Assembly (NCBI GenBank): GCA_041742075.1
Contig: JBGSJJ010000015.1
Coordinates: forward strand, 65,132 to 129,131
Origin: Minisyncoccia bacterium
GTDB taxonomy: Bacteria > Patescibacteriota > Minisyncoccia > Phycocordibacterales > UBA918
Length of the DNA stretch: 64,000 nucleotides
Reading direction: 5' to 3'
Shown: piece by piece, positions 1 through 64,000 of the stretch
Layout of the letters: each line of letters begins with the position of its first letter
Numbering within the stretch: the first letter of the stretch is position 1
Program-made: the position numbers and the translations under genes
The notes under the pieces: model-generated
What the model saw: only the letters and a program-made list of their open reading frames with translations
Told to the model about the DNA's origin: nothing
Database searches by the model: none

Positions 1-1217
1 CATGAGCCCGCTAAAGCCATGTTAGTACCGGTTGCAACTCCATTAACAAATAGACGTACGCTGTTATCTTCCACTTCTCCCGTAGCGCCACTATTTCTTT
101 GTTTATCGACAAAAGCTTGCACGCCTACAATGGTTGCATTTTCAGGTATATCAAATTGCAATCCATCAACTACTAAATAATTAGACGCTGTAGTACCGGT
201 TGTAGTGACGTTCGGAGTTGAACTGTCATTCGTAGTTCCATTTTGATAGCCAGACCAAGCAATACTTCCATACGAAGTATTGTTGGTACTCGAAAGAGCT
301 TGGGAAACCTGAGCCTTAAGTGAACCGACTGACGGTGTATGGGCTGACGGAATAGCAATCGTATGTGAAACCCAGTTTTCTGTTGCACTCGTATACGTAC
401 CCGGGTCTTCAGAAGAAGCGGTAGCAAACTTTTGCGCAACATTCGTTGAAGCGCCGGCAGCAGTGTTTGCCGCAATAGAGTTGAGATTACTGTAGCCCGA
501 AGGAAGAGCAGAGGCAACCACCTGCGCATCACCACTTCGAGTTGCCAAGAAAAGATAAGGTCGGACTGCGTCCATAGTAATAAGAGGCGGGTCAGTATTT
601 GTGGACGAATTGTTCGTTACCGTAGCAAAAGGCGCGCCGGCGTTTTGGATACGGTAGGCAATATATGACGCCTCTTCAGCAAACGGTATAGTGACTGTAG
701 CTGTGTCTACACCTGTCGCAAATTTCCAGAACACCGCTCCTGTAGCCTGTACCCCATCTTTTTCGTCACCAAGCTTGCCCCAACCATTACTATCTATATT
801 TAGTTCCCTTCTTCCATCCATTGAAAATACAACCAGGAGCAAATCCCCCGCAGTAACACCAGAAGGTAGTGTAATTGCGTGATCAGTGAGGTCACCTGTA
901 GACCGCCCAGAAGAAGTCGACATGATAGTTGGGTAACTATCATCTATACCGACCCCATGCCAGGTACTTTCTGTAGACTTTTTAAACTGAAGTGACGGCC
1001 TGGTGGTGGTGCCAGTACCGGTGACGTCTATCAAACCTCGAAAACGGAGTGTCTCATCTAGACCCCACACGATGTTTGCGTCTTGGGGAGCTAGCCAGGT
1101 TGCGCCAGATTCTGATCCATCATCAAAGCGGAAACGGAAACCTTCTTGGGCGACTTGCGCATCTGCCAAAGATACAAACAACCCGAAGAAAAGTACGGTA
1201 AAAGCCACGATACTCAT
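1..1217 (-). CDS. Secreted protein of unknown function, 5' part only (C-terminus lies beyond window start). Not in the supplied ORF track because no stop codon falls in the window.
   Basis: Manual translation of the reverse strand from ATG (complement of 1215-1217) gives an uninterrupted frame to position 1: MSIVAFTVLFFGLFVSLADAQVAQEGFRFRFDDGSESGATWLAPQDANIVWGLDETLRFRGLIDVTGTGTTTRPSLQFKK... It has an N-terminal signal-peptide-like hydrophobic segment, is Ser/Thr/Gly-rich, and sits 95 nt downstream of the giant gene on the same strand. Confidence 0.55.
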   Translation of the reverse strand, partial: MSIVAFTVLFFGLFVSLADAQVAQEGFRFRFDDGSESGATWLAPQDANIVWGLDETLRFRGLIDVTGTGTTTRPSLQFKKSTESTWHGVGIDDSYPTIMSTSSGRSTGDLTDHAITLPSGVTAGDLLLVVFSMDGRRELNIDSNGWGKLGDEKDGVQATGAVFWKFATGVDTATVTIPFAEEASYIAYRIQNAGAPFATVTNNSSTNTDPPLITMDAVRPYLFLATRSGDAQVVASALPSGYSNLNSIAANTAAGASTNVAQKFATASSEDPGTYTSATENWVSHTIAIPSAHTPSVGSLKAQVSQALSSTNNTSYGSIAWSGYQNGTTNDSSTPNVTTTGTTASNYLVVDGLQFDIPENATIVGVQAFVDKQRNSGATGEVEDNSVRLFVNGVATGTNMALAGS

Positions 1218-1312
1218 GAGTTTCGCTGTACTTAACCGGTGTACTACTTGACCGATTATGGTGCTTTTATTCGGCTGTGGTGATGTCTGATACATATATA
1301 TGTGTATGTGGG

Positions 1313-4300
1313 CTAGCTGGTCGGTTCTACTGCTTCTGATTCTGGTGACGCTTCAGGCTCTGGTTCGACTGGTTCAGGCTTCTCTACTACTGGTTCCGGT
1401 TCTGGAGTGGGTGGGGGCGTTTCTTCTACGACTGGATCTTCTGGTATATCTTCCGTCCCGCTACCTCCGCTTCCTCTCGACCCTCCTTCCCCACCACCTT
1501 CGCTTACTTCTGGCTCTGGTGCTGGAGCTGGTGGTGGCGTGCTTGGGCCGGTACCCGAACCGTTGCCATTAAGGAGTCGGCGCAAATCGTCAGCGGTCAC
1601 ACACACGTCTTCGATACAGAGTTGTTCGGTTTCCACAATCTCCGTCTTGATACCCGTCACGGTAAGGACCCCATCAACAAAGTTTTGGGCGAGCGTCTTT
1701 AGGCGATCCCAGAGTGACTCACCTGCTCCACCAAAGACGATGTCGGTTGAGGTTGAAGTGAGTTCACGCATTATAGTCGCAGTCCGCGCGTCATCGAAGC
1801 GACCAAGCTTTACAAACATGAGCACAGTACCAACCTGTACTTGCTGTCCGTTAACCGTAACTGACTTGGCTCTCACATTTTGGAGCACTTCGATATCTTC
1901 TAGAGTTTCTTCAGCTTCTTCTTCAAGCTCTTCGGCGATTTCAGTGTCCGGCACAACTGGCTCAGTATTCTTCACGCAGTTCGTAGCGCCAGCAGAACCA
2001 ACTGCACCACCACCACCATAGCTACAGCCATCTTGAGCTTTCGGGTCAACTGGTGTCTCAGGAATATCTGGCAAACGAATATCGTCACCAAACTGATTCA
2101 CGAACCCTTCTGAGTAGGCATACTCACCCGTAAAGTCTTCAAGCGCTGAACCAACCACCACATCGCCTGGTTCAGCTTTTTTGCCCACGCCTGGAATACT
2201 GGAAAGCGCGATTTTGTCACCCACCTTGATAGCACCATTTTCGGTTGAAAGCTTAATTGGCACACGACCGGTAAGCGCAATCGGGTAGCCCGACTCGCGT
2301 GAGCGGAGTGAGGTGTCGTCAAACCCAAGGGTCATACCTGGCTTAGTTGAAACCACACCAATGATTTTTTCAGTTGTCTCTGTTGAAGCGCGACCGACAC
2401 TAATACCACCATCTGCATACACAATCTCGCCAGGTTCGAGGTTCTCACGACTGAAGTACATTTCAGCTAAGTCAGAGTTACCAACCGTAGCGGAAACCGA
2501 AGTGATTCGTCCCGTTGTCGACGCGTTACAACTTCCGTCATTATCGACACAGAGTCCTCCGCGACCAATCTGGAGACCTGCCATAGTGGTGCCGTTACCA
2601 ATGGTGGTTGTACCGTAACTGCTGACCGTGAAGACGCCTGAACCAACGTTCTGAAGATTAATGAAGTTACCTGCGTATGAGCCCGTATCGTTACCAAAGT
2701 TCATCAAGAGACCAGAGCCAGTGAAGGTTGAGTCTTCTTGGTAGAGTGCCATGAGGGCCGCACTCGTGATAGTGCGTGAGTAGCCTCGAATCGCGTTACC
2801 TTGAATGGTACCTTCGGTTTCTGCATACACACCAGCTGGCTCATAGAGGTCGCCAGCGTCTCCCCGAGTGGTAGCGCGGAGTCCAAAGGTCCGTCCGAAG
2901 CCGGAGAGCGCCGTGCTTTCTCCAAGGGTATTGGTACCTCTATCCACCTGCACTTCAAGACCACGAATGACGTTTCCTCTACTAGTACTGTCAGCCAAAC
3001 GCAGGAGATTACCCACAATAGTGGTCGTCGCACTACCGGTGTGCACGATTTCTGTCTGGTTACCAAACTGCACGCCACCACCACTGCTGTTTGCGAGACC
3101 GAGGTACTGCATAATGCCTGCTGTTGTGGTACCAGTGACGCCAGTCGCTTGAATTGAAAGCTTACTATTTGGCGTGGTAGTTCCGATACCCATGTTACCC
3201 GCTGCAGTCACGGTAAGAAGTCTGGCGTTTGTAGACGAAGCCAGCGCAAAGATGTCAGTTGTGCCAGCAGTACCAGTTACGGTAAGTTTCGCGGTTGGAG
3301 TTGTTGATCCAATACCAAGATTGCCGAGATAATCAAGTCGCATCCGTTCTGCTGGCACTGCATTATTTGCCGTAGAGAAAACTAATGCACCTTTGTATGC
3401 GCCATTTGTGATGTCAGTAATTATTCCAGATAAACCAGCCACGTTAGTCATGCCACCAGTCGTGCGGTTTGCACCGAAAAGAAGTTGAGTTCCGTTATTA
3501 TTTGTAGCTACTTCGTCATTTTGTAGTCGAGCCAAATCAAGTGTACCAACAGCACTGTTTATAATATCTAGCTTATACGCAGGGGCAGCTGTTGAATCTA
3601 GAAAACTACCAATTCCAAGATTTCCAGTATCACGCTCAACACGAAGTAATGGCAAAGAACTCGCCTGACTAAGTATTTCAAAGCCATTTCTAGTACCATC
3701 AAACCTACTGTTATAGCGAAGAATAATACCATCGCCTCCAGTCTCCTCTAAAACTACCTGTGCGCTTCCATTACTTGATGTATTTGAAAGTCTCAATTCA
3801 ACTGGATTAGACGTGCCATTTGCCGCAGAGAGATGTAATAACGCAGTTGAGTCCGGGTTAGCTGTACCAATACCAACTGCACCTGAACTTTTTACAGTAA
3901 GCAGTCGAGAGTTGGTTGACGAAGCTATTGCAAAGATATCGCCAGCCCCAGCAGCTCCAGTAATAGCTAATCGAGCCGTCGGCGTACTAGTACCAATACC
4001 TAGATTAGTCCCAGTGAATACAAAATCTGTACTGTCAGTAAGTGCTGTCGCACCACTGTTCGTATACATAATACGGTTAGCTGTGAAGGAAGAAGGTGTG
4101 TCGGTAAGCCCAAGGAACGTACCATTACCGAGACCAAGCGTACTCGTCGCCACCCAACGAGTACTGGTACCAGTAGTTTGAAGCACCATACCTAATGTAC
4201 CGGTGGCGTTGTTGTTGTCACGAAGTGCCCCTTGGAGGTAGGTGGTGCCAGAAAGCGTGAAGCCGAGGGTAGAAGAAGCGTTCACGAGGGTGGTGTTGGT

Positions 4301-7300
4301 GAGCATTGAGGAAGACGCGCGGACAAAGCCACCACTGGTTCCTTGTTCGTCACTAAGGAGGGCGGCTAGACCATTGGAATCGGTGAAGGCTGCTGAGGTG
4401 CCGAGGGTTGAGGTAGCCACCCACCTCGTACTCGTGCCGGTGGTCTGAAGCACCATACCTAATGTACCGGTGGCGTTCACTCCGTCACGGAAGCCGCCGG
4501 TGAGACGGAAGTCGCCGGCTACTGATAGTTTGCTGGCTGGGGAGCTGGTGCCGATGCCGATGTTGCCACTACTTAAGGTGGTGCCGGTACCGTCGACACC
4601 AGTACCAAAGATGAGGTTACCGATGTTGAGTACGTCGTCTTGAGTGGTGGAGAAGGCATCGATATCGTAACCAAGGAAGATACCTCGATCTACCCCTGTG
4701 GCGTTATCAGCAACACGATATCCAATCGCGATAGTACCAGTACCGTTGTTTACTGAAAGAGCATCCCTGCCAAGTGCAATATTTCTCAAACCAGTTGAGT
4801 TTGTAAACAAGGTGTAGCTACCGATACCGATGTTGTCTATACCAGTAGTGTTAGCAGCCAAAGATTGAATACCAAGCGCTGTATTATTTGAGCCGGTAGT
4901 GTTTTGTGTAAGTGTTAGTTCACCGAGCGCGATGTTATAAGAACCACTTGTGTTTTCATCAAGAGCAAATGGTCCTATGGCCACATTATTGAGGCCACTC
5001 ATGAGTGCGGTTGAAGAGCCAAATAACGCATTTTGTCCGATGGCAGTATTATTCGTACCGGTTCCTAAGAAACGAAGTGCCCCATCACCAATCGCGTAAT
5101 TGTAGGTACCGGTGGTAATAGAGGTAGATGACGCGCCGGCGAAGAAGAAGTTATTGCGTGTTGTCGAGCCGGTTAGCACTGGAGTAGTACCCATGAAGTA
5201 ACCAGCTGAGGCGGTGCTTGAGCCATTAATTGCAAGTGTGCCGAAAACAGTTGGCGCAGTAAGGATTGACGACGATGCGCGGACGAAGCCACCACTAGTT
5301 CCCTGTTCGTCACTAAGGAGGGCGGCGAGGCCGTTTGAATCACTGAAAGCGGCTGAAGCGCCGAGGGTTGAAGTAGCGACCCAGCGGGTTGAGGTGCCAG
5401 TCGTTTGGAGAATCATCCCCAGCGTACCCCTGCTACCAGAGTTATCACGAAGACCACCGGTTAGGGTGAGGTCGGTGAGGGTTGAAGTGCCGGTCACAGC
5501 AAGGGTGCCGGTTGCGGTTAAGTTGCCGCCGAAGTAGCCACTGCCAGCGACGGTGAGTTTGCTGCTTGGAGTGGTGGTACCAATACCAACCGCACCATCA
5601 TTAGCAATCACAAATGGGCTCGTGTCACCGAGTACATCATTTACCTGAAAGCTTATATCACTCGTTTCGTTAAGAACGAACAAAGCTGCGCCAGCAGTGA
5701 TTGAACTCGTACCCACAGCGACATCTCCATTAGCTTCAACCGCAAATGATGCTTGCCACGTCGCTCCAGAGTCGTTGCTTCTTCCGATACCAAATACAGA
5801 CTCACTACCTGAAGCATCACCAAACTGAAGAGCGTGACGATTTCCACCTTCTAACGTAGCCAGAGTGAAGCGTCGAGCAGAATTAGCATCGGTTTCCATA
5901 CCGAGCGCGTACGGGTCGTTATTTTCCGCTACGCTATTGTTAAATGTCATAAGCAAATTCTGATTTCCTACCGTCAGTAGGTACGGTGGTGTGCTGGTGC
6001 CAATCCCCACATTGCCATTACCATTAATTCGTATCCGTTCCGTGTTATTAGTGCCAAGAATAAGAGCGTTATTGTTTACGTTTCCGACTACCAGTGGAAA
6101 GTCTCGACCGGCATCTTGTGCAATAAGAGCGGCTGTGCCAGAGCTAAAACCAAAGAGTGTTCCGCCTGTCTGCCCAATATAAATATCGGCCGTGTTGCCA
6201 AAGTTTCGTATGTATTGAAAACCACTCGTGGTACCATCGCCCACCTGCAATTGGTAAGCAGGATTTGCAGTACCAATACCAACATTTCCTGTCGCACTAT
6301 CGACAAACAGCGTCGGTGTTGTCCCTGTCCCCACCCTGAAGTTCCCCCACACATCAAGCTTACTCGCTGGCGTCGTAGTACCAATACCTACATCACCACC
6401 ACTGGTGACAGTAAATAGACGTGCATTTGTGGACGAAGCTACCGCAAAGATGTCACTCGTGCCAGCAGTGCCTGTTATGGCGAGCTTGGCTGATGGGGTT
6501 GATGAGCCGATGCCGATGTTGCCAAATCGATTTATAGTCATTCGCTGTTCCTCAGCACCAGTCCAGAACTGAATCGATCCTTCTGGGTCACTTGGACCAC
6601 TTGGATTACCAGCCACAAAAAGAATATTTCCTCGCTGGTCCGATAATTCATTAAAATCATTACCCCGAGCGAGGAAATAGGCACCCTGGCTAGAATTATT
6701 TGAACCTCTACCAGCGGCAAAAAAGCCGATACTAGCATTGACTGTCCCAGAATTTTCTGATGAGAGGTAGAACAGATTGTCAGTCGCCTGAGAGCCTCCA
6801 TTTAATAAAATATTATTGGTAAATTCAGTTAAACCATTAAAAGTAGTTTTGCTCGTAGAAACATCTGTAAAGAGTGCTGGCACCGTACCAGTCCCCACGC
6901 GGAAGTTCCCCCACACATCGAGCTTTGCATTGCTGTGAGCAGTAGTTGAGCCGATAGCTAAGCTATCACTGAGTGACGTGAGGTATGAAGTAGCGCCACC
7001 ATCAGTGAAGAGTGACCCGCTTCCAAACCCAAGCGTTGAGGTAGCTACCCACCTCGTACTCGTGCCGGTAGTCTGGAGCACCATACCAAGGGTACCCGTC
7101 GCGTTGTTGTTGTCTCGGAGGGCCCCTTGGAGGTAGGTGGTGCCAGAGAGGGTGAAGCCAAGAGTAGAGGAGGCGTTGATGAGCGTAGTGTTGGTGAGCA
7201 TGGAAGAAGACGCGCGGACGAAGCCACCACTCGTGCCTTGTTCATCAGACAGAAGCGCAGCGAGTTCTGATGAGTTAATGAACTGAGCTGAAAGACCGAG

Positions 7301-9619
7301 GGATGAAGTCGCAATTTGATTCCAGGTATTGCCTGCTCCACCAATGAGGAGTTGGTTCACGCCAGTGGTTGAGGTACCGGTGCCTCCACGGGTTGGGGCT
7401 AAGATACCGATGGTATCTGAAAGCGCGATGCCGAGTGTACTGGTAGCAATCCACCGTGTAGAGGTACCGGTAGTTTGCAGCACCATACCTAAAGTACCAG
7501 TGGCGTTGTTGTTATCTCGGAGGGCACCGTTTAGGTACGTCACTCCAGCCAAGGTGAGGTTGGTTGATGAGGCGTTGAAGAGTGTTGGGGCGGTGAGGAA
7601 AGAGGAGGAAGCGCGGACGAAGCCACCTGAGGTGCCTTGTTCGTCGGTAAGAGCAAGAGCGAAGTTGTCTGATGATGGTGTTGCGAGGAAGGTCGCAACG
7701 TTGGTACCAAGACCTGAGACACCAGTACTAATCGGGAGACCAGTGGCGTTCGTGAGCACACCAGAGATTGGGGTGCCAAGAGCTGGAGCGATTAAGGTTG
7801 GACTGGTGAGGGTAGAGGAAGACGCACGAACGAAGCCACCTGAGGTACCGTTCTCATCAGAGAGGAGGGCGGCGAGTTGGTCGGAGTTGGTGAAGGCTAG
7901 TGAGGTTCCTAACGTTGAAGTAGCCACCCACTGAGTACTGGTGCCGGTGGTTTGGAGGATCATCCCGAGGGTACCACCTGAGTTAGAGGCGTCACGGAAG
8001 CGACCGGTAAGGGTGAGGTCAGAGAGAGTACTCGTGCCAGTAATTGATAGGGTGCCGGTTGCAATCACGTTACCAGCGACAGTAAGCAGAGCTGACGGTG
8101 AAGTGGTACCGATACCGACGTTGCCATTTGTCATCACGGTCATGCGCGACACACCGTTCGTGAACAGACGTAAGTCGTGGTTACTAATCGTGCCAATGAA
8201 ACCTTGCGAGGTGTCTGAACGTAATTCGGTAACTACATTGTTGGTAGTATTGATAGTCCTCAGTCCAGCTTCAGCAGAAGTTCCTTCTAGATGCAGAAGG
8301 CGTGCTGGTGAAGTCGTACCGATACCGAGTCTCGTCCCGGTAAATACAAACGTGTCACTATCAGTGAGTCCAGTTGCACCACTGTTTGTAAACGGAATCC
8401 GGTTGGCGTTGTACGCACTTGGTGTATCACTCAATCCCAAAAAGGTGTTGTTGCCAAAGCCAAGGGTAGAGGTACTCGTCCAGGTAGGCTGACCGCCCGA
8501 GACAGCAAGCACCTGACCAGCTGTACCAATACTAAGCGCAGCCGGTGTGTCAATTGCCGACGCGTAAAAGAGTGAACCACTCGGCATCGACGGCATGTCC
8601 GCTAAGTCAAACAAAGACGATCCCGAGAGGTCAGACAAGTAGGCATTGTCGAGAGCACAAATAGTACCGTTACAAGAAAAATCACCGAAGTCTAAGTTTG
8701 CCAGGTTGGTTGGTCCAATTGCATTTGCCGTTATTTCTTGTCCGGTGAGTGACAGGTAATCTTCTCCGGCTAAAGTGACAGCATCATGCCCAGCTGAAAA
8801 CCCAAGTGAGCTGGTCGCTACCCACTGGGTGCTTGTACCAGTTGTGAGAAGCACCATCCCAAGCGTACCGCGACTGCTGGCGTTGTCTCTAAGGCCACCC
8901 GTAAGCGTGAGGTCGGAGAGCGTGGTAGTACCCGTGACAGCCAAGGTACCCGTTGCGGATACGCTACCCCCGAAGTAGCTGTTTCCACTGACGGTGAGTC
9001 TCGCTGACGGAGTACTTGAGCCGATACCGACGTTGCCCGAGTTAGTTATCGTAAACAAATTGGTCACTCCTGAAAATAGTTCAAGTAAGTTACCGGCTCC
9101 ATTTTGAATCAAGGTGAGAAGTGCATTTGAACTTGTGGTAGCGAGTGTACCAGCCTGGTCACTGCGTAAGAAACTGGTCGTAGCTAAGCCTCCAAACTGC
9201 TCAGCGTTTTGCGCCTCAAACGCGGCTGGTACCGTTCCGAGAATCTTTCGTGGCGACATTTCGGCATCGGCCTCGATACTCACACCAAGGTAAAGAGTTT
9301 GCGTAAAGTCGACTCCTGCGCTCGCAAAAGAGGTGGTACTGCCGAGCATAACTGAGAAGAGTCCATTTGTAACCGTCACTTCGTTTGTACCATCGAGCGT
9401 CTCTGTCCAAATAGGTGAACCAGTTGAGGCAACGGTGTAGAGTGAGAATTCCATCTCATAGGTGCCGTTTGGAACCGCCACACCAGCGTTTGTGGTGAGC
9501 TTTCCTTGGTAGTTGATAGTCGGACTTTGCGCCAGTACTTGGGTCGATACAAACAGACCACAGGCAAAAACAATCAGGGTAGCGATCGTAAGTTGCAGTT
9601 GTAGCCGGAAGTGAATCAT
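1313..9619 (-). CDS. Giant (2768 aa) secreted/surface repeat protein with a signal peptide, an N-VGIGTTxP-x-KL-type beta-helical (tail-fibre-like) motif array, seven near-identical ~33-aa repeats, and a Pro/Glu-rich C-terminal tail.
   Basis: Single uninterrupted 8.3-kb ORF. N-terminus MIHFRLQLQLTIATLIVFACGLFVSTQVLAQ is signal-peptide like. The motif GxLRDNxxxxGTLGMVLQTTGTSTRWVATSTLG occurs 7 times and AALLSDEQGTSGGFVRASSS about 6 times. GNVGIGTTSPSxKLxV motifs recur. C-terminus is ...STPPPAPAPEPEVSEGGGEGG...EPEPVVEKPEPVEPEPE. Composition is dominated by T, S, G, A, N. Confidence 0.8.
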   Translation of the reverse strand: MIHFRLQLQLTIATLIVFACGLFVSTQVLAQSPTINYQGKLTTNAGVAVPNGTYEMEFSLYTVASTGSPIWTETLDGTNEVTVTNGLFSVMLGSTTSFASAGVDFTQTLYLGVSIEADAEMSPRKILGTVPAAFEAQNAEQFGGLATTSFLRSDQAGTLATTSSNALLTLIQNGAGNLLELFSGVTNLFTITNSGNVGIGSSTPSARLTVSGNSYFGGSVSATGTLAVTGTTTLSDLTLTGGLRDNASSRGTLGMVLLTTGTSTQWVATSSLGFSAGHDAVTLAGEDYLSLTGQEITANAIGPTNLANLDFGDFSCNGTICALDNAYLSDLSGSSLFDLADMPSMPSGSLFYASAIDTPAALSIGTAGQVLAVSGGQPTWTSTSTLGFGNNTFLGLSDTPSAYNANRIPFTNSGATGLTDSDTFVFTGTRLGIGTTSPARLLHLEGTSAEAGLRTINTTNNVVTELRSDTSQGFIGTISNHDLRLFTNGVSRMTVMTNGNVGIGTTSPSALLTVAGNVIATGTLSITGTSTLSDLTLTGRFRDASNSGGTLGMILQTTGTSTQWVATSTLGTSLAFTNSDQLAALLSDENGTSGGFVRASSSTLTSPTLIAPALGTPISGVLTNATGLPISTGVSGLGTNVATFLATPSSDNFALALTDEQGTSGGFVRASSSFLTAPTLFNASSTNLTLAGVTYLNGALRDNNNATGTLGMVLQTTGTSTRWIATSTLGIALSDTIGILAPTRGGTGTSTTGVNQLLIGGAGNTWNQIATSSLGLSAQFINSSELAALLSDEQGTSGGFVRASSSMLTNTTLINASSTLGFTLSGTTYLQGALRDNNNATGTLGMVLQTTGTSTRWVATSTLGFGSGSLFTDGGATSYLTSLSDSLAIGSTTAHSNAKLDVWGNFRVGTGTVPALFTDVSTSKTTFNGLTEFTNNILLNGGSQATDNLFYLSSENSGTVNASIGFFAAGRGSNNSSQGAYFLARGNDFNELSDQRGNILFVAGNPSGPSDPEGSIQFWTGAEEQRMTINRFGNIGIGSSTPSAKLAITGTAGTSDIFAVASSTNARLFTVTSGGDVGIGTTTPASKLDVWGNFRVGTGTTPTLFVDSATGNVGIGTANPAYQLQVGDGTTSGFQYIRNFGNTADIYIGQTGGTLFGFSSGTAALIAQDAGRDFPLVVGNVNNNALILGTNNTERIRINGNGNVGIGTSTPPYLLTVGNQNLLMTFNNSVAENNDPYALGMETDANSARRFTLATLEGGNRHALQFGDASGSESVFGIGRSNDSGATWQASFAVEANGDVAVGTSSITAGAALFVLNETSDISFQVNDVLGDTSPFVIANDGAVGIGTTTPSSKLTVAGSGYFGGNLTATGTLAVTGTSTLTDLTLTGGLRDNSGSRGTLGMILQTTGTSTRWVATSTLGASAAFSDSNGLAALLSDEQGTSGGFVRASSSILTAPTVFGTLAINGSSTASAGYFMGTTPVLTGSTTRNNFFFAGASSTSITTGTYNYAIGDGALRFLGTGTNNTAIGQNALFGSSTALMSGLNNVAIGPFALDENTSGSYNIALGELTLTQNTTGSNNTALGIQSLAANTTGIDNIGIGSYTLFTNSTGLRNIALGRDALSVNNGTGTIAIGYRVADNATGVDRGIFLGYDIDAFSTTQDDVLNIGNLIFGTGVDGTGTTLSSGNIGIGTSSPASKLSVAGDFRLTGGFRDGVNATGTLGMVLQTTGTSTRWVATSTLGTSAAFTDSNGLAALLSDEQGTSGGFVRASSSMLTNTTLVNASSTLGFTLSGTTYLQGALRDNNNATGTLGMVLQTTGTSTRWVATSTLGLGNGTFLGLTDTPSSFTANRIMYTNSGATALTDSTDFVFTGTNLGIGTSTPTARLAITGAAGAGDIFAIASSTNSRLLTVKSSGAVGIGTANPDSTALLHLSAANGTSNPVELRLSNTSSNGSAQVVLEETGGDGIILRYNSRFDGTRNGFEILSQASSLPLLRVERDTGNLGIGSFLDSTAAPAYKLDIINSAVGTLDLARLQNDEVATNNNGTQLLFGANRTTGGMTNVAGLSGIITDITNGAYKGALVFSTANNAVPAERMRLDYLGNLGIGSTTPTAKLTVTGTAGTTDIFALASSTNARLLTVTAAGNMGIGTTTPNSKLSIQATGVTGTTTAGIMQYLGLANSSGGGVQFGNQTEIVHTGSATTTIVGNLLRLADSTSRGNVIRGLEVQVDRGTNTLGESTALSGFGRTFGLRATTRGDAGDLYEPAGVYAETEGTIQGNAIRGYSRTITSAALMALYQEDSTFTGSGLLMNFGNDTGSYAGNFINLQNVGSGVFTVSSYGTTTIGNGTTMAGLQIGRGGLCVDNDGSCNASTTGRITSVSATVGNSDLAEMYFSRENLEPGEIVYADGGISVGRASTETTEKIIGVVSTKPGMTLGFDDTSLRSRESGYPIALTGRVPIKLSTENGAIKVGDKIALSSIPGVGKKAEPGDVVVGSALEDFTGEYAYSEGFVNQFGDDIRLPDIPETPVDPKAQDGCSYGGGGAVGSAGATNCVKNTEPVVPDTEIAEELEEEAEETLEDIEVLQNVRAKSVTVNGQQVQVGTVLMFVKLGRFDDARTATIMRELTSTSTDIVFGGAGESLWDRLKTLAQNFVDGVLTVTGIKTEIVETEQLCIEDVCVTADDLRRLLNGNGSGTGPSTPPPAPAPEPEVSEGGGEGGSRGSGGSGTEDIPEDPVVEETPPPTPEPEPVVEKPEPVEPEPEASPESEAVEPTS
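4150..8900 (-). repeat. Intragenic long direct DNA repeats within the giant gene (units of ~100-300 bp, several segments of 30 nt or more identical).
   Basis: For example, gaagcaccatacctaatgtaccggtggcgtt is identical at 4185-4215 and 4449-4479. Related copies lie near 5395, 7060, 7450, 7925 and 8810. gacgcgcggacgaagccaccac-type copies lie near 4310, 5270, 7200, 7610 and 7810. The repeats also produce the repeated antisense ORF translations in the track (ARTKPP(L/E)VPCSS...). Confidence 0.8.
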
Positions 9620-9624
9620 ACCGG

Positions 9625-10407
9625 TTATTCGTTTGCGCTCTTAACTGGTACCAACAAAAAACGGTAGTTCTCATCGCTTTTGTTTTTGAAGATTGGCGTG
9701 ATGATGCCACTACTGTCATCTTCAAACCGAACCGTTACCGGGTCAGAAAACTGACTGCGAACCGCCTCGACTTGACTGGCCGTAGTTCCCCCGTCCAGCA
9801 AAACCAGACCTTGCTCAGATTGTTCTGCTGGGGCCATTAAGACACCATTATCGCTCGCTACTTTCTCTGGAGCTTGTTCTTGAAGCGGGATTGGCTCTGG
9901 GGACCAGAACGATTTAAACCAGCCTAAAAAGGCTACCTGCGAATTTGGCTGTACTGCTTCAGAGCCGGGAAAAACGTGGAGCAAATCAACTCCGACCACT
10001 TCGACTCCTTGCTCGATATCGGCAAAGGATAGTCGTTCTTCAATCGCAACGAATGAAAACGTCCCCATGAAAAACAGTACCGCAAAAATAGCGACACTTT
10101 GAGCGAGAGCATGTGTGGGCTTTGGGATGGTTGGTGCGGTTAGCCCGACATGAGTGCTCATGACAGCTCGTTCAATTTTTCGTTCCGTCCGCAATACTTC
10201 TTGCCTGACTGACTTCTGCTTAGCAACCTGCTCTAGAAATTCTGAGAGAGAATTTCGGTCGACGTACCACTGCCTGCCCACCAACGTTCCGAGCACTTTT
10301 CCCTCTCGCGCCAGCTTGCTCACGTAGTCACTCGTGTAGCCAAAATTTCCTGCCACCGCAGAACTTGGTTCGTACATTTTTCCATTGATTTCAAGTTGCT
10401 TGGCCAT
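9625..10407 (-). CDS. Membrane-anchored protein with an N-terminal excisionase/MerR-like HTH (HTH_17-like) domain, one TM helix and a C-terminal extracytoplasmic region. Paralog of 10951..11940.
   Basis: N-terminus ...GYTSDYVSKLAREGKVLGTLVGRQWYVD fits the HTH_17 pattern (..L.R.GK.....GR.WY.). Hydrophobic segment LAQSVAIFAVLFFMGTFSFVAI. The stop codon is 5 nt upstream of the giant gene's ATG (translational coupling). Confidence 0.6.
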   Translation of the reverse strand: MAKQLEINGKMYEPSSAVAGNFGYTSDYVSKLAREGKVLGTLVGRQWYVDRNSLSEFLEQVAKQKSVRQEVLRTERKIERAVMSTHVGLTAPTIPKPTHALAQSVAIFAVLFFMGTFSFVAIEERLSFADIEQGVEVVGVDLLHVFPGSEAVQPNSQVAFLGWFKSFWSPEPIPLQEQAPEKVASDNGVLMAPAEQSEQGLVLLDGGTTASQVEAVRSQFSDPVTVRFEDDSSGIITPIFKNKSDENYRFLLVPVKSANE

Positions 10408-10950
10408 ATACGATATTGCTAATAATTATATAATCATTCTGGTCAAAAAAGCCTGAAAAAACGGCCAAATCTGGGGACAAAAAAGTACCACTTTTTGAAA
10501 AAATTTTTACCTCTTTAATCCGGAGTACGTGAAGGTGCCGAGCATAAAAAAATCACCCCCTCAGTAGCTAACCGAATTGGTGGAAACCTCAACTTGAGAA
10601 CCAACCAGGCTCAGAGGGATTTACTGCCAGAACTCACCCCAGACAACAGTTCATCCTTCCAAGTCTACCCGGGTCTTCTCTTTCATTTTTCACTCCCTGC
10701 ACACACTCTGGGGCCACACAGAGAGAGTAAAAAATCGCATTATCGTCCAGGTACATCACATGCGCCCCAAAGGGCGCAGAAGATACCCAAACTATGAGGA
10801 TTAGGCCGGTGTAGCTAAGCAAACCAGACTAATTTTCTATACACTACTCAAGAGAAACAAGACTTCCGACCGACCACATAACCAAGCGGGACCAGCACCG
10901 CCTCCTTCTAACAATTATCTCTTCTTACACCGTACGTAGTTAATACTCGT

Positions 10951-11940
10951 TTACCCGAGATATGTTGATAAATAAGCTCTTATTAGGTCAATTCCGGTCT
11001 CGAGATTTAGTATATACCCGTTTTGAATCGTGAGTGAGTCCACAAAAATCCGATGTGAAATCGAGAGTAGACAGACCGCAAGTACGCACCCAGCAATTAA
11101 AGCACTCATTAAAATAAGCAAACGAACCCCACCTGACCAACCTCGATACTCAATTACCTGGCTCGCTGCAGGATGAACTTCAACGATTGAGTCGACAGAC
11201 TCAGGGGTCTCAAGTACCTCGAGATGTTCTACTGCTCCAGGATGCTTCCATCTTTTCTTTGAACGTTTCCCTAGTGGCGCTACTGTTACTTTTGGTTCAG
11301 TAACCGCCACAGCATCGACGGACTCGCCCTCGGCTACTTCTACGGGACTATCTTGAACTACCGTCTCTCCCGACGCCTCAACCTCCGCTACCTCGTCCTC
11401 AGCCGACTTAACACCAACCTTACCTTTAAACTTTATCTCGGACCGCTTTGAGGCTGTGAAGACGGTCTTTACCTTGTCACCGCTTACAGCTATATTTTCA
11501 GCTCCGGCAAGTTTAACCGATAGGTAGCCAGTTTTAGCCTGTTCTGGGGCTGTTTTTTCTTTAACGAGGGGAATTAGCTCGGCTTCATCAGCGCCATAAC
11601 GAGGCGTAATGATAGTGGCTCCCCGGTGACCCTCGTACCGAGGCTTATGGATCGCTACTTCGTGGAGGGCTTTATCAACGACTTTTTCTGATTCTTCAGC
11701 AACTGACTGTTGAAGGAACTTCTGAGTTACCGCCTTAGTACTGCGATAGCGAGTTTGCTTGTGCGAACGAATTGACTTCTCTTCCACGTACCAGGTTCGT
11801 CCGACGAGCTGAGCTTCTACCTTACCAGCTCGGCAAAGCTGACCGATGTAATCTGCCGTGTAGCCGAGTTCTCGGGCGATTTTATTCGCCTTAATAAAGG
11901 TTTTCTCGTTTAGGGTTAAATACTCCATACCTAGGCTCAA
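10951..11940 (-). CDS. Membrane-anchored HTH (HTH_17-like) protein, paralog of 9625..10407, with the TM helix near the C-terminus.
   Basis: N-terminus ...GYTADYIGQLCRAGKVEAQLVGRTWYVEEKS is homologous to the N-terminus of the neighbouring gene. Acidic/Lys-rich middle region. TM segment VRLLILMSALIAGCVLAVCLLSI. Confidence 0.6.
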   Translation of the reverse strand: MSLGMEYLTLNEKTFIKANKIARELGYTADYIGQLCRAGKVEAQLVGRTWYVEEKSIRSHKQTRYRSTKAVTQKFLQQSVAEESEKVVDKALHEVAIHKPRYEGHRGATIITPRYGADEAELIPLVKEKTAPEQAKTGYLSVKLAGAENIAVSGDKVKTVFTASKRSEIKFKGKVGVKSAEDEVAEVEASGETVVQDSPVEVAEGESVDAVAVTEPKVTVAPLGKRSKKRWKHPGAVEHLEVLETPESVDSIVEVHPAASQVIEYRGWSGGVRLLILMSALIAGCVLAVCLLSISHRIFVDSLTIQNGYILNLETGIDLIRAYLSTYLG

Positions 11941-12014
11941 GTATATACGGAAGAACAGAAAAAGACTCCTTACGGAGTCCCTAACCTGTGTACAAGCGAT
12001 AGCTCAACTCAAAA

Positions 12015-13439
12015 TTATTTGATGTTTTTCTTAAGCAACTCGAGAAGGAGGCTCGGGTTAGCTGATCCCTTGCTCGCTTTCATTCCCTGTCCGACCAAAA
12101 ACTGGAGAGCAGATTCTTTACCTCCTTTGTACTCCTCTACCACAGACTGATGAGTAGCAATCAGTTCAAGCACCATCGGTTCTAAAGAATCAGCTGAATT
12201 CTGTTGTAGTAAGCCACGTTCTTTGGCTATAGTCATCGGATCTAGTCCAGCAAAGAGTACTTCACTGAGTAGGTCTTTCGCCACCCTGGACGTAACAGTA
12301 CCGTCGGTAGCAAGCTTAAGGAGAGTTAGAAAAGGTACCACATGAGCAGTTGCTAGGGTCTGGTTTCCGCTCAGTAAACTCACTACGTCACTCAAGAAAT
12401 AGTTTGCTACGAAGCGTGGTTCTAGCCCAGTCGGTAGAGCGCTAAGGCATGCCTCAAAGAAATTAAAGTACTCTGGACTTCCGATAATTATTTCTATCTG
12501 ATCGCTCGTTAATCCGAGATTAGCATAATATAGCCTTATTTTACTTGGCGTCTGAAGCGAGTTCTCGTCTACACGAGTATTAAAAGTAGACACCTCGGAC
12601 AACATAAACTTCGGGATATCAGGGTCAGGAAAGTAACGGTAGTCGTCGGCCGTCTCTTTAACACGCTGACTAAACGTACGGCTCTTCTCCTCGTCCCAGC
12701 CGCGCGTCTCTTGCACAACAGTCTTACCAGCTTCGAGCAATTCAATCTGTCTCGCGGTCTCATACGTGATGGCTGACTCGACTGACTTAAAGGAGTTTAG
12801 GTTTTTAACTTCAACTTTGGTACCGAGTTCATGGGTGTTGCTAACTGAGATGTTGGCTTCAACCCGCATCTCTCCCCGCTCCATGTTTGCCTCAGATGCA
12901 CCAAGCACCCGAAGTAGTAACTGCAACTCTTTTGCAAAAAGAGCAGCCTCCTTCCCACTATGAATTACTGGCTCTGTTACCAGTTCCATGAGAGGTACCC
13001 CGGCTCGGTTGAAGTCAACTAGACTCTCGTCACCTTGATCATGCAAACTTCTCGCGGTATCTTCCTCTAGGTGAATGCGCGTAATTGAAACTCCCGCTAA
13101 CTCTCCGCCACGTACAAACGGAAATTGATACTGACTGATCTGATACGCTTTTGGAATATCTGGGTAGAAATAATTCTTTCTATCAAACTCACTGAAGTCG
13201 GCGATTGTTCCACCTATCGCAGAACCGACCTTCAGTACGAGTGCTACCGCTTCTTGGTTTACTACTGGCAGTGTCCCGGGGTGGGCCATACATACCGGAC
13301 AGACGTGTGCGTTTGGTTCCCCTTCGTGCGGATTATTTGTACAACCGCAAAACATTTTACTTTTAGTTTTTAATTCGACATGAACTTCAATGCCGACCGT
13401 TGTTTTGTATGTACTCATACCAACAATACTAACCTCCAC
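12015..13439 (-). CDS. gatB: Aspartyl/glutamyl-tRNA(Asn/Gln) amidotransferase subunit B
   Basis: MEVSIVGMSTYKTTVGIEVHVELKTKSKMFCGCTNNPHEGEPNAHVCPVCMAHPGTLPVVN... is the canonical GatB N-terminus. Full length is 474 aa. Confidence 0.92.
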   Translation of the reverse strand: MEVSIVGMSTYKTTVGIEVHVELKTKSKMFCGCTNNPHEGEPNAHVCPVCMAHPGTLPVVNQEAVALVLKVGSAIGGTIADFSEFDRKNYFYPDIPKAYQISQYQFPFVRGGELAGVSITRIHLEEDTARSLHDQGDESLVDFNRAGVPLMELVTEPVIHSGKEAALFAKELQLLLRVLGASEANMERGEMRVEANISVSNTHELGTKVEVKNLNSFKSVESAITYETARQIELLEAGKTVVQETRGWDEEKSRTFSQRVKETADDYRYFPDPDIPKFMLSEVSTFNTRVDENSLQTPSKIRLYYANLGLTSDQIEIIIGSPEYFNFFEACLSALPTGLEPRFVANYFLSDVVSLLSGNQTLATAHVVPFLTLLKLATDGTVTSRVAKDLLSEVLFAGLDPMTIAKERGLLQQNSADSLEPMVLELIATHQSVVEEYKGGKESALQFLVGQGMKASKGSANPSLLLELLKKNIK

Positions 13440-14397
13440 GCAGTCGCTCTACAAGTGCATCGCGCAGTTCTTTCACTCCTTCCCCTGTTTCTACAGACAC
13501 AACAAACACACGATTCTTAATATTGTCAATAGACTTGAGTTGCGCGTCTAAAATATCCTTATTTATAAGGTCGCTTTTAGTTAAAATAATCCACTCTTCC
13601 TTGGTGATAATCTCTGTAGAAAAGAGCTGAAGCTCGTTTCGAACTGTCGCGTAGGCTGTTTTTACGTCTTCATTTTCAAGCGAAACTAAGTGCAGGAGCA
13701 TTTTGGTACGAGAAACATGACGTAAAAATTTGTGACCTAGTCCCTTTCCTGAGGCAGCACCTTCAATCAGACCAGGAATGTCGGCTATGGTGTACTCATA
13801 GAGAGCACCTAAGTGCGGTTCAACGGTCGTGAACGCGTACGCACCAACTGGAGAAGAGGCATTTGTGAAAGCGTTTAAGAGTGTCGACTTACCAGCGTTT
13901 GGTAACCCAATGAGTCCCACGTCTACCACGAGAGAAAGGTCGATTTGAAAATCTCCTTCTTCACCAAAACCACCTTTGGTTGTTTCTACCGGTGACCTGT
14001 TTACAGACGACTTGAAGTGTTCGTTACCGAGGCCTCCATTTCCACCTTTAAGAATTTTTTCTACGGCACCTGCCGAGAAGAGTTCGTACACTCTATTTCG
14101 ACTTATGTCAGTTACGACTGACCCGATAGGTACGTCGATATAGAGATCAGCCCCAGCGTGACCCCACTGACTTTGCTCACGGCCATGCTCGCCACTGCCT
14201 GCAGTAAACTTTTTGTTGCCGGTGTACTTAGCTAAGCGGTTGAGGTCAGGTACAGCCCGAAGGTACACGTCACCCCCGCGACCACCATTGCCACCAGCCG
14301 GTCCGCCTCTCGGGCGAAACTTCTCTTGAATCCAGCGGACAACGCCATTACCACCGTTTCCGGCTTTGGCATAAATTGTTAGTTCATCGACAAACAT
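13429..14397 (-). CDS. obg: GTPase Obg/CgtA (Obg fold N-domain plus GTPase domain; no C-terminal extension)
   Basis: MFVDELTIYAKAGNGGNGVVRWIQEKFRPRGGPAGGNGGRGGDVYL is the Gly-rich Obg fold. GLIGLPNAGKSTLL is Walker A. DIPGLIEGA is present. Overlaps the gatB start by 11 nt. Confidence 0.92.
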   Translation of the reverse strand: MFVDELTIYAKAGNGGNGVVRWIQEKFRPRGGPAGGNGGRGGDVYLRAVPDLNRLAKYTGNKKFTAGSGEHGREQSQWGHAGADLYIDVPIGSVVTDISRNRVYELFSAGAVEKILKGGNGGLGNEHFKSSVNRSPVETTKGGFGEEGDFQIDLSLVVDVGLIGLPNAGKSTLLNAFTNASSPVGAYAFTTVEPHLGALYEYTIADIPGLIEGAASGKGLGHKFLRHVSRTKMLLHLVSLENEDVKTAYATVRNELQLFSTEIITKEEWIILTKSDLINKDILDAQLKSIDNIKNRVFVVSVETGEGVKELRDALVERLRGG

Positions 14398-14628
14398 AAG
14401 TCATAGACAATACCACAAAAAAGTTATCCTGTATATAAGGTCATTGAGAGTACTTTTCCTGCAACGTGCCTTCCCTTCTTCTCTATACCAAGAGATGTCT
14501 ACCCTACTTAGAAACTTACCTGTGTTACTACTACGAAATGGCTATAAAAATATAGCTATTTCGCACAGAACTACGCTACTTTTTTACTAGCCCGTCCAGA
14601 ATGCCCCACCAGCTGGCGGCGAGGTGGT

Positions 14629-14967
14629 TTACTTTATAAATCTGTTTCCGATAGCACTTATCACTGAGACAATGACTGAGACGAAGAGCGCTGTCCAAAA
14701 ACCTACGATAGAGAACCCGTCGACGAAGGAGGCCACAAACCAGAGCAAACCGGCATTTATAACAAATATAAACAAACCGAGTGTCAGAATAGAAATCGGA
14801 AGCGTGAGAATAATCAGGAGTGGTTTTGCGGTCACGTTGAGAAGTCCGAGTATTAAAGACGCAATGAGAGCCGGGTAAAGACCGTCTATGGTTACCCCCG
14901 GTAAAAACTCGGCTACAAGTAATAGACCAAGAGCGGTAATAAGGATTTTTGCTAGTATTTTCATCAC
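14629..14967 (-). CDS. Small 4-TM membrane protein, PF04020 (phage holin 4_2 / DUF360)-like
   Basis: 112 aa with four hydrophobic helices. The pattern LLLVAEFLPGV...KPLLIILTLPISILTLGLFIFVINAGLLW is typical of this family. Confidence 0.5.
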   Translation of the reverse strand: MMKILAKILITALGLLLVAEFLPGVTIDGLYPALIASLILGLLNVTAKPLLIILTLPISILTLGLFIFVINAGLLWFVASFVDGFSIVGFWTALFVSVIVSVISAIGNRFIK

Positions 14968-15038
14968 CTTAGAGTACGGTTTAAAGCCTACTCAGTCAAC
15001 TTTTGTTCAGCCTTTAATCTGTCTATATACACCGGCAC

Positions 15039-15071
15039 AAAACAGCCCCCAAAAGATTCGGGGGCTGTTTT
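15039..15071 (-). terminator. Rho-independent terminator downstream of secA (perfect 12-bp stem, 9-nt loop, A/T tracts on both sides; potentially bidirectional)
   Basis: aaaacagccccc aaaagattc gggggctgtttt. On the minus strand the stem is followed by TTTTGTGCC. Confidence 0.55.
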
Positions 15072-15117
15072 GGTGTCTTTGGAGCTCGATTGTAACGTAC
15101 ACTCTTCCTTTTCAAGA

Positions 15118-17640
15118 CTACGTGAGAATCTTCCAGGTTCCGGTCGCGAGGAGTGGTTCAGCCTTTTTAAATTTGAGTTCCTTTGTTTCGGTGCCGTTAG
15201 TTATTTGTACCGTTTCGTTGCGACCAATCGTTGGCTGGTTCACTTTCGGTACTGACTGTGGTCGAACTTGGCTCGCCTTCTCCCCGCCAGCGTGTTCGGC
15301 AAACTCGCGAGCTTTCTTGAGTTCTGCTTCTTCTTTCTCTAGTGCTTGGGGGGCGAGCTGTGGAATGATTTCGGCAACCCGGTACAAGAATACTTCCTCC
15401 ATTTCTTTGAAAAGGCGGATTCCCTCTTTTCGGTATTCAATCAAGGGGTCGCGTTGACCATAGGCACGCAGGTTCACACTACTCCTGGTGTACTGCATCA
15501 CCTCGAGGTGCTCTACCCAGAGGATGTCGGTCATCTGAAGCGCGAGGCGTCTAAATAATTCTTTCCAGACGTCTTCACCAAACTCTGACTTCTTTTTTTG
15601 AACTGCCTCTGTGACGTCTGGCACCTTGGTTACCACTTCAGTCAGTACTGCGTCTATCGCGCCAGCCTCCCCTTTGAGGAGAGCATTGCGCTTTTTATAG
15701 ACAACAGTCCGTTGTGCATTGAGCACATTGTCATAGGCTAAAACTTGCTTACGGGCGTCAAAGTGGAAACCTTCGATTCGTGATTGAGCGGTCTCGAGTT
15801 GGCGAGAAATCATCTTGTTTTCAACCGGCATGTCTTCCGGGATACCAAAGGTGCCCATGAGTGATTTAATCCGGTCTCCACCAAACACACGCATGAGCTG
15901 GTCTTCCATAGACACGAAGAATTGGGTGGCGCCTGGGTCTCCCTGCCGTCCGGCTCGCCCGCGAAGCTGGTTGTCAATCCGCCTTGCTTCATGACGCTCA
16001 GTACCGAGTACAAAGAGACCGCCAAGCGCGAGAACTTCTGCTTCAGCTTCCTTACTAGCATCGATACCTCCCAGCTTAATGTCGACTCCTCGACCGGCCA
16101 TGTTGGTAGCTAAGGTGACCATACCCCTGCGTCCCGCATTGGCGATGATTTCACCTTCCCGTTCATGGTTTTTGGCGTTTAACACCTCATGAACTACATT
16201 GGCTTTTGTGAGTTCAAGGGAAAGCATTTGGTTCGTTTCAATTGAAGCAGTACCGATGAGTACTGGTTGACCTTTTTCACTCAGCTCTCTTACCTTCTGT
16301 ATGACAGCTTGGTACTTTCCGGCTGTTGTTTGGTAGATAAGGTCATTGTGGTCAAGTCGCGCGACTTGTTTGTTGGTAGGCACGGGAACTACTTCAAGTC
16401 CATAGACGGTATAGAACTCTTCGGCTGAGGTGAGCGCGGTACCAGTCATACCGGCTAGTTTTTTGTACTGCTTAAAGTAATTCTGGTACGTTATTGAAGC
16501 GTAGGTTTTTGTCTCTTTTTGAATCACTACCCCTTCTTTGGCTTCAACCGCTTGATGTAGGCCATCTGACCACCTACGGCCTGGCTGTAACCGACCAGTA
16601 AACTCGTCGACTATCACTACCTCATTGTCACGTATGACGTACTCCTTATCACGCGTATAGAGCGCTTTGGCTTTTACCGCTGTCTCCAAGTGGTGTACGT
16701 ATTTGATACCTTTATCAGTATAAATATTTTCAATCCCGAGCATATCTTGGGTCGCCTCAATACCGGCATCGGTCAAAGTAGCGCTCCGCATTTTTTCATC
16801 AAGTTCATAGTGGTCACCTACTTTGAGGCGCTCGGCAATCCGGGCAAAGTTTTCATAGAGCTTCTCGCCCTCTGGTGCAGGTGCCGAAATAATGAGCGGT
16901 GTTCGCGCTTCGTCAATCAAGATGGAGTCGATTTCGTCGACAATAGCAAAGGCATGTTCGCGTTGCCGAAGTCGGGTAATTTCAAACTCGATGTTGTCGC
17001 GCAAATAATCAAAACCGTATTCGTTGTTCGTACCGTAGGTAATATCAGCCGCATACGCCTCAGTGCGGGTACAAGGCCTCAGGTACTCGTAGAAGACTTT
17101 AAATGAACCTTGAGCGTCTCTGGCGCTATCAACGTCGGTATGCCCGGTATCATAAATATATGAACTCTCATGATTGATCACACCAACCGATAAACCAAGC
17201 GCCGAATAAATCTGCCCCATCCAAACGGCATCGCGTCGTGCGAGGTAATCGTTTACCGTCACCACGTGCACACCTTCGCCCGAGAGAGCATTGAGAGCGG
17301 CGGGAAGAGTACCTACCAAGGTCTTCCCTTCACCCGTGCGCATTTCAGTTATCTTTCCACGATGGAGAAGAAGCCCACCAATCAACTGCACGTCGTAGTG
17401 CCTAAGACCAAGCGTCCGCAAAGACGCTTCACGCGTAAGGGCAAACATTTCAGGCAGGACACTATCGAGTGTTGCGCCGAGCGCTACCTCACTCCTTAGT
17501 TCTTTAACGCGTTCGATAAGCCCAGCATCAGTTCGCTCCTTACACGACGCCTCAAGGGCGTTAATGGTATTGATAAGTGGTTGAATATATTTGAGCTCTT
17601 TCGCGTACGATGGCCCAAAAAAACGGTCTAAAAATGACAT
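15118..17640 (-). CDS. secA: Preprotein translocase ATPase SecA. True start is probably the internal Met at 17640 (MSFLDRFFG...), not the track's 17706.
   Basis: MSFLDRFFGPSYAKELKYIQPLINTINALEASCKERTDAGL... plus DEAD-like motor motifs (MRTGEGKTLV, DEIDSILIDEARTPLIIS). The track's N-terminal extension overlaps a terminator hairpin. Confidence 0.9.
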   Translation of the reverse strand: MSFLDRFFGPSYAKELKYIQPLINTINALEASCKERTDAGLIERVKELRSEVALGATLDSVLPEMFALTREASLRTLGLRHYDVQLIGGLLLHRGKITEMRTGEGKTLVGTLPAALNALSGEGVHVVTVNDYLARRDAVWMGQIYSALGLSVGVINHESSYIYDTGHTDVDSARDAQGSFKVFYEYLRPCTRTEAYAADITYGTNNEYGFDYLRDNIEFEITRLRQREHAFAIVDEIDSILIDEARTPLIISAPAPEGEKLYENFARIAERLKVGDHYELDEKMRSATLTDAGIEATQDMLGIENIYTDKGIKYVHHLETAVKAKALYTRDKEYVIRDNEVVIVDEFTGRLQPGRRWSDGLHQAVEAKEGVVIQKETKTYASITYQNYFKQYKKLAGMTGTALTSAEEFYTVYGLEVVPVPTNKQVARLDHNDLIYQTTAGKYQAVIQKVRELSEKGQPVLIGTASIETNQMLSLELTKANVVHEVLNAKNHEREGEIIANAGRRGMVTLATNMAGRGVDIKLGGIDASKEAEAEVLALGGLFVLGTERHEARRIDNQLRGRAGRQGDPGATQFFVSMEDQLMRVFGGDRIKSLMGTFGIPEDMPVENKMISRQLETAQSRIEGFHFDARKQVLAYDNVLNAQRTVVYKKRNALLKGEAGAIDAVLTEVVTKVPDVTEAVQKKKSEFGEDVWKELFRRLALQMTDILWVEHLEVMQYTRSSVNLRAYGQRDPLIEYRKEGIRLFKEMEEVFLYRVAEIIPQLAPQALEKEEAELKKAREFAEHAGGEKASQVRPQSVPKVNQPTIGRNETVQITNGTETKELKFKKAEPLLATGTWKILT

Positions 17641-17697
17641 AACGGCCTTAGCATAGCATGAATAGTGGACGTCTTCTACGCAGTCACCTAAAACGAT

Positions 17698-17724
17698 AAA
17701 AACCACCGTGGAGGGGTGGTTTTT
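17698..17724 (-). terminator. Terminator hairpin for the small Lys-rich gene, upstream of secA
   Basis: aaaaaccacc gtggagg ggtggttttt. The minus-strand reading is followed by TTTTTATCGTTTT. Confidence 0.45.
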
Positions 17725-17754
17725 ATCTAATTAACGTCACCTTGAGGTGTCGAA

Positions 17755-17922
17755 TTATTTCTTCTTCTTTGGAGCTGCCTTCTTTTTTGGGGCTGCCTTT
17801 TTTGTAGCTTTTTTTGCTACTTTCTTTGCAACCTTCTTCTTTGGAGCAGCCTTCTTTACAGCTTTCTTAGCTGCAACTCGCTTGGCTGGCTTCTTCGCTA
17901 CAGCTTTCTTTTTTGTTGCCAT
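17755..17922 (-). CDS. Unannotated 55-aa Lys/Ala-rich histone-H1-like nucleoid-associated protein (below the ORF-track size cut-off)
   Basis: Reverse-strand ATG (complement of 17920-17922) to TAA (complement of 17755-17757): MATKKKAVAKKPAKRVAAKKAVKKAAPKKKVAKKVAKKATKKAAPKKKAAPKKKK. Clean AAG/AAA/GCx codon periodicity, 213-bp extremely AT-rich upstream region, terminator downstream. The + strand F-rich ORF 17747..17929 is its antisense shadow. Confidence 0.55.
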   Translation of the reverse strand: MATKKKAVAKKPAKRVAAKKAVKKAAPKKKVAKKVAKKATKKAAPKKKAAPKKKK

Positions 17923-18135
17923 ATTGTGATGAGAGTATTAGTGAATAACTATTCGACCGCTGACTTCTCATTTGTGAAAGAACAAACTGAAGAGAATGTC
18001 TGCTTACTACTATTATCACTGTGAAAAAAAACTAATACAACAAAAAATAAAATAAATGTGTGGATAAAATATTTTAGTTAAAAATATTTTTTAAAAAAAT
18101 AAATTTATTTTTTAAATTTTCTCTCACGACTTTTT
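17923..18135 (-). promoter_or_regulatory. AT-rich (>80% A+T) intergenic region with A/T tracts and palindromes. Presumed strong promoter/UP-element region for the Lys-rich gene, and 3' end region of murB.
   Basis: aaaaatattttttaaaaaaataaatttattttttaaatttt. No ORF. Confidence 0.35.
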
Positions 18136-19167
18136 TTAAAGACACGTCACTTCACGTTCGAGTACGATGCCGGTCGCTTCAAAAGTTCGCTCGGCAAGCG
18201 TATTTGAAAACGCGAGGACCTCTTTTGCAGTCGCACCTTCATACGCTACCAACACCAGTGCTTGCCCCTCAAACGTACCAACAGAGCCAATTCTTTCACC
18301 CTTTGCGTTTAGTATCTTGTCAAAAATATAGCCAACGGGAACTTTTATTTGTGTGGCCGAAAGCGGATACATCGGTAGTTCAGGATACTTTCTCTCCAGC
18401 ATAAGCGCTTCGGTACTTGAAATAATTGCGTTCTTAAAAAACGAACCAGCCGTACCTACCACGGTCCAGTCAGGAAACTTCTTTGAACGTATTTCAATTA
18501 CGGCTTCACGAATCGCGAGCAGACTTGGCTCTTTGGTATCTTTAAAATATTCTTCTAAATCTTTGTACGTTAGTTTCCTCTCTGGAATTTTTGATAGTTC
18601 AAAAGTTACTTCGGTCACAATATATCTTCCAGGCTCTTGTTTAAAAACTGAATCACGGTAACCGAAATTACATTCCTCCACTACTAAGAGTCGGTAACAC
18701 TCTTCTAGCGTATCAAAAACCCGTACCTGGGAAATGAGGCTTTGTATTTCGACCCCATATGCACCAACGTTTTGCACCGGGGTCGCTCCCACACTTCCAG
18801 GTATATGCGATAAATTCTCAAGTCCCCACCACCCTTCCTCAACACATCTTTTGATAAACTCATCAAACACTTCGCCAGCACCGACCACTACCTTAATAAC
18901 CTCCTCTGTTGTACCTACTACCTCTACCCCTTTGATAGCTATGTGGATGAGTAAACCACCAACACCCTCGTCAGAGACGAGGGTGTTTGAGCCCCCACCG
19001 AGGATTCGTATCGGTAGGTTGTTTTTTTTCGCATAGGTACGAGCACTCGTGAGTTCAGCTTCCGTTGTAACCCGCACGTAGTGTTCTGCCTTTCCTCCCA
19101 CCTTGAGCGTAGTAAGAGGAGCTAAGGGGACGTTCTGTTCGATCGTAATGTGCATTATGGAGTACAC
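18136..19167 (-). CDS. murB: UDP-N-acetylenolpyruvoylglucosamine reductase MurB
   Basis: ...LAPLTTLKVGGKAEHYVRVTTEAELTSARTYAKKNNLPIRILGGGSNTLVSDEGVGGLLIHI... is the FAD-binding MurB signature. C-terminal domain present. Confidence 0.88.
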   Translation of the reverse strand: MYSIMHITIEQNVPLAPLTTLKVGGKAEHYVRVTTEAELTSARTYAKKNNLPIRILGGGSNTLVSDEGVGGLLIHIAIKGVEVVGTTEEVIKVVVGAGEVFDEFIKRCVEEGWWGLENLSHIPGSVGATPVQNVGAYGVEIQSLISQVRVFDTLEECYRLLVVEECNFGYRDSVFKQEPGRYIVTEVTFELSKIPERKLTYKDLEEYFKDTKEPSLLAIREAVIEIRSKKFPDWTVVGTAGSFFKNAIISSTEALMLERKYPELPMYPLSATQIKVPVGYIFDKILNAKGERIGSVGTFEGQALVLVAYEGATAKEVLAFSNTLAERTFEATGIVLEREVTCL

Positions 19168-21341
19168 GGCGTGTCAGGCGCCTTACCAGTTTCAATGTTC
19201 GAGATAATACACTTCGCGTTTGGTGCAAGTCCTGGTGCAGCGATACTACCTTCTTTGAGTACTTCGATAGCGCGATCATTATTCTTAAGTTCATAGTAGA
19301 TGAACGCAAGACTTGCCCAATTTTGTGCGTCTGCTGGCAGAGCCTTCACGCGCAACTCATACAATTCAGCCAACCAACCTAAGTCACCTTTTTGCTGAAC
19401 GGTACCGACAGCAAAGTCATTCTGAGCAAAAGCTAATCGTTCTTCTTCAGTCGTGAGCAGGGCTTTTGCCTTCGGTACATCTTCGAGATTGGCTACCATC
19501 GCCGCATACAACACTCTCGCCTGTACATACCCCGGCACTCGGTCATGCGCTTCTTTGAAGAACGCGAGCGCGCCAGCCGGGTTGTTCATTTGAAGTTCAA
19601 CCACTCCTTGCTCAATCATCATGGCAGGCTTATCAGGTGAAAGCCCTCGCGCGATTGCGGCCTGCTCCTTGGCTTGCGGAAGCGCACCAATGTTTCGGTA
19701 GTAGTTCGAGAGGAAGATATGAAGCCGAGCATCGCCTGGTTTTTCGTCAATCATGCGCAACAACTCCAGTTCGGCTCGCATCACAAACGGATCTTTTTCT
19801 TCGGCTGGCACGCTGGGGTCACGCGCTATGTTCATGGCCATCTGGGCCAACTGCTCGACTATTTCTTGATCTCCAAAGCCTTTACGTCCAATCGCTCGAT
19901 CAAACGCTTCGAGACGTTCAATCACCGTTGGAGCGCGGAGTGCTTCAATAATGTCTCCCGCGGCCAGGTAGGAAGGGATGTTTACAAAATACACACCGGC
20001 TACACAGAGTACCAGCACCACCGGTGTTGCGACCTGCAGTACCAGAGTTTGGCTAACTTTAAACTTCTCTACCTTAGGGAGGGTTCGCGCGACCCGTGCA
20101 TGGACTAGACCAAGGAGAGTTCCATAAAAGATGTAACTAATAATGTTGTCAAACACCACTACGTTGTGCAAAAGGTAACCTGTCAGAAGCCCGAGAATAA
20201 TTGCTCGTTCAAGTACATTGAAGTCAGTGTCGACTTCCTTTCGGCGGAGCGGTATCCAAAACAGGTAATACAGAATTGCTCCCATAATACTAAAGTAGGA
20301 TAGGAAGCCCACGACTCCGCCAGCAATCAGCCAGTCAAGGAAAATATTGTGTGTTCTATCGAACCACTGCTCTTGGTTGTAGAGTTCAGCTTTGTAGTTT
20401 TGGTTAAACACAAAGTTAAAGTTGCCGTGTCCCCAACCGAGCACCGGTCGCTCTTTGACGCCATCAAGCGCCATCCCCCAGATAGTTCCGCGCACCACGA
20501 GGTCTGACTTAAGGTCTATGTTTGCAATACGAGCGAGTGAACCGTTACTTTGGATAAAATCTGCTTCCCGAACTGAGTAGAGTGTCCCAGCTAAAACCAC
20601 CAGCGCAATAATCCCGCCAATTGCGAGCTTTCGAAACTGTGGAAAGCGAGCCCCGAAAATCGCAACATACGCCACACTGACGACTGCTCCACCAGCCAGA
20701 CCCAAGAACGTACCGCGGGTACCAGTCTGGAGTAGTGTGGCCAAAAAGAGTAGCGAAATCAATATGTACGCCCCGCGGTACCACCAGTCTTTTGCTCGAA
20801 CATAGAGTAAAGCGGTGAAGAAGATATGGAAAAGCATGTATACCGCCATGTACGCTGAGTTACCAAGCGTACTGTCAATACGGGCAATACCGCTATTTTG
20901 CATCTGTATATATCCCTTTACGGCGACAAAGGCTGCCACCGCAATAGTAGTATGAAGAAAGATAGACCAGGTCCGAGCGGTAAACGCCATACTCCCGAGC
21001 ACCACAAAGTACATCCACAAGTGAATAATAGTGACAATACCATCCATTCGCTCGTAGTTACTCCAGAAACTAGTGGCTGGACTCTTCCCGAGAACAGCTG
21101 ACAGTGAAATCAAGGCGATAAAAACGGTAAAGGTTACCAGTATCCAAGAAAATTTTGGCCGGTAGCGGGCATCGATGAGAGCAAGGAGAATCCAAGCCGA
21201 AAACACAATCTCAACTATGATGCGGAAAAAGAAGTTTTTTCCGGTTATAAATGGAAAAAAGAGACTATCGGTAACTAAAAGTGGTAAAAAAAGTACGAGG
21301 AACAAACCACCGTACACAAGGCCTTGTAACATATCTTTCAT
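19155..21341 (-). CDS. Polytopic membrane protein with a Wzy_C (O-antigen ligase / PglL-like) domain fused to C-terminal TPR repeats. Likely start is the Met at 21341; the track extends to 21434.
   Basis: About 12 TM helices in the N-terminal 430 aa (…GTRGTFLGLAGGAVVSVAYVAIFG… region typical of Wzy_C) followed by a soluble TPR-like region (LAFIYYELKNNDRAIEVLKEG...). Overlaps murB by 13 nt. Confidence 0.7.
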   Translation of the reverse strand: MKDMLQGLVYGGLFLVLFLPLLVTDSLFFPFITGKNFFFRIIVEIVFSAWILLALIDARYRPKFSWILVTFTVFIALISLSAVLGKSPATSFWSNYERMDGIVTIIHLWMYFVVLGSMAFTARTWSIFLHTTIAVAAFVAVKGYIQMQNSGIARIDSTLGNSAYMAVYMLFHIFFTALLYVRAKDWWYRGAYILISLLFLATLLQTGTRGTFLGLAGGAVVSVAYVAIFGARFPQFRKLAIGGIIALVVLAGTLYSVREADFIQSNGSLARIANIDLKSDLVVRGTIWGMALDGVKERPVLGWGHGNFNFVFNQNYKAELYNQEQWFDRTHNIFLDWLIAGGVVGFLSYFSIMGAILYYLFWIPLRRKEVDTDFNVLERAIILGLLTGYLLHNVVVFDNIISYIFYGTLLGLVHARVARTLPKVEKFKVSQTLVLQVATPVVLVLCVAGVYFVNIPSYLAAGDIIEALRAPTVIERLEAFDRAIGRKGFGDQEIVEQLAQMAMNIARDPSVPAEEKDPFVMRAELELLRMIDEKPGDARLHIFLSNYYRNIGALPQAKEQAAIARGLSPDKPAMMIEQGVVELQMNNPAGALAFFKEAHDRVPGYVQARVLYAAMVANLEDVPKAKALLTTEEERLAFAQNDFAVGTVQQKGDLGWLAELYELRVKALPADAQNWASLAFIYYELKNNDRAIEVLKEGSIAAPGLAPNAKCIISNIETGKAPDTPCTP

Positions 21342-21482
21342 AATGCTGAAAACTATACCATACCGAACGGACGCTCGGCGACGTTGACGAGAGGAGTGAA
21401 GAGCGTTGCAATATATAGCGTCTTGAGTCGGCATATGTAGAGTACAAAAACAGGCCCCAAGGTGGGGCCTGTCAAAATGTAC

Positions 21483-22034
21483 TTATCTATAATTACGGAG
21501 GTATACGATCTTTGCGCCTGGCCGATACCGACGATGCCAAGTATGCGTGCCAAACTGGCGAGCAAACTGCCTTTCTTGAAGCAAACTCTTAACCGGCGCG
21601 TCCACGTCACCCGAGAACTCTACTGTGAACAAAGCCTCACCTGTATGAGCTGACAACCCAGACTCAATTTGAATCAACATACTAGTCACAATCAAACCTA
21701 CAACCAAAGACGAACGTTCATTATGACTCGGCAGGATGCAGGTAGTTTGACGTACGTTCCAAAGATAGTGGCCATTTTTGAAACACAGGCACGCGAGTGC
21801 CACTATGTGCTCTGTCTCAGCACACTTCTGTTCAACCAGAAAACAACTGTGCCTGTCTTCAAGCTGATTGCAATTCTCAATCCGCCTGAGCAAATCAGGT
21901 CCAGCGTGTTGCCGAACCTGCCCAACAAACGCTAACCACCGTTCCATCAGGTGATGGTTGGACTCAAGTGCAGACTCCATGTAGTCGCTACTGAATGTCC
22001 ACACACTCATGTCGTCGTTTTCTAAAACCGTCAT
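21483..22034 (-). CDS. Hypothetical protein (183 aa, Cys/His-containing), no recognisable family
   Basis: ORF with GGAG about 12 nt upstream of ATG. Directly downstream (74 nt) of the hypothetical 22109..22621 on the same strand. Confidence 0.4.
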   Translation of the reverse strand: MTVLENDDMSVWTFSSDYMESALESNHHLMERWLAFVGQVRQHAGPDLLRRIENCNQLEDRHSCFLVEQKCAETEHIVALACLCFKNGHYLWNVRQTTCILPSHNERSSLVVGLIVTSMLIQIESGLSAHTGEALFTVEFSGDVDAPVKSLLQERQFARQFGTHTWHRRYRPGAKIVYLRNYR

Positions 22035-22108
22035 GCTTGGTGCTCCACTTTAGGTAGACATTGGTCACAGTTGGGCACGAGCTTCGCTCGCGCCCAACTC
22101 AGCTCACC

Positions 22109-22621
22109 TCAAAACAGACGTGTCACATTCCCCTCAAATGGCCAGGTAGGTCTTTTTGTGACAAGGTCGAGTTCCCACTTGGTAAGTTGTCGACCAAACA
22201 AATCTCTGAAGTCGCCAATAATCGGAGTAAAGGCAAACTCATCACTTGGTACAATCATGCTCGCTTCTGGCACCGCTGTGACAAACAGTTTCTTAAGGTG
22301 GAAATCCTCGGCCATGCGCTTTAAGGAACGAAGCAATATTTGTAGCTCACATGCGACCACAGAATCCTGACGCATCAGGTCAACCATGAGTCTGACCGTA
22401 AGTGCACTATCGATTAGGTGTACTATACCTACGATTACGACATGTCCCGACCTTGGATTAAAGACGAGCCAGGTGTTTTCAGGGTCAAGTAACGGACGCT
22501 GACTCGACACTTGTAGCCGGAGTAGGAACGCTTCGTAGGCACAGAGCGCATTTGGGTTGTCACGCTTCACGTCTTTCAAGTTCAACACGACTGGAAGTTG
22601 GTTAGTTGATACTAGTTTCAT
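22109..22621 (-). CDS. Hypothetical protein (170 aa), no recognisable family
   Basis: ORF with GGGAAG-like SD. First gene of a two-gene unknown module. Confidence 0.4.
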   Translation of the reverse strand: MKLVSTNQLPVVLNLKDVKRDNPNALCAYEAFLLRLQVSSQRPLLDPENTWLVFNPRSGHVVIVGIVHLIDSALTVRLMVDLMRQDSVVACELQILLRSLKRMAEDFHLKKLFVTAVPEASMIVPSDEFAFTPIIGDFRDLFGRQLTKWELDLVTKRPTWPFEGNVTRLF

Positions 22622-22720
22622 TGTTAAAGAACTTCCCTAGTTGGGGCGAAAGCGCCACCTTTCCAGTTGGAATTAGAGCACAAAAAAAACCTTTCCTCAA
22701 GCCTATGACCCTATGCTTTT

Positions 22721-23446
22721 TTAGTGAAGGTGGATTTTTTTGGCGCGCTCAGAGTGGAACTCTTCAGCGGTCTCAGATATCTTTTCGATATCTTCCTCTT
22801 CTGATTCCCCTATCTGGACCTCCAAGATGTCGAGGTCGGTGTTTAGTGGAGCAGTGGGTGCGTGCCATACACCAGGTAGGTTAATGTGCACTTCCCCATT
22901 TGGCATAAAGAAGAACTCACTCCGCTTATTGTGGCGCTGAAGAGAAAGTGTCTTCCCCGCTTCGATATGGAGCATTTTTACCTTAAGCTTCGGGAGATCA
23001 AGGACGACGTCATAAAAACCCCAGCGGGTTGGTACTCTCTGGCGTCCGTTAATAGCTGAACTCGAACTATACTTTCCGCCCCCCACCTCGAACACTGGTT
23101 CAATACCAAGCTCCGCGCAGACATCAAGCTCAGGTGTGTTGTCTTTCTTGCGGTCGCCTCCGTTTCCAAAGTAATCAGGCTTAATCCGCCGCAAAGCCTC
23201 ACAGACAGTGCCATCACTATCGTCTACCTCATAGACATACGGCGTATAGGCTTCGAGGATTTTTTTTCGGTCGGTAAATGGTTGGAAAAAGAAACCTTTC
23301 TTTCTAATGAGCCAGTCGTCACTGTTTACCACAATATGTACGTCACCGTACTTCTGCGCATCTTCAATCATGGCAATGTGTCCAGGATGAATCGGGTCAA
23401 AACCGCCTGAAATAACGATGGACTTCTTTTTTGGTTCGGTACTCAT
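22721..23446 (-). CDS. Bidomain protein: cytidylyltransferase-like nucleotidyltransferase (HxGH motif) plus C-terminal cupin. Start is probably the Met at 23446.
   Basis: SIVISGGFDPIHPGHIAMIED is the (T/H)xGH motif of the RfaE-domain-II/glycerol-3-P cytidylyltransferase class. C-terminal KTLSLQRHNKRSEFFFMPNGEVHINLPG is cupin-like. Confidence 0.6.
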   Translation of the reverse strand: MSTEPKKKSIVISGGFDPIHPGHIAMIEDAQKYGDVHIVVNSDDWLIRKKGFFFQPFTDRKKILEAYTPYVYEVDDSDGTVCEALRRIKPDYFGNGGDRKKDNTPELDVCAELGIEPVFEVGGGKYSSSSAINGRQRVPTRWGFYDVVLDLPKLKVKMLHIEAGKTLSLQRHNKRSEFFFMPNGEVHINLPGVWHAPTAPLNTDLDILEVQIGESEEEDIEKISETAEEFHSERAKKIHLH

Positions 23447-23571
23447 ATATATGTATAGTGAATTAACTAATAGCGACAAAGGTATTACTGATTGTAACCT
23501 CCCGACCTCATTCTGGGTTACAACTAAGGTCAATATAAGCGACCGCTGGAATTAATAAGTAACTGTGATAG

Positions 23572-24675
<1,104 letters not shown>

Positions 24676-24762
24676 CAACTACCTAGGTAATACTGCAGTA
24701 ATGACAAAGACAGCCCGGCAACGAAGTTGCCGGGCTGTCTTTGTCACAAGCTTAGTTTAAGA

Positions 24763-25020
24763 CTACTCATACAGTTCGCTATGAGACCCTATCTCAAGAA
24801 AAATGACGGACTGATTATCATAGATAAAAATCGCACGATAGTCAGCACTAACGTTTAAACTGAGGCAGGGGTACCTAACTCCTTGAAGCGTATGAATATG
24901 GAGTAAAGGATGGTTTGGATACTCAAGAAAAATTGCCAACCGGTCTGTAAATTGCTTTTGCACTTTTTTTGGTAGCTTCTTATACTGCTTTTTAAAGTGC
25001 CGATGAAACGAAACTTCCAT
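24763..25020 (-). CDS. Type II toxin, RelE/ParE (YoeB-like) family
   Basis: 85 aa. FKKQYKKLPKKVQKQFTDRL...LHIHTLQGVRYPCLSLNVSADYRAIF matches the RelE/ParE fold pattern. Stop lies 4 nt after the upstream antitoxin gene. Confidence 0.7.
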   Translation of the reverse strand: MEVSFHRHFKKQYKKLPKKVQKQFTDRLAIFLEYPNHPLLHIHTLQGVRYPCLSLNVSADYRAIFIYDNQSVIFLEIGSHSELYE

Positions 25021-25023
25021 GAA

Positions 25024-25296
25024 TTATTTTGCGAGCCAAGCCTCAGCTTGAGCTTTTGAAGAAAAACCTTTTGAGACATGCTTTCCTGCTCGCGCTTCGG
25101 CGATATGCTTTTCGAGCTTTGCCAACACAGCCGGTTTGAGTTGTGGCTCACGCGCCAAGGTAAAGGCACCTGAACGCACAAACTCATGTAAGTAGGCATT
25201 GACCACAGTTGAGAGTGGTACTCCTAAGTATTCAGCGAGCGCTTGCGCTTGCTCCTTAACTAGCTTATCGGTCTTTATGTTTAAGACAGTTTTCAT
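25024..25296 (-). CDS. Type II antitoxin, RelB/DinJ family
   Basis: 90 aa. MKTVLNIKTDKLVKEQAQALAEYLGVPLSTVVNAYLHEFV is a RHH/DinJ-like N-terminus. Immediately upstream of the RelE-like gene. Confidence 0.62.
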   Translation of the reverse strand: MKTVLNIKTDKLVKEQAQALAEYLGVPLSTVVNAYLHEFVRSGAFTLAREPQLKPAVLAKLEKHIAEARAGKHVSKGFSSKAQAEAWLAK

Positions 25297-25357
25297 AATC
25301 TAACCATTGTATACACAACGGTTATTTTGTCAATCATGTAATGTATATAAAATTCAA

Positions 25358-25380
25358 CCCCATCCGCGTAGCGGATGGGG
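25358..25380 (-). terminator. Terminator hairpin downstream of the HD-like gene. Member of a repeated hairpin family (see 26221..26247).
   Basis: ccccatccgc gta gcggatgggg. Minus-strand reading is followed by TTGAATTTTAT. Confidence 0.5.
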
Positions 25381-25430
25381 TCTTGGTTTGAGTGGAAGCG
25401 TTTTGTTTCCTTGGCTTCGGCTAGAAAAAT

Positions 25431-26195
25431 TTAATTGTACATCTCATAATACTCGCCGAGAGCTTGCTTGATATCGTCCTCAGACTCGTTTAGAACATTG
25501 TGTCGACGAGCAATCTCGGCTCCAAAAGCTCGCACGAAGGATAGATATGCTCGCATGTCCTTCTCATCGATAAGGCCACGAGCAGTATCCGAAGGCAACA
25601 TACCTACCCACTCAATCATTCGAAACAGGTTCTGGTAGACGGTCTTCATCTGCCCTTCAACCGTCGTACCGTAGCCAAACGGATTAGCCGGGTCGTACAG
25701 AGGCATCGAGGCACTATGTGCTACACCAGAGACGATTCCGAGCGGACCGAGGCGGTCAAGCTTGTCGGCAATACGCAGTGCGGTAAGCAGAGGTGTATCG
25801 TTCGGCTCATCGTCTTTCTTGCTGTGCTGAAGAACCGCATCAATGATTCTCGCCCGCGCCATATAGTCAAACCGGCTTTCTTTAAGCAGATACTCGAGCA
25901 AATGGTTAAGGGGTATGAGTTTTTCAACCCCTCTCACCATACTCAAACGGTCGAGATTGTGGAGCCAGACCGCCGCCTGGTATTCACCCTGATCAAACGA
26001 AAGCTGAGTCGCTCGCCTGATACGCTCTCCAAGCGCGACCATACGATGCACATGCTCCACATCGTGCCCACCAGGAGCGTTCGGCATCGTATAGAGTGGC
26101 CCGAGTTTAGCTTCAAGCTCTTTAAGAAAACCACGCACTTTTTTCTCCTCATAGAGCACGACCACCGCGCTTTTCCAAGTACTCTTATACAACAT
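25431..26195 (-). CDS. Hypothetical protein, possibly an HD-superfamily-like hydrolase (weak)
   Basis: 254 aa. H..H (HDVEHVHRM), LHNLD and ADKLDRLG spacing loosely resembles HD motifs. Not conclusive. Confidence 0.4.
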   Translation of the reverse strand: MLYKSTWKSAVVVLYEEKKVRGFLKELEAKLGPLYTMPNAPGGHDVEHVHRMVALGERIRRATQLSFDQGEYQAAVWLHNLDRLSMVRGVEKLIPLNHLLEYLLKESRFDYMARARIIDAVLQHSKKDDEPNDTPLLTALRIADKLDRLGPLGIVSGVAHSASMPLYDPANPFGYGTTVEGQMKTVYQNLFRMIEWVGMLPSDTARGLIDEKDMRAYLSFVRAFGAEIARRHNVLNESEDDIKQALGEYYEMYN

Positions 26196-26220
26196 TATAC
26201 ATAAAAATCAACCCCACCCG

Positions 26221-26247
26221 CGAAACTTGCGGATGGGGTCTTGATGT
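26221..26247 (-). terminator. Terminator hairpin downstream of the Dabb-like gene. Near-identical to the 25358..25380 hairpin.
   Basis: ccccacccgc gaaactt gcggatgggg. Minus-strand reading is followed by TTGATTTTTAT. Shares the flanking caacccca...ggggtcttg with the other copy. Confidence 0.5.
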
Positions 26248-26272
26248 GTTCGCTTGAAGCGGACGGGGCGCG

Positions 26273-26752
26273 TCAGCGGATTTTAATTCTTAGACTTTGA
26301 CTTGGTGAATAGACCCCTTTATCGCCTTCCTCAAGCGAAAGTTCGGTGTTTCGGGTGTAGGCCTCCAGATAAGAGCCTTCACCGAGCGGGTTAATGGCTA
26401 CATCGGAGACCACCCAATGTTCGGCCAACCCGGCAATTTTCTGGCCGAAGGCGACGTGGTCGGGATGGGCGTGGAAGTTGATGAAGGCTTCTGGGCCTGC
26501 AAACAGCCCCACCTCGACCCAGCCATACCCCTTACGCTGGTCGATGTTCGGCCGGACAGAGAAAGACTTGATGCCCGCCTTAGCTCCTCCGCACAGCTTG
26601 TGGAGCGCGGCGCACTCTGCCATCACTGCTATCTGCTCCTCCTCGGTGACATCCGCTTTGAACTTGAACGTCACAATGTGAAGCAGGTCGGCATCACTCG
26701 GGACACCATCTCGGATAAAAGTGTAAAGTGGGTTTTCAGTTACTTGCGTCAC
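26273..26752 (-). CDS. Stress-responsive alpha/beta-barrel (Dabb)-like protein (weak)
   Basis: LHIVTFKFKADVTEEEQIAVMAECAALHKL is reminiscent of the Dabb domain. 159 aa. Confidence 0.4.
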   Translation of the reverse strand: MTQVTENPLYTFIRDGVPSDADLLHIVTFKFKADVTEEEQIAVMAECAALHKLCGGAKAGIKSFSVRPNIDQRKGYGWVEVGLFAGPEAFINFHAHPDHVAFGQKIAGLAEHWVVSDVAINPLGEGSYLEAYTRNTELSLEEGDKGVYSPSQSLRIKIR

Positions 26753-26862
26753 GGCGTTTCTCCTTTGGCTGACGTACCGGTACTTTCCACATTACAGCAC
26801 AACCTAAGCCAAAAAGCCATACCTGTCACCAAATGCCGACAGATAGTGTTATAATCGTCATC

Positions 26863-27792
26863 ATGGAAAAAACCGCTAAAATCTATGTCGCTGGCCATAG
26901 AGGTCTCGTTGGCTCAGCGCTTATTCGCTCACTTCAAAAGAACGGCTACACCAACCTCATTACCAAAACTCGAGCTGAACTCGATTTGCTCGACGCACAA
27001 GCGGTGGCCAACTTCTTCGCTACCGAAAAACCGGAGTATGTTTTTCTGGCCGCCGCTAAGGTTGGTGGCATAATGGCCAACAAAACCTACCCCGCTGACT
27101 TTATCTTTGAAAACCTCAGTATTCAAAACAACGTCATCCATAGTGCGTATGTATCGGGTGTTAAAAAGTTACTCTTTCTCGGCAGTTCTTGTATCTATCC
27201 AAAACTAGCCCCGCAACCGATTAAAGAAGAGTACTTACTTACTGGTCCACTAGAACCAAGCAACGACGCGTATGCCATAGCAAAAATTGCGGGCATTATG
27301 ATGTGTCAAAGCTACAAGCGCCAATACGGTAGCAACTTCATCAGCGTGATGCCCACCAACCTCTACGGAGAAAATGATAACTTTGACTTAGAAACGAGTC
27401 ACGTCCTCCCCGCTCTCATTCGTCGCTTCCATGAAGCCAAGGAAAATAGTGTGCCGAGTGTTACCCTCTGGGGTTCGGGCACCCCGATGCGTGAGTTTAT
27501 CCATGTAGACGATATGGCTCTAGCTTGCCTCCATCTAATGGAAACCTATAACGAAAGTGAGATTGTGAATATCGGCACAGGCGAAGACGTCACTATCAAG
27601 GAACTAGCCGAGACCGTGGCAAAGGTAGTCGGTTACCAAGGAGAGCTCTTGTGGGATACGAGCAAGCCTGACGGCACTCCTCGCAAGCTTCTTGATGTAT
27701 CCAAACTACACGGACTTGGCTTCAAGCATACGATTCAGCTTGAAGACGGCATCCGTGATACATATGAATACTACAAAAAAGTTACTGTTTGA
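26863..27792 (+). CDS. fcl: GDP-L-fucose synthase (GDP-4-keto-6-deoxymannose 3,5-epimerase/4-reductase). ATG at 26863; the track's 26833 start is an upstream in-frame extension.
   Basis: [33 protein letters not shown]...[19 protein letters not shown]...YAIAKIAG is canonical Fcl/WcaG. Confidence 0.92.
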
Positions 27793-27794
27793 GT

Positions 27795-28973
27795 ATGATT
27801 CTCTATTTTGATACTTTCATAACTGAAACTCCGCTTCACAAAAAAGCTCCACCTAAAGATGACGTGCGAGATAAGCACGATATCTATCGGATGCCAAGTA
27901 AAATTGAAATAGCTAAATATTCCTTAGCGAGTTATTCAATATTTTCGTGGTCAAATGTATATATCAAATACGAACTAGAAGATACTAGTCTTACTCTTGA
28001 ATTTGATAATTTTATAAAAGAACTTTTTCCTGAAGTAATTATTGAACATGAAAGAAGTGACTCACAATCTGATTACCAAAATTCTTTAGCAACGCTTAAG
28101 AAATTAAACGACCCGTGGATATTTTACTCTCCTAATAATGATCACCCGTTATTGATTAGTCAAAAAACAGATACCGAATACATCAAACGTTTGGTTGATA
28201 AAGCTGAACAATGGCGAGCTCTTTTTCCGTTTGTTTCTATTATTTATTCCCATTTTGAAGAATACATTAATGCTCCATACCCAAATAGTGCTAATCACCG
28301 CTTCTTTGGTAAAGACATGGTTCTCTTACATGAAGATGACGAGGTCATAATTTGTCTCAAAAAACACGGGGACTTTAATTCAGTTCAAATTGTACACATT
28401 GACTTGTTTTCACATTGGTTTACTTCAAGTGATTTATCCGCTTCAGTCGTTAGGCGGGCGGAAGATTTACATCAAGTGGAAGTAAAAAATCATATCCTGA
28501 TTATACCGAAAAAAAGACTATGCGCGCATTTTGATGGGTATGAGCATATGCAAGGTACCGCAAATGAAATCCTGCAGGATACAAGCCCAGTCCTTTTTAT
28601 CCCACCTGGTTTTTTTGATAAAAAAATTAAAATTGCTTATGGGTATAGTCAGCGGAAAAATGGTTACACAAATATTAATCCAGGAACAAAAAAATATAGT
28701 TTCAGAAATTCAACAACCGGGACTGATCTGAAATTAAGCTTAGCTGAAATACCTTTATTTTGGAAAGACAGAATTAAAGAAATAGATATTAACCCTCACG
28801 CAAACCATCAATTGCTGAACAAAATGGCTAGAGTACATTTTGCAAAACAAAAATATCCTTGGAGTGTTTTTAGTAGAGGACTAAATGGTAAAAATTTTAT
28901 CTTTCAAATTAAGCGGGGTCTAAGGTTTATTAGAGATGAATTTATTACAAAGCAAGGAATACTTCAGAAATAA
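27795..28973 (+). CDS. Hypothetical protein (393 aa), first gene of the AT-rich block, function unknown
   Basis: Long ORF immediately after the fcl stop (track start 27789 is TTG; ATG at 27795). No family recognised. Confidence 0.5.
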   Translation: MILYFDTFITETPLHKKAPPKDDVRDKHDIYRMPSKIEIAKYSLASYSIFSWSNVYIKYELEDTSLTLEFDNFIKELFPEVIIEHERSDSQSDYQNSLATLKKLNDPWIFYSPNNDHPLLISQKTDTEYIKRLVDKAEQWRALFPFVSIIYSHFEEYINAPYPNSANHRFFGKDMVLLHEDDEVIICLKKHGDFNSVQIVHIDLFSHWFTSSDLSASVVRRAEDLHQVEVKNHILIIPKKRLCAHFDGYEHMQGTANEILQDTSPVLFIPPGFFDKKIKIAYGYSQRKNGYTNINPGTKKYSFRNSTTGTDLKLSLAEIPLFWKDRIKEIDINPHANHQLLNKMARVHFAKQKYPWSVFSRGLNGKNFIFQIKRGLRFIRDEFITKQGILQK

Positions 28974-29111
28974 CTTTTCTTTACTAAATTTTTTCTAAAA
29001 CACCGTATATACCCACTTAATAGAATTAAAAAGTCATTTAATTTAGAGCACATATTTAAATAATTTCAATGTGTTTTGAATTATTATTTGGGGTATTCTT
29101 TCAATTTAAGT

Positions 29112-30746
29112 ATGAAAACAAAGGGGTCCACAATAGCCGTAATCCCCGCCGCTGGTATACCTACCAACAAGCTAAACATCCACTCCAACACACCCGATAC
29201 GATGTTGCCCATAAATGGTAAGCCAGTTATTGGTCATATTCTTGATGACCTACTCGCGCGAAAAATTTATCGAGCAGTCATTGTTCTAAACGAACACGAC
29301 CTACACACAGAAAAATATGTCAATCGTAAATATTCTTCCAAACTTAAACTTTCAATTGTACGAAACGCTCTTTATGGTCGGGGTCTCGGGTACTCAATTT
29401 ATCTGGGTTGTCGAGAAATAAGCGACCTTGAATCCTACGATGGAATACTAGTTTATTTAGGAGACACAATTTACAAAGGTGACTTAGACTTTAGTAAAGA
29501 TTTCGTAATTATCAACTCAAATCTAGTGAACAGTCAAAGGTGGTGTTATGTTGAAGAATCCCCTACTGGCCTTACCTATATAAATAAACCCTCCGAATAC
29601 GTTGGCGCTGGAAACCCTTTGGCCGGAATCTATTATTTTTCAAATCCTGAAAAATTAAATAGTGTTGTGAGTAGTGTGGTAAAACGAGAAGCTATTGTTG
29701 AACTTCATTTTATCCTGAGTATATACAATCAACACTTCGCATTAAAGCAAGCTGAACAACACTATGATTGTGGCAATATTGAAAACTATTATCAGGCACG
29801 AATAGACTTTTTACGTACCCGGAGTTTTAATACACTTGAATACAACGATCTGTTTGGAACTATTACAAAATCAGGCACGAATCGAGATAAAATTGAGGAT
29901 GAAATTAACTGGTTTAAGAATGTCCCTCATGAGCTACAAATCTTTACACCCAGATTAATCGATTACACTATTAGTGAATCCAAAGTTTCATATTCTCTAG
30001 AATACTATGGGTATCAGTCTTTAGCGGACTATTTTGTTTTAAATCAATTTGATGAAAAGGTTTGGCAAGTTCTTATTGACCGTCTTTTTACTATACTTAG
30101 TCTGTTTAAAAATTACTCGACACCACTTCCGCACCGAGCGTTTTATGAAATGTATGTAGAAAAAGTAGAAGCTCGAATCAAATTACTAGAGCAAGACGCA
30201 ACCTGGAAAGAACTTCTTTCTAAAGAAACACTTACGATCAATTCGGGTACATACCTTGGCTGGCCCACATATGCTTCTAAAATTTCAAGCTTTGCTGATT
30301 ACCTCTATGATTCCTCAACAGCCAGTTTTATTCACGGAGATTTATGTTTAAGCAACATTCTGTTTGATCCTCATACGTTACTGATAAAACTAATCGATCC
30401 ACGTGGCAAGTTTGGAGACTACACTGTCTATGGCGATCATAACTACGACCTAGCCAAGTTACGACATAGCTTTGTGGGGCTGTATGATTTTATTGTGAGT
30501 GATTTATTTATACTCGATGAGCATGAGAATACATTTCAATACCAAGTACTTTGCGACAAGGACCATGTCGAAATTGGTGAATTATTTGACGCTACTTTAC
30601 AAAAAAGAGGCTATAATACCACTGCGGTTATGTTAATCGAAGCTCTTCTTTTTCTGTCTATGATTCCACTCCATAGTGAGGCCCCAGTTCGACAAAAGGC
30701 AATGTTCTTAACTGGAATTCAACTCTTAAATAAAATTGAACTATGA
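29112..30746 (+). CDS. Bifunctional fusion: N-terminal sugar-phosphate nucleotidyltransferase domain plus C-terminal APH/choline-kinase-fold kinase domain
   Basis: N-terminus STIAVIPAAGIPTNKL...LPINGKPVIGHILDDL is NTP_transferase-like. C-terminus FIHGDLCLSNILFD...IDPRG is the Brenner motif HGDLxxxNIL of APH/choline/hexosamine-1-kinases. Stop overlaps the next gene's ATG (ATGA). Confidence 0.6.
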   Translation: MKTKGSTIAVIPAAGIPTNKLNIHSNTPDTMLPINGKPVIGHILDDLLARKIYRAVIVLNEHDLHTEKYVNRKYSSKLKLSIVRNALYGRGLGYSIYLGCREISDLESYDGILVYLGDTIYKGDLDFSKDFVIINSNLVNSQRWCYVEESPTGLTYINKPSEYVGAGNPLAGIYYFSNPEKLNSVVSSVVKREAIVELHFILSIYNQHFALKQAEQHYDCGNIENYYQARIDFLRTRSFNTLEYNDLFGTITKSGTNRDKIEDEINWFKNVPHELQIFTPRLIDYTISESKVSYSLEYYGYQSLADYFVLNQFDEKVWQVLIDRLFTILSLFKNYSTPLPHRAFYEMYVEKVEARIKLLEQDATWKELLSKETLTINSGTYLGWPTYASKISSFADYLYDSSTASFIHGDLCLSNILFDPHTLLIKLIDPRGKFGDYTVYGDHNYDLAKLRHSFVGLYDFIVSDLFILDEHENTFQYQVLCDKDHVEIGELFDATLQKRGYNTTAVMLIEALLFLSMIPLHSEAPVRQKAMFLTGIQLLNKIEL

Positions 30747-31816
30747 GAATAGTTATCGACCTTGATGGCACCATAGCGTCACTACGAAAGCATAACCAAG
30801 ACTACAGTGAGGTTACACCTTTACCCGGAGTAGTTGAGAAGTTAACTACTTTAAAGGAAGACGGTCACTACCTCATTATCTATAGTGCACGTCACATGAA
30901 GACATGTCAGGGGGACGTTACATTAGTAGAGCAGAAAATCGGCAAGAAAACGAGGGAGTGGCTTAGCACATACAAGATTCCCTACGATGAGCTTATTTTT
31001 GGTAAACCATACGGACATGTCTATATTGATGACCTGGCTATACCATTTCGTGGCTGGGAAAACATTCAATCCACTGAGCTTGATACTGATGTCATCAATG
31101 TGGTAATACCTATGGCTGGTTTAGGAAGTCGCTTTACAAAAGCTGGATTTACTACCCCAAAACCACTCATTGATGTACTTGGCCAACCAATGGTTAAGTG
31201 GGCAGTTGATTCTCTTTCTTTTTTACCTAAACAACCAGTCCAACTTATTTTTATTATTTTACGTGAGCACGAAGTACAATATGAACTTTCAAAGCAACTG
31301 CGCTTGTTGTTTGGTAGCCATATTAAAGTCATTCAAGCTGAGAAATTAACATTAGGACAGGCTGATACAGTCTACCTCGCTAAAGATTTTATAAATAATT
31401 TTAGTAAATTATTTATTTTTAACTGTGACACGTTCAGCCAAACACCGGATTTATGGGAACATATTACTGAGATTGACCCAGACTGTACCTTAGCTTGTTT
31501 TACGTCCACCGACGCACGCTATAGCTACGCAAAACAAGATTCGTACGGCTACGTTGAAGAAACAGCTGAGAAAAAGGTTATTTCTAACAACGCCTCTACT
31601 GGTCTGTATTACTTCAAACATGGCTTCTACTTTATCGATGAAGTAGAAAAAGCGCTTCAGTCATACCAACCAGACCAAGGTGAAATTTACATCGCTCCAC
31701 TGTATAATAATCTGATAAAACTGGGAAAAAAGGTGACTATTTCAGAGGCTAGTGAAAACTGGATACTTGGGACACCTGAAGAACTGGATTATTTTAAAAC
31801 CCACTACCGAAAGTAA
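30743..31816 (+). CDS. Bifunctional fusion: N-terminal HAD-superfamily phosphatase (DxDGT) plus nucleotidyltransferase domain
   Basis: MRIVIDLDGTIA (HAD motif I), IYSAR (motif II), GKPYGHVYIDD (motifs III/IV). Then VVIPMAGLGSRFTKAGFTTPKPLIDVLGQPMV is an NTP_transferase G-loop. Confidence 0.6.
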   Translation: MRIVIDLDGTIASLRKHNQDYSEVTPLPGVVEKLTTLKEDGHYLIIYSARHMKTCQGDVTLVEQKIGKKTREWLSTYKIPYDELIFGKPYGHVYIDDLAIPFRGWENIQSTELDTDVINVVIPMAGLGSRFTKAGFTTPKPLIDVLGQPMVKWAVDSLSFLPKQPVQLIFIILREHEVQYELSKQLRLLFGSHIKVIQAEKLTLGQADTVYLAKDFINNFSKLFIFNCDTFSQTPDLWEHITEIDPDCTLACFTSTDARYSYAKQDSYGYVEETAEKKVISNNASTGLYYFKHGFYFIDEVEKALQSYQPDQGEIYIAPLYNNLIKLGKKVTISEASENWILGTPEELDYFKTHYRK

Positions 31817-31860
31817 GAATGGGCCTAAAAGAATGTGTGCAATCTTAATAAACGAACCAT

Positions 31861-32520
31861 ATGCAATTTATATCTAAAACAAAATACAAAATAAAACTCT
31901 TATTTACAGATCCGGTGAAATTAGCTGGCATACTAAAAAATATGCTAAAAATGGCCTTTGTAAGTAAGGTTGATACTGGCCCTGAAGGGATACGGTGGAC
32001 TACTGAAATTGAAAAAAACCTCTTACAAAAATATGCTAAAAGTGCCCAGATTGGAATCGTAGAAATTGGTGTACTTGATGGAAAGACTACCAAGGAAATG
32101 GCCCTCGTTGCCAATGTGCCACTTTATGGAATCGACCCTCTGATACCAGACAGTATGAATAGAAGATTAATCGGTACGGAAGAAAAAGTTTTATCAAACT
32201 TAGCCTTTTATGAAAAATTTTATTTTATAAAAGACTTTAGCTACAACGTGGCCAAAAACTGGAGTAAACCTTTTGATTTTATCTTTATAGATGGTGACCA
32301 CACCTATGAAGCCGTAAAAAAAGATTTTGAAGACTGGTACAACCTCATCTCTCCTCAAGGATTCATTGCATTTCATGACTCTCACGCAATCACCGTTGAT
32401 GGGAAAGAAGTATTTGCCGGCTGGGCTGGTTGCGTACAATTTGTTTCAGAGTTAAAAGATGACCCTCGAGTTAACTTTGTAGAAGTGCAAGATTCGATTA
32501 CTGTTTTTCAAAAAAAATAA
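31861..32520 (+). CDS. Class I SAM-dependent methyltransferase (CmcI / Methyltransf_24-like)
   Basis: IVEIGVLDGKTT...FDFIFIDGDHTYEAVKKDFEDW...GFIAFHD. Confidence 0.65.
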   Translation: MQFISKTKYKIKLLFTDPVKLAGILKNMLKMAFVSKVDTGPEGIRWTTEIEKNLLQKYAKSAQIGIVEIGVLDGKTTKEMALVANVPLYGIDPLIPDSMNRRLIGTEEKVLSNLAFYEKFYFIKDFSYNVAKNWSKPFDFIFIDGDHTYEAVKKDFEDWYNLISPQGFIAFHDSHAITVDGKEVFAGWAGCVQFVSELKDDPRVNFVEVQDSITVFQKK

Positions 32521-32526
32521 TCTATT

Positions 32527-33825
32527 GTGCCGAAATCTCTTCTCCGAAAACTAGCGACCAGAAACAATTTTTCGCGAGACGGAATCATTCGCTACGCGCA
32601 GAATACTGGGTGGGTCTTTTTTGGCAAGTTTAGCAACCTCGCGATTAGTTTTTTTGCCACCTTATACATCGCTCGCTCACTTGGTCCCGGCAACTACGGT
32701 GAACTGAGCTATGCGCTTAGTTTCATTGGTCTCTTTTCGTTCATCTCTTCTTTAGGAATTGATTCGGTGCTCTACCGAGAAATCATAAAATACCCCGAGC
32801 AAAAAAATGCTCTCCTTGGTACCGCATTTCGCATTAAACTCATCGCTGGGAGCATCACCGCTGTTCTTACTATTGCTACCGCCTTGTTTCTCTCTCCACC
32901 AGACGTTTCATTTCTTATTATTGTTATTCTATCGAGTACCTTTATCGTCCATACGTTTTCAATCATTTCGTATGAATTTGGCGCCGCGGTAAACAATAAA
33001 CCTGTTTCCATACTGTCTTTTTTTGTTACAGCTCTAGTAAATGTACTGAAGATTATTGTCATCTTCTTCGGTAACGGCGTCCTCTACCTAGCACTCATCA
33101 TTGTCGCTGAAACTCTCTTTTATGCGCTTGGGTATATCTATATTCGCTTCCGTGCGTTTGGTAGCGTCTTTAATTGGACCTATAACCACACTACCGCCAA
33201 GAGACTCCTCCTTGATTCTTGGCCATTTATTTTTACCAGCGCTTTTTCTGTTATTTATACTCGCATTGATCAGGTATTGCTCAAAAACATGATTGACGCC
33301 ACAACTGTCGGTGTTTACGACGCGGCGGTGCGTTTAAGTGAACTCTGGCACTTCTTTCCAGCCGTACTGGTCGGAACGCTCTTCCCGGCGATTATTAATG
33401 CCAAAAAGTCAGCTCACGCTCAGTACAGACAGCGCATTGTGTCTCTTATAATACTTCTACTATCGCTCTCGGTCTTTGTCGCGATTGCAGTGACGTTCTT
33501 AGCCAAACCAATTGTGCTCCTGGTATATGGTGCTGAGTTTGCTCCCGCAATTCCTATCTTACAAATCTACATCTGGGCCTTTGTGCCCGCCACCCTTGGC
33601 GTGATAGCTCAGCACTATCTCTTAGCTGAAAACGCGCGTGTCGCACTTTTCCTCATGACCCTAGTTGGGATGGTAGTCAATGTAGTTGGTAACCTCGTCC
33701 TTATTCCTGAATATGGTGCAATCGGGGCCGCTGTTGCTACCTTAATCTCGAGTACGAGTATCATTATGGTCGTCATACTCATCTATTTTTTAAAGCGCTT
33801 TACTCGTATACTACGTACACGTTAA
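32527..33825 (+). CDS. wzx: Wzx-type polysaccharide/oligosaccharide flippase (polysaccharide biosynthesis protein family, ~12 TM). GTG start.
   Basis: 432 aa polytopic membrane protein with the typical Wzx N-terminus (…YAQNTGWVFFGKFSNLAISFFATLYIARSLGPGNYGELS…). Confidence 0.72.
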   Translation: MPKSLLRKLATRNNFSRDGIIRYAQNTGWVFFGKFSNLAISFFATLYIARSLGPGNYGELSYALSFIGLFSFISSLGIDSVLYREIIKYPEQKNALLGTAFRIKLIAGSITAVLTIATALFLSPPDVSFLIIVILSSTFIVHTFSIISYEFGAAVNNKPVSILSFFVTALVNVLKIIVIFFGNGVLYLALIIVAETLFYALGYIYIRFRAFGSVFNWTYNHTTAKRLLLDSWPFIFTSAFSVIYTRIDQVLLKNMIDATTVGVYDAAVRLSELWHFFPAVLVGTLFPAIINAKKSAHAQYRQRIVSLIILLLSLSVFVAIAVTFLAKPIVLLVYGAEFAPAIPILQIYIWAFVPATLGVIAQHYLLAENARVALFLMTLVGMVVNVVGNLVLIPEYGAIGAAVATLISSTSIIMVVILIYFLKRFTRILRTR

Positions 33826-33829
33826 ATCT

Positions 33830-34693
33830 ATGAAATCAAAAGCCCTCATCACCGCCTGTTCAAACAAATTCTTTCCGTCGGTTATAAACCTCCTGACCTC
33901 AATTAAGGTTAATTACCCGGACCACCCAGTCATTTACGTCTATGACTTAGGTCTTTTCTACACCTTTAGGAAAGAGCTGGAGATGATTGATGGTGTAACC
34001 GTACTTCCCATGCCTCATTTTTGCTCTCACTGGAGATCTTGTTACACCTGGAAAACATATATTTTTGCGCACCCCATCGCTGACCTCAACTTCTATCTCG
34101 ATGCAGGCTGTCACGTACTGAAACCCCTTGATGCCGATTTTGCTATCATTGAAAAAGACGACGTACTCTTGATTGACCAAGAGCAAACCTTTGCAGACAT
34201 CGTGCCAAAAAGTTACAAAGAGATGTTTGCTATAGGAGACGAGTTTGACACACTGACCATCATGCACGCCGGTATCATTGGTTTCAGCAACAGCGAAGAA
34301 GCCGGTCAGATTTTTGCAAAAATCTATTCCGCTGGTATTGCTGGTCTAGCGCTTGGGTTTTCTCCAGGTGATAGTTGGCGAAATAAAGGCCCCGATAAAT
34401 CTGTATTTGTGCGTGATTGTCGCCTATTCCGGCACGACTTAACCTTAGTAAATATCTTTTTCAGAAAGTACTGGCCTCATATAAGCATTCAGTCCCTAGA
34501 GACCTACCACGGCGGGCTACTCAACTCACCCACCCAGCGTATATGGCACCTTCGGCTCAATTGGAAACGGTTGCCATACATGTCAATTAAGAAAATTCAT
34601 CCCAAAGTAAGCTTTTTCCCTTTTATAAATCGTATAATTATTGTAAAAATGGTTTATTTAAGAAAGATATTTCATTACCTGAAAGGTATTTAA
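33830..34693 (+). CDS. Hypothetical protein, possibly a nucleotide-diphospho-sugar (GT-A-like) transferase
   Basis: 287 aa. Start LITACSNKFFPSVINLLTSIKVN and YLDAG resemble GT-A capsule transferases. Weak. Confidence 0.4.
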   Translation: MKSKALITACSNKFFPSVINLLTSIKVNYPDHPVIYVYDLGLFYTFRKELEMIDGVTVLPMPHFCSHWRSCYTWKTYIFAHPIADLNFYLDAGCHVLKPLDADFAIIEKDDVLLIDQEQTFADIVPKSYKEMFAIGDEFDTLTIMHAGIIGFSNSEEAGQIFAKIYSAGIAGLALGFSPGDSWRNKGPDKSVFVRDCRLFRHDLTLVNIFFRKYWPHISIQSLETYHGGLLNSPTQRIWHLRLNWKRLPYMSIKKIHPKVSFFPFINRIIIVKMVYLRKIFHYLKGI

Positions 34694-34707
34694 ACTTAAT
34701 TTTCAAA

Positions 34708-35661
34708 CTATTTTTCAATTAATTTCGATAGCTCTAAACAAATTCCCTCAACTGACGTGTACTCTGGAGTATACCCAACACTCTCTGCTTGATAGTTTTT
34801 TGAATAATAGATATTTTTCGAAAATTTATTGCCACCTCGAATTGGGTCAGATGAAATTTCATATCGTAAATCAAACTTTTCTTGAAGCTCATTAAGCAAA
34901 TCGAGCTTGGCTACCGGAGCCTTGCTGTAAACATCTAAGGCCGTGTTGCTTGGTGACCGCATAACACATTGAATGAGTTGATGGAGGTCAGTAGGCGAAA
35001 TATAGTCCCGAATGATATCGGTGTCGTTGGTTTTAAATACCTTATTGGAAATAAGGCAATCAGCAATCTCTGACATCAAAAATTCAGCTTCCGTATCGAC
35101 AAACTTACTAAAAAACGCAAATACGCGCAAATCGATGATGGTATAGTTTGCTAGTGCACGATGTCTCGCTTCAGCATGTAACTTAGCAATCGAGTAGTAC
35201 TCCGATACCTTGAACTCATTAACAGAGAAGGTGGCTTTGGTTTCTTCTGTTATAGGGGCACTAAAATTATCTCCATACACCGCCCCACTACTCAGGTTGA
35301 TGTACACTGCTTCGGGATTTTTTCTTAAGTAAGAAAGAATGAGTGTGTCAACAGATTCAGTAAGGGTAAAAATACTTGCCGGCTCGTCACCCAATACTTT
35401 TGTATTTCCGATTCCTGTCGCGTTAATGATCACATCAAAGCTCCCGTATTGAAACTCTGATATGTCGCAAAGTCTAATTAAACGCCCTTTTTCAATATCT
35501 TTAAAATCTAAAATAGTTTTCTCTAATTTTGAAATGTCTCGCGAATAAAGGTAGAGCTCAGTGTCAGAGTTATTTACTAAAAACTCTGCGAGTAGTGATT
35601 TCCCGATATAGCCGGTCGCTCCCAAAAGCGCCAGTTTTCTAACATTAAGATTACTTGTCAT
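34708..35661 (-). CDS. NAD(P)-dependent epimerase/dehydratase-family (extended SDR) protein
   Basis: LALLGATGYIGKSL is a Rossmann motif. YSIAK is YxxxK. 317 aa. Confidence 0.7.
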   Translation of the reverse strand: MTSNLNVRKLALLGATGYIGKSLLAEFLVNNSDTELYLYSRDISKLEKTILDFKDIEKGRLIRLCDISEFQYGSFDVIINATGIGNTKVLGDEPASIFTLTESVDTLILSYLRKNPEAVYINLSSGAVYGDNFSAPITEETKATFSVNEFKVSEYYSIAKLHAEARHRALANYTIIDLRVFAFFSKFVDTEAEFLMSEIADCLISNKVFKTNDTDIIRDYISPTDLHQLIQCVMRSPSNTALDVYSKAPVAKLDLLNELQEKFDLRYEISSDPIRGGNKFSKNIYYSKNYQAESVGYTPEYTSVEGICLELSKLIEK

Positions 35662-36286
35662 TCGATTGTATGAATTTTAGTACATCCTGAAACTTGTTTG
35701 CTGTTACAGAAGGTTGTGCATTAGCTAATACTTTTGGAGTATGAAAACCCCAAGTTACAGCGATGGTGACAACACTAGGTACCCTGCTGGCTTCCAGCAA
35801 ATCCCCAACTGTATCGGTAACAAAAAACACTCTATCTATATTAGGTGACGTAACAGCTTTCTCCAAAAAATAACTTTTTTGCTTTTTACTGTGTCCTATT
35901 ATTTTAGTAAAAAAATTCTGGAGCTGGTTAGCCTTGAGAATTTTTTTAATATGAATTTCAGGCGCTGTACTCAGTATCCATAACTCCCCTTGTCTACTTA
36001 TACTCTCAAGTAAAGAGGTGGCTTCTGGAAAAAGTTTAACCCTATCTGCATTATAGAAGTCTGCAAAAATTTTATGTTTTAATTTTATAAAATTCTCCAG
36101 TTCTGTTTCACTTAAGTTAAAAATTGCGCCAAGATTTTTATTTAAAGGGCCATAAAATGCTTTTCTGTATTGTGATTTTGAAAGATGATACCCCATTGCC
36201 AAACCAGCAGACATGTTGATTTGATACAGATTATCAAATGAATCTGCTAAAACTCCATCAAAATCAAAAACAATTATCTGCTTCAA
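35651..36286 (-). CDS. HAD-family hydrolase (phosphoglycolate-phosphatase-like)
   Basis: MKQIIVFDFDGVLADS is motif I. 211 aa. Overlaps the downstream SDR gene by 11 nt. Confidence 0.7.
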   Translation of the reverse strand: MKQIIVFDFDGVLADSFDNLYQINMSAGLAMGYHLSKSQYRKAFYGPLNKNLGAIFNLSETELENFIKLKHKIFADFYNADRVKLFPEATSLLESISRQGELWILSTAPEIHIKKILKANQLQNFFTKIIGHSKKQKSYFLEKAVTSPNIDRVFFVTDTVGDLLEASRVPSVVTIAVTWGFHTPKVLANAQPSVTANKFQDVLKFIQSNDK

Positions 36287-36296
36287 ATTTGTAAAA

Positions 36297-36839
36297 TTAA
36301 AAACGAGCTATTAAAGCTTTCATGAATACTCCAATATCTCTTGGGTGACGTGAAGTAATAATGTTACCATCTTCGACTACTGGTTCATCAATATATGTTG
36401 CTCCCGAATTAACGATATCGTCCTTAATACCCACATAGCCAGTTGCCTTTTTCCCTTTCAATAGTCCAGCAGAAATTAAGACCCACGGCCCATGACAAAA
36501 AGCGGCTACTAATTTATTTTCGTTTGCCATCGCATTTACGAATTCAAGAACTTCAGGTATCTGACGGACTCGATCTGGAGCTTCAAAGCCTCCCGGAATA
36601 AGGACCATGTCATAGTCTGAAGTACTCAATTTTTTGGCATCTACTAATTTCCCATAGTATCTAACCATCAACTCCAAAGGGAAATTTAATCGTCCTACTA
36701 CAAGCTTTGCATCTTTCGTGGCAATATCAACTTCAAAACCTTCTTCATGAAGCCTCATTATTGGATACATAACCTCTTCATCCTCAAACGCCTCAGCAGT
36801 GATAATGACAACTCGGTTTGTTTCTCTATTTATTTTCAT
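36297..36839 (-). CDS. DJ-1/PfpI-family protein (class I glutamine-amidotransferase-like; deglycase/protease family)
   Basis: VLIPGGFEAP...KLVAAFCHGPWVLISAGLL has the nucleophile-elbow Cys in the AFCHGP context. Confidence 0.8.
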   Translation of the reverse strand: MKINRETNRVVIITAEAFEDEEVMYPIMRLHEEGFEVDIATKDAKLVVGRLNFPLELMVRYYGKLVDAKKLSTSDYDMVLIPGGFEAPDRVRQIPEVLEFVNAMANENKLVAAFCHGPWVLISAGLLKGKKATGYVGIKDDIVNSGATYIDEPVVEDGNIITSRHPRDIGVFMKALIARF

Positions 36840-36878
36840 ACTTTGTGAGTTATTGGCCTTTAAATTTTGATATTATAA

Positions 36879-38687
36879 TTAATTAGAAAAAGTAATGTCA
36901 TCTGCCATATTTTTTTCAAATTCTTCTCTTTCCAAAAAAGGAAACATGTCTTCAAGTGGCTTACTTACCATTGTGCCGTCAGCCAATTTTTCTGAATACA
37001 CTTTAGGCCATAGTGGTTGAGTAGGTGACATCTTTATGTTGCAGAGCACCGGTCCAGGATAACTTAAAGTCTCTTCTATTATTTGTTTTATATTGGAATG
37101 ATCATTTATCTCTAAGTAACCAATACCAAATGTCTTTGCAACATCCTTAAAATCTGGAAAGCTAACACCACTTTCTTCATCCACCGCTACTAAATTACCT
37201 CCAAAAAAGGAATTCTGGGTATTTTTAATGGCCAAATATCCATTATTGTTAATAAGAAATATTTTTAAAGGTATTTTGTAGTGCTTAATAGTTTGGAGTT
37301 CTTGCAAATTCATCATAATACTACCGTCTCCAGTCAATAATGTAATTCTATCTTTACCTGTCGCAAACCAACCTCCTATAGCTGAAGGCAAATCGTACCC
37401 CATAGAAGCACAACCTACACTGCTGAATAAACGTTGATCTTTCTGTACCTTAAATGACTGGAGAGTGCCCGTGAATGAAGTTCCAACTCCGGTCATAATG
37501 ATGTCACCTTCAGTCAAACAATCTGAAAGTACTTCAGTAAAATAGTAAGAATTGACGTATTCTTTTTCATCTTTATACGACGGTAAAATTACCGGATATT
37601 TCTCCTTCCAGTCAATCACACGAGTAATCCAAGCGTCAATATCTGTTTTCTTTTCAGCACTGGTTAATAATTCAGTAATAAAAAGCTTTGCGTCACAATG
37701 TATAGCTACATCAGGGACAACAGTTTTTTTATTTAATTCATTTATGTCGATTTCAACAACTACTTTTGTAGCATTTCGAGCAAACTCCTTGTAGTTGTAG
37801 CCTACATTCCATAAGTGATGACGTGCTCCAATACTGATAAGCAAATCAGCGTTTTGAATAGCGAAGTTACCTGCACGGTCTCCAAATACACCTGGTCTAC
37901 CAGCAAACAGTCTATGATTTGTAGGAATGAGATCATGGGCTGCCATTGCAGTAAGTATCGGAACGTTCAGTTTTTCTGCCAGCTCTAGAAATTCTTTATG
38001 AGCTCCTGATAAACGAATCCCGTACCCAGCAAAGATTAATGGTTTCCGAGCATTTTTAATGAGCGATAACACATGAGTCATCTGATCCTTAAACTCAGGC
38101 GATACTGGAACCAGTAAATTCTCCTTTTCAGGATCAAAAGACTTAATTGCATCTAGATCAACCTCACACGTCTGAATATCAGAGGGAATATCTAATAAAA
38201 CAGGGCCAGGACGCCCTGATTTTGCCAGAAATACTGCCTTTTCTAAATGATATCGAATATCATTTGGATCATCCACAATTTCACAATACTTTGTGATAGG
38301 TTTAGCTATATCAACAATATTTATTTCTTGTACTCCCAACTGACGTAAGTCTGTATTTGTCATCATAACTTCTCGTTTGACTTGTCCAGACAAATATAGA
38401 GTAGCGATTGAATCAGTCCAAGCCCCCATAATGCCAGTTAGAGTGTTAGTAGCAGCCGGGCCGACAGTGGTCACACATACACCAATGTTTCCCCCTACTC
38501 GACCATAGGCTTCAGCAGCCATTGCACAGGCTTGTTCATGGTGGTTAGAAATATTCAATAAATCTTTATGTTTACTGATGGCATCAATCATGCTGACATT
38601 ACCGCCACCAGGAATTAAAAAAACATGTTTCACCCCCAGAGAAGCAATATAATTGGCAATATAATCAGAAACTTTTATTTTTCTCAT
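36879..38687 (-). CDS. Thiamine-diphosphate-dependent enzyme of the acetolactate-synthase/YerE-like family
   Basis: 602 aa. N-terminal Pyr domain (YIANYIASLGVKHVFLIPGGGN), central domain, C-terminal PP domain with GDGSIMMNLQEL (the TPP-binding GDG-x24-NN motif). Confidence 0.8.
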   Translation of the reverse strand: MRKIKVSDYIANYIASLGVKHVFLIPGGGNVSMIDAISKHKDLLNISNHHEQACAMAAEAYGRVGGNIGVCVTTVGPAATNTLTGIMGAWTDSIATLYLSGQVKREVMMTNTDLRQLGVQEINIVDIAKPITKYCEIVDDPNDIRYHLEKAVFLAKSGRPGPVLLDIPSDIQTCEVDLDAIKSFDPEKENLLVPVSPEFKDQMTHVLSLIKNARKPLIFAGYGIRLSGAHKEFLELAEKLNVPILTAMAAHDLIPTNHRLFAGRPGVFGDRAGNFAIQNADLLISIGARHHLWNVGYNYKEFARNATKVVVEIDINELNKKTVVPDVAIHCDAKLFITELLTSAEKKTDIDAWITRVIDWKEKYPVILPSYKDEKEYVNSYYFTEVLSDCLTEGDIIMTGVGTSFTGTLQSFKVQKDQRLFSSVGCASMGYDLPSAIGGWFATGKDRITLLTGDGSIMMNLQELQTIKHYKIPLKIFLINNNGYLAIKNTQNSFFGGNLVAVDEESGVSFPDFKDVAKTFGIGYLEINDHSNIKQIIEETLSYPGPVLCNIKMSPTQPLWPKVYSEKLADGTMVSKPLEDMFPFLEREEFEKNMADDITFSN

Positions 38688-38691
38688 ACAT

Positions 38692-39459
38692 TCAGTGAAT
38701 AGTTAACACAGTAAATATATCATTTGTTGGTTTTAAATTCTCATAGTGTTCCAAAAACCACTCTCCTGAGCAAATATCACCGACAGACAACACGACTTCC
38801 CCGCTATTATCTAAAACATCTGTATCAAGAAAACTAATAGTACAAAAATGCTTTTGTTTCACTTCTTCATAAAAACTCCCCCAATCTTCTCGATTATGGA
38901 GCACAACATTACTATTCTTTATTACTTTTTGAATTATCTTACGCTCTTCATAAATATCATTATGAAAATCATGATACTCATAATCTTGTGTATTAACTGA
39001 TAACTCCTTGCCAGCCTCATATCCCTTATTTTCTCTACCGTATTTATCTTGCAATCTCACTAAATCGGTTTTTTCTGGCGGACTTTCAATTTCCATTATA
39101 AATGCCCCATCCTCACAGTCTGACGCAGTAGAGTGAAAGGTGGCTTTATCAATCATAATGCAATCTCGACAGGTGAGACTGTGAATATCGCACAAAGACG
39201 ATGTTTTTACTGATCCATCCAAAACATAGAGCGAGGTCTTCTTTTTTGGATGACAGTGCATTGATGTCTGAGATCCCCCTTTTAAAAATAAAATCCAGAT
39301 TGCGACATGATCATTTTCAAATAACAAATACTCATACCCCCAAGGTTTATTTACTACAATACCTTTATAGTCAAATTTCTCTGGTGCAGATATCTGACCT
39401 GTCTCCCTTAAAGATAATTCGTTTACATCTGTTTGGTTTTGGGCAATTTTTTTAATCAT
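38692..39459 (-). CDS. Cupin-domain protein, putative NDP-sugar isomerase/epimerase
   Basis: NKPWGYEYLLFENDHVAIWILFLKGGSQTSMHCHPKKKTSLYVLDG is the cupin His/Glu metal motif. 255 aa. Confidence 0.55.
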   Translation of the reverse strand: MIKKIAQNQTDVNELSLRETGQISAPEKFDYKGIVVNKPWGYEYLLFENDHVAIWILFLKGGSQTSMHCHPKKKTSLYVLDGSVKTSSLCDIHSLTCRDCIMIDKATFHSTASDCEDGAFIMEIESPPEKTDLVRLQDKYGRENKGYEAGKELSVNTQDYEYHDFHNDIYEERKIIQKVIKNSNVVLHNREDWGSFYEEVKQKHFCTISFLDTDVLDNSGEVVLSVGDICSGEWFLEHYENLKPTNDIFTVLTIH

Positions 39460-39511
39460 CGTTATCTAAATACTAAACTTCAATTTCCTAAAGCAAAATA
39501 ATAAAAATAAA

Positions 39512-40282
39512 CTATTTCCACAACCTCCATGGAGCTTGATTGTTCTTCCACATCTCTTCGAGTTTGTTTTTGTCGTTTAAGCTATCCATCGGCTTCCAAA
39601 AACCGTCATGATTGAATGCTTTAAGCTCACCTAAAGTAGCAAGTTTTTCCAGCGGATCCTTTTCAAAAATTGTTTCGTCATTTTCAAGATACTTAAACAC
39701 CTCTGGTTGAAGTACAAAGAACCCCCCATTGACACGATTTTTGTTGTCAGTCTTTTCACTAAAAGAAGTCACTGACGATTTGTCATTAATAGACAGTACA
39801 CCAAACTTACCTTCTGGCACTACTGCTGTGACTGTGGCAAGCTTTTTGTGTGCTTTGTGCGCTTCTACGAGAGCTTTAATGTCTACATTTGAGACACCAT
39901 CACCATAGGTAAGCATAAAGGTCTCGTTACCTATGTACTCTTCTACACGTTTGACCCTGCCACCGGTCATAGTATGTTCCCCGGTATCAACAAGAGTAAC
40001 TTTCCATTTTTCACTTCGGTTTTTGTGAAAAGTCGTTGTGTTGTGCTCCAAGTCAATCGTCGCATCGTTGGTATGTAAATAGTAGTTATTGAACCACTCT
40101 TTTATGTAGTAGCCCTTGTAACCAAGACAAATCACAAAGTCATTAAAGCCGTAATGGGAATAGATTTTCATGATGTGCCAAAGAATTGGCTTACCACCAA
40201 TTTCAACCATCGGTTTCGGGCGCAAATGCGTCTCTTCGCTAATTCGCGTTCCGTATCCTCCAGCTAAAATAACAACTTTCAT
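39512..40282 (-). CDS. rfbF: Glucose-1-phosphate cytidylyltransferase
   Basis: MKVVILAGGYGTRISEETHLRPKPMVEIGGKPILWHIMKIYSHYGFNDF is near-identical in pattern to RfbF/DdhA. Confidence 0.88.
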   Translation of the reverse strand: MKVVILAGGYGTRISEETHLRPKPMVEIGGKPILWHIMKIYSHYGFNDFVICLGYKGYYIKEWFNNYYLHTNDATIDLEHNTTTFHKNRSEKWKVTLVDTGEHTMTGGRVKRVEEYIGNETFMLTYGDGVSNVDIKALVEAHKAHKKLATVTAVVPEGKFGVLSINDKSSVTSFSEKTDNKNRVNGGFFVLQPEVFKYLENDETIFEKDPLEKLATLGELKAFNHDGFWKPMDSLNDKNKLEEMWKNNQAPWRLWK

Positions 40283-41349
40283 GAAATATTAAAAAAAGAT
40301 TTAATTTGACTACTCGTAATGGCTTTTACATCCCCTCGTTCGTAATACTCTTTATACCACAAAGCAGTGTCATTAATGGTTTGTTTATAGGTTAACGTAG
40401 GTTGCCACCCAAGCTCAGTGATTGCTTTTGATACATCGAGCCGTAAAAGGTGCGTTTCGTGTAAGTCTGGTTGGGGTTCAATTAAAACAGATCCTCGACC
40501 GATGTGTTCCAACATGGTCCGAGTTACCGACTCAACACTCTCAAAACTCTCTGATAGTGGACCGAAGTTCCAAGCTTCAGCACATCTTGTTTGACCTGCA
40601 AACAACCGCTGGCCGAGCAGGAGATAACCTGAGAGTGGCTCAAGCACATGCTCCCACGGTCGTACCGCTTTAGGGTACCTCAGTAAGACCGGTACGCTTT
40701 TCTCATAAACCGATCGCATAATTTCTGGTATCAGTCGGTCGACTGACCAATCCCCACCTCCAATAACGTTACCAGCTCGAGCAATAGCCACAAGCGTGTC
40801 ATGTTTAATCTTGTAATCTTTCGGATTAAAAAATGACTGCATGTATGACTGAGCGATAATGTCTGCTGCTGCCTTACTCGCACTATACGGGTCGTACCCA
40901 CCAAGCATATCTATTTCACGATACGGATATACCCAATCCTGATCTTTATATACTTTGTCAGTCGTAACTACGACCACTGCTTTTACTGTATTCACCTGCT
41001 TAATGGCATCAAGCACACTTGCAGTACCTGTAGCGTTAGTTGAAAACGTCAAAAGTGGTTCATCATAACTGCGTCTAACTAAGGGCTGAGCGGCTAAATG
41101 AAAAACAATTTCGGGTTGTTCTTGAATAAGTATTTGCTTGAAATTAGCTGTATCACGAATATCACAAAAATAACTGGCGATTTTACGTTGGTGCCCAAGG
41201 AGGGTAAAAAGATTTGGATTAGCGGCTGGGGCCAAAGCTACCCCGACTACCTCCGCCTCCCACTGTAAAAGTATCTCAGTCAGCCATGACCCCTTAAAAC
41301 CCGTATGGCCGGTAATCAGCACCCTTTTCCCGCGGTAAAAATCCTTCAT
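40279..41349 (-). CDS. rfbG: CDP-glucose 4,6-dehydratase. Start is probably the Met at 41349; the track's is 41412.
   Basis: FYRGKRVLITGHTGFKGSWLTEILLQWEAEVVG, YSASKAAAD (YxxxK). Overlaps rfbF by 4 nt. Confidence 0.85.
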   Translation of the reverse strand: MKDFYRGKRVLITGHTGFKGSWLTEILLQWEAEVVGVALAPAANPNLFTLLGHQRKIASYFCDIRDTANFKQILIQEQPEIVFHLAAQPLVRRSYDEPLLTFSTNATGTASVLDAIKQVNTVKAVVVVTTDKVYKDQDWVYPYREIDMLGGYDPYSASKAAADIIAQSYMQSFFNPKDYKIKHDTLVAIARAGNVIGGGDWSVDRLIPEIMRSVYEKSVPVLLRYPKAVRPWEHVLEPLSGYLLLGQRLFAGQTRCAEAWNFGPLSESFESVESVTRTMLEHIGRGSVLIEPQPDLHETHLLRLDVSKAITELGWQPTLTYKQTINDTALWYKEYYERGDVKAITSSQIKSFFNIS

Positions 41350-41453
41350 ATATTGTATAACCCCAAAAGTAGCTTGAAGTATACAGATAGAGTGTATATC
41401 TGCAACCTGCACGAACCAAATCGGATATTGATGTACATTTGAGCCAAAAAGAA

Positions 41454-41476
41454 CCCCACGAGTATAAATCGTGGGG
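41454..41476 (-). terminator. Terminator hairpin downstream of the 41533..42210 gene
   Basis: ccccacga gtataaa tcgtgggg. Minus-strand reading is followed by TTCTTTTTGG. Confidence 0.45.
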
Positions 41477-41532
41477 AAATGAGTTTATGTGGTTGTGGTA
41501 AGTGGTTACGTCCCGCTCTGATTCTGGTTTAG

Positions 41533-42210
41533 CTACAACGAGTCACGCGTGCGGAAATACTCAATGAGCTCTTCCAGGGTGGCGTGCGGGGTGAACGTCG
41601 CACTATCCCTGTCAGCGTACCTAATCACGCGGTCAAACTCTTCGCGCATGTGAACGTCGATGAGTGTACCTGAGAATGGAGTTCCATTGAGGACACCCTT
41701 CGTCGCAATCATCTGCCAATTGATGGTCGCAAGAGTCCTGGTGTAAACCTTCAATTTTGAACTGGCCCGCTCCAAGCAGAACACCATTTGGAGCATACAT
41801 CGCAGAATGTGATGCGGATAACTCATGATAGTCAAACTTTCCCAGCCATTCTCTTCTGCCAGTTTAATCAGGTTGGCGCTCTCTGTCGCCGTATACTTCG
41901 ACGGCTGGATCATGAGAAAATCTTCGCAACCCAAATCATAGAGTACTCTACCCCATGTACCAGAGCCTGGATACGCTAAACGCTGGCCGTTTGGCCAACA
42001 CTCCGCGTCCGAAAGACCATTAATTACGACACAACCTGTTTCACCTACACGGGACATTTGAACTGCTGTACGCAGAAGTTCGGTGTCAATTTCATCGTTC
42101 GCTGCCGGTGAGCCATGAACGAACACGGCGTCGGTTTTTTCACGCCTATCAAGGAGCACGAGAAGTTGCGCTCGAGCGTAGTTGAGCGGATCAATTGAGT
42201 AAACGGTCAT
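41533..42210 (-). CDS. Hypothetical protein, possibly DUF218/YdcF-like
   Basis: 225 aa. Higher-GC than its neighbours. Loose resemblance to the DUF218 core (AVFVHGSPAANDE). Confidence 0.4.
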   Translation of the reverse strand: MTVYSIDPLNYARAQLLVLLDRREKTDAVFVHGSPAANDEIDTELLRTAVQMSRVGETGCVVINGLSDAECWPNGQRLAYPGSGTWGRVLYDLGCEDFLMIQPSKYTATESANLIKLAEENGWESLTIMSYPHHILRCMLQMVFCLERASSKLKVYTRTLATINWQMIATKGVLNGTPFSGTLIDVHMREEFDRVIRYADRDSATFTPHATLEELIEYFRTRDSL

Positions 42211-42494
42211 CCATTAACCTTTCGTGTTAGTGAACTTCAAGATGGATATCTTTCTCTCTTGATTCATAACACAATATATCAATATAGTCAATTCCTAGTC
42301 ACTACCTACCCAATTCTTAAGAAAGAATTTCTACCTCAAGAATCTGCAACTTTTTAAGTGTCTCGACGATTATAAAAGAGGTGAATCAAAATGATTGCTA
42401 TGTGAGGCTTTCAGTTCGGTACAATATTTGTGTAAACTCTCTTTTCTGTTACAATTTTGATGCAAAAAGTATATTAAAAACTCTAAAATAACCT

Positions 42495-43733
42495 ATGGCA
42501 ACAAAAAAAACTCCACCTGCAAAAAATAAACTACGTGTGCCCTATGGTTTCTCTGTCCATGGCCAAGAAGAAATCGATGCAGTTGTTGAAGTTCTCAAAG
42601 GTAACACCGCACTTGGTGAAAAAACTCAAGTTTTTGAAGAACGAATTGCCAAGATGTTTGGTAAAAAATACGGTGTAATGGTGAACTCTGGTTCGTCAGC
42701 TAACTTGCTCGCTTTTGAACTACTGCAATTACCACCTGGCTCTGAAGTCATTACCCCTATCTTAAGTTTTGCCACGGTGGTTGGTCCGATTGTTCAAAAA
42801 GGACTGACTCCGGTCTTTGTTGATGTTGATCCAGACACCTATAACGTAAATGTAGACGCAGTTGAGAAAGCTATCAGTAAAAAAACTAAGGCGCTCATGA
42901 TTCCTTCACTCATGGGTAACATTCCTGACCTGCCAAGACTCCACACCTTAGCGAAAAAGCACAAACTCGTTTTGATTGAAGACTCTTGCGATACGCTTGG
43001 TGGCACCATCAACAAAAAGCCAACTGGTATGTTTTCGGATATATCTATCACAAGCTTCTATGGTTCTCACATCATCAATGGAGCTGGTGGCGGAGGTATC
43101 ATCATGGTCAACAACCCAGAGTGGGCCAATCGTCTTAAGGTACTTCGTGGTTGGGGGCGCCAGTCTTCCCTGTTTGGTGAAAAGGGTAATTCTGAATTAC
43201 TTAAGAATCGCTTCAATACAAAACTAAATGGCATAGCGTATGATGCCAAGTTTATTTTTAGTTCAATCGGCTACAACTTTTTACCGCTCGAGATTTCTTC
43301 AGCCTTTGCTTTAGCACAACTAAAAAGATTGCCTGGCTTTCTCGCGTTACGCCTGAAGCACTACAATCGACTCTACGAATTCTTTAGTGGTCACCAAGAC
43401 TTCTTTATCCTGCCACGCCAAACCCCGGCTACAACAACTGCTTGGCTGGCGTTCCCACTCATCATCAAACCAAAAGCTCCCTTCACTCGACTAGAATTAG
43501 TTACATTTTTAGAAGAGCAAAACATTCAAACCCGTCCTGTCTTTACCGGCAACATCCTCAAGCAACCAGGTTTTAAGAGGATAGCCCACCGAAAAGCGAC
43601 ACCAACTTTCCCAAACACCGAACTCGTTATGAGAAATGCTTTTGTGGTTGGTTGCCACCAAGGACTCACGGAGGAACAGATTACGTATATGCAAAATTGC
43701 TTTGAAACGTTTTTAGCGAAATACAAAAAGTAA
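42495..43733 (+). CDS. rfbH: DegT/DnrJ/EryC1-family PLP/PMP enzyme with the hallmark of CDP-4-keto-6-deoxy-D-glucose-3-dehydrase (E1, RfbH/DdhC): His in place of the Schiff-base Lys
   Basis: Aspartate-aminotransferase-fold motifs (VNSGSSANLLA, IEDSCDTLGG) are present. The catalytic position reads SITSFYGSHIINGAGGGG, where canonical aminotransferases have SF(H/Y)xxK. Encoded next to ddhA/ddhB. Confidence 0.65.
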   Translation: MATKKTPPAKNKLRVPYGFSVHGQEEIDAVVEVLKGNTALGEKTQVFEERIAKMFGKKYGVMVNSGSSANLLAFELLQLPPGSEVITPILSFATVVGPIVQKGLTPVFVDVDPDTYNVNVDAVEKAISKKTKALMIPSLMGNIPDLPRLHTLAKKHKLVLIEDSCDTLGGTINKKPTGMFSDISITSFYGSHIINGAGGGGIIMVNNPEWANRLKVLRGWGRQSSLFGEKGNSELLKNRFNTKLNGIAYDAKFIFSSIGYNFLPLEISSAFALAQLKRLPGFLALRLKHYNRLYEFFSGHQDFFILPRQTPATTTAWLAFPLIIKPKAPFTRLELVTFLEEQNIQTRPVFTGNILKQPGFKRIAHRKATPTFPNTELVMRNAFVVGCHQGLTEEQITYMQNCFETFLAKYKK

Positions 43734-43743
43734 CATCGCTTCT

Positions 43744-44727
43744 ATGAGCTCTCCAGTTTTAAGTATCTGTATACCGACCTATAATCGGTCCCATTACCTC
43801 AAGCGATGTCTCGATAACATTGTTGAGCATTTTAAACAAAACCCCGAACTTAAAAACATGGTAGAAGTGGTCGTTTCTGATAACTGCAGTACCGATGAGA
43901 CAGGAGTAATTGTCCACTCATTCGCAGAAAAAATACCTCTTTTGGTCTACACGCGAAACCAGGAGAATATTGGGTTTGACCGCAACATCAAAGAAGTTGT
44001 TACTAAAGCCAGTGGCCGGTATTGCTGGTACTTAGGTGACGATGACCTAATTATTCCTGGCGCTTTAAAAGTTGTCTTCGATAAATTTGCTACCAACAAG
44101 TACGATCTCATCACGATGAACTCTCTTCCTTTATGGGATGTGAGTGGTATTATTCCGCCACAAAGCTACACAGAAGAAAGTTTTGTTGAACTTCAAGATC
44201 ATAACGAATTCTATTTTCGTGTCTACTGCCAGGGGGGTGTCAGTGTCCTCGCTTTCTCTCGAGAGCTTTGGCTTCAGCTCGTAACAATGGAAAATTATTT
44301 GGAGCATTGGCTCTACTATGAAAATGTGCTGAAAATTCTTGCGAACTCCAACAAACCAAAAGTATTTGTTGCTACTCCCGTTATTGCCACTGGGCAAGAT
44401 TGTCGCTGGGCTGAGAATGGTACGGAATTATTTACTTTTGTGAACTCTATAGTTTTGTTACAAAGAATGACTAGCTATGGATTTGATAAGGGGCGTATTC
44501 AAAATGATGTAGCTCGAAATAGTAAGTTCCTGATTATTATGGTACTAAGAGCTAAAGGGCATGGACTTGCGTGCAATCGGAAAAATTTTAAGTATATGTA
44601 CACACATATGAAAAAGCTTGTTCCAATTCGGTTACTCATAGCTTCAGCCATTTTTTTTATTCCAAACAAACTCATTGTTTTAGTTCGAGACCTGAGAAAA
44701 ACTCTTTTTAATCTAAAGAAAGCTTAA
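43744..44727 (+). CDS. Glycosyltransferase family 2
   Basis: LSICIPTYNRSHYLKRCLDNI...VVVSDNCSTDETG...YLGDDD (DxD). Confidence 0.8.
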   Translation: MSSPVLSICIPTYNRSHYLKRCLDNIVEHFKQNPELKNMVEVVVSDNCSTDETGVIVHSFAEKIPLLVYTRNQENIGFDRNIKEVVTKASGRYCWYLGDDDLIIPGALKVVFDKFATNKYDLITMNSLPLWDVSGIIPPQSYTEESFVELQDHNEFYFRVYCQGGVSVLAFSRELWLQLVTMENYLEHWLYYENVLKILANSNKPKVFVATPVIATGQDCRWAENGTELFTFVNSIVLLQRMTSYGFDKGRIQNDVARNSKFLIIMVLRAKGHGLACNRKNFKYMYTHMKKLVPIRLLIASAIFFIPNKLIVLVRDLRKTLFNLKKA

Positions 44728-44880
44728 TGGCTAAATATCATTCAGAAGTTTTGTGTATCGAGGGATCTGGCTGGATATAGGCTTTTAAAGCAGTCTGGAT
44801 ATAGATAGGTATTTTGGGATAACTTAAAGAGCTACTATAAACTTACGAAAAACTTTACTAGACCGGCAAGAAAAAAACAT

Positions 44881-45921
44881 ATGCAAAAATTCAACAAAAT
44901 TGTCGTGATGCCAGTACGAAATGAAGAGTGGATACTTGAGAAGACCCTCTCGGTCTTGTCATTATTTGCTGACTACATCATTGTGGCCGATCATAATTCT
45001 ACCGACAGAACAGCCGAAATCTGTAGTAAATTTCCCAAGGTAAGGGTTATAAAAAACGACGCAAAATTTCAGTCGAGCCATATTAGAGGGACGTTACTTG
45101 AAAAAGCGCGAGAGATTGAGGGTAACAACGTCATATTTAGTATCGATGCCGATGAGGTTCCGACAGCAGATATACTAAATGACGAGTTCTGGAAAGAGAT
45201 AGAAAAGATGCCACCTGGTACTGCCATTGAGATGCAGTGGATCAATCTTTGGCGATCATTTACAGAATACCGAGACGACAATTCAGTCTGGGCAAACAGC
45301 TATAAAGTTTTTGGGTTTGTTGATGACCGCCAGTCAAACTTTGTAAGTAAAGCTGGAGACTATGACCATGTATCGAGGGTACCTATTGATGTACTCAAGA
45401 ATATAAAGCGACTTGAAAGTCCTAAGGTCATTCATTTTCAATTTATTGACTGGGAAAAAGTACTCGTGAAGCAGGCTCACTATCGAGTGATTGAATACCT
45501 ACAGAGAAAAAAGGGTTTCATGAATGCTTTTAAAATAAACGTGCGCTATTACTCCTACCGGGAAGACAAAGATGTGAAAACTTCTCCCGTTCCCACTTCC
45601 TGGCTTCATGAGTACGAGCAAAAAGGGCTCGACCTGTGGCATTTCCCAAAAAATAAACTTTCTTGGCTTGATGTTGACACCCTCAAGTTTTTTAAAGAGC
45701 ACAGCCCTCAGCATTTTAGATGGCTTGACGTTTGGGACATAGACTGGGAAACAAAACGACTCCTCGCACTACACGAGGGTATCGATAGTGTCCCTACGGG
45801 TCCTATTATCGATCCTCGGTCATGGTACATACGATACTATCACTCATATGTCCAACAATTTTTTAGTTATAATAGTGTATTGTACAGAGCTTATCGGTAT
45901 AGTATAAAATTTGTTAAATAA
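44881..45921 (+). CDS. Glycosyltransferase family 2-like (Glyco_tranf_2_4-type)
   Basis: IVVMPVRNEEWILEKTLSVL...IIVADHNSTDRT...SIDADE. Confidence 0.55.
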   Translation: MQKFNKIVVMPVRNEEWILEKTLSVLSLFADYIIVADHNSTDRTAEICSKFPKVRVIKNDAKFQSSHIRGTLLEKAREIEGNNVIFSIDADEVPTADILNDEFWKEIEKMPPGTAIEMQWINLWRSFTEYRDDNSVWANSYKVFGFVDDRQSNFVSKAGDYDHVSRVPIDVLKNIKRLESPKVIHFQFIDWEKVLVKQAHYRVIEYLQRKKGFMNAFKINVRYYSYREDKDVKTSPVPTSWLHEYEQKGLDLWHFPKNKLSWLDVDTLKFFKEHSPQHFRWLDVWDIDWETKRLLALHEGIDSVPTGPIIDPRSWYIRYYHSYVQQFFSYNSVLYRAYRYSIKFVK

Positions 45922-45950
45922 TAAGCCTCCAATTAGGCAAGAAACATCAT

Positions 45951-47066
45951 ATGGAAAAAACTAAAAGCTATTGGTTTGGCAAAAGAGTGCTTGTTACAGG
46001 AGGAGACGGTTTCCTGGCAACACACTTAACAAAAACACTCTTAAAAGAAGGTGCGATGGTTACTATTACCGTTCGCCATAAGCGACCATTTACTACGGCT
46101 GAACTACTAACAGACACCGAGGAAAATGTTGGTACTCCCGATATTGAACATTTTGACATTCTTGACTTGACTGCTCTGCGAAGAGTTTGTGAGCGGCACC
46201 AGATAGACACCATATTTCACTTAGCTGCATCCGCTATTGTTTCAGACGCAGCCAATTCCCCATTTTCAACAATGGAAAACAATGTAGTTGGTACACTCAA
46301 TATTCTTGAAGTAGCCCGCATCAATAAAATACCAAGAGTCCTGATTGCCTCTTCAGACAAGTCCTATGGAGACCACTATAAAGATGACAAGGAAGGATTG
46401 CCGTACAGAGAAAGCTATGCGCTTCGAGGACTCGATGTCTATAGTTCTTCTAAGGTGTGTACTGACATGATTACTCAGACTTATTCCTACCAATTTAAAA
46501 TACCCGCGATTATTACCAGAGCCTGCAATATGTATGGCCCAGGAGATTTAAACTTTTCACGTCTCATTCCAAAAACGTCGATGTGCCTTCTTGCTAGCAA
46601 GCCGCCCATGATTAATGAAGGGAGTGCAAACGTTTTGCGAGAATACATTTATGTAGATGATGTAGTTAACGCATACATGTTTCTTATGGAGAATGTTGCT
46701 GACTATTACGGAGAGAATAACGTAAACATGCCTCGGGATGGCAAAACAACGTATGGTTGGGCAGCCTTTAATGTGGGGAGTTATGGAGCTGAAGAAATTA
46801 AGTCTGTTGAAAAATGCGCAAACATAAAGAGTGTTACTGACGTGATAAATCTCCTTCGAACTAAAATCGCAGACGTTGAGCCAACAGTCCAGGGTCGCCC
46901 CGATAATTTTATCGAAATTCCTGATCAATTTCTTGATTCTTCAAAGCTGATTAATTTCGGCTTCAAGACCAAAACCTCGTTTGAAGAGGGTCTCGGTAAA
47001 ACAGTAGACTGGTACGCAAAAAATTATGCAGTGCTCGAGAATATGGCTTTCAAGTATACCAAATAA
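45951..47066 (+). CDS. NAD-dependent epimerase/dehydratase (extended SDR), putative NDP-4-keto-sugar reductase/epimerase
   Basis: FGKRVLVTGGDGFLATHL, YSSSKVCTD (YxxxK). Confidence 0.7.
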   Translation: MEKTKSYWFGKRVLVTGGDGFLATHLTKTLLKEGAMVTITVRHKRPFTTAELLTDTEENVGTPDIEHFDILDLTALRRVCERHQIDTIFHLAASAIVSDAANSPFSTMENNVVGTLNILEVARINKIPRVLIASSDKSYGDHYKDDKEGLPYRESYALRGLDVYSSSKVCTDMITQTYSYQFKIPAIITRACNMYGPGDLNFSRLIPKTSMCLLASKPPMINEGSANVLREYIYVDDVVNAYMFLMENVADYYGENNVNMPRDGKTTYGWAAFNVGSYGAEEIKSVEKCANIKSVTDVINLLRTKIADVEPTVQGRPDNFIEIPDQFLDSSKLINFGFKTKTSFEEGLGKTVDWYAKNYAVLENMAFKYTK

Positions 47067-47099
47067 TATTGCAGACGTTAACTATAGTGTAAAAAACTC

Positions 47100-48002
47100 A
47101 TGAAAATTATTATTACTAGTCTCATTAGTCTAACCAATAAATTTTTAAAGAATAAAAAAATATTTCTTTATACTCCAAACAAGCATAATGGTTTTGGAAA
47201 GACTGCTGTTAAAACAAAATTTGGTTTTTGGTATGTAGGAGATATCCTCGATCAAAGAGATATCGCTTGTGGTATTTTACGATATGGTGAAATCGAACCC
47301 GAAGAGACTGCACTCACTATAAAGATTTTTAAGTACCTAAATCAAAAAGCTAACCCAGTTATCTATGACATCGGAGCCAATACTGGGTACTACGGATTAT
47401 TGGCTGCTCATTTTTTTGAGAAACAAGTTTCAGTGTATTCTTTTGAGCCAGTCAAAGAGTTTGCCGACTGTATCGACGAAACAGCAAAGATAAATGGTTT
47501 CAGTGACTGCATTCATGTCTGCAATTTTGCACTCAGTGACAAGAATGGAACTGGTGAAATATATGTATGGGGAACCTGTTCAAGTCTCGATAAAGACTTT
47601 AATAATAAAGACCTGCCGACACAAACTATCGAACTTAAAAGGCTTGACGGTTTTGCAGAAAGTGTTTCTCCAGACTTTATAAAAATAGACACGGAAGGCC
47701 ATGAACTACTTACACTCGAAGGGGCTATTGAAACTATTTCAAAAAGTAAGCCTCTGCTATTTGTTGAAATCATAGAAAGACTCAAAATGAGAAATTTTGT
47801 CAATCAAGATTACTCGAAAACAATTCAGCTTTTACTAAACATTGGGTACGAAGCCTATCTTTTCAAAAACGGTAAACTAGAGAAGACCGATGGTAGCCTA
47901 ACAATTGAAGGCGTGTATATGTACTTATTCATACATAAAGACAAGCATAAAGATTTTCTGAAATACTTAAATGTGTCTGACGAGAAAATATCTTCTAACT
48001 AA
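47100..48002 (+). CDS. FkbM-family methyltransferase
   Basis: IYDIGANTGYYGL...YSFEP...IKIDTEGHELLTLEGA. Confidence 0.7.
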   Translation: MKIIITSLISLTNKFLKNKKIFLYTPNKHNGFGKTAVKTKFGFWYVGDILDQRDIACGILRYGEIEPEETALTIKIFKYLNQKANPVIYDIGANTGYYGLLAAHFFEKQVSVYSFEPVKEFADCIDETAKINGFSDCIHVCNFALSDKNGTGEIYVWGTCSSLDKDFNNKDLPTQTIELKRLDGFAESVSPDFIKIDTEGHELLTLEGAIETISKSKPLLFVEIIERLKMRNFVNQDYSKTIQLLLNIGYEAYLFKNGKLEKTDGSLTIEGVYMYLFIHKDKHKDFLKYLNVSDEKISSN

Positions 48003-48013
48003 ATTTTAAATGT

Positions 48014-48949
48014 ATGACCTCTGAACTACTACACAAAAACATCAAGCTAGTTCGTGCGGTAATACCTTTATCACTTCGTCGCTTAGTAGGACCATATATT
48101 GCGTATAGTGCATATATATGGAGAGTGTATATAACCAAAAATAAAAATGCCCCAAAAATTCTTTCACTTGAAGAAACAATTGACATTATTATAGCTAATG
48201 AACTTTCAGCAATTCGTTTTGGTGATGGTGAAATGTCCCTTATTGAAAATGAACAACTTAATTTTCAGCAAACAAACAGTCAATTGTCTTACAAACTAAG
48301 AGCAATCCTGCAGATACATACACCCGCGTTACTCATCTGCATTCCCGGCATTTGGGGAAAGTTAAACGGTTACACCAAAGTTTCGTACTGGTTTATTTTG
48401 CATCACCTATTCCGCCACGGTCATGTTTGGAGAGGTCTGTTATCAAGTAACCAAACCTATGGTGACGCTTATATCACAAGACCATATCTAGGTTATAAAG
48501 ATAAATCGCATAGTGGTAGTATTTTTAAAAAGTTGTTCTCAATATGGGCAGGAAAAAAAGTTGTCCTCATTGAAGGTAAAAAAAGTCGGCTCGGTGTAGG
48601 TAATGATATGTTTAACAATGTGCAAAGTCTGAAACGAATCCTCTGTCCAGCGGAAAATGCCTATACAAAATATGCTGAAATAATGACGGAAGCCTTGAAG
48701 ATACCGAAGGATTCATTAGTGTTACTTTCGGTAGGTCCGACTGCAAAAGTATTAGCCTATGACTTGTTCATGGCCGGATACAGAGTGATTGATATTGGGC
48801 ACATCGACATGGAATACGAAATGTTCTTGCGGTCTTCCTCCACCCTTGTTAAAGTGCCGTATAAGTATTTTAATGAAATAAATGAACTCAATCCGCAAGA
48901 CTGTCTTGATGATACCTACCTGTCCCAGATTATTGCAAAAGTAGTATAA
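48014..48949 (+). CDS. Putative GT-D-fold glycosyltransferase (DUF1792-like)
   Basis: SAIRFGDGEMSLIE motif and ~310 aa size. Confidence 0.45.
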   Translation: MTSELLHKNIKLVRAVIPLSLRRLVGPYIAYSAYIWRVYITKNKNAPKILSLEETIDIIIANELSAIRFGDGEMSLIENEQLNFQQTNSQLSYKLRAILQIHTPALLICIPGIWGKLNGYTKVSYWFILHHLFRHGHVWRGLLSSNQTYGDAYITRPYLGYKDKSHSGSIFKKLFSIWAGKKVVLIEGKKSRLGVGNDMFNNVQSLKRILCPAENAYTKYAEIMTEALKIPKDSLVLLSVGPTAKVLAYDLFMAGYRVIDIGHIDMEYEMFLRSSSTLVKVPYKYFNEINELNPQDCLDDTYLSQIIAKVV

Positions 48950-48962
48950 TACGAGTCTGACC

Positions 48963-50018
48963 GTGAAAAAAATCCGCGTAAAATTTTTAAAGTTTGGCAG
49001 TGCTGACCATACGACACCAGGATCATATGCTAATCTTTTTTATTCTCTCCTTCAAAAAAAGTACGAAGTCGAGATATCAGAAACGCCTGATTATATTTTC
49101 TACCATGAATCATCTGATGAACACTTGAACTATAATTGCGTAAAAATTTTCTATACCGGTGAAAATGTCTCACCAAATTTTAACTTTTGTGATTACGCCA
49201 TTGGTTTTGATTGGCTTGATTTTAGTGACCGTTACTATCGTTTTCCAATCTATCTAAATGCTATCTACTATCGACCAGAAGAAATAACTCAATCCGCAAA
49301 TATAGACTGGACAAAACCTGCCAACCTTACTCGTGCTGATATGGAAGCAAAAACGGAATTTTGTAGCTTTGTCTACTCTAACTATCGTGGCGAACTGGCC
49401 CGTCAGTCTTTATTTGATGCACTTAGTGTTTACAAAAAAGTGAACGCCGGCGGTGCGTATCTCAATAACGTTGGTGGGCGCGTAGAGAACAAACTGGCTT
49501 TTGAAGCTAAACATAAGTTTTCGATTGCTTGTGAAAATTCATCACGCTCAGGCTATACAACTGAAAAAATCATTGGTTCTTTTTTAGCTAAAACTATCCC
49601 TATCTATTGGGGCGACCCAGACGTCGCCAAGCAGTTTAACCCAAAGCGGTTTATTAATTGTCATGACTTTAAAAGTTTTGACGAGGTACGTACCCGAGTA
49701 GCCGAAATAGATGAAGATGATGACCTCTACCTGAGTATGGTAAATGAACCAATAACGATCCCTGAGTACAACTTTACAAAAGTTCATGAGGGCCTTGAAG
49801 CTTTTCTTCAACATATTTTTGACCAGCCTGTTACAGACGCTAAGCGAGCGACCATTAACCCAAATCGACTCGCAGAAATGGAAAAACGAGAACATGTGGC
49901 CAGTTGGTATACCGGCGCTCAATTAAAACTCATCCAAGTCAGTGCTAAAATCTACCAACCTCTTAAAAAGTTTCCTTGGTTTGAGAAACTAAAACATACA
50001 CTTTTTCAAAGTAAGTAG
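48963..50018 (+). CDS. Alpha-1,3(/4)-fucosyltransferase, glycosyltransferase family 10. GTG start.
   Basis: KFSIACENSSRSGYTTEKIIGSFLAKTIPIYWG matches the GT10 signature motif (FxxxFENSxxxxYxTEK). The GDP-fucose genes are in the same locus. Confidence 0.7.
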   Translation: MKKIRVKFLKFGSADHTTPGSYANLFYSLLQKKYEVEISETPDYIFYHESSDEHLNYNCVKIFYTGENVSPNFNFCDYAIGFDWLDFSDRYYRFPIYLNAIYYRPEEITQSANIDWTKPANLTRADMEAKTEFCSFVYSNYRGELARQSLFDALSVYKKVNAGGAYLNNVGGRVENKLAFEAKHKFSIACENSSRSGYTTEKIIGSFLAKTIPIYWGDPDVAKQFNPKRFINCHDFKSFDEVRTRVAEIDEDDDLYLSMVNEPITIPEYNFTKVHEGLEAFLQHIFDQPVTDAKRATINPNRLAEMEKREHVASWYTGAQLKLIQVSAKIYQPLKKFPWFEKLKHTLFQSK

Positions 50019-50025
50019 GGTTACT

Positions 50026-51039
50026 ATGCTCAACATCATCTCTCGCTCTATAGTCTCTCGCCACACTCGTGGGCCACGAAAAGTGGTACTGAATCTAATC
50101 AAAGGCCTTGATGAACTTAACGTGCCCTATGTCGTGAACGCCTCACTTGATGCCACCAGTGAGCTCTGGATACACGATGACCCCTTAGCCCTTAAAGCCT
50201 CTCTTACCTTACCTCCTACTACGAGCATTATTGCCGGACCGAATATTTACACTCTCCCCTCAGAGATTCCACCTGAAATGAATTTAAGTCGACTACTCTG
50301 GCTCTATCCCGCGCCCTGGGTAGAAAAGTTTTGGCACGCATTTGGAGGAAGTCATATCCCTAGTGCGGTGTGGCCGGTTGGTATCGATACCGCGAAGTTT
50401 TCTCCAAGCACGCGCGAGAAGAGGCTTGTCTTAGTCTATAACAAACAGCGCTCTTTAAAAGACACTCTAGCCGTCACCACCCTACTTGAAACACTCGGGC
50501 AAACGTATCACGTCATCACCTACGGCAACTACCAAGAGCGTGAGTACCAGACTCTCCTCAGTGAGGCAAAGGCTGTTATTTGGATTGGTCGTTCAGAGAG
50601 TCAGGGAGTTGGCTTACTTGAAGCCCTCGCCATGAACGTCCCGATGCTCGTCTGGGGCGTCACCCGCTTTGGTGACTGGGTTGGCTCAGGGCATGACCAC
50701 TTCACCCCAAGCCAACTCGCGTACACGCCAGTTATGACCGCACCGTATTTTAATGAACGGTGTGGAGTCTGTATCTCAAGTAACGAAGAGCTACCAAATG
50801 CTCTACCTCCCTTCCTGAGCAATTTAGCGCAATATACGCCACGTGCGTACGTGGAGGCAGAGCTTAGCCTCAAGCGAGGAGCGGAGACATTTTTAGCTCT
50901 CTATACCAACCATTTTGGTGTCCTACCCGAAACAATGCGGACCAAGCACCTCATAAACACCAAAAAGTGGCACAACGCCACCCTCCGTTTCCAACTCAAA
51001 AGCCAGATAAAAGATGCGTTGCGACGGATAATACGTTAA
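50026..51039 (+). CDS. GT-B-fold glycosyltransferase (GT4/GT1-like)
   Basis: RSESQGVGLLEALAMNVPMLVWG matches the E-x7-E nucleotide-sugar-binding region. Confidence 0.55.
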   Translation: MLNIISRSIVSRHTRGPRKVVLNLIKGLDELNVPYVVNASLDATSELWIHDDPLALKASLTLPPTTSIIAGPNIYTLPSEIPPEMNLSRLLWLYPAPWVEKFWHAFGGSHIPSAVWPVGIDTAKFSPSTREKRLVLVYNKQRSLKDTLAVTTLLETLGQTYHVITYGNYQEREYQTLLSEAKAVIWIGRSESQGVGLLEALAMNVPMLVWGVTRFGDWVGSGHDHFTPSQLAYTPVMTAPYFNERCGVCISSNEELPNALPPFLSNLAQYTPRAYVEAELSLKRGAETFLALYTNHFGVLPETMRTKHLINTKKWHNATLRFQLKSQIKDALRRIIR

Positions 51040-51040
51040 A

Positions 51041-51958
51041 ATGTTCGCTATGAATCGGGCAGAGCTCATCGCTACTATATGGAATGCTACGCCTGATATC
51101 GACATGGCTATTGGTCGCAATGCCCGCTTTAAGAAGCACCCTCTTAAAGCGCTCTACTTCTATACCCTGGTTGCCCTCAACCGCTTTACGCCACTCCTCC
51201 TCCCTATCAAAGCCCGCACTCTCTGGGGACACCGTCTCTTTGCCTACGAAACCTCAGCGATTGGCTCGATGTCCTTCCTAGGCTTTTATGACCGCGAGAT
51301 TACCCTCTTTCTCTTAAAACACTTTAATGAACCGGGCGACATCCTAGACGTCGGCGCCAACATCGGCGTCTACACCAGTTTGTTTACGCAAATTGCCCAT
51401 CAGGATGCTAAAATTATCGCCTTTGAACCGACCCCTAGTACCTACTCTGTCCTCTTTAAGAACGTTGGCACCTTACCCCAGGTAGAGACTAAGCAACTCG
51501 CTTTAAGTGACCACGCCGGTACCATCACCTTCTTTGACTATGGGTTGCGTCACGGCGTCTTTAATTCCACTACCGACCAGCCGCTCGATTTTTTACACGG
51601 GCAGGGTAAAAAAATCGATGTGCCAACTACCACGCTGGACTCTTGGTGCATGGAAAATAATATCCACCCGAGTCTCTTAAAGCTCGATACCGAAGGGACT
51701 GAAGCGAGTATCTTAGCTCACAGTAGTCAGGTTCTTTCGGCTGACAAACCCGTCATTCTCTTAGAAGTGGGTGGTGGTGACGCCTGGAGTAAGAACAACA
51801 ATGACAGTCTCGATATCCTTACCTCGTACCAGTACCAGTTCTTTACAGTGAGTGATGCTGGTGAGCTCGTCGTGCATGCACGTCAAGCCAGTTACCAGTA
51901 CACCAACCTTGTCTGTATCCCCGCTAGCAAAGTGAGTTTGTATGTTCAGTCTACTTAA
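51041..51958 (+). CDS. FkbM-family methyltransferase (second copy)
   Basis: ILDVGANIGVYTSLF...IAFEPTP...LKLDTEGTEASIL. Confidence 0.7.
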   Translation: MFAMNRAELIATIWNATPDIDMAIGRNARFKKHPLKALYFYTLVALNRFTPLLLPIKARTLWGHRLFAYETSAIGSMSFLGFYDREITLFLLKHFNEPGDILDVGANIGVYTSLFTQIAHQDAKIIAFEPTPSTYSVLFKNVGTLPQVETKQLALSDHAGTITFFDYGLRHGVFNSTTDQPLDFLHGQGKKIDVPTTTLDSWCMENNIHPSLLKLDTEGTEASILAHSSQVLSADKPVILLEVGGGDAWSKNNNDSLDILTSYQYQFFTVSDAGELVVHARQASYQYTNLVCIPASKVSLYVQST

Positions 51959-52694
51959 AAAAATTCGGCGAGTGCTCTTAACGGCGCTTTATAGTCCGTT
52001 TATTCTAAAGGATTACTTGGCTTTTATACGCCAGGATAACAATCCTCGGTTTACCTACTCCTGGCGGACCTTCTACCCGCAGATTTTTGATAAAACCAAA
52101 CTAACTGGTTTTGATCGACACTATGTCTATCACACCGCTTGGGCAGCCCGCGTGGTAAAAGAAATCAACCCACCGCTTCATACTGACATCGCTTCAAGCT
52201 TATACTTTCCCGCCCTCGTCTCCGCGTTTGTACCCGTCGCTTTTTATGACTATCGCCCGGCCGAACTTGGGTTATCTAACCTCACGAGTAACCATGCTGA
52301 CCTCACGAAGCTCCAGTTTGAGACGGGGAGCGTTACTTCCCTGTCTTGCCTTCACACGATTGAACACGTCGGACTCGGTCGCTATGGCGACCCGGTTGAT
52401 CCAAGTGGCGACGTCAAAGCTTGTAGTGAACTCGCGCGTGTCCTCGCTCCCGGTGGGTCACTCTTGTTTGTGACACCGGTTGGGAAAACGGCCCAGATTA
52501 TGTTTAATGCTCATCGTATTTATACGTATGAACTCGTGCTTTCGCTCTTCCCTGACTTGATCCTTCATGAGTTCTCACTCATTCCCGAGCAGGCCGAGCA
52601 TGGTGGCTTGATTCGAAATGCCGACCCAATACTGATAGAAAATGAAGTGTATGGGTGCGGATGTTTTTGGTTTAAGAAACCAGCCTCAGTATGA
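51942..52694 (+). CDS. Putative SAM-dependent methyltransferase (DUF268-like)
   Basis: LSCLHTIEHVGLGRYGDPVDPSGD...LAPGGSLLFVTP. Confidence 0.4.
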   Translation: MFSLLKKIRRVLLTALYSPFILKDYLAFIRQDNNPRFTYSWRTFYPQIFDKTKLTGFDRHYVYHTAWAARVVKEINPPLHTDIASSLYFPALVSAFVPVAFYDYRPAELGLSNLTSNHADLTKLQFETGSVTSLSCLHTIEHVGLGRYGDPVDPSGDVKACSELARVLAPGGSLLFVTPVGKTAQIMFNAHRIYTYELVLSLFPDLILHEFSLIPEQAEHGGLIRNADPILIENEVYGCGCFWFKKPASV

Positions 52695-53560
52695 TTATCG
52701 TAAACCTCAAAGGAGGCTTAGGAAACCAGATGTTTCAATACGCGCTTGGTCGCACGTTGGCACTTAAACATAACGACACACTTAAGCTCGATATCAGTAC
52801 ACTCTCCCGCGCTCATGAACTTGGGGTGGTGTATCGTCCCTTTAGCCTACAGTCTTTCAATGTCATACAGAACATCGCTACCAGAGATGAAATCAATCAC
52901 CTTGCCTATCCGTACGGCCTACTTTCAAAACTTACTCGGACAATTTCTGCTCGCGTTTTAAAACGTACCCACGTTTGTTTTGAACCCACCATTCTCAACC
53001 TGACTGGGGACCAGTACCTTGATGGGTATTGGCAAAGCCCACGTTTTTTTGAAGACATCCGCGGCACTCTGATAACTGAGTTTACGCTACGGACGCCCCT
53101 GCCTGAGACAGGTGAATTCTACAAGCAAGCTTTGACACAAGATGGGTCAGTCAGTCTGCACGTACGCCGTGGTGACTACGCCACTAACCCCAAAACAACT
53201 GGGGAGATGGGGGTATGCTCACTTGAGTATTACAAAATAGCTATTGAGCACATACGTACAGTGGTCGATACGCCCCGCTTTTTTGTTTTTTCAGACGATA
53301 TCGCCTGGGCCAGAGAACATCTCCTCCTTGAAGAGTCCGAGGTTATCTTTGTATCTGATGCGTCGCTCACTGACGCTATGGAACTAGCACTGATGAGCTT
53401 GGCCAAGCACAATATAATAGCCAATAGTAGCTTTAGCTGGTGGTCAGCCTGGCTTAACCAAAACCCAAGCAAAGTTGTGATAGCGCCTACTCCTTGGTTT
53501 AATACAGTACGGTTCGATACTCACCTACTACCAGAATCATGGATACAACTACCCAAGTAA
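52691..53560 (+). CDS. Alpha-1,2-fucosyltransferase, glycosyltransferase family 11
   Basis: MIIVNLKGGLGNQMFQYALGRTLA is the hallmark GT11 N-terminus (GGLGNQ[ML]FQYA). ...HVRRGDY is motif I. Confidence 0.8.
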   Translation: MIIVNLKGGLGNQMFQYALGRTLALKHNDTLKLDISTLSRAHELGVVYRPFSLQSFNVIQNIATRDEINHLAYPYGLLSKLTRTISARVLKRTHVCFEPTILNLTGDQYLDGYWQSPRFFEDIRGTLITEFTLRTPLPETGEFYKQALTQDGSVSLHVRRGDYATNPKTTGEMGVCSLEYYKIAIEHIRTVVDTPRFFVFSDDIAWAREHLLLEESEVIFVSDASLTDAMELALMSLAKHNIIANSSFSWWSAWLNQNPSKVVIAPTPWFNTVRFDTHLLPESWIQLPK

Positions 53561-54315
53561 CAAGTGCTCCTAAAGTAAGCATCCTCATGCTTACCTATAA
53601 CCGTGCTTCGTATATAAAAGAGGCGATACAAAGTGTGCTTAAGCAAACCTACCCAGACTTCGAACTCCACATCATCGATGATGGCTCGACAGACGCGACT
53701 GCGGAGCTCGTAGTAAAGTTCACGGACTCGCGCGTAAAGTACCACAGAAGTAGCACTAATAAAGGTCTGATTGAAAGACGTAAAGAAAGTCTCACCTACG
53801 CCAACGGCATGTACATTGCCATACTCGATAGCGACGACGCTTGGAATGACCCGGGCAAGCTCCAGGCTCAAGTGGCGTATATGGAAGCCAATCCAGATTG
53901 TGCGGTCGTTGGTACCTTCATCAACCGTATTAACCAGGCGGGTGAAACAATTGGCACCGACAAGTATGCTGAAAGTGACAGCACTATCCGTAAAACCATT
54001 CTGGTCCGGAATCAATTCGCCCATTCAAGCGTGCTACTGCGCACAGCTTTTGTAGAAAAAACTGCTGGCTACCGTGACACTACCCTCGCTGAAGACCTTG
54101 ATTTGTTTTTACAACTTGGACAGGTCGGCACATTCGCCAATCTACCAGTCTACACAACCAACTATCGCATCCACGGCGAGAGTTTTGGCTCTAAGCGCGT
54201 ACTGATGGCAAAAGCTATCTTGCATATTATCAAGAACTACCGAGATACCTACCCCAATGCCTGGAAAGGATTGCTCGTTGGCTACCTAAGACTCCTTCTA
54301 TCGTATGTACGTTAA
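53539..54315 (+). CDS. Glycosyltransferase family 2
   Basis: VSILMLTYNRASYIKEAIQSVLKQTYPDFELHIIDDGSTD...ILDSDD. Confidence 0.8.
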   Translation: MDTTTQVTSAPKVSILMLTYNRASYIKEAIQSVLKQTYPDFELHIIDDGSTDATAELVVKFTDSRVKYHRSSTNKGLIERRKESLTYANGMYIAILDSDDAWNDPGKLQAQVAYMEANPDCAVVGTFINRINQAGETIGTDKYAESDSTIRKTILVRNQFAHSSVLLRTAFVEKTAGYRDTTLAEDLDLFLQLGQVGTFANLPVYTTNYRIHGESFGSKRVLMAKAILHIIKNYRDTYPNAWKGLLVGYLRLLLSYVR

Positions 54316-54324
54316 GGTATAAAA

Positions 54325-54350
54325 GAACGCCCACTCAAGAGTGGGCGTTC
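54325..54350. terminator. Bidirectional terminator hairpin (11-12-bp perfect stem) between convergent genes
   Basis: gaacgcccactc aa gagtgggcgttc. Lies after the last gene of the 12-gene + strand operon and after the minus-strand small gene. Confidence 0.5.
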
Positions 54351-54371
54351 ACGATACTACTTAAAATTACT

Positions 54372-54761
54372 TTAAATCCATTCGATTCTCTGTGTTATTC
54401 CTTGGCCACACGAGAGTATGACGTACGGGTCAACATAGGTGACGTTTGGTACAAGGTGCGTGCGGTGCATCATTTTCCAAATTCCAGTACTCACAGACTC
54501 CCTCTGCAGACTAACACCTCCATTCCTGCAGACAACCCGAAGGACAGCCGGCTTACCTCCTTCCAGATACGCAGTAAGGACAGCTCGCCTGAAAGGTCCT
54601 GGAACGACAACGTGCCCAGCAATTTCTTTTATTTTAAGTCCTTCTTCTCTAAGACTACATTGTATTATGGAGTCTAATTCTTCATGACTGAGTGGCTGAA
54701 ACACTGGTACTTTTTGTGCTCTTTTTTTCTTTAGTTTGCGAACTATGCTGTCTGTTTGCAT
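54372..54761 (-). CDS. Hypothetical small protein (129 aa from the internal Met preceded by a GAGGAAA SD)
   Basis: gcGAGGAAAcaATGcaaaca. No family recognised. Divergent from 54892..55254. Confidence 0.4.
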   Translation of the reverse strand: MQTDSIVRKLKKKRAQKVPVFQPLSHEELDSIIQCSLREEGLKIKEIAGHVVVPGPFRRAVLTAYLEGGKPAVLRVVCRNGGVSLQRESVSTGIWKMMHRTHLVPNVTYVDPYVILSCGQGITQRIEWI

Positions 54762-54891
54762 TGTTTCCTCGCTGTGTTTCAATCGGGAGACTTTTCTGCT
54801 TGGTAATGTAACGCGCAAACTTCGAGCGGTCAAGGTTTACTGATTAAAACGAACCACTGTAAAAAATAGGTAAACCATGCTCTAATACAAC

Positions 54892-55254
54892 GTGGAGGTA
54901 CCCAGCATGTCAGACAAAAAGAACCAGTCCATTCCTTTTATTCTCACTCAGCGTTCTTTTATGCAAGCATTGTTAGGCGACCAATATAAAAAAATCGTTT
55001 CTGCACCATACCTACTAGACCAAATTCTCCCACACACACCAAAGCTTTGTGGGATTACGTTGGAAGAATTCTGTGCCACAATGAAGCAAATTGCCCCTTC
55101 GCTCACCTGCCCTGAAGTGCACTACACGCGACCGCTTGAAGTGACCTACGGCTTACTAAACAGCCACATAAACGCAATTGAGCCTCTCCCGAAAAGAAGA
55201 ACTTCGGTCTATACCGAAACAGTTATCCTCGCCTTTAGGCGACCAGATGGGTAA
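54892..55254 (+). CDS. Hypothetical small protein (120 aa)
   Basis: GGAGGT SD 7 nt upstream of ATG. Followed by a strong terminator. Confidence 0.45.
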   Translation: MEVPSMSDKKNQSIPFILTQRSFMQALLGDQYKKIVSAPYLLDQILPHTPKLCGITLEEFCATMKQIAPSLTCPEVHYTRPLEVTYGLLNSHINAIEPLPKRRTSVYTETVILAFRRPDG

Positions 55255-55286
55255 AACGACCAGTCCGTAAGGACTGATCGTTTTTT
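55255..55286. terminator. Rho-independent, bidirectional terminator (13-bp stem with one mismatch, then T-run)
   Basis: aacgaccagtcc gtaa ggactgatcgtt tttt, between the + small gene and galE (minus). Confidence 0.55.
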
Positions 55287-55297
55287 CTGTATAGTTT

Positions 55298-56245
55298 TTA
55301 TAAACCGTATACTGCTACCGTGCTTTCCACCATGTCGGTCAAAGTCCGTTTTGGTTCCCAACCAAGAATTTCTTTTGCTCTCTCAGCGTTCGCTACAACA
55401 GTGGCCACATCACCGGCCCGACGAGGTACTACCGTTATCTCAATTTTTCTACCGATAGCTTTTTCAAAGGCTGCCACGAGTTCAAAGACTGAATAGCCTA
55501 CCCCAGTACCAAGATTAATCGTACACGCACCTTCGGTGTTTGTTGCCTGCCCGTGAGCTTCTGCTAAGTCAGACAGGTGGATATAGTCTCGTACCCCACT
55601 ACCGTCTTTTGTCTCATAATCATCTCCAAAGACCTGAAAACTTTTACCGCCCTTGATTGAGCGAGCAATCAGTGGGAATACGTTCTGGGCGGACTCTTCT
55701 TTGTACCCAAGCCCACTATCACCAGCTACGTTAAAGTAACGCAAGATAGCATGGGACGAAATCTTACCAGTTCGGGTAAATTCACGAATCAACGTTTCAG
55801 ACATAAGCTTAGACTGTCCGTACACATTTTTTGGGTCAACTGGAGATGTTTCAGTTGCCTGCCCCTCTATAGGTGCATACACTGAGGCGGTTGAAGAGAA
55901 AATAATCTGCGGTACCGTATAGCGCGCCATAGCCGATAAGACATTCAGTGTGCCCAGGACATTATTTTTGAAGTAGAGAGCCGGTTCTTGCTCACTTTCG
56001 CCGACGGCTTTTTTTGCCGCTAAGTGGATAACGGTGTCAAATTGGTACTGACTGAAAACCTCGTCAACGGCTGTTTCGTTAGTCACGTCACCAACTATAA
56101 GGGACGCGCCACGAGTGACCTTATCTTCCTGTCCAGCGGTTAAGTCATCAAACACGACAACCGTGTTCCCTGCTTCGACGAGAGTTTTTACACATGCCGA
56201 ACCAATATACCCGGCTCCGCCCGTTACCAATATTTTTTTAGACAT
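55298..56245 (-). CDS. galE: UDP-glucose 4-epimerase
   Basis: MSKKILVTGGAGYIGSACVKTLVEAGNTVVVFDDL, YGQSKLMSE (YxxxK). Confidence 0.85.
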   Translation of the reverse strand: MSKKILVTGGAGYIGSACVKTLVEAGNTVVVFDDLTAGQEDKVTRGASLIVGDVTNETAVDEVFSQYQFDTVIHLAAKKAVGESEQEPALYFKNNVLGTLNVLSAMARYTVPQIIFSSTASVYAPIEGQATETSPVDPKNVYGQSKLMSETLIREFTRTGKISSHAILRYFNVAGDSGLGYKEESAQNVFPLIARSIKGGKSFQVFGDDYETKDGSGVRDYIHLSDLAEAHGQATNTEGACTINLGTGVGYSVFELVAAFEKAIGRKIEITVVPRRAGDVATVVANAERAKEILGWEPKRTLTDMVESTVAVYGL

Positions 56246-56310
56246 ACACCCTATAGTACCAAACCTAGCTATGATTGGTTACCTTGACGAAAACCGCCAA
56301 CATACGATTG

Positions 56311-57648
56311 TTATGAGGCTTTAAGGGGTGCCAAACTAAGGGCACTTTCAATGGCATCTCGATACGCCACCTTAAACACTTCTGGGTCTTCATGAAGACG
56401 ATCTTTTATCGTCGTGCGAGCGTTGTGGGCAAACTGCACCCGGGTACCATTATTATTTAGAAACTTGGAGAGTTTCTGTGAAAATTCAATCGTGTCGTCT
56501 TTATCGCATAAAAACGCATTTTCTTCATCTGTAAAAACGTCATTTCGAAGGTCAGTCCGCGCCGCCAAAATAGGCAGACCAACCGCAGCTGCCTTAATCA
56601 CAATTTCTTCACTTTCTGGAGTTACGTCGGTACAGACAAGTAAATTGGCCGAGCGCATATACGAGATCACATCTACACTAGCCGGTTCAAAAATAAGCTG
56701 TTCGTTTATTCCAAAAATATTAGCCCGATTTTGGAACTCTTTTTTCATCGGTCCATCACCGATGACTACAAGTGCAATGGCTGGTGAGCGTAGTATAGTC
56801 CGTGAGGCGTCAATCGCTCTGAAAAGAGTACTGTCATGGTTAAGTGTCCCGACAAAGAGCGCAATGAATTTAAAGCGCGCTAACTTTGCTGGCTTAACTG
56901 TTTGCTCTCTGGTTTCTGAAAGAATCGCTTTAATGTTGTAGTACCGTGGCAGTAGCAACGGTTCTTTTAAGTGAGCAAAATTTTTCTTCACTTTCTCTTT
57001 AATACTTTGCGAAGTAACACAAATACTCTCCGTTTGCTTAAGTACATGTCGTGACAACCGTAAGAGCATTTTGGCATGGGGTCGAGAGTACAAAAATGAC
57101 TCGGAAAATATATCTTCTAACAGATGCACTTGAAACGGTCGCTGATACTTCTCTGATAACTTTAAGCCGATGTACCCAGCCTCAAAAGGATCAAGTGCCA
57201 CAATAATGTCCGGACGGAACCCATCAGTGAACTCGAGTTGTTTTTTCATCAGCTCTTCCGCAACGGTGAGCATTTGCCACCAATGACTGGCGGTTGCGCC
57301 ATAGACAAAGACTCGATCAGCAATTTTATCGGTTAAAAAACGAGGTTTCCCCGCGCACTCTATCACCGCTATGTGTATCTCTTCAAACACGGCGTTAAGG
57401 GAGGCTAGTTTCTCTAAAAGCTCAGTTTGCGGGGCGAGCAAATTAACGTCAGTGGAAATAAACAAGACTCTTGATTTTGTTCGTCCAGTAGTTAAAGGTA
57501 GTGCTGGCCCTTGGCCCACTTGGGCAGTGTTAGTCAGCCCACTACGCAAGGTCTCGAGGGTACTATCCTCATTTAACACGTACTCCAAAATGTTTTCAGA
57601 TCGCGGAGCCGGACTAAATGTCTCTGGTTCACGCATAACATTGACCAT
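56311..57648 (-). CDS. GT-B-fold glycosyltransferase (GT4-like)
   Basis: C-terminal ...LLVCTDVTPESEEIVIKAAAVGLPILAA... is an EX7E-type region. 445 aa. Confidence 0.55.
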   Translation of the reverse strand: MVNVMREPETFSPAPRSENILEYVLNEDSTLETLRSGLTNTAQVGQGPALPLTTGRTKSRVLFISTDVNLLAPQTELLEKLASLNAVFEEIHIAVIECAGKPRFLTDKIADRVFVYGATASHWWQMLTVAEELMKKQLEFTDGFRPDIIVALDPFEAGYIGLKLSEKYQRPFQVHLLEDIFSESFLYSRPHAKMLLRLSRHVLKQTESICVTSQSIKEKVKKNFAHLKEPLLLPRYYNIKAILSETREQTVKPAKLARFKFIALFVGTLNHDSTLFRAIDASRTILRSPAIALVVIGDGPMKKEFQNRANIFGINEQLIFEPASVDVISYMRSANLLVCTDVTPESEEIVIKAAAVGLPILAARTDLRNDVFTDEENAFLCDKDDTIEFSQKLSKFLNNNGTRVQFAHNARTTIKDRLHEDPEVFKVAYRDAIESALSLAPLKAS

Positions 57649-57724
57649 ATACAGTTAAGTATAGCGTATATGCTCGTTAAACAGTGATACTATCTCACGC
57701 CCGCCTGTGTATGAAAGAGTTGCC

Positions 57725-58768
57725 CTACGCTCCACCCTGCACGATGTTCATAATAAACGCCGCCAGTTTGTTTGAGTCATGGCGAAGCAAGCTCCGTTTT
57801 AACTGATCACTGGGACCAGAGACTGTCACCACATCAGACAATAAGTCTCCGGTTAAAACTGGCACCGGTAAAACCGCTGTATCGTCAATTAGGGGTGTGT
57901 CCCCTTCTTCAAGATAGTGTTCGAGTATATCGGCTCGAAGTGGAGCACTATTTTTGAGCACCACATCAGGCATGCGAGTTGTATAGCGAGCGATTTCCCG
58001 CACGTGATCATTAATAGTCATGCCTCGGGTTTGTCCTGGTCTCGTCATAAGGTTGGCGACATAGACAATTTTTGCTTTTGATTGAGCAAAGGCCTCTGGC
58101 ACTCCCTGAATAACGCAATTAGCTAAGATACTTGAATACAAGTCTCCCGGTCCCAATACAATACAATCGGCCTCAACAATAGCTTCAAAAGCCTCGTCGT
58201 TGATTATTCCTACCGGACTCGTAAAGAGTGACGTAATCCGTCTATGCGCATACGCTGGCGGTGGAGCATCAATATTTGTCTCACCAATGACGGTAGTACG
58301 ATCATCGTACTCGGCCACCAGGTTTAGATTGTCCGCAGTAACGGGTATTACTGACCCTCGAATATTTAAAATATGGGATGCAACTTTTGTCGCTTCAATT
58401 TCGCTCCCTAAAATATCTGTCAGCGCCGTTAAAAATAAGTTTCCAAAATTATGCCCCGACAAACCTTCACCTTTGGCAAAGCGGTACATAAAAAGTTGGC
58501 GGACGATTTCTTCGTGATCGTCGTCATCACTGGCGAGCGCCACCAGAGCCATCCGCACGTCACCCACGGGCAAATACCCAAACTCATCTCGCAGTCGTCC
58601 GGTTGACCCGCCTGAGTCGGCCATGGTGACGACCGCTTTTATATCGAGACTACTGTGAAATTGCTTGAGTCCACGCAAAACAGTGTGGGTACCTGTCCCG
58701 CCTCCAATTACCACTATTTTCTTTTTTGTGGGCTTACGTAAGCGTTTCGTAGCCGTATGTTCATCCAT
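57725..58768 (-). CDS. YvcK/CofD-family protein (UPF0052; gluconeogenesis-factor / cell-envelope homeostasis family)
   Basis: KIVVIGGGTGTHTVLRGLK...AVVTMADSGGSTGRLRDEFGYLPVGDVRMAL. Confidence 0.8.
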   Translation of the reverse strand: MDEHTATKRLRKPTKKKIVVIGGGTGTHTVLRGLKQFHSSLDIKAVVTMADSGGSTGRLRDEFGYLPVGDVRMALVALASDDDDHEEIVRQLFMYRFAKGEGLSGHNFGNLFLTALTDILGSEIEATKVASHILNIRGSVIPVTADNLNLVAEYDDRTTVIGETNIDAPPPAYAHRRITSLFTSPVGIINDEAFEAIVEADCIVLGPGDLYSSILANCVIQGVPEAFAQSKAKIVYVANLMTRPGQTRGMTINDHVREIARYTTRMPDVVLKNSAPLRADILEHYLEEGDTPLIDDTAVLPVPVLTGDLLSDVVTVSGPSDQLKRSLLRHDSNKLAAFIMNIVQGGA

Positions 58769-58828
58769 CTGGTAACTCTAGTACAAGTACCTCATACAAA
58801 ACAACTAGACAAATTAAAAAAGTATCCC

Positions 58829-60277
58829 TCAAGCGTGATTTTTTACCTCTGTTGGTGATTTGGTGAGGAAAATAGCTCCTAAAACCAGCAAAACAAACAG
58901 TCCAAATACGATGAGTGGCGTTGTCTCGCGAGGGGCGGGTTCCTTAGTTACTGGCCTAGCAGAGCTCTCTTGAGGCGACTCAGCCTCGACTGTTGCTTCA
59001 ATTAGACTAGGCTGACTATCCGCACCATACACCGCGTCAGCATCTTTATGGGGTACGTACACTGGTTCAGTAGACGCTTCAGCTCTCGGCGTAAACGTAA
59101 AAAAGTCAGTTGCTTCTGCTTCTTGTTCTATACTAAGCAGTACTTCTTCGGGAACCACCTCAGTAGATACTTTGGCAGTATTATTTGTAGTAGCCACCAA
59201 CTGTCCTTCAGAGTCGTACAAAGCGACACTATCACCATAGGATGCCTGCAAACGATTTTTTGAGACCGTGATAGTACCCCTCGGCAGAAGCATGGTTCTG
59301 GGCGGGAAAATTACTGACTCAACTCCACGTAATCTAAAGCCTGAGAGTGGTACTTCGTACGGAGAATTATTATGCACCTGTACATCGCCAGCTGTATTTT
59401 GAGTCAAAGAAACCGTGACTGGTAGTACGGTAATTGTGACTCGCGCTATCTGTTCATGGCGCGCGTACGAAGCATAGACATTGACCGCGTATTCACCCGG
59501 ATAAAGAAACTGGTGCGTAACTTCTTTACCACTCTCACTATACCCATCACCAAAGTTCCAATTATATAAAAGCGAATGCAATATCGTATCGTTTGGCCCG
59601 GCCGGGGTTACTACAAACGGTATCTCTTGTCCCACATATGCAATCTCTGGGGCATCTATCACAAGTGCAAGTTCAGTATTTGCTCGTTCTAGTTTGAGCG
59701 TCTTCTTAGGTGGACGTAAAAGTACCCCTCCGCCAGATCGCACCAGAGGAGCTGTGGTGACTTCTTCTTCATCACTAGGTGTTGTCTCACTACCAACAGT
59801 TTTATTAGCACTGCCGGGTGTCGCTTCTGCCGTAATCCACTTCGTGCCACTATACTGAGCAGTTTCTTTGGTCGTATTATTGCCACCTATATTTTCCCAA
59901 TCGGTGCCACCAACCACTTGGTCAACAATGGTTTCATCGCCTGTACGCAAAGTAATCGTTGCGCCCGTATTTACAAGCGCACCCGTATAGGTGACAAACG
60001 GCGGGTTAGCAAGGTATACCCCGTCGCCGCGATTTCGCTCAAGTAGTACGTAGTCACCGGCCGGTATTTCACCAGCCAGCGCTATCGTAACACTCTCACC
60101 AACGGTAAGTTTCCAGCCAGCTAAAGAAACAGCGCTCGCATCGCTATTGTAAAGCTCAATCCACTCGTGATTCACGGACTCCACACTCCCCATCCACGCT
60201 ACCTCACTGACACTTACACCAGCATACGTAAGCGAGGGTAGTCCGAGAAACAGAGTGAGGAGGAGTAAGGCACGCAT
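58829..60277 (-). CDS. Surface protein: signal peptide, lamin-tail domain (LTD), PKD domain, C-terminal TM anchor
   Basis: MRALLLLTLFLGLPSLTYA is the signal peptide. VSEVAWMGSVESVNHEWIELYN...GWKL is LTD. NWNFGDGYSESGKEVTHQFLYPGEYAVNV is PKD. C-terminal PLIVFGLFVLLVLGAIFL. Confidence 0.7.
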   Translation of the reverse strand: MRALLLLTLFLGLPSLTYAGVSVSEVAWMGSVESVNHEWIELYNSDASAVSLAGWKLTVGESVTIALAGEIPAGDYVLLERNRGDGVYLANPPFVTYTGALVNTGATITLRTGDETIVDQVVGGTDWENIGGNNTTKETAQYSGTKWITAEATPGSANKTVGSETTPSDEEEVTTAPLVRSGGGVLLRPPKKTLKLERANTELALVIDAPEIAYVGQEIPFVVTPAGPNDTILHSLLYNWNFGDGYSESGKEVTHQFLYPGEYAVNVYASYARHEQIARVTITVLPVTVSLTQNTAGDVQVHNNSPYEVPLSGFRLRGVESVIFPPRTMLLPRGTITVSKNRLQASYGDSVALYDSEGQLVATTNNTAKVSTEVVPEEVLLSIEQEAEATDFFTFTPRAEASTEPVYVPHKDADAVYGADSQPSLIEATVEAESPQESSARPVTKEPAPRETTPLIVFGLFVLLVLGAIFLTKSPTEVKNHA

Positions 60278-60289
60278 ACTAGAGAATAC

Positions 60290-62332
60290 TTACAGCAGTG
60301 GTGGTCTATCGTTCCCGGTTACACGCATCATTCGTTCTAGTTTTTTTGGTGACAAAGGATCATCGGCTATTTCGGAAGTTCGCTCATCACTTTTTGGTTC
60401 TATGGGTGGAGGCGGTACCAGCCTGTCTTCTACGACACTTGATTCTTCCGTCGGTGCTACTGGGGTTGGTTTTGTGGCGTCGCCAATTGCTTTAGCTAGA
60501 GCGTCTTTAAGACCAGTATCTGGTTTTACTGAATTTTTTTCTGCCCCCTCTGTCTCAGATGCAGTACTTTTGTGTACATTCGCTTTCTCGTTGGTAGCGG
60601 AATTATTTTGTGAGGTAATCGATTTTAAAATAGCGCGTAAGTCATCGACGCTCGTTTGCTTAGGTGGTTGCGTTACGTCCCGCTGTCGTTCTCCCTGCGG
60701 TGGTCTTGGAGTAGTTACGGAAGGAGTCGGCCTTCGGTCTGTGTCTCGAGCACTTTCTACTCGAGCCGGTCGTGCTACTTCTGGCGATAAAACTGGCTTA
60801 GTATCTTGGCCCTGTGGTCGCACTACTAAAGGAGTGCGCGACGTGTCTCCTTTTTCTCTCCCCTCTCCCGCTTTATTTCGGTTATCAGTAGCTTCTCCTC
60901 TCACTGCTCGACGATCGTGATTTTGAGTAGATTCTTCATACTTCCGGGCCGGCGTTTCTGGTCTTTCTAACCTCACTTCTCTTGGGGGTTGAACACTACC
61001 ATCTCCTGTAGGTGGCTTGCGTTCAACCACCGGTTTTGGCGTCGGTTTATGAAATTCCAAAATAAGCTCTTCCACTTCTGCCCGTGGCCGAGCAAACTGT
61101 TTTCGACTCTCGGCCACAATCATATCCCGGCACGACACACTGGCGCGTGGGATTGGTGGAAGCGTAGTGGCGGAAAATGGTGTTGAACCGATACCGTCAA
61201 TCATAAGCGTCAGGTAGACCTGCGCGAACCCAAGGTTCACAATGTCTGGTGCCAAAAACTTTGGCGTAAATATAGTCTCGAGTACCTCCGCGTCAAACGG
61301 ACCAACCCGAAACGCAATAATCGTTCCGACGTTACCAAACACGGCATTGCGCACCTCTTCTTCCATTTGCTCGATATACTGGTGAGCAATCGTTAGATTG
61401 AGTTTGTACTTTCTGGCTTCTGACAAAATGTCTGCAAAGGTAGCGTTTGCAAATGACTGAAACTCGTCAACGTAAAAGTAAAAGTTTGGCGCTGAGTCCA
61501 TTTGAGTTGGCGTCAGGTCGGCCCGACTCATGGCCGCGAGATAAATACGGGTCGTGAGCATTGAACCCAAAAGATTGGCATTACTCTCTCCCACCAAACC
61601 TTTAGAAAGATTCATGATAAGAATCTTTTTGTTATCCATGATGTCACGAATGTCAAAACTAGAATGGGGTTGCCCAACAATATTTCGGATAAGTGGGTTC
61701 GAGGTAAACTGCCCAATCTTGTTTTTAATCGCATCACCCGCCTCCTGCATGTAGCGCTCGTTGTACTTTAAAAACTCATCAACCCAAAAAGACTTTACTG
61801 AAGGGTCTTTAATGTTGTCTATGACCGCCTTACGATAATCCTTATCGGAGAGCATGCGATTCACGCCAAGCAGGGTCGAATTTGGATACTCGAGAAGTGC
61901 CAAAAGCGTATTTGAAAGAATATACTCCATACGGGCTGACCAGGCGTCTATCCAGATTTTTTTGAACACAGACATGAGGCCCGACACCACCAAGTGGCGC
62001 CGGTCTGGACCGACGTCTTCCATGACATTAAAAGAAACCGGGCAATCCGTGTCAAACGGAGCAAAATAAAGCACATCCTTCTTGCGCTCTTCCGGAATGT
62101 AGTTAAGCAGGGTTTCCGCTGTCTGTCCGTGCGGGTCGATAAACGCGAGACCATTACCATTTCGGATATCCTGGACAGCCATATTCTCAAGGAGCGTGGA
62201 CTTACCCATACCAGTCTTCCCGATGACATACACATGCCGAGTCCTATCTTTCGCCTTAATACCAAAAGGCACATTGTTACCACGCGAATCGGTCTTGGCA
62301 AAAAAAGTAATCTGTTCAGGGTCGTATAGCAT
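60290..62332 (-). CDS. Soluble VirD4/TraD/TraG-like (type IV coupling protein-like, AAA_10/TrwB-type) P-loop ATPase with a ~260-aa disordered Pro/Thr/Arg/Glu-rich C-terminal tail
   Basis: HVYVIGKTGMGKSTLLENMAVQD is Walker A. FYFYVDEFQSFA is Walker B. No N-terminal TM segments. The tail is low-complexity. Confidence 0.6.
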   Translation of the reverse strand: MLYDPEQITFFAKTDSRGNNVPFGIKAKDRTRHVYVIGKTGMGKSTLLENMAVQDIRNGNGLAFIDPHGQTAETLLNYIPEERKKDVLYFAPFDTDCPVSFNVMEDVGPDRRHLVVSGLMSVFKKIWIDAWSARMEYILSNTLLALLEYPNSTLLGVNRMLSDKDYRKAVIDNIKDPSVKSFWVDEFLKYNERYMQEAGDAIKNKIGQFTSNPLIRNIVGQPHSSFDIRDIMDNKKILIMNLSKGLVGESNANLLGSMLTTRIYLAAMSRADLTPTQMDSAPNFYFYVDEFQSFANATFADILSEARKYKLNLTIAHQYIEQMEEEVRNAVFGNVGTIIAFRVGPFDAEVLETIFTPKFLAPDIVNLGFAQVYLTLMIDGIGSTPFSATTLPPIPRASVSCRDMIVAESRKQFARPRAEVEELILEFHKPTPKPVVERKPPTGDGSVQPPREVRLERPETPARKYEESTQNHDRRAVRGEATDNRNKAGEGREKGDTSRTPLVVRPQGQDTKPVLSPEVARPARVESARDTDRRPTPSVTTPRPPQGERQRDVTQPPKQTSVDDLRAILKSITSQNNSATNEKANVHKSTASETEGAEKNSVKPDTGLKDALAKAIGDATKPTPVAPTEESSVVEDRLVPPPPIEPKSDERTSEIADDPLSPKKLERMMRVTGNDRPPLL

Positions 62333-62745
62333 CTTGTTCAGTATACCAAACCCTTACTCACAACACTGCACTATTACGTATGAGGTGCTAACAAGTAAAA
62401 ATTTTGTAGGTTTGCGTGTAGAAAGATTAATTTCGAGTTGGTGTGAATAATACTTTGCTGGAACTAACAAAACCCTTAATCGTATGCCTCATTTTTTGGA
62501 AAAATTTTTTGTTGTATAGTTTGTAGTTACCAGTTCAGTTATTACTCCGCGTACATTAGCTGCTCTAAAGAGCTGGGTGCGGTCGTCACCGAAGAGACTA
62601 GGGACAAAGACGGCTATGGTATGTGTTTGGTGACACATATACAAGTTCAGAGTCTTTATATGTGCTGGAGATGCGGGCATCGAGATATTGTATCGAATAT
62701 TTGGGTATCGGGGGGGGTAGGGATCACTTTACCACCACCGCTACA

Positions 62746-64000
62746 CTAATATGTCCCGTTACTTGGAAATGGCCTAGGCATCCTTGACCAGTGACTATCA
62801 GCACGAACTGTACCAGGGGCTGGAAGAACGAAAACACCACCACCGCTACAGGTATAGACATCACCAGTGGTTGGATGGACAGCCATCTCTCGATTTGCTG
62901 CCGTAACTGGTGAGTTACCAGTAATGTCTTCCCATGTTATAGCCGTGAAGGTGGCATTAAACGTTCCCCGCCAGACCATTGACTTACCAAATGCCCGCGC
63001 GTAGAAGTAAAATCGACGCGGCTCCAGCGTACACCATGCACCACTTGCTGCAAGAATCGGGAGCACATTGTTCCATCCACTACTCGCGTATGCGTTTGCA
63101 AGTCGTAACTCTAATTTTATAGACGCACTCGCTTCGCCTTGTAGCAACACTAAATCACCGCTATTACTAGTTGTGATAGCATAATTATCATTATGAGGAG
63201 AAACCCAGAAAAAAGGTTTGTCTTTTCCGCCTCGGTTTGGTGGATTGCCGGTGTACCACGTTGTCCAACTTACACCACCATCAGTTGAGCGATCAAACTT
63301 TTCATAGTTAGACGTAGCCCAAGTAACACTTCCCCGTTGACCAGACACACCACAGGCGGTACGACCACCACCCATTAACGACCAGCTGTCGCCAGCATTA
63401 TTCGATCGGAAGAGACCAGCGTACACTTGATTTGAGTTTGCTGGAGACACATACACAGTTGGAGTAGGATTTGCACTCGGCATACGAACAACCCAACTAG
63501 GTGCTAAATCTCCATTAGCAGCTCTATCACGTGTCAAAATAATTTGTCTAGAACCATAGTCACCAATTGCCAAAATGGCGCGACCGCGCTTTGCAACTGG
63601 AACTTCGGTTGCATTCTGAGGAATCAAACCAACCGCAACTCCGCTAAACGTCCCTCCGACAACTGAATTAAATTGATTTTTAATTGAATCACTGAGTTTC
63701 GCCTCAAGTAGTGTGTCTGGCAAATTATTTGTGTGTGCACACTGAACATCGTTTAGAGCCATAAGCATTCGGTTTGGACTGCTTCTATCAAAAGCTACGC
63801 CGAGTGAGAACATCCCTCCAAAGCCAGCTCCACTGACAAACCAGTCAGCACCGCGATTATTTGTAATCCACATTTGTCCATAACCAAAGGCTGAGGCTGT
63901 TTGAACGTTCGTTTGACTAGCTCGAAATTGTGACTGCCCTTTTCCTGTAAAGCTCACCCAGTGCTGATTGTAGTCAAGACCACTTGCTGGTGGATTAATA
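62746..64000 (-). CDS. BNR/Asp-box repeat protein (sialidase-like beta-propeller). 5' end lies beyond the window; the track's GTG at 63957 is not the true start.
   Basis: Asp-box-like SxDxGxSW motifs (SNNAGDSW, STDGGVSW). The reading frame stays open to position 64000 (…INPPASGLDYNQHWVSFTGKG…). Confidence 0.6.
   Translation of the reverse strand, partial: INPPASGLDYNQHWVSFTGKGQSQFRASQTNVQTASAFGYGQMWITNNRGADWFVSGAGFGGMFSLGVAFDRSSPNRMLMALNDVQCAHTNNLPDTLLEAKLSDSIKNQFNSVVGGTFSGVAVGLIPQNATEVPVAKRGRAILAIGDYGSRQIILTRDRAANGDLAPSWVVRMPSANPTPTVYVSPANSNQVYAGLFRSNNAGDSWSLMGGGRTACGVSGQRGSVTWATSNYEKFDRSTDGGVSWTTWYTGNPPNRGGKDKPFFWVSPHNDNYAITTSNSGDLVLLQGEASASIKLELRLANAYASSGWNNVLPILAASGAWCTLEPRRFYFYARAFGKSMVWRGTFNATFTAITWEDITGNSPVTAANREMAVHPTTGDVYTCSGGGVFVLPAPGTVRADSHWSRMPRPFPSNGTY

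Follow-up and report, generated by a model that had tools for sequence, protein, structure and literature searches.

A probably composite block of opposite-strand genes separates gmd from fcl in a patescibacterial surface glycan locus

Introduction

In the colanic-acid cluster of Escherichia coli, the genes are ordered gmd-fcl-gmm, and the Nudix enzyme Gmm (nudD/wcaH) is co-transcribed from its position downstream of fcl. We analyzed a 64-kb stretch of DNA (hereafter, the window) from a genome of the Patescibacteria, which are ultra-small bacteria, in which a putative gene of the nucleotide-(sugar) hydrolase type likewise stands beside gmd and fcl, and NUDIX genes are found among the neighbors of its family. 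Compared by analogy with Gmm, this candidate hydrolase differs in that it would adopt an HD fold and is encoded on the opposite strand, between gmd and fcl.

YpgQ from Bacillus subtilis is an Mn-dependent (d)NTP pyrophosphohydrolase and belongs, together with E. coli YedJ, to a family of HD-domain phosphohydrolases (PMC8177086). The HD-like protein of the window resembles these enzymes in its predicted all-helical HD fold and in its aligned N-terminal HDxxH and C-terminal ADK/RLD motifs. However, it carries H79-N80 in place of the HD doublet, has no match to the Pfam HD model, and has named homologs from Patescibacteria only.

Next to this gene lies a toxin-antitoxin (TA) pair that resembles DinJ-YafQ from E. 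coli and HP0895-HP0894 from Helicobacter pylori in being an antitoxin-first bicistron with a 3-nt gap, in the apparently RHH-like N-terminus of its antitoxin, and in the palindrome that covers its −10 box. The modeled toxin superposes on YafQ (TM of 0.86) and has the C-terminal GSHSELY/F motif in common with HP0894-type toxins. Nevertheless, its identity to the solved toxins is only 17-22%, and the pair scores below the curated thresholds of the Pfam YafQ, RelE_StbE and RelB_DinJ models.

The block also invites comparison with integron arrays, as it consists in part of co-oriented, unrelated single genes that are each followed by a similar hairpin with an imperfect loop. However, attC sites are 57-141 nt long and contain R''/L''/L'/R' boxes, whereas the hairpins in the window span 27-31 nt and have the U-tract typical of terminators. 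There are two copies only, each gene apparently has its own promoter, and no integrase domain was seen in the open reading frames (ORFs) scanned; an integron or attC array was therefore rejected.

Results

The genes gmd (23584-24675, plus strand) and fcl (26863-27792, plus strand) are kept apart by four minus-strand genes, and the ORF list agrees in this respect with an earlier note on the same DNA. The gmd product, GDP-mannose 4,6-dehydratase, matches Pfam GDP_Man_Dehyd over its full length (2.3e-151) and the NCBIfam equivalog TIGR01472 with 580 bits (cutoff of 415); the fcl product, GDP-L-fucose synthase, reaches 506 bits against the equivalog NF047922 (cutoff of 500). The longest fcl ORF begins at 26833, and its probable start is the ATG at 26863: the NCBIfam profile alignment opens at residue 4 of this shorter version, and tblastn matches to fcl homologs open at residues 10-16 of the longer one. 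GT10 and GT11 fucosyltransferases, the consumers of the pathway, are encoded elsewhere in the window.

That the two genes are normally adjacent, as the earlier note assumed, was borne out in diverse genomes, where 58 of 80 gmd loci have a same-strand fcl no more than 250 nt away and 65 have one within 1.3 kb. None of the four block genes was present at any of these 80 loci. The GC content varies across the block, being 39% in the toxin gene, 39-47% over the TA part, 51% in the HD-like gene and 55% in the Dabb gene; core-like values (47-51%) are found in the HD-like gene, gmd and fcl. Searches of the block yielded no DNA match among plasmids and phages, no PADLOC defence-system match for any of the four proteins, and nothing in Rfam at E ≤ 1 between 23.0 and 28.5 kb. 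Neither integrase nor transposase domains were detected in the window ORFs scanned.

Both ends of the block carry signals that would separate the transcription of gmd from that of fcl. The gmd and toxin genes converge on a perfect 21-bp palindrome with a 3-nt loop (24702-24746, no strand assigned; inverted repeat 100% complementary), which has folding energies of −41 kcal/mol on the plus strand and −44 kcal/mol on the minus strand (z of about −11). Neither strand has a T-run there, and the terminator scan made no call at this site; the palindrome is likely a 3′ end or barrier for both the gmd and the toxin transcripts. On the other side, an extended −10 element, TGTTATAAT (26847-26855, plus strand), was read from the sequence 7 nt 5′ of the probable fcl ATG and is a candidate promoter of fcl itself, which would probably yield a leaderless mRNA; the promoter, leaderless-start and terminator calls throughout this work are consensus matches only. 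It is very probable that gmd and fcl are transcribed as separate units, in line with the earlier proposal that the block would uncouple fcl from the gmd promoter.

Of the four genes, the TA pair is the most readily matched to a described class. The toxin (24763-25020, minus strand, 85 aa) belongs to the RelE/ParE superfamily and is YafQ/HP0894-like. It scores 31.1 bits against Pfam ParE_toxin (cutoff of 23) and stays under the cutoffs of YafQ_toxin (26.7 against 30), TIGR02385 RelE_StbE (26.9 against 27.9) and TIGR00053 YafQ (20.7 against 87). Its AlphaFold2 (AF2) model (pLDDT 93, pTM 0.82) retrieved 47 Foldseek matches in the PDB at E ≤ 1e-3, all of them RelE/ParE-superfamily TA toxins (YafQ, YoeB, RelE, HigB and HP0894), with YafQ giving the best TM, so the predicted structure has the RelE/YafQ microbial RNase fold on which the earlier note's assignment had depended. 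The shared C-terminal motif was recovered through PDB sequence matches. The antitoxin (25024-25296, minus strand, 90 aa) is probably of the RHH type and RelB/DinJ-like: it matches TIGR02384 RelB_DinJ at E of 2.5e-7 (30.8 bits, below the cutoff of 45.65) and, weakly and below cutoff, Pfam DUF6364, and it has no sequence match in the PDB. Its gene lies upstream of the toxin gene, and its stop codon is separated from the toxin ATG by 3 nt; the pair described in the earlier note thus stands, with its 4-nt spacing corrected.

Fourteen homologs of the toxin were found (51-59% identity), one of them from a Paceibacteria-type metagenome-assembled genome. A single weak match, at 34% identity, was returned when the toxin was searched against plasmids. 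Homologous pairs, in which an antitoxin relative of 88-90 aa (38-59% identity) precedes a toxin homolog of 85-86 aa, stand alone at unrelated Patescibacteria loci: in the gap between gapdh and rpiB (L116), beside merT (L118) and near rpsG (L120). Upstream of the antitoxin gene in the window, the promoter TTGACA-16-TACAAT (25333-25306 on the minus strand, within the region 25301-25333) matches the consensus at 11 of 12 positions. An operator-like palindrome of 24 nt, TAACCGTTGTGTATACAATGGTTA (within 25301-25325, minus strand), is self-complementary at 20 of its 24 positions, overlaps the −10 box, and occurs once in the window, with 0 copies expected by chance. This promoter/operator is identical to that of L120 at 32 of 34 nt, while the proteins are just 55-59% identical, and it is kept at the DNA level in two of the three TA loci elsewhere (L116 and L120); the site was also found in L121. 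A palindrome over the −10 box is what autoregulation would lead one to expect, and we regard it as a putative operator. The TA module appears ordinary as judged from its sequence, with few close relatives, all from uncultured samples, and it is the only part of the block that resembles a mobile, self-contained addition.

The HD-like gene (25431-26195, minus strand) probably starts at the GTG at 26138, which is preceded by GAGGAG at 26150-26145 and gives a protein of 235 aa; this start was placed because of the N-termini of homologs together with the sequence. No Pfam match was obtained, the Pfam HD model included. However, a profile comparison with the PDB retrieved YedJ (3e-8) and YpgQ (2e-6), and the AF2 model (pLDDT 94) gave Foldseek matches to 2pjq, YpgQ and YedJ with a probability of 1.0 and TM values of up to 0.66-0.78, which assigns the protein to the YedJ/YpgQ type of HD fold. 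At the position of the FHD/LHD doublet of YedJ/YpgQ, the protein has H79-N80, and the asparagine recurs in 90% or more of 45 family sequences. H48, H79 and D144 are invariant in the family, and D82 lies two residues past N80. The family thus departs from the canonical H...HD...D metal-ligand motif, and its catalytic activity is uncertain because the doublet reads H-N.

All source-given names that carry a taxon among the 70 homologs of the HD-like protein refer to Patescibacteria lineages. At least 12 of the fetched loci contain gmd or fcl-like SDR genes within a few kilobases of the HD-like gene. Of 69 genes within two positions of it, in 24 loci, 14 match Epimerase, 13 match GDP_Man_Dehyd and 4 match NUDIX; Epimerase and GDP_Man_Dehyd are overlapping Pfam families that often match the same protein. 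Glycosyltransferases and Wzy_C are also among the neighbors. To judge from these sequences, the family appears to recur beside gmd, fcl, SDR, glycosyltransferase and Wzy genes and, by its named members, to be confined to Patescibacteria. Judged from its modeled fold and gene neighborhood, the protein most likely has a part in GDP-sugar metabolism, either as a metal-dependent phosphohydrolase of nucleotides or nucleotide sugars or as a protein that binds nucleotides.

The remaining gene (26273-26752, minus strand) has a GTG start and an AAGGAG Shine-Dalgarno sequence and encodes a protein of 159 aa with a Dabb domain, the stress-responsive dimeric alpha+beta barrel, which matches Pfam PF07876 over residues 24-118 (8.3e-13; 49.3 bits, above the gathering cutoff of 25). 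An exhaustive search with a threshold of E ≤ 1e-3 found homologs in 67 cluster representatives; in the word-indexed protein search, the query itself was the sole hit. Homolog matches stop at query residues 58-128, mostly 117-123, and the last 35-40 aa or so, which form a C-terminal tail, are without counterpart in the homologs. The three closest homologs were looked up for context, and for two of them the contig is about 1 kb long and shows no neighbors. The closest (P0089, 60% identity) occupies the same slot between gmd and fcl in the related locus L122.

Each of the last two genes is followed by a copy of the same hairpin. Copy 1 (25344-25390, stem 25356-25382, minus strand) lies 48 nt from the stop of the HD-like gene, and copy 2 (26198-26248, stem 26210-26240, minus strand) lies 32 nt from that of the Dabb gene. 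Both have the makeup of terminators, with 12-pair stems containing 8 GC pairs and a T-run, and their folding energies of −22.7 and −24 kcal/mol were equaled by no shuffle. TATAAT directly follows the T-run of copy 2. Repeat finding and fuzzy search delimited a repeat of about 47-51 nt that is 88-90% identical, with loops that differ also in length; the hairpins represent one duplicated unit of about 50 nt, present as direct repeats on either side of the HD-like gene. The near-identical terminator-like hairpins pointed out in the earlier note are thus real, with the shared motif now placed at 25355-25385 and 26209-26243, a shift of the starts by 2 and 9 nt. Its suggestion that a gene-plus-terminator module had been duplicated did not hold: Dabb and HD-like are unrelated, and the two intergenic regions resemble each other only across the roughly 50 nt that contain the hairpin, so only the terminator was copied. 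No further copies, for which that note had proposed a search, were found in the rest of the window, in the fetched loci or in viral contigs.

The slot between gmd and fcl was then compared among Patescibacteria. In L085/L086, the order and orientation are those of the window, with fcl (74% amino acid identity, minus strand), an HD-like gene (54%, plus), gmd (60%, minus) and a Wzy gene (43%, plus), and the slot contains neither Dabb nor the TA pair. L122 has fcl (76%, minus), Dabb (55-60%, plus), two other genes (plus) and gmd (79%, minus), and neither the HD-like gene nor the TA pair. One of the two other genes, encoding an unrelated protein of 256 aa, is flanked by 100% identical copies of a 30-nt hairpin whose sequence differs from that in the window. 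The two hairpin-bearing genes of L122 are unrelated to each other, and the two 256-aa proteins of L122 gave no match to Pfam or to the HD-family profile. Among diverse gmd loci (1.24 Mb), no repeated hairpin pair of this kind was found; 314 kb of Patescibacteria loci contained one, in L122. The oddity recurs in the same slot. In Kaiserbacteria (L083, L084 and L110), Dabb and the HD-like gene are adjacent on one strand within a glycan cluster, and in other Patescibacteria (L004 and L107) gmd and fcl are intact.

The split slot is found in three related genomes only, and it contains the HD-like gene alone, Dabb with two unrelated genes, or Dabb with the HD-like gene and the TA pair. The earlier note had treated universal conservation of the four-gene arrangement as the sign of an ancestral state; the split itself is shared by relatives, so the ancestral reading holds in part, but the intact loci show that it is not universal. 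On present sequences, the split is best read as inherited in this subclade, which is parsimonious, not proven. Gene replacement or independent rearrangement may have been involved instead, because gmd of the window is less similar to that of the split L085 (60%) than to that of the intact L004 (70%).

Discussion

Overall, we consider it likely that the block, which lies in a large and variable locus for cell-surface glycans of Patescibacteria (Parcubacteria/Paceibacteria-type), brings together genes with at least two different histories, Dabb and the HD-like gene being old residents and the TA pair a later arrival. In this lineage, the Dabb and HD-fold genes would long have accompanied the GDP-fucose genes, and gmd and fcl would already have been parted by opposite-strand genes in the subclade that includes this genome; with the two genes so split, each would therefore form its own transcription unit. 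The gmd transcript would end at the 21-bp palindrome, and fcl would be driven by its own extended −10 element as a leaderless mRNA. The type II TA module, with its sigma-70-type promoter, putative operator, 90-aa probable RHH antitoxin and 85-aa toxin, would have been added later, downstream of the HD terminator, so that Dabb, the HD-like gene and the TA pair may now be expressed as three separately terminated minus-strand units. If it acts as YafQ and RelE do, the toxin would cleave ribosome-bound mRNA; the antitoxin would neutralize the toxin and, when bound to the operator, repress the promoter. The HD-fold protein may have a role analogous to that of the Nudix GDP-mannose hydrolase Gmm, as its fold and neighborhood suggest.

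A second explanation, which we regard as unlikely, is that single genes are swapped in and out at a recombination hot spot between gmd and fcl, with terminator hairpins as the joints and with the HD-like and Dabb genes perhaps arriving independently. A gene with its hairpin would recombine at a resident hairpin and leave direct hairpin repeats around the newcomer. The differing slot content of all three relatives, the direct repeats around the HD-like gene, the identical hairpins around the 256-aa gene of L122, and the rarity of such pairs are consistent with this explanation. However, there are two examples only, no recombinase was seen, and the hairpins are short, perfect, U-tailed terminators that are not attC-like. 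Moreover, the repeats in the window are just 88-90% identical, and local duplication or gene conversion could suffice to produce them; the linkage of the HD-like and Dabb genes to gmd/fcl-type genes in many genomes argues for a functional and ancestral tie. A bolder version carries still less weight with us: the slot would be an integrase-free site for swapping gene-plus-terminator units (the HD-like gene here, the 256-aa gene in L122), and the HD-fold 'HN' protein would be a new GDP-sugar hydrolase or a regulator of surface fucosylation.

The explanation offered in the earlier note, that the four minus-strand genes landed together in an intact gmd-fcl operon, recently and as a single addiction-module cassette, is very improbable. 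It would account for the adjacency of gmd and fcl elsewhere, where none of these genes occurs, for the shared strand of the four genes, and for the presence of a TA pair. However, the HD-like gene alone fills the slot in L085, Dabb is the only one of the four in L122, and homologs of the TA pair, equipped with a conserved promoter/operator of their own, occur by themselves at unrelated sites. The parts also differ in GC content and have three separate terminators, and the lack of plasmid or phage matches to the block and of integrase or transposase domains in the scanned ORFs argues in the same direction. A chimeric join in assembly, which a metagenome-derived source and the GC mosaic might suggest, is hardly credible, as proteins identical to the window gene products, the block included, are recorded on three contigs, in an NCBI record and in Logan assemblies, and the slot architecture recurs in relatives.

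Returning to the composite history that we favor, the locus is mostly ordinary and modestly interesting, and its two leads, the HD-fold family that accompanies GDP-sugar genes and the repeated terminators that flank single genes, are neither of them established. The block would then not be a case of a sugar operon broken up by a selfish TA cassette; it would reflect a re-wiring of the GDP-fucose genes that is inherited and specific to the lineage, with an ordinary TA module alongside. The finding, in this one slot of two related genomes, of unrelated neighboring genes that share a copied terminator, of different sequence in each genome, hints at how variable glycan loci get remodeled. The HD-like family, uncharacterized and with an altered metal motif, is a candidate for a missing player that may build or tune the fucosylated surface of these episymbionts.

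Gene layout and locus context

The ORF map agreed with the layout described in the earlier note, in which gmd (23584-24675, +) and fcl (26833-27792, +, from the longer ORF start) are separated by four minus-strand genes. These encode an 85-aa toxin (24763-25020), a 90-aa antitoxin (25024-25296), an HD-like protein (254-aa ORF, 25431-26195) and a Dabb protein (159-aa ORF, 26273-26752), with a gap of 3 nt between the antitoxin end and the toxin start. Both sugar genes passed equivalog-level NCBIfam models, gmd with TIGR01472 (580 bits, cutoff 415) and fcl with NF047922 (506 bits, cutoff 500). A survey of 80 gmd loci, drawn from very diverse genomes, showed 58 with a same-strand fcl no more than 250 nt from gmd and 65 when the limit was widened to 1.3 kb; none carries any of the four intervening genes. 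Therefore, a 2.1-kb opposite-strand interruption is unusual in general.

The block is part of a glycan locus that spans over 35 kb of the window (about 19-57 kb) and encodes Wzy, Wzx, many glycosyltransferases, methyltransferases, and GT10 and GT11 fucosyltransferases, which would consume GDP-fucose. Directly after fcl, a low-GC island of glycan-synthesis genes (27789-50018; 30-40% GC versus about 47-50% in the core) looks like a horizontally exchanged, variable part of this surface-glycan locus; GT10 (48963-50018) lies at its far edge and GT11 (52691-53560) just past it. No Rfam match was found in 23.0-28.5 kb at E <= 1. Elsewhere, a giant 2768-aa ORF (1313-9619, -) and the adjoining 260-aa and 329-aa ORFs had no Pfam match at E <= 1e-3, and a 680-aa protein (60290-62332, -) with similarity to TrwB/VirD4-type coupling proteins and HerA/DUF87 ATPases adjoins a lamin-tail/PKD-domain surface protein (58829-60277).

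A composite block in a probably inherited slot

The four genes had been proposed to form one addiction cassette inserted into the sugar operon, and comparison with Patescibacteria relatives spoke against this. L085/L086 has the gene order and orientation of the window, fcl (74% aa identity, -), HD (54%, +), gmd (60%, -) and a Wzy-type gene (43%, +), without Dabb or the toxin-antitoxin (TA) pair. In L122, the closest relative, the order is fcl (76%, -), Dabb (+), two unrelated 256-aa genes (+) and gmd (79%, -), and its Dabb protein is the closest homologue (60% identity). Both 256-aa genes (L122 5424-7135) lack a Pfam match. Thus, the window shares HD with one relative and Dabb with the other, and the TA pair occurs at unrelated loci. 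These contexts show that a split gmd-fcl slot with opposite-strand occupants is common to three genomes. Two other Patescibacteria loci (L004 and L107) have an intact gmd-fcl, so the split marks a subclade and is not universal. The earlier note would have taken universal conservation of the four-gene arrangement as a sign of ancestry; the split slot recurs in L085 and L122, but with other contents. The split was most probably inherited. Gene composition agrees with the block not being one cassette: HD (51% GC), gmd (51%) and fcl (47%) are core-like (secA 49%, murB 45%), and relE (39%) and Dabb (55%, GC3 62%) are outliers. The block had no DNA match to plasmids or phages.

The Dabb protein passes Pfam PF07876 and has few relatives: an exhaustive search gave 67 cluster representatives. 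The C-terminal ~35-40 residues of the window protein (26273-26390, -) have no counterpart in the homologues listed, whose alignments to the query stop at residue 58-128, mostly 117-123. In Kaiserbacteria, Dabb and HD genes are adjacent on one strand within a glycan cluster.

Probable uncoupling of fcl from gmd

Our evidence on transcription units consists of consensus-level matches. A 21-bp perfect palindrome (24702-24746) lies between the convergent gmd and toxin genes, 3' of both. It folds at -41 kcal/mol on the plus strand and -44 kcal/mol on the minus strand, but neither strand has a T-run, so it does not qualify as a canonical intrinsic terminator. On the minus strand, Dabb, HD and the TA pair make up three separate units; terminators stand at 26240-26210 and 25382-25356. 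The fcl gene probably starts at ATG 26863 and not at 26833, judging from where the alignments to homologues and to the NCBIfam profile begin. As read from the sequence, a perfect extended -10 element, TGTTATAAT (26847-26855, +), stands 7 nt before this ATG, and no Shine-Dalgarno site was seen in 26847-26865, which suggests that fcl is transcribed from a promoter of its own into a leaderless mRNA. The layout therefore supports the uncoupling of fcl from gmd that had been claimed, but this uncoupling is best taken to be older than the TA pair.

The toxin-antitoxin pair

Within the block, only the TA pair looks mobile. The toxin exceeds the Pfam ParE_toxin threshold, and its closest solved sequences are H. 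pylori HP0894-type toxins, with which it shares a C-terminal GSHSELY/F motif. Its AlphaFold model (pLDDT 93, from 14 homologues) superposes on YafQ (TM 0.86) and also on YoeB, RelE and HigB, so the family fold expected in the earlier note is present. The antitoxin has RelB/DinJ similarity under the curated cutoff, and its N-terminus looks like a ribbon-helix-helix DNA-binding motif. Toxin homologues of 51-59% identity, each with an 88-90-aa same-family antitoxin directly 5', occur in three unrelated settings: between gapdh and rpiB (L116/L117), beside merT on a 1.03-Mb contig (L118) and beside rpsG (L120). The L118 module, a more distant homologue (antitoxin 38% identical), has a different upstream region with tandem TATATACCAAGAG repeats (L118 3622-3731), and operator and antitoxin appear to co-vary between subfamilies.

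In the window, the module begins directly after the T-run of the HD terminator. Its upstream DNA is conserved among the window, L116 and L120/L121, and includes a promoter (TTGACA-16-TACAAT, 11/12 match) overlapped by TAACCGTTGTGTATACAATGGTTA, which occurs only once in the window and is self-complementary at 20 of 24 positions. A 34-nt stretch with TAACCGTTGTGTATACAATGGTTA is identical at 32 of 34 nt between the window and L120, whereas the proteins share only 55-59% identity. Such conservation is the signature expected of an autoregulated, self-contained type II module.

The HD-like family

The HD-like protein had no match in Pfam or NCBIfam, and the Pfam HD model does not detect its family. 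Its 70 homologues carry, wherever the source-given name bears a taxon, a Patescibacteria lineage (Kaiser-, Jorgensen- and Harrisonbacteria, Paceibacterota). The model (pLDDT 94) matches YedJ/YpgQ-type HD hydrolases, as does the family profile (YedJ 3e-8, YpgQ 2e-6); YpgQ is an Mn-dependent (d)NTP pyrophosphohydrolase (PMC8177086). In the family alignment, H48, H79 and D144 are invariant, but a nearly invariant Asn (WLH79-N80-x-D82-R) stands where YedJ/YpgQ have the Asp of a canonical HD doublet, which may reflect altered metal chemistry or a role other than catalysis.

The most likely start codon of the gene is GTG 26138, preceded by GAGGAG; from there, the Dabb-to-HD spacer is 134 nt, the same length as the HD-to-relB spacer. 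A metagenome scan using the HD alignment, plus tblastn, showed at least 12 fetched loci in which the HD gene has a gmd or an fcl-like SDR gene no more than a few kb away; in L107, it is followed by an intact gmd-fcl pair. Among 69 genes at most two positions from HD in 24 loci, Pfam identified 14 Epimerase and 13 GDP_Man_Dehyd matches (overlapping SDR families that often match the same protein), 4 NUDIX, several glycosyltransferases and Wzy_C.

Repeated terminators

The near-identical terminator hairpins reported earlier are indeed a single unit of 47-51 nt present twice; the two copies share 88-90% identity, differ in their loops and flank the HD gene as direct repeats. They had been ascribed to duplication of a gene-plus-terminator module; this does not hold, because the genes preceding them are unrelated, and similarity fades outside the unit. 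Local duplication, gene conversion and cassette-like exchange at the hairpins are each possible origins. The hairpins do not fit an integron in size or copy number, and no integrase was found in the ORFs scanned, so this reading is rejected.

In the same slot of L122, a 100% identical 30-nt terminator follows each unrelated 256-aa gene (6217-6246 and 7106-7135), a parallel to the window with a different hairpin sequence. This was the only similar pair in 314 kb of Patescibacteria loci, and none was found in 1.24 Mb of diverse gmd loci. The window scan returned the HD/Dabb pair and one looser pair (15041-15069 and 21449-21473; AAAACAGSCCCC...GGGGSCTGT), 6.4 kb apart and after unrelated genes; this second pair hints that terminators in the source genome share sequence more than expected.

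Overall, a TA pair with the family fold and an uncoupled fcl survive from the earlier interpretation, and the single cassette and the module duplication do not. The TA pair belongs to a known kind of type II module, and only the HD-fold 'HN' family and the repeated terminators deserve further attention.

Follow-up and report, generated by a model that had tools for sequence, protein, structure and literature searches.

A probably old, mosaic and replaceable AT-rich cassette in the surface-glycan biosynthesis locus of a Paceibacteria-type Patescibacteria bacterium

In a stretch of 64,000 nucleotides of assembled DNA (the window), a block of low G+C content at positions 27795-50018 is likely to be the central, replaceable cassette of a locus for surface-glycan biosynthesis in Paceibacteria-type Patescibacteria, and one that is old, mosaic and held at a lower compositional equilibrium than its surroundings. 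The host is an uncultured, ultra-small Paceibacteria-type Patescibacteria (CPR) bacterium, and its fcl gene has matches at 74-80% identity in Patescibacteria metagenome-assembled genomes (MAGs). As an O-antigen-like replacement island, the locus is of an ordinary, well-known type; the host is unusual.

Two arms are held in place across family-level relatives, with the cassette between them. The arm features on which the argument rests are the following.
18136-21434, minus strand: murB and a Wzy_C-domain/TPR membrane protein (candidate glycan polymerase or ligase), conserved left arm
23584-24675, plus strand: gmd, GDP-mannose 4,6-dehydratase (Pfam PF16363, E=2e-151), left arm, G+C 0.51
26833-27792, plus strand: fcl, GDP-L-fucose synthase, left anchor, whose stop codon is the left cassette edge
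50026-51039, plus strand: R01, GT4-like glycosyltransferase, right anchor, host-like G+C of 0.503
51041-54315, plus strand: R02 FkbM methyltransferase, R03 DUF268 methyltransferase, R04 GT11 fucosyltransferase and R05 GT2, G+C 0.47-0.49

The left arm order obg-secA-murB-Wzy_C/TPR-gmd-fcl is kept in relatives, and 20 loci were counted as syntenic, each matching at least some of obg, secA, murB and Wzy_C/TPR upstream of gmd-fcl; murB was matched in 19 loci and Wzy_C/TPR in 29, and gmd sits upstream of fcl in most relatives. At the end of this arm, gmd-fcl provides the GDP-fucose supply. The right arm (R01-FkbM-DUF268-GT11-GT2-...-GT4-CofD-LTD/PKD-TraG-like) is kept in five relatives, with the order of R02-R05 identical, and R01 closes off the variable region on the right in C083, C016, C085, L091 and L092. 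R01 is specific to the lineage: its family comprises only 131 matches, and those that carry a name belong to Paceibacterota or Taylorbacteria. Between fcl and R01 lies a cassette of 18-22 kb whose gene content varies among relatives, and L085/L089, L086, L091 and L092 carry different genes between the anchors. The closest relative found is C083 (gmd 90% and fcl 83% identical), and none nearer than 83% fcl identity was present in the collections searched. The window contains no recognisable initiating phosphoglycosyltransferase.

The cassette itself comprises 21 genes.
27795-28973, plus strand: B01, soluble 392-aa protein, first gene of module 1, 76% identical in C083
29076-31816, plus strand: B02 (556 aa, N-terminal nucleotidyltransferase and a C-terminal part without assigned family) and B03 (fusion of a HAD-type capsule phosphatase with a sugar-1-P nucleotidyltransferase)
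31861-34693, plus strand: B04 methyltransferase (Methyltransf_24), B05 Wzx flippase (11 TM-like segments) and B06, a 287-aa protein
34708-35661, minus strand: B07, SDR epimerase/reductase (candidate ketoreductase), 68% identical in C083
35651-39459, minus strand: module 2, B08 HAD hydrolase, B09 DJ-1/PfpI, B10 YerE-like ThDP enzyme and B11, a 255-aa protein
39512-41412, minus strand: module 3a, B12 RfbF (glucose-1-P cytidylyltransferase) and B13 RfbG (CDP-glucose 4,6-dehydratase)
41533-42210, minus strand: B14, 225 aa, member of a divergent DUF218-like family, G+C 0.506
42495-43733, plus strand: module 3b, B15, PMP-dependent 3-dehydrase of E1/ColD type
43744-50018, plus strand: module 4, B16 GT2, B17 GT2, B18 SDR (4,6-dehydratase-like), B19 FkbM methyltransferase, B20 GT-D and B21 GT10 fucosyltransferase

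An earlier note on this DNA had listed Wzx, fusion enzymes and several transferases in the block, and these are present as B05, the B02 and B03 fusions, and the two GT2, GT-D and GT10 proteins, with Wzx as the only membrane protein. The same note had placed the entire CDP-dideoxyhexose pathway there, which overstates the content: RfbF (NCBIfam TIGR02623, 417 bits, cutoff 300) and RfbG (TIGR02622, 445 bits, cutoff 278) are encoded, but an E3 reductase (DdhD) was found nowhere in the window and the RfbH-like dehydrase B15 lacks the Fe-S cysteines. The best PDB match of B15 is the E1 dehydrase 3BCX (E=9e-77), and a histidine occupies its Lys/His220 position; in the 3BCX alignment there is no Fe-S cysteine motif, B15 having no cysteines opposite the E1 Fe-S region, and the score against the RfbH model (353 bits) is under the cutoff of 423. 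B15 probably works like the E3-independent ColD. CDP-glucose would be converted by a ColD-type, E3-independent dehydrase to a 3,6-dideoxy-4-keto sugar, to which the YerE-like ThDP enzyme may then add an acyl branch; the best solved relative of B10 is JanthE 8RPH, which is YerE-like, at 407 bits versus 257 for acetolactate synthase. B02 and B03 form a putative nucleotide-sugar/alditol activation pair, retained at 80-82% identity in C083, 52-53% in C085 and 51-54% in L003. The cassette as a whole may represent a type-specific supply of Wzx, the CDP-glucose route, two unusual nucleotidyltransferase fusions, methyltransferases and GT2/GT-D/GT10 transferases. B01 has no Pfam or NCBIfam match, and a role for it as Wzy polymerase was ruled out as it has no TM-like segment; for B11, all cupin matches were sub-threshold.

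The G+C content of the block is 0.390, versus 0.484 in positions 1-27794 and 0.471 in positions 50019-64000, which bears out the initial description of an AT-rich block between flanks near half G+C. The figure of about one third G+C first given for it holds for sub-stretches (0.33-0.36) but not for the block mean; module 2 is the lowest part (0.34-0.39), and Wzx with the 287-aa protein, rfbF/G and the dehydrase are at 0.41-0.45. Two-boundary maximum-likelihood segmentation placed the change points at 27757 and 50039, with a gain of 241 nats in log-likelihood over a single composition and within ~40 bp of the edges proposed earlier, and both edges do fall at gene junctions as had been claimed. 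On the left, the TGA stop of fcl is followed after 2 nt by the ATG of B01, with G+C of 0.469 in fcl and 0.334 in B01; on the right, the TAG stop of GT10 is followed after 7 nt by the ATG of R01. Median GC3 is 0.363 (range 0.26-0.55) in the 21 block genes versus 0.486 in 28 others (Mann-Whitney p = 5e-6) and 0.502 in 11 conserved-arm glycan genes (p = 9e-5), host composition being represented by the 42 kb of the window outside the cassette. G/C-ending codons are rarer in the block across 18/18 degenerate codon families. After normalisation for composition, the tetranucleotide profiles of 4-kb segments from the block show correlations of r = 0.37-0.78 with that of the flanks. Flank segments reach 0.72-0.86, values that are somewhat inflated by the inclusion of these segments in the flank profile. 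Amino-acid usage, like third codon positions and synonymous codon families, is displaced towards A+T.

The G+C-rich gene reported within the block, B14, is indeed richer (0.506, with GC3 of 0.553). B14 itself has no Pfam match, but its family includes 202 cluster representatives at E<=1e-3, and 25/60 aligned members match PF02698 (DUF218). Its AF2 model has a pLDDT of 95.7, and a homologue adjoins an rfbH-like gene in L062, another Patescibacteria genome. B14 belongs functionally to the locus, its high G+C notwithstanding.

A compositional contrast of this type might require no history at all if the encoded residues of membrane and glycosyltransferase proteins, or low expression with weak codon bias, were sufficient to lower G+C. 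Block proteins are indeed enriched in FYMINK residues (32.8% versus 24.7%), and glycan loci are generally lowly expressed. We nevertheless regard this explanation as highly improbable, given that third codon positions are shifted in every degenerate codon family and that Wzx is the sole membrane protein. Arm glycan genes of like functional classes, including R01-R05 on the same strand and starting just downstream, have host-like GC3, and the DJ-1, TPP and B11 genes are at 0.41-0.45 G+C in the relative L090 versus 0.35-0.39 here. As the window is a metagenome-assembled contig, an AT-rich block from another organism could also have been joined in silico; the chance of this is close to negligible, since the left junction is spanned at 100% identity by two independent Logan assemblies (SRR28170465 and SRR28170474), and a diverged relative (JGI sample) and an NCBI MAG share the architecture with both junctions.

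The earlier note had proposed acquisition from a foreign low-GC donor. Under such an explanation the whole 22-kb block would have been recently acquired from outside the lineage and its low G+C would be un-ameliorated, a possibility that accords with the sharp edges at gene boundaries, the 9-point drop in G+C, the shifted codon and tetranucleotide usage, and a G+C dip that is the largest among GTDB relatives (z = 3.15). Such an import is very improbable. Although the fcl proteins of the window and C083 are 17% divergent, the C083 cassette is for the most part collinear with that of the window, shares the junctions fcl|B01 and GT10|R01, and has a G+C of 0.377 against 0.48-0.49 in the C083 arms; GC3 is low in the cassette of both genomes (~0.3-0.4 versus ~0.5 in the arms). 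Protein identity is 68-89% for B01-B07 and 62-78% for B16-B21, the latter in identical order. Synonymous sites are saturated in arm and cassette genes alike (pS 0.68-0.86), and cassette proteins are no more similar than arm proteins, with overlapping dN (0.08-0.33 and 0.06-0.40, respectively). By a two-state model calculation, a passive G+C gap should have shrunk to less than ~15% of its starting value after one or more synonymous substitutions per site in each lineage. The collinear, low-G+C cassette of C083 and the saturated synonymous sites therefore indicate a contrast that is old and maintained, and the presence of the cassette at this site would date back to the split from C083 or earlier. 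The best homologues found also lie in Patescibacteria and not in another phylum. This applies to each block gene matched within the loci of fcl-anchored relatives, and to almost all named homologues (best 79%) of the TPP enzyme B10, the subject of the one unbiased global search. No tRNA was found at the locus, no flanking repeats were found around the block, and no integrase or transposase was among the Pfam matches.

The low G+C is also not confined to this genome. G+C is lower after fcl in 18/20 syntenic loci (mean 0.028, paired t p = 9e-6), and in five complete loci, low-GC hosts included, the cassette (0.355-0.407) is lower than the arms (0.397-0.488) in 5/5, for example 0.355 versus 0.42 in C016 and 0.375 versus 0.40 in C085. 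As the offset recurs in this way, AT-richness is a property of the locus class and not the fingerprint of one donor. Across a wider set, G+C after fcl follows host G+C (r = 0.84) and the cassettes of L011, L018 and L090 are nearly host-like, so that an equilibrium of its own must be understood as an offset and not as a constant. Variable cassettes would accordingly have a compositional equilibrium below that of the core genome. We consider it about an even chance that the offset is caused by rare homologous recombination, with its GC-biased repair, of non-homologous cassettes together with weaker codon selection, set against AT-biased mutation; occasional module exchange within one AT-rich pool may add to it.

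Alternatively, the window and C083 lineages could separately and fairly recently have taken related cassettes from AT-rich Paceibacteria by double crossover in fcl and R01, in which case the AT-richness would be that of the donors' genomes and no locus-specific equilibrium would be involved. Low-GC relatives do carry homologous modules (C016 and C085, with the arm values above), modules within the cassette have discordant nearest relatives, cassette G+C spans a narrower range than arm G+C in the five complete loci, and with saturated synonymous sites divergence levels alone are compatible with independent imports of orthologous cassettes. However, the cassette lies under its own arms even in the lowest-GC hosts and the reverse occurs in only 2/20 loci, whereas simple mixing among hosts predicts equal positive and negative offsets, and a cassette divergence from C083 equal to that of the arms would be a coincidence if the imports were separate. 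Repeated import is therefore unlikely in our estimation, and an old cassette at its own lower equilibrium is preferred.

Within this old cassette, relationships differ by module. B07 is the last left-side gene common to C083, in which the next gene is a TPP enzyme of only 43% identity, and the nearest relative of module 2 is not C083 but L090 (B08 54%, DJ-1 90%, TPP 79% and B11 78%), a genome that is distant elsewhere (Wzx 44%, rfbG 50%). For rfbF, rfbG and the rfbH-like gene the nearest relative is C016 (84, 73 and 74%), with rfbG only 59% identical in C083; B04-B06 are 77-89% identical in C083 and 66-70% in C016, and GT-D and GT10 precede R01 in C016 also. The different nearest relatives of the HAD/DJ-1/TPP and rfbF/G/H modules indicate recombination among Patescibacteria. 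Gene content differs among relatives, the initial view of a mosaic glycan locus is upheld, and the pattern is that expected of recombinational exchange, as known from O-antigen and capsule loci. Cassettes may be re-assorted module by module through homologous recombination among Patescibacteria, without a mobile element.

The enterobacterial O-antigen clusters between galF and gnd and the pneumococcal cps loci between dexB and aliA occupy a fixed site with alternative cassettes, have lower G+C than the genome and are mosaic by recombination. The window likewise presents a fixed site, conserved flanks, nucleotide-sugar genes, glycosyltransferases, Wzx, low G+C and mosaicism. It differs in that the host belongs to the Patescibacteria, the Wzy_C-domain protein is in the conserved arm and not in the cassette, conservation of the site is documented across family-level relatives, where the hallmark of such islands is replacement among strains of a single species, and, unlike in those systems, neither Wzz nor a JUMPstart-like element was recognised in the window. 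Patescibacteria are generally regarded as lacking an outer membrane and LPS, which makes a glycan linked to the wall, a lipid or protein the more likely product of the cassette.

The CDP-3,6-dideoxyhexose/yersiniose pathway of Yersinia pseudotuberculosis (ddhA-D, yerE, yerF) is paralleled by RfbF/DdhA and RfbG/DdhB equivalogs above their cutoffs, an E1-type dehydrase with histidine replacing the catalytic lysine, and a YerE-like ThDP enzyme with an SDR nearby and HAD and DJ-1/PfpI genes between; it is distinguished by the missing DdhD and by a dehydrase without Fe-S cysteines that scores below the RfbH cutoff (353 versus 423 bits).

A further parallel is provided by the O-chain clusters, or replacement flexible genomic islands, of streamlined aquatic bacteria (Pelagibacterales; PMC11898729, PMC4033161). 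O-chain clusters of the Pelagibacterales have G+C below that of the genome and are mostly vertically inherited (PMC11898729). Their deficit relative to the genome mean is significant, even in cases where donors of lower G+C are difficult to envisage, and among shared island types locus distance approximates genome distance, implying long vertical inheritance. The present locus differs in phylum and envelope type, intra-cassette module exchange is more evident in it, and it is documented by a handful of MAG contigs as compared with hundreds of single-cell genomes from one population. In both, a variable glycan island occupies a conserved site in small genomes, and the comparison between the window and C083 agrees with vertical inheritance.

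Across 28-50 kb the G+C content of 1-kb windows falls from 0.44-0.52 to 0.33-0.45 and then returns to 0.44-0.50. The mean over the block at 27795-50018 is 0.390, compared with 0.484 in the left flank and 0.471 in the right flank, a comparison in which the window's flanks alone represent the composition of the host genome. Two-boundary maximum-likelihood segmentation improves on a uniform model by 241 nats and puts the edges at 27757 and 50039; the coordinates of the earlier note are therefore correct to within ~40 bp. Both edges lie at gene junctions: the fcl stop codon (TGA) is separated by 2 nt from the ATG of the next gene, and the stop codon of the GT10 gene (TAG) by 7 nt from the ATG of R01, the first gene of the right arm. 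An AT-rich block bounded by gene junctions, as first described by eye, is thus borne out, but the accompanying estimate of about one third G+C holds for sub-stretches only and not for the block as a whole.

The shift is also evident in codon usage. Median GC3 is 0.363 for the 21 block genes versus 0.486 for the remaining 28 (Mann-Whitney p = 5e-6), G/C-ending codons are scarcer in the block for all 18 of the 18 degenerate codon families, and the AT-coded FYMINK residues rise from 24.7% outside to 32.8% inside. The compositional shift extends beyond the amino-acid-determining positions. Composition-normalised tetranucleotide usage of the block deviates from that of the flanks as well, a test which is only supportive because flank segments form part of the flank reference profile. 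The sliding-window G+C and tetranucleotide profiling suggested in the earlier note thus found a deviation, carried by G+C, GC3 and codon families. The gene content of the window is as follows:

Left flank: gatB, obg, secA, murB, a Wzy_C/TPR membrane protein, a cytidylyltransferase/MPI-like gene, gmd and fcl.
Block part 1, plus strand, first in order: a soluble 392-aa unknown protein.
Block part 1, plus strand: a 556-aa protein with a nucleotidyltransferase domain at its N-terminus.
Block part 1, plus strand: a HAD-type capsule phosphatase fused to a nucleotidyltransferase.
Block part 1, plus strand, after the fusion protein: a methyltransferase, Wzx and a 287-aa unknown protein.
Block part 2, minus strand: an SDR, a HAD hydrolase, a DJ-1/PfpI protein and a ThDP (TPP) enzyme.
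Block part 2, minus strand, next: a 255-aa protein (B11; cupin-family matches sub-threshold only), RfbF, RfbG and a G+C-rich 225-aa gene (B14, 41533-42210).
Block part 3, plus strand: an RfbH-like DegT enzyme (42495-43733), two GT2 enzymes, an SDR, an FkbM methyltransferase, a GT-D enzyme and a GT10 fucosyltransferase.
Right flank, same strand as the block end: the GT4-like R01 (50026-51039), an FkbM and a DUF268 methyltransferase, a GT11 fucosyltransferase and a GT2 enzyme.
Right flank, farther on: an SDR, a GT4 enzyme, CofD, an LTD/PKD surface protein and a TraG-like ATPase.

The block therefore holds genes for nucleotide-sugar synthesis, transfer and processing (RfbF, RfbG, the dehydrase, the SDRs, two GT2, GT-D, GT10 and Wzx), and the Wzy_C-domain protein lies outside it in the left arm. 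The first block gene was considered as a Wzy polymerase and rejected, as hydrophobic segments are absent. No Bac_transf or MraY-like Pfam match to an initiating phosphoglycosyltransferase of the WecA/WbaP type was found among the 49 ORFs of the window, and this enzyme may be encoded elsewhere in the genome. The two adjacent nucleotidyltransferase fusion proteins (29076-31816, plus strand), a 556-aa protein with a ~350-aa uncharacterised C-terminal part and an EcbF/BcbF-like capsule phosphatase joined to a sugar-1-P nucleotidyltransferase, are kept together in three relatives (C083, C085 and L003). Near the left end of the window, a giant 2768-aa ORF (1313-9619, minus strand) has no Pfam match at E<=1e-3 and no homologue among the fetched loci of relatives; its GC2 of 0.544 is unusually high against ~0.38-0.42 in its neighbours.

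The left junction is spanned at 100% identity in two independent Logan assemblies and both junctions are present in diverged relatives; therefore the block is not an assembly chimera. In a search of 185,579 species genomes, the best fcl matches were Patescibacteria MAGs at 74-80% identity, labelled Paceibacteria, Parcubacteria, Kaiserbacteria, Nomurabacteria and 'Saccharibacteria'. Twenty loci were taken as syntenic: upstream of gmd-fcl, to the extent that the contig covers it, they match obg, secA (57-71%), murB and Wzy_C/TPR in part or in full. These matches and the syntenic left arm therefore identify the host as a Paceibacteria-type CPR bacterium. No genome close at the genus level was found in the collections, the nearest fcl outside this organism being 83% identical, and for strain-level cassette replacement only identical copies of this organism were recovered, the exact-match contigs carrying the same sequence.

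Gene content downstream of fcl varies among these relatives, and the far side of the variable stretch is fixed by R01, the first G+C-normal gene past the block, whose family comprises 131 proteins with named members in Paceibacterota or Taylorbacteria. The right arm starts with R01 in the five relatives whose neighbourhoods were fetched, and the content upstream of R01 varies. The order R01-FkbM-DUF268-GT11-GT2, continuing to GT4-CofD-LTD/PKD-TraG-like, is kept in four of the five; in C083, the closest relative found, it is kept through GT4 and the start of CofD, which is the limit of the fetched locus. Joining fcl-centred and R01-centred loci on the same contigs gave three complete loci and C083 with a 2.2-kb gap, which together with the window make five. 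The variable stretch is longest in the window and in C083, at 22.2 kb each, and shorter in C010 (19.2 kb), C016 (18.8 kb) and C085 (18.0 kb). Between the anchors, L085/L089, L086, L091 and L092 carry differing genes; the C016 cassette is related in part and that of C083 is of the same type. R01 as query against JGI metagenomes returned one distant locus only (39% identity), alike in general layout. As a replacement island of the O-antigen/capsule type, here in Patescibacteria, the block is a replaceable glycan cassette with a mosaic make-up.

A mobile element (ICE, prophage or integrase-borne island) was also considered for the block and rejected. No tRNA, tmRNA or Rfam family was found in the window, no direct or inverted repeats beyond chance-size matches flank the block, no integrase or transposase Pfam match occurs within it, and the junction spacers are 2 and 7 nt. 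Two conserved arms in the absence of tRNA, flanking repeats and integrase represent replacement island architecture rather than an integrative element. Beyond the glycan locus, the CofD-like gene, LTD/PKD surface protein and TraG/VirD4-like coupling ATPase (57725-62332, minus strand; TraG-like gene at 60.3 kb) have an identical order in four relatives (L088, L089, L091 and L092), and this secretion-type ATPase is therefore conserved neighbourhood and not a mobile-element remnant.

The gmd-fcl spacer (24676-26832) is a second, small variable spot. It contains three or four small genes here, including an 85-aa ORF with weak ParE/YafQ-toxin matches (~24763-25020, gene calls on L001) and a Dabb-domain gene, and a perfect 21-nt inverted repeat lies shortly after gmd (24702-24746). 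Relatives have Fic genes in the spacer (cf. L083 8071-9805) and Fic/RhuM and MazE genes immediately upstream of it. In L090 (16177-18021, minus strand) the cytidylyltransferase/MPI-like gene and gmd form one 614-aa ORF, a fusion which hints that the left-arm CTP_transf_like/MPI protein (22721-23533) acts in GDP-mannose/fucose supply.

The AT-richness is a property of this class of locus, and it is old. In 18 of the 20 syntenic GTDB loci, G+C is lower in the 10 kb that follow fcl than in the preceding sequence, with a mean drop of 0.028 (paired t p = 9e-6), and all five complete loci have cassettes (0.355-0.407) lower in G+C than their arms (0.397-0.488). The comparison with C083 (JGI contig Ga0645779_03013) is the most informative, as it separates a compositionally odd block from a recently acquired one. 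No other relative found has arms as close (gmd 90%, fcl 83% and R02, the second right-arm gene, 83% identical). Gene order in its cassette largely follows that of the window (B01-B07, the part 1 genes and following SDR, 68-89% identical; B16-B21, from the first GT2 to GT10, 62-78%), and the two junctions are the same. The G+C contrast is present there also, with arms at 0.48-0.49 and the cassette at 0.377, and in both organisms GC3 is 0.26-0.47 in cassette genes and 0.41-0.67 in arm genes. Between the two, synonymous sites have reached saturation both in the arms and in the cassette (pS 0.68-0.86), and the dN ranges overlap; because of this saturation, dS is unusable for dating the cassette relative to the arms. 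As estimated from a two-state model, a passive compositional relic should have shrunk to ~e^-2 of its original gap once each lineage had accumulated one or more synonymous substitutions per site.

These results divide the earlier note's proposal of horizontal acquisition into two parts. A recent import from a low-GC outsider does not stand, since the cassette of C083 has the same junctions and composition at saturation; the AT-richness has been long maintained. Exchange of modules among Patescibacteria does stand, as the modules do not share one nearest relative. For B01-B07 and B16-B21 it is C083. The DJ-1, TPP and B11 genes are 90, 79 and 78% identical to those of L090, where Wzx, rfbF and rfbG are only 44, 64 and 50% identical; in C083 the HAD and DJ-1 genes are absent and the TPP enzyme shows 43% identity. 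The rfbF, rfbG and dehydrase genes are closest to C016 (84, 73 and 74%), though its arms are more distant than those of C083, where rfbG is 59% identical. Such discordance is direct evidence of module exchange, and the cassette appears to have been reshaped by recombination within Patescibacteria. Best-hit taxonomy, run for the TPP enzyme, did not lead to the low-GC donor that had been supposed: its named global matches are almost all Patescibacteria lineages (Paceibacterota, Magasanikbacteria, Gracilibacteria, Berkelbacteria and Woesebacteria, with one Verrucomicrobia MAG at 59%) and indicate no foreign donor.

A gap this old at saturation implies either that the cassettes have their own lower equilibrium or that each lineage separately took related cassettes from AT-rich donors. 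Such repeated re-import is weakened in that even the lowest-GC hosts have cassettes below their own arms and the reverse offset occurs in 2 of 20 loci only. The contrast cannot be put down to function or expression: glycan genes in the arms belong to the same enzyme classes as the cassette genes, R01-R05, the first five genes of the right arm, are on the same strand with R01 beginning 7 nt past the block, and the arm glycan genes nevertheless have a host-like median GC3 of 0.502 (p = 9e-5 versus the cassette). As the gap persists through saturating divergence, it would reflect a locus-specific evolutionary regime rather than the fingerprint of a donor. We therefore propose, tentatively, that in these Patescibacteria the cassettes have a lower compositional equilibrium of their own, with GC3 of ~0.3-0.4 versus ~0.5 in same-strand genes only bases away. 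One such regime could arise if non-homologous alternative cassettes lose GC-biased recombinational repair.

The suggestion that gene 41533-42210 (B14) is GC-richer than the surrounding block is confirmed, with a G+C of 0.506 versus 0.390. Its protein has no Pfam match of its own and PF02698 (DUF218, YdcF/ElyC/SanA-like) is not hit even at E=10, but 25 of 60 aligned homologues match that family (best E 1.3e-8); the B14 family contains 202 cluster representatives at E <= 1e-3 among 1.84 billion clustered proteins. A Foldseek search of the AF2 model (pLDDT 95.7) against the PDB returned no significant match, and by BLASTP the protein resembled neither the HD-domain gene in the corresponding place in C016 nor the DUF218 gene of C083. 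In L062 a homologue adjoins the rfbH-like gene and has a G+C of ~0.37, like the sequence around it, and the cassettes of C083 and C085 also have DUF218 genes. From this neighbourhood B14 probably belongs functionally to the sugar module, and its host-like composition is compatible with later replacement from a G+C-richer cassette, in line with the later patch that the earlier note thought possible. This divergent DUF218-like family may deserve its own family description.

The earlier note read an entire CDP-dideoxyhexose pathway from the block. RfbF (TIGR02623, 417 bits) and RfbG (TIGR02622, 445 bits) exceed their NCBIfam equivalog cutoffs of 300 and 278, but the dehydrase scores 353 bits against the RfbH model, under its cutoff of 423, and the E3 reductase (DdhD/RfbI) is absent from the window, no ORF of which has a Fer2, FAD_binding_6 or NAD_binding_1 match. 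The best alignment of the dehydrase is with the E1 3-dehydrase 3BCX (E = 9e-77), and opposite E1 H220, which is Lys in the 3BB8 variant, it has the His that replaces the PLP lysine. The Cys-rich E1 segment 'DCYCAPGCDNTC', whose Cys residues we take to be the [2Fe-2S] cluster ligands, aligns with a Cys-free segment of the dehydrase. A retained His, absent Cys residues and no E3 in the window suggest an E3-independent, ColD-like 3-deoxygenation of the CDP-sugar. In the C083 cassette (L087 1338-3069), the rfbH-like gene is apparently broken into a 109-aa DegT fragment and short ORFs, compared with the intact 412-aa gene in the window, and the dideoxy-sugar branch may be decaying there. The ThDP enzyme aligns with JanthE (8RPH) at 407 bits versus 257 bits for the best acetolactate synthase and falls under the cutoff of every acetolactate synthase equivalog model; JanthE is described as a YerE-like enzyme (PMC12188165). 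The likeness to JanthE and the SDR at the far end of the operon suggest a yersiniose-like 3,6-dideoxyhexose with an acyl branch. With gmd/fcl, GT10, GT11 and several methyltransferases also taken into account, the final product is probably a heteroglycan that is both fucosylated and methylated.

A reduced-genome Patescibacteria bacterium thus spends ~35 kb on a fucose-rich, probably methylated and branched-sugar surface glycan. Retention of the site across family-level relatives suggests that the cell surface is under strong pressure to diversify, whether from phage, host attachment or grazing. Literature searches found no described glycan island from CPR/Patescibacteria, and the conserved anchors fcl and R01 provide practical markers for retrieving such cassettes from metagenomes. 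If the cassettes do have their own equilibrium, they offer a clean natural system for examining why O-antigen-type loci are AT-rich everywhere, and an instance of serotype-like surface-glycan diversity maintained by ultra-small episymbiotic bacteria.

Variable polysaccharide clusters of low G+C are textbook features of Gram-negative O-antigens and capsules, so the pattern of the window is in itself ordinary. The most interesting point is the persistence of the compositional gap between cassette and arms. Island-prediction methods routinely infer a foreign donor from low G+C, an inference which fails for this block. The text of PMC4033161 contained none of the G+C terms looked for. The O-chain clusters of Pelagibacterales have low G+C without plausible lower-GC donors, and their shared types mostly reflect vertical inheritance (PMC11898729), a puzzle and a conclusion like those for the cassette described here.

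Follow-up and report, generated by a model that had tools for sequence, protein, structure and literature searches.

Two overlapping genes in the genome of a Minisyncoccia bacterium raise the question of what they activate together. They lie in a 64,000-nt stretch of one contig (the window, in what follows), and a preliminary description had read them as a self-contained activation route for a sugar or phospho-substituent, with a kinase, a phosphatase, and two nucleotidyltransferase (NT) modules spread over two polypeptides. We asked which parts of that picture hold, which substrate the enzymes would act on, and in which order.

Domain architecture of the gene pair

The two genes, denoted ORF A and ORF B, and their domains are located as follows (window coordinates):

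29112..30746, plus strand: ORF A, a KfoE family member with an NT-like domain and an APH-fold kinase (544 aa; ORF and translation)
29112..29816, plus strand: ORF A residues 1–235, NT-fold domain with degenerate catalytic motifs (Foldseek, sequence match, alignment)
29817..30743, plus strand: ORF A residues 236–544, small-molecule kinase of the APH/methylthioribose-kinase fold (model, Foldseek, invariant residues)
30743–31816, plus strand: ORF B, HAD phosphatase fused to a canonical sugar-1-phosphate NT (357 aa; ATGA overlap with ORF A)
30743..31087, plus strand: ORF B residues 1–115, capless HAD phosphatase of the EcbF/BcbF, 1xpj family (TIGR01689, 1xpj, K4 HAD)
31088..31816, plus strand: ORF B residues 116–357, canonical sugar-1-phosphate NT of the 4evw family (PF00483, 4evw, conserved motifs)

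Both ORFs were confirmed at these positions on the plus strand, together with the ATGA overlap first described (ctATGAgaa, containing the TGA stop of ORF A and the ATG of ORF B). The ATG start of ORF A at 29112 is backed by alignment with its homologs, which begin at the same position; an alternative TTG start at 29076 would add 12 residues. The NCBI copy of ORF A is 514 aa long and covers 94% of the 544-aa query, a coverage suggesting that the missing residues are N-terminal. We found >1,183 ORF A homologs, nearly all of them ∼540 aa and full-length, and the nearest come from CPR/Patescibacteria MAGs with reduced metabolism. The AlphaFold model of the whole of ORF A was confident (pLDDT 89.4, pTM 0.85), and Pfam, Foldseek, and motif comparisons bore out the proposed architecture of an NT-fold domain with an APH-fold kinase in one protein and a HAD phosphatase with an NT in the other.

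The C-terminal part of ORF A has the hallmarks of an active kinase. The Pfam APH model matched residues 256–451 at 19 bits, under its cutoff of 23.2. The AlphaFold model of residues 235–544 (pLDDT 93) was closest by Foldseek to 5-methylthioribose (MTR) kinase (2pu8, E 8e-7), with APH(3') enzymes and ethanolamine kinase also among the best matches (TM ∼0.5, identity ≤15%; 2pu8, 4h05, 4feu, and 2qg7 spanned E 8e-7 to 1e-4). The domain contains the motif FIHGDLCLSNILFD, and K253, E264, H408-G409-D410, N415, and D429 (IDPRG) vary little or not at all across 79 homologs. These residues supply the beta3 Lys, alphaC Glu, HxDxxxxN loop, and Mg-binding Asp of the kinase superfamily; with the catalytic Asp and Asn intact, the earlier caution that the region might be no kinase at all fell away. 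No close characterized relative of the kinase was found in PDB sequence and fold comparisons.

Both domains of ORF B keep their catalytic motifs. The N-terminal domain matched TIGR01689 (EcbF-BcbF) at 72 bits, with a subfamily cutoff of 162, and PDB 1xpj at E 1.9e-14. Its HAD motifs I (DxDG(T/V)), II (S/T), III (K), and IV (DD) are all present, with D6, D8, G9, S/T48, R50, K88, D96, and D97 invariant or near-invariant across 63 homologs. The C-terminal domain matched PF00483 at 42.7 bits (cutoff 21.2) and PDB 4evw at E 1.5e-24, and carries the GxGxR motif, PK Lys, metal Asp, and EK motif expected of PF00483. The key residues R130 (MAGLGSRF) and K140 (PKPLI) were found in 75 and 77 out of 77 homologs, respectively, and R130, K140, D229, and E276-K277 were each kept in 72–77 of the 77.

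The N-terminal domain of ORF A has the fold of an NT and degenerate catalytic motifs. Pfam NTP_transf_3 matched residues 31–121 at 28 bits (cutoff 27). Foldseek returned GalU, RmlA, GMPP, and LicC (E 1e-9 to 5e-11), with GMPP and VTC1-KJC structures (PDB 7d72, 8yre) also listed, and the best PDB sequence match was LicC (1jyk, E 7e-5). The signature Arg and PK Lys of sugar-1-phosphate NTs are missing, however: AAGIPTN replaces GxGTR and TPD replaces xPK, placing N19 at the canonical Arg site and D29 at the canonical Lys site, and none of the 79 homologs has R or K at these sites. The domain is therefore not a canonical pyrophosphorylase, and the two NT modules of the preliminary description reduce to one canonical NT, that of ORF B. 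Several other positions are invariant in the 79 homologs (L116-G-D118-T119, W144, K159, G172, Y174, and D219xG221), and the domain is probably a pseudo-NT or ligand-binding module. Its role would probably be non-catalytic, either binding a sugar phosphate or NDP-sugar, regulating, or scaffolding, in partnership with the active NT.

Non-catalytic NT paralogs that regulate an active partner have precedent in GMPPA, GalF, and KONJAC. As in the pairs GMPPA/GMPPB, GalF/GalU, and KONJAC/VTC1, the ORF A domain retains the NT fold together with a conserved pocket while lacking the catalytic Arg and Lys; it differs in being fused to a kinase, and its pairing with the ORF B NT is proposed by analogy. 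The domain order of ORF A had also been likened to that of Bacteroides FKP. The fusion of an NT-fold domain to a kinase stands, but the kinase is of the APH and not the GHMP fold and its NT-like partner is without catalytic residues, and we rejected membership in the FKP family on these grounds.

A choline- or ethanolamine-type alcohol, converted by a LicC/LicA-like route into a CDP-alcohol that decorates a glycan, would account for the LicC match and for the source name "choline kinase" carried by some ORF A homologs; LicC-LicA fusions are found in Treponema. We consider such a cargo barely credible, as the LicC-like domain is without catalytic Arg and Lys, ORF A has no Pfam Choline_kinase match, neither LicB nor LicD turned up in the scanned window genes, the ORF B NT is of the sugar-1-phosphate type (EKK and GT motifs), the HAD phosphatase would be left without a role, and the capsule encoded by the homologous K4 locus (see below) is described only as fructosylated chondroitin (PMC3673904).

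A conserved cassette in bacteria and archaea

ORF A and ORF B are the fused form of a conserved cassette, composed of an A gene, a small HAD gene, and an NT gene, and are not an orphan pair. The A family comprises at least 2,112 clusters at 50% identity (E ≤ 1e-30) from bacteria and archaea. We sampled 79 species genomes and counted genes within 2.5 kb of the A gene. Separate HAD and NT genes flank A in 48 out of 79 loci and a fused HAD-NT gene does so in eight; the remainder have an NT without a HAD (16), a HAD without an NT (four), or neither (three). A HAD adjoins A in 60 out of 79 loci, and the 16 loci with an NT but no HAD may mean that the phosphatase step is optional. With A, HAD, and NT encoded by three separate genes in most genomes, the two ORFs are not pieces of a single enzyme split by a frameshift, a concern raised at the outset. 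The NT-like domain is always joined to the kinase.

Rosetta-stone fusions elsewhere join the components in further ways. An NT is fused in front of A in P0405 and behind it in P0469 and P0447, and in P0469 a HAD gene lies directly upstream of the A+NT fusion. Along with the conservation of the cassette across the 79 genomes, these fusions support a joint activation route, in line with the self-contained pathway first envisaged.

Joint activation need not start from a sugar phosphate. In a salvage pathway, the APH-fold kinase would phosphorylate a free sugar (hexosamine, MurNAc, or other) at C1 and the NT would activate the product, leaving the HAD with some other task, such as proofreading or a step that follows transfer. 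Pairs of an APH-fold anomeric kinase and an NT are known from AmgK/MurU and NahK, and the 16 out of 79 loci with no adjacent HAD would suit such a scheme. Yet the HAD adjoins A in most loci and is here fused to the NT, the MurU model reached only 20.7 bits where its cutoff is 250, no specific similarity of the kinase to NahK or AmgK appeared among the PDB sequence or fold matches listed, and the experimentally anchored loci (next section) serve de novo capsule and LPS biosynthesis. We judge salvage quite improbable.

Neighboring genes hint at the kind of substrate. A Planctomycetes variant carries A joined to a complete RibB domain (whose substrate is ribulose-5-P), and the same locus has a transketolase and a transaldolase/fructose-6-P aldolase, indicating ketose-phosphate chemistry around the cassette. 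The RibB-fused variant also suggests that some family members handle other substrates. No sugar-modifying enzyme accompanies the cassette among the neighbor genes of the 79 loci, consistent with a substrate drawn straight from central metabolism.

Relatives of the cassette in fructose-containing glycan loci

Region 2 of the Escherichia coli K4 capsule locus carries, between kfoD and kfoF, a HAD of 126 aa, a 522-aa protein, and an NT of 241 aa. These belong to the same three families as the domains of the window pair and are likewise adjacent on one strand. ORF A shares 28% identity with the 522-aa protein over its full length (BLASTP, E 2e-46), and the corresponding values are 33% (E 1e-29) for the ORF B NT and the 241-aa protein and 35% (E 2e-18) for the ORF B HAD and the 126-aa HAD. 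The invariant kinase residues of ORF A are all common to the 522-aa protein. The arrangement differs: K4 has three separate genes in the order HAD-A-NT, whereas the window has A followed by a fused HAD-NT, and the K4 genes form part of a capsule locus of the kps type (group 2, ABC-transporter), whereas in the window there are a flippase of the Wzx type and a putative O-antigen-like cluster. We take the K4 HAD to be orf3/kfoI and the 241-aa NT to be orf1/kfoH, and our use of kfoE for the 522-aa ORF follows its place in the gene order and the published list of genes, not a named sequence.

The kfoE gene has been reported as responsible and required for the addition of fructose to the K4 capsule (PMC3673904), and KfoE is termed a fructosyltransferase in the literature, not a kinase. 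Neither the 522-aa protein nor its 527-aa counterpart in Vibrio cholerae has a significant Pfam match, which is probably why their kinase and NT-like nature went unremarked.

The V. cholerae counterpart lies in the LPS-core wav cluster, where the gene order is waaA, HAD (1xpj), 527-aa protein, NT (4evw), and WavE. The 527-aa protein shares 46% identity with its K4 counterpart of 522 aa and 26% with ORF A (E 8e-43; the ORF A alignments to the K4 and V. cholerae proteins span residues 28–538), and the 247-aa NT is 32% identical to the ORF B NT (E 3e-29), while the HAD is the 1xpj protein matched above. Here again the genes are separate, and they sit in a core-oligosaccharide locus between waaA and wavE/kdkA. 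The V. cholerae LPS core contains fructose, and from this composition we infer that the cassette serves the core fructose. Two out of three V. cholerae cassette proteins have structural-genomics crystal structures without an assigned function.

Two further organisms add to the picture. Pasteurella multocida capsule types B and E bear fructose side chains, BcbE/F/G are predicted to add fructose to the type B capsule, and bcbE and bcbG mutants lose the fructose (PMC13552107). The link from the window to bcbE-bcbF-bcbG (ecbF) runs through the ORF B HAD domain and the name of its model TIGR01689 (EcbF/BcbF), matched at 72 bits against a subfamily cutoff of 162. In Campylobacter jejuni, the "activation and transfer" of fructose is said to need HS1.08 (PMC11924219).

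The window pair thus shares with the KfoE-type cassette a full-length A homolog, an adjacent HAD, and an adjacent 4evw-family NT, with the HAD fused to the NT. The preliminary description was aware of no characterized example of these fusions; full-length homologs at the K4 kfoE position (PMC3673904) and in the V. cholerae wav cluster show that the KfoE family is already known genetically, with mutant-type evidence for a role in fructosylation limited to K4 kfoE and P. multocida bcbE/bcbG. We found no enzymology for the family in the literature, although our search for NDP-fructose was narrow and could miss a recent paper.

A proposed route to an activated ketose

Our preferred reading, to which we assign a probability of roughly one half, is that the cassette makes an activated fructose-type sugar donor for a surface glycan, passing from fructose-6-P through fructose-2,6-bisphosphate and fructose-2-P to NDP-fructofuranose. 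The substrate would be a ketose phosphate from central metabolism, whose anomeric O2 the APH-fold kinase of ORF A would phosphorylate, converting fructose-6-P to fructose-2,6-bisphosphate. The ORF B HAD would then take off the distal 6-phosphate to give fructose-2-P, which the canonical NT of ORF B would join to an NTP, the presumed nucleotide source, to form NDP-fructofuranose.

Several observations favor this reading. MTR kinase, the best fold match of the ORF A kinase, phosphorylates the anomeric hydroxyl of a furanose. The cassette occurs in two fructofuranose-glycan loci, and the model of its HAD family takes its name from proteins of a third. The invariant catalytic residues in the kinase, the HAD, and the ORF B NT also favor ketose activation. 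On the other hand, identity to the K4 and V. cholerae proteins is only 26%–28%, and sugar specificity may differ in the ORF A subfamily.

The same enzyme logic could serve a cargo other than a ketose, as a mutase bypass leading from an aldose-6-phosphate (Man-6-P, Glc-6-P, or GlcNAc-6-P) or a pentose-5-phosphate to an NDP-sugar. The low identity to the fructose-linked homologs, the size and diversity of the family, the reduced metabolism of the nearest CPR/Patescibacteria relatives, and the RibB-fused variant, in which substrates evidently can differ, all leave room for this. But each experimentally anchored occurrence we found is a fructose-glycan locus (PMC3673904; PMC13552107), the invariant kinase residues are shared with the K4 protein, and there is less reason to expect a dedicated cassette of three enzymes for aldose-1-phosphates, which phosphomutases normally supply. 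We view a non-ketose cargo as unlikely.

The sequence of kinase, distal phosphatase, and NT is the established logic of NDP-heptose synthesis (HddA/GmhB/HddC and HldE/GmhB), and HldE is itself a kinase-NT fusion. The proposed ketose route would share this logic of anomeric kinase, HAD phosphatase, and NT as a mechanistic analog, not as a family member: heptose kinases are GHMP- or ribokinase-like in fold, whereas the ORF A kinase has the APH fold. We rejected membership in the NDP-heptose pathways on the basis of this fold, an HddC score of 18–24 bits against a cutoff of 300, and the absence of GmhA from the genes covered. Scanning of the window genes turned up neither a SIS isomerase/GmhA nor a GHMP kinase, and no SIS isomerase/GmhA was evident in the large neighbor clusters of the 79 loci. 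With the MurU score and the lack of LicB/LicD given above, the cargoes floated in the preliminary description (phosphocholine, phosphoethanolamine, heptose, and those of AmgK/MurU and NahK) have lost their footing.

We tentatively extend the ketose reading to the family, with a little less conviction than an even chance would warrant: the KfoE cassette may be a general, so far undescribed ketose-activation route, built from an APH-fold "ketose-phosphate 2-kinase," a capless HAD, a dedicated NT, and a pseudo-NT hand-off module. Fructose-2,6-bisphosphate or analogous ketose bisphosphates would then be biosynthetic intermediates in bacteria and archaea, the product would be an NDP-ketofuranose, and the pseudo-NT domain on the kinase would bind product, regulate, or hand off. 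If so, fructofuranose-type decorations would be far commoner than the few pathogen glycans known to carry them suggest, with >2,000 clusters across CPR bacteria, Bacteroidota, Planctomycetota, Myxococcota, Thaumarchaeota, and Asgard archaea.

Transfer to the glycan and neighboring genes

In the ketose route, a separate transferase would add the sugar to the glycan, and two neighbors in the window are candidates. They are listed here with a third gene of the locus:

27789..28973, plus strand: upstream 394-aa protein, no Pfam/NCBIfam match, putative transferase
31861..32520, plus strand: downstream methyltransferase (Methyltransf_24, Pfam 58 bits), same direction as the cassette
33830..34693, plus strand: 287-aa protein, no significant Pfam match, second putative transferase

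Neither candidate is related to KfoD or WavE (by hhalign for the 394-aa protein). Across the loci examined, no one specific transferase family is a constant companion of the cassette.

This last observation would be explained if ORF A were itself the fructosyltransferase, its kinase making the precursor and its degenerate NT-fold domain (of the GT-A fold class) binding the NDP-sugar from ORF B and transferring the sugar. The domain is missing the Arg and Lys that activate the NTP while keeping an invariant pocket (LGDT, K159, D219), it never parts from the kinase, fructose addition has been attributed to kfoE (PMC3673904), and HS1.08 is credited with both activation and transfer (PMC11924219). 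Foldseek nevertheless groups the domain with nucleotidyltransferases (GalU, RmlA, GMPP, LicC) and not with glycosyltransferases, the regulatory paralogs GMPPA, GalF, and KONJAC offer a precedent for its loss of catalysis, and candidate transferases adjoin the cassette in each anchored locus, in the form of WavE, KfoD/KfoG, and the 394-aa protein. We hold direct transfer by ORF A to be distinctly unlikely. It is compatible with the ketose-activation pathway, in which only the role of the N-terminal domain would change.

The neighbors recur in the closest loci. Homologs of the 394-aa protein adjoin the cassette in L004, L005, L011, and L042, and the 287-aa protein co-occurs with it in L005, L011, and L042. 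The Methyltransf_24 gene, whose product may modify the sugar, also follows the cassette in L005.

Two overlapping fusion genes

Both genes of the preliminary description were borne out, with their fused domains and ATGA overlap. Its interpretation held in part for the architecture but not for the proposed cargoes; the phosphocholine (LicCA), AmgK/MurU, NahK, FKP and heptose readings were rejected, the proteins falling outside those families.

Features of the gene pair
29112-30746, + strand: ORF A, 544 aa from the ATG; nucleotidyltransferase (NT)-fold domain (residues 1-235) and APH-fold kinase (residues 236-544)
30743-31816, + strand: ORF B, 357 aa; HAD phosphatase (residues 1-115) and canonical NT (residues 116-357)

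The stop codon of ORF A and the start codon of ORF B overlap at the junction ctATGAgaa. An alternative TTG start at 29076 would add 12 residues to ORF A; the ATG at 29112 is the position at which its homologues start in the alignment. The NCBI and Logan copy of ORF A is 514 aa long (94% coverage of the 544-aa query) and appears to have been called from an internal start, M31, which would drop the NT-like domain's initial strand (29112-29201).

A conserved cassette of kinase, phosphatase and nucleotidyltransferase

ORF A belongs to a large family (hereafter, the A family). More than 1,183 homologues were found, nearly all of ~540 aa, and a profile of the family run against 1.84 billion representatives recovered at least 2,112 clusters at 50% identity (E ≤ 1e-30). 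A scan of species-representative genomes gave 547 relatives, from Patescibacteria, Bacteroidota, Planctomycetota, Myxococcota, Chloroflexota, Thaumarchaeota, Methanosarcinales and Asgard archaea. We then called ORFs in 79 of these loci and used the four domains as queries to look for partner genes up to 2.5 kb from A.

Genes flanking A in 79 loci
Separate HAD (~120 aa) and NT (~240 aa): 48
Fused HAD-NT: 8
NT without HAD: 16
HAD without NT: 4
Neither HAD nor NT: 3

The fused HAD-NT form (353-386 aa) makes up at least 120 clusters at 90% identity, so the fusion seen in ORF B is a common one. Other fusions join NT to A (protein P0405) or A to NT (P0469 and P0447), with a HAD gene directly 5' of P0469. 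Together, these Rosetta-stone fusions and the synteny indicate that kinase, phosphatase and NT form one functional unit; the pair is a conserved cassette rather than an orphan fusion. In one further A-family protein (P0393; 830 aa), a TIR domain (Pfam TIR_2, 75 bits) stands at the C terminus, so that a sugar-activation enzyme is oddly combined with a domain of immune type.

The closest loci are in Patescibacteria metagenome-assembled genomes (47%-54% identity) and have a gene order in common: fcl, a 394-aa protein, A, B, a methyltransferase and a 287-aa protein. The ~400-aa proteins upstream of A in two other loci (L001 and L002) were considered as counterparts of the 394-aa protein of the window and are not homologous to it, and hhalign gave no relation of the 394-aa and 287-aa proteins to KfoD of E. 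coli K4 or WavE of Vibrio cholerae. Clustering of neighbors across the 79 loci returned generic polysaccharide genes alone (GT4, GT2, flippase, acetyltransferase, methyltransferase, asparagine synthase and NeuB-like), the profile of the GT2 cluster being itself generic. No sugar-modifying enzyme was found to travel with the cassette among these neighbor genes.

Counterparts in Vibrio cholerae and E. coli K4

The HAD domain of ORF B matched the NCBIfam model TIGR01689, "EcbF-BcbF capsule biosynthesis phosphatase," which pointed to Pasteurella multocida. A sequence search with 1xpj, a V. cholerae HAD structure, recovered 126-aa HADs (P0245-P0364) that are 80%-100% identical and occur in Vibrio, Photobacterium, Shewanella, Aeromonas, Ferrimonas, Zobellella, Marinobacter and one Proteus mirabilis plasmid. 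Such identity is unusually high for a glycan gene and suggests a recent horizontal spread of that cassette subtype.

In V. cholerae the HAD gene is part of the wav cluster for the LPS core: it follows waaA and precedes the genes for a 527-aa and a 247-aa protein, then those for WavE and the Kdo kinase. ORF A is matched along its whole length by the 527-aa protein (26% identity, E 8e-43), and the 247-aa protein is the NT of known structure 4evw (32% identity, E 3e-29 to the NT of ORF B). The core oligosaccharide of V. cholerae carries fructose.

Megablast of both window genes against E. coli genomes gave no match. The K4 link emerged through a "distant" search, in which DNA of the V. cholerae cassette matched 124 E. 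coli genomes. The locus of E. coli E597 belongs to the kps group-2 capsule type, and its region 2 agrees with the published K4 gene list.

Region 2 of the E. coli E597 capsule locus, in order
1: galE-like epimerase
2: hypothetical protein, 546 aa
3: GT2, 686 aa
4: IS3-family element
5: hypothetical protein, 477 aa
6: HAD, 126 aa
7: hypothetical protein, 522 aa
8: protein labelled "GT2," 241 aa
9: nucleotide-sugar dehydrogenase
10: GT2, 446 aa

The 522-aa protein aligned with ORF A over its full length (28% identity, E 2e-46) and shares 46% identity with the V. cholerae 527-aa protein. The 241-aa protein is an NT (33% identity, E 1e-29 to the NT of ORF B), and the two HADs share 35% identity. 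The K4 capsule is a fructosylated chondroitin, its fructose addition being credited to kfoE (PMC3673904); gene order would make the 522-aa ORF kfoE.

In E597 (locus L087), the RefSeq annotation of the 241-aa, 4evw-family NT at 13820-14545 reads "glycosyltransferase family 2 protein," and that of the 522-aa ORF in the kfoE place reads "hypothetical protein." Both labels hide the enzymology of the cassette. Neither the K4 522-aa protein nor the V. cholerae 527-aa protein had a significant Pfam match, and no solved structure was found for the A family, which is probably why its kinase nature went unnoted in the accessible papers.

The window pair is thus the fused, non-enterobacterial form of a cassette known from kfoE and its neighbors. 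The preliminary description had taken the fusions to be uncharacterized. Genetically the family is known; biochemical characterization was not found in the literature reached, and the chemistry of the cassette is not described in the papers accessible to us. Papers from 2025-2026 go no further than genes "involved in" or "required for activation and transfer" of fructose (PMC13552107, PMC11924219). Literature searches on 4EVW, 1XPJ, 9IQW, TIGR01689, NDP-fructose, the H. influenzae type e locus and V. cholerae wav fructose returned nothing usable, the NDP-fructose terms being narrow.

Predicted activities of the domains

The motif set of the ORF B phosphatase, a capless HAD, is complete (D6xD8GT, S48, K88, D96-D97). 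In the NT domain that follows, R130 (in MAGLGSRF) is kept in 75 of 77 homologues and K140 (in PKPLI) in all 77, with D229 and E276-K277 likewise conserved. Judged by these motifs, the C-terminal domain of ORF B is a canonical sugar-1-phosphate NT.

The C-terminal half of ORF A scored 19 bits with Pfam APH (cutoff 23.2), and sequence and profile searches against the PDB gave weak catalytic-loop matches alone (best APH 6fuc, E 0.03). A separate AlphaFold model of this domain (pLDDT 93) was matched by Foldseek to 5-methylthioribose (MTR) kinase (E 8e-7), APH(3') and APH(2'') enzymes and ethanolamine kinase, at a TM-score of ~0.5 and no more than 15% identity. The domain is accordingly an APH/ELK-fold kinase that lacks a close characterized relative. 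Its catalytic positions (K253, E264, H408-G-D410, N415 and D429, the last in IDPRG) are invariant in all 79 A homologues. Plasmids of E. coli, Aeromonas, Legionella and Phaeobacter carry relatives of the kinase domain alone (PLSDB matches H38-H44), labelled "aminoglycoside phosphotransferase family protein" or "capsular biosynthesis protein." These align to ORF A residues ~170-542 or 234-529, with the NT-like domain mostly or wholly absent; a Citrobacter plasmid match (H38) begins earlier, at residue 91.

The N-terminal half of ORF A has a nucleotidyltransferase fold. It matched Pfam NTP_transf_3 (28 bits) and the LicC structure 1jyk (E 7e-5), and the full-length AlphaFold model (pLDDT 89.4, pTM 0.85) resembles GalU, RmlA, GMPP and LicC (E ~1e-10). 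AAGIPTN replaces the canonical GxGTR and TPD replaces xPK; at the catalytic Arg/Lys positions, none of the 79 A homologues has a basic residue in the alignment. Invariant in the same 79 are LGDT (116-119), W144, K159, G172, Y174 and D219xG221. From sequence, we read the domain as a probable conserved ligand-binding pocket lacking canonical pyrophosphorylase chemistry. It could be the fructosyltransferase itself, a role that fits the label given to KfoE in the literature. Our preferred reading is that it would bind a sugar phosphate or NDP-sugar and serve the active NT as a regulator or scaffold. Non-catalytic NT partners have precedents in GMPPA with GMPPB and GalF with GalU, and structures related to these were among the matches of the ORF A model.

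A candidate route to an activated ketose

The anomeric carbon of a ketose is C2, so that a phosphomutase, the usual means of making a glycosyl phosphate, cannot serve here. The lack of a sugar-modifying enzyme with the cassette points to a substrate drawn from central metabolism. MTR kinase, the best structural match of the ORF A kinase, phosphorylates the anomeric hydroxyl of a furanose. On these three grounds we propose a route from fructose-6-phosphate, each step of which is conditional: the ORF A kinase would form fructose-2,6-bisphosphate, the HAD of ORF B would convert this to fructose-2-phosphate, and the NT of ORF B would yield NDP-fructofuranose. NDP-heptose pathways follow the same established logic of anomeric kinase, distal phosphatase and NT. 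We give ketose activation roughly even odds (a probability of about 0.5).

A Planctomycetes variant bears on the choice of substrate. Two A-family proteins (P0461 and P0407) are fused to a complete RibB (3,4-dihydroxy-2-butanone-4-phosphate synthase) domain, an enzyme whose substrate is ribulose-5-phosphate. The locus of this variant (L088; Planctomycetes MAG JACQVS010000240.1, 382-10407) is an operon with a split transketolase, methyltransferase, Zn-ADH, epimerase, NT, HAD and transaldolase/fructose-6-P aldolase, and may encode enzymes that lead to an activated ketose, or deoxy-ketose, of an unusual kind. RibB, transketolase and transaldolase were restricted to this one variant in the 79-locus neighbor survey. 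The fusion lends circumstantial support to ketose-phosphate substrates of the cassette. It also suggests that substrates may vary within the A family, which counts against the fructose route, as do the low identity of the window proteins to their K4 and V. cholerae counterparts, the 16 of 79 loci with no HAD adjacent to A, and the reliance on gene order in naming the K4 ORF kfoE.

Activation of fructofuranose for bacterial capsules and LPS appears unsettled in E. coli K4, P. multocida B/E, the V. cholerae core and C. jejuni HS:1, and the domain reading (pseudo-NT plus APH-fold kinase, HAD and canonical NT) makes it directly testable. Biotechnological production of chondroitin includes a step that strips fructose from the K4 polysaccharide, and in haemorrhagic septicaemia strains the cassette contributes to capsules on which virulence depends. 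A family this broad would also draw attention to a sugar so far missed in glycans of uncultured bacteria and archaea.

Genomic setting in the window

Both ORFs lie in a stretch between ~28 and ~50 kb of the window that is rich in polysaccharide genes and has a low GC content (34%-42%, versus ~48%). Upstream of ORF A are gmd and fcl, each above its NCBIfam cutoff; downstream of ORF B follow a methyltransferase, a Wzx-type flippase and several proteins with no assigned family, and farther on GT2, GT10, GT11 and GT-D transferases and FkbM methyltransferases.

Other features of the window
23584-27792 and 47100-54315: gmd, fcl; GT10 and GT11 fucosyltransferases, GT-D fold transferase, two FkbM and one DUF268 methyltransferase
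34708-42210, - strand (operon), and 42495-43733, + strand: second sugar pathway, adjoining the cassette
22721-23533, - strand, beside gmd: 270-aa protein, cytidylyltransferase-like domain and mannose-6-P isomerase C-terminal cupin

The gmd and fcl genes, with the fucosyltransferases and methyltransferases, point to a heavily fucosylated and methylated glycan. The second pathway (34708-43733) comprises a glucose-1-P cytidylyltransferase (416 bits) and a CDP-glucose 4,6-dehydratase (445 bits), both above cutoff, an RfbH-like PLP enzyme (353 bits, under its cutoff of 423), a 602-aa acetolactate-synthase-like ThDP enzyme, a DJ-1/PfpI protein, a HAD and an epimerase, and looks like a route to a CDP-3,6-dideoxy or branched-chain (yersiniose-like) sugar. 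The architecture of the 270-aa protein is unusual; its cytidylyltransferase-like domain matches RfaE domain II weakly. Finally, a CPR-type host is suggested by the Patescibacteria MAG origin of all the closest homologues of the pair, taken with the window flanks (1313-9619, 19155-21434 and 58829-62332), which hold a 2,768-aa ORF, a 759-aa Wzy_C and TPR protein, a lamin-tail/PKD surface protein and a TrwB/HerA-like ATPase, which neighbor GatB, a short Obg, SecA and MurB.
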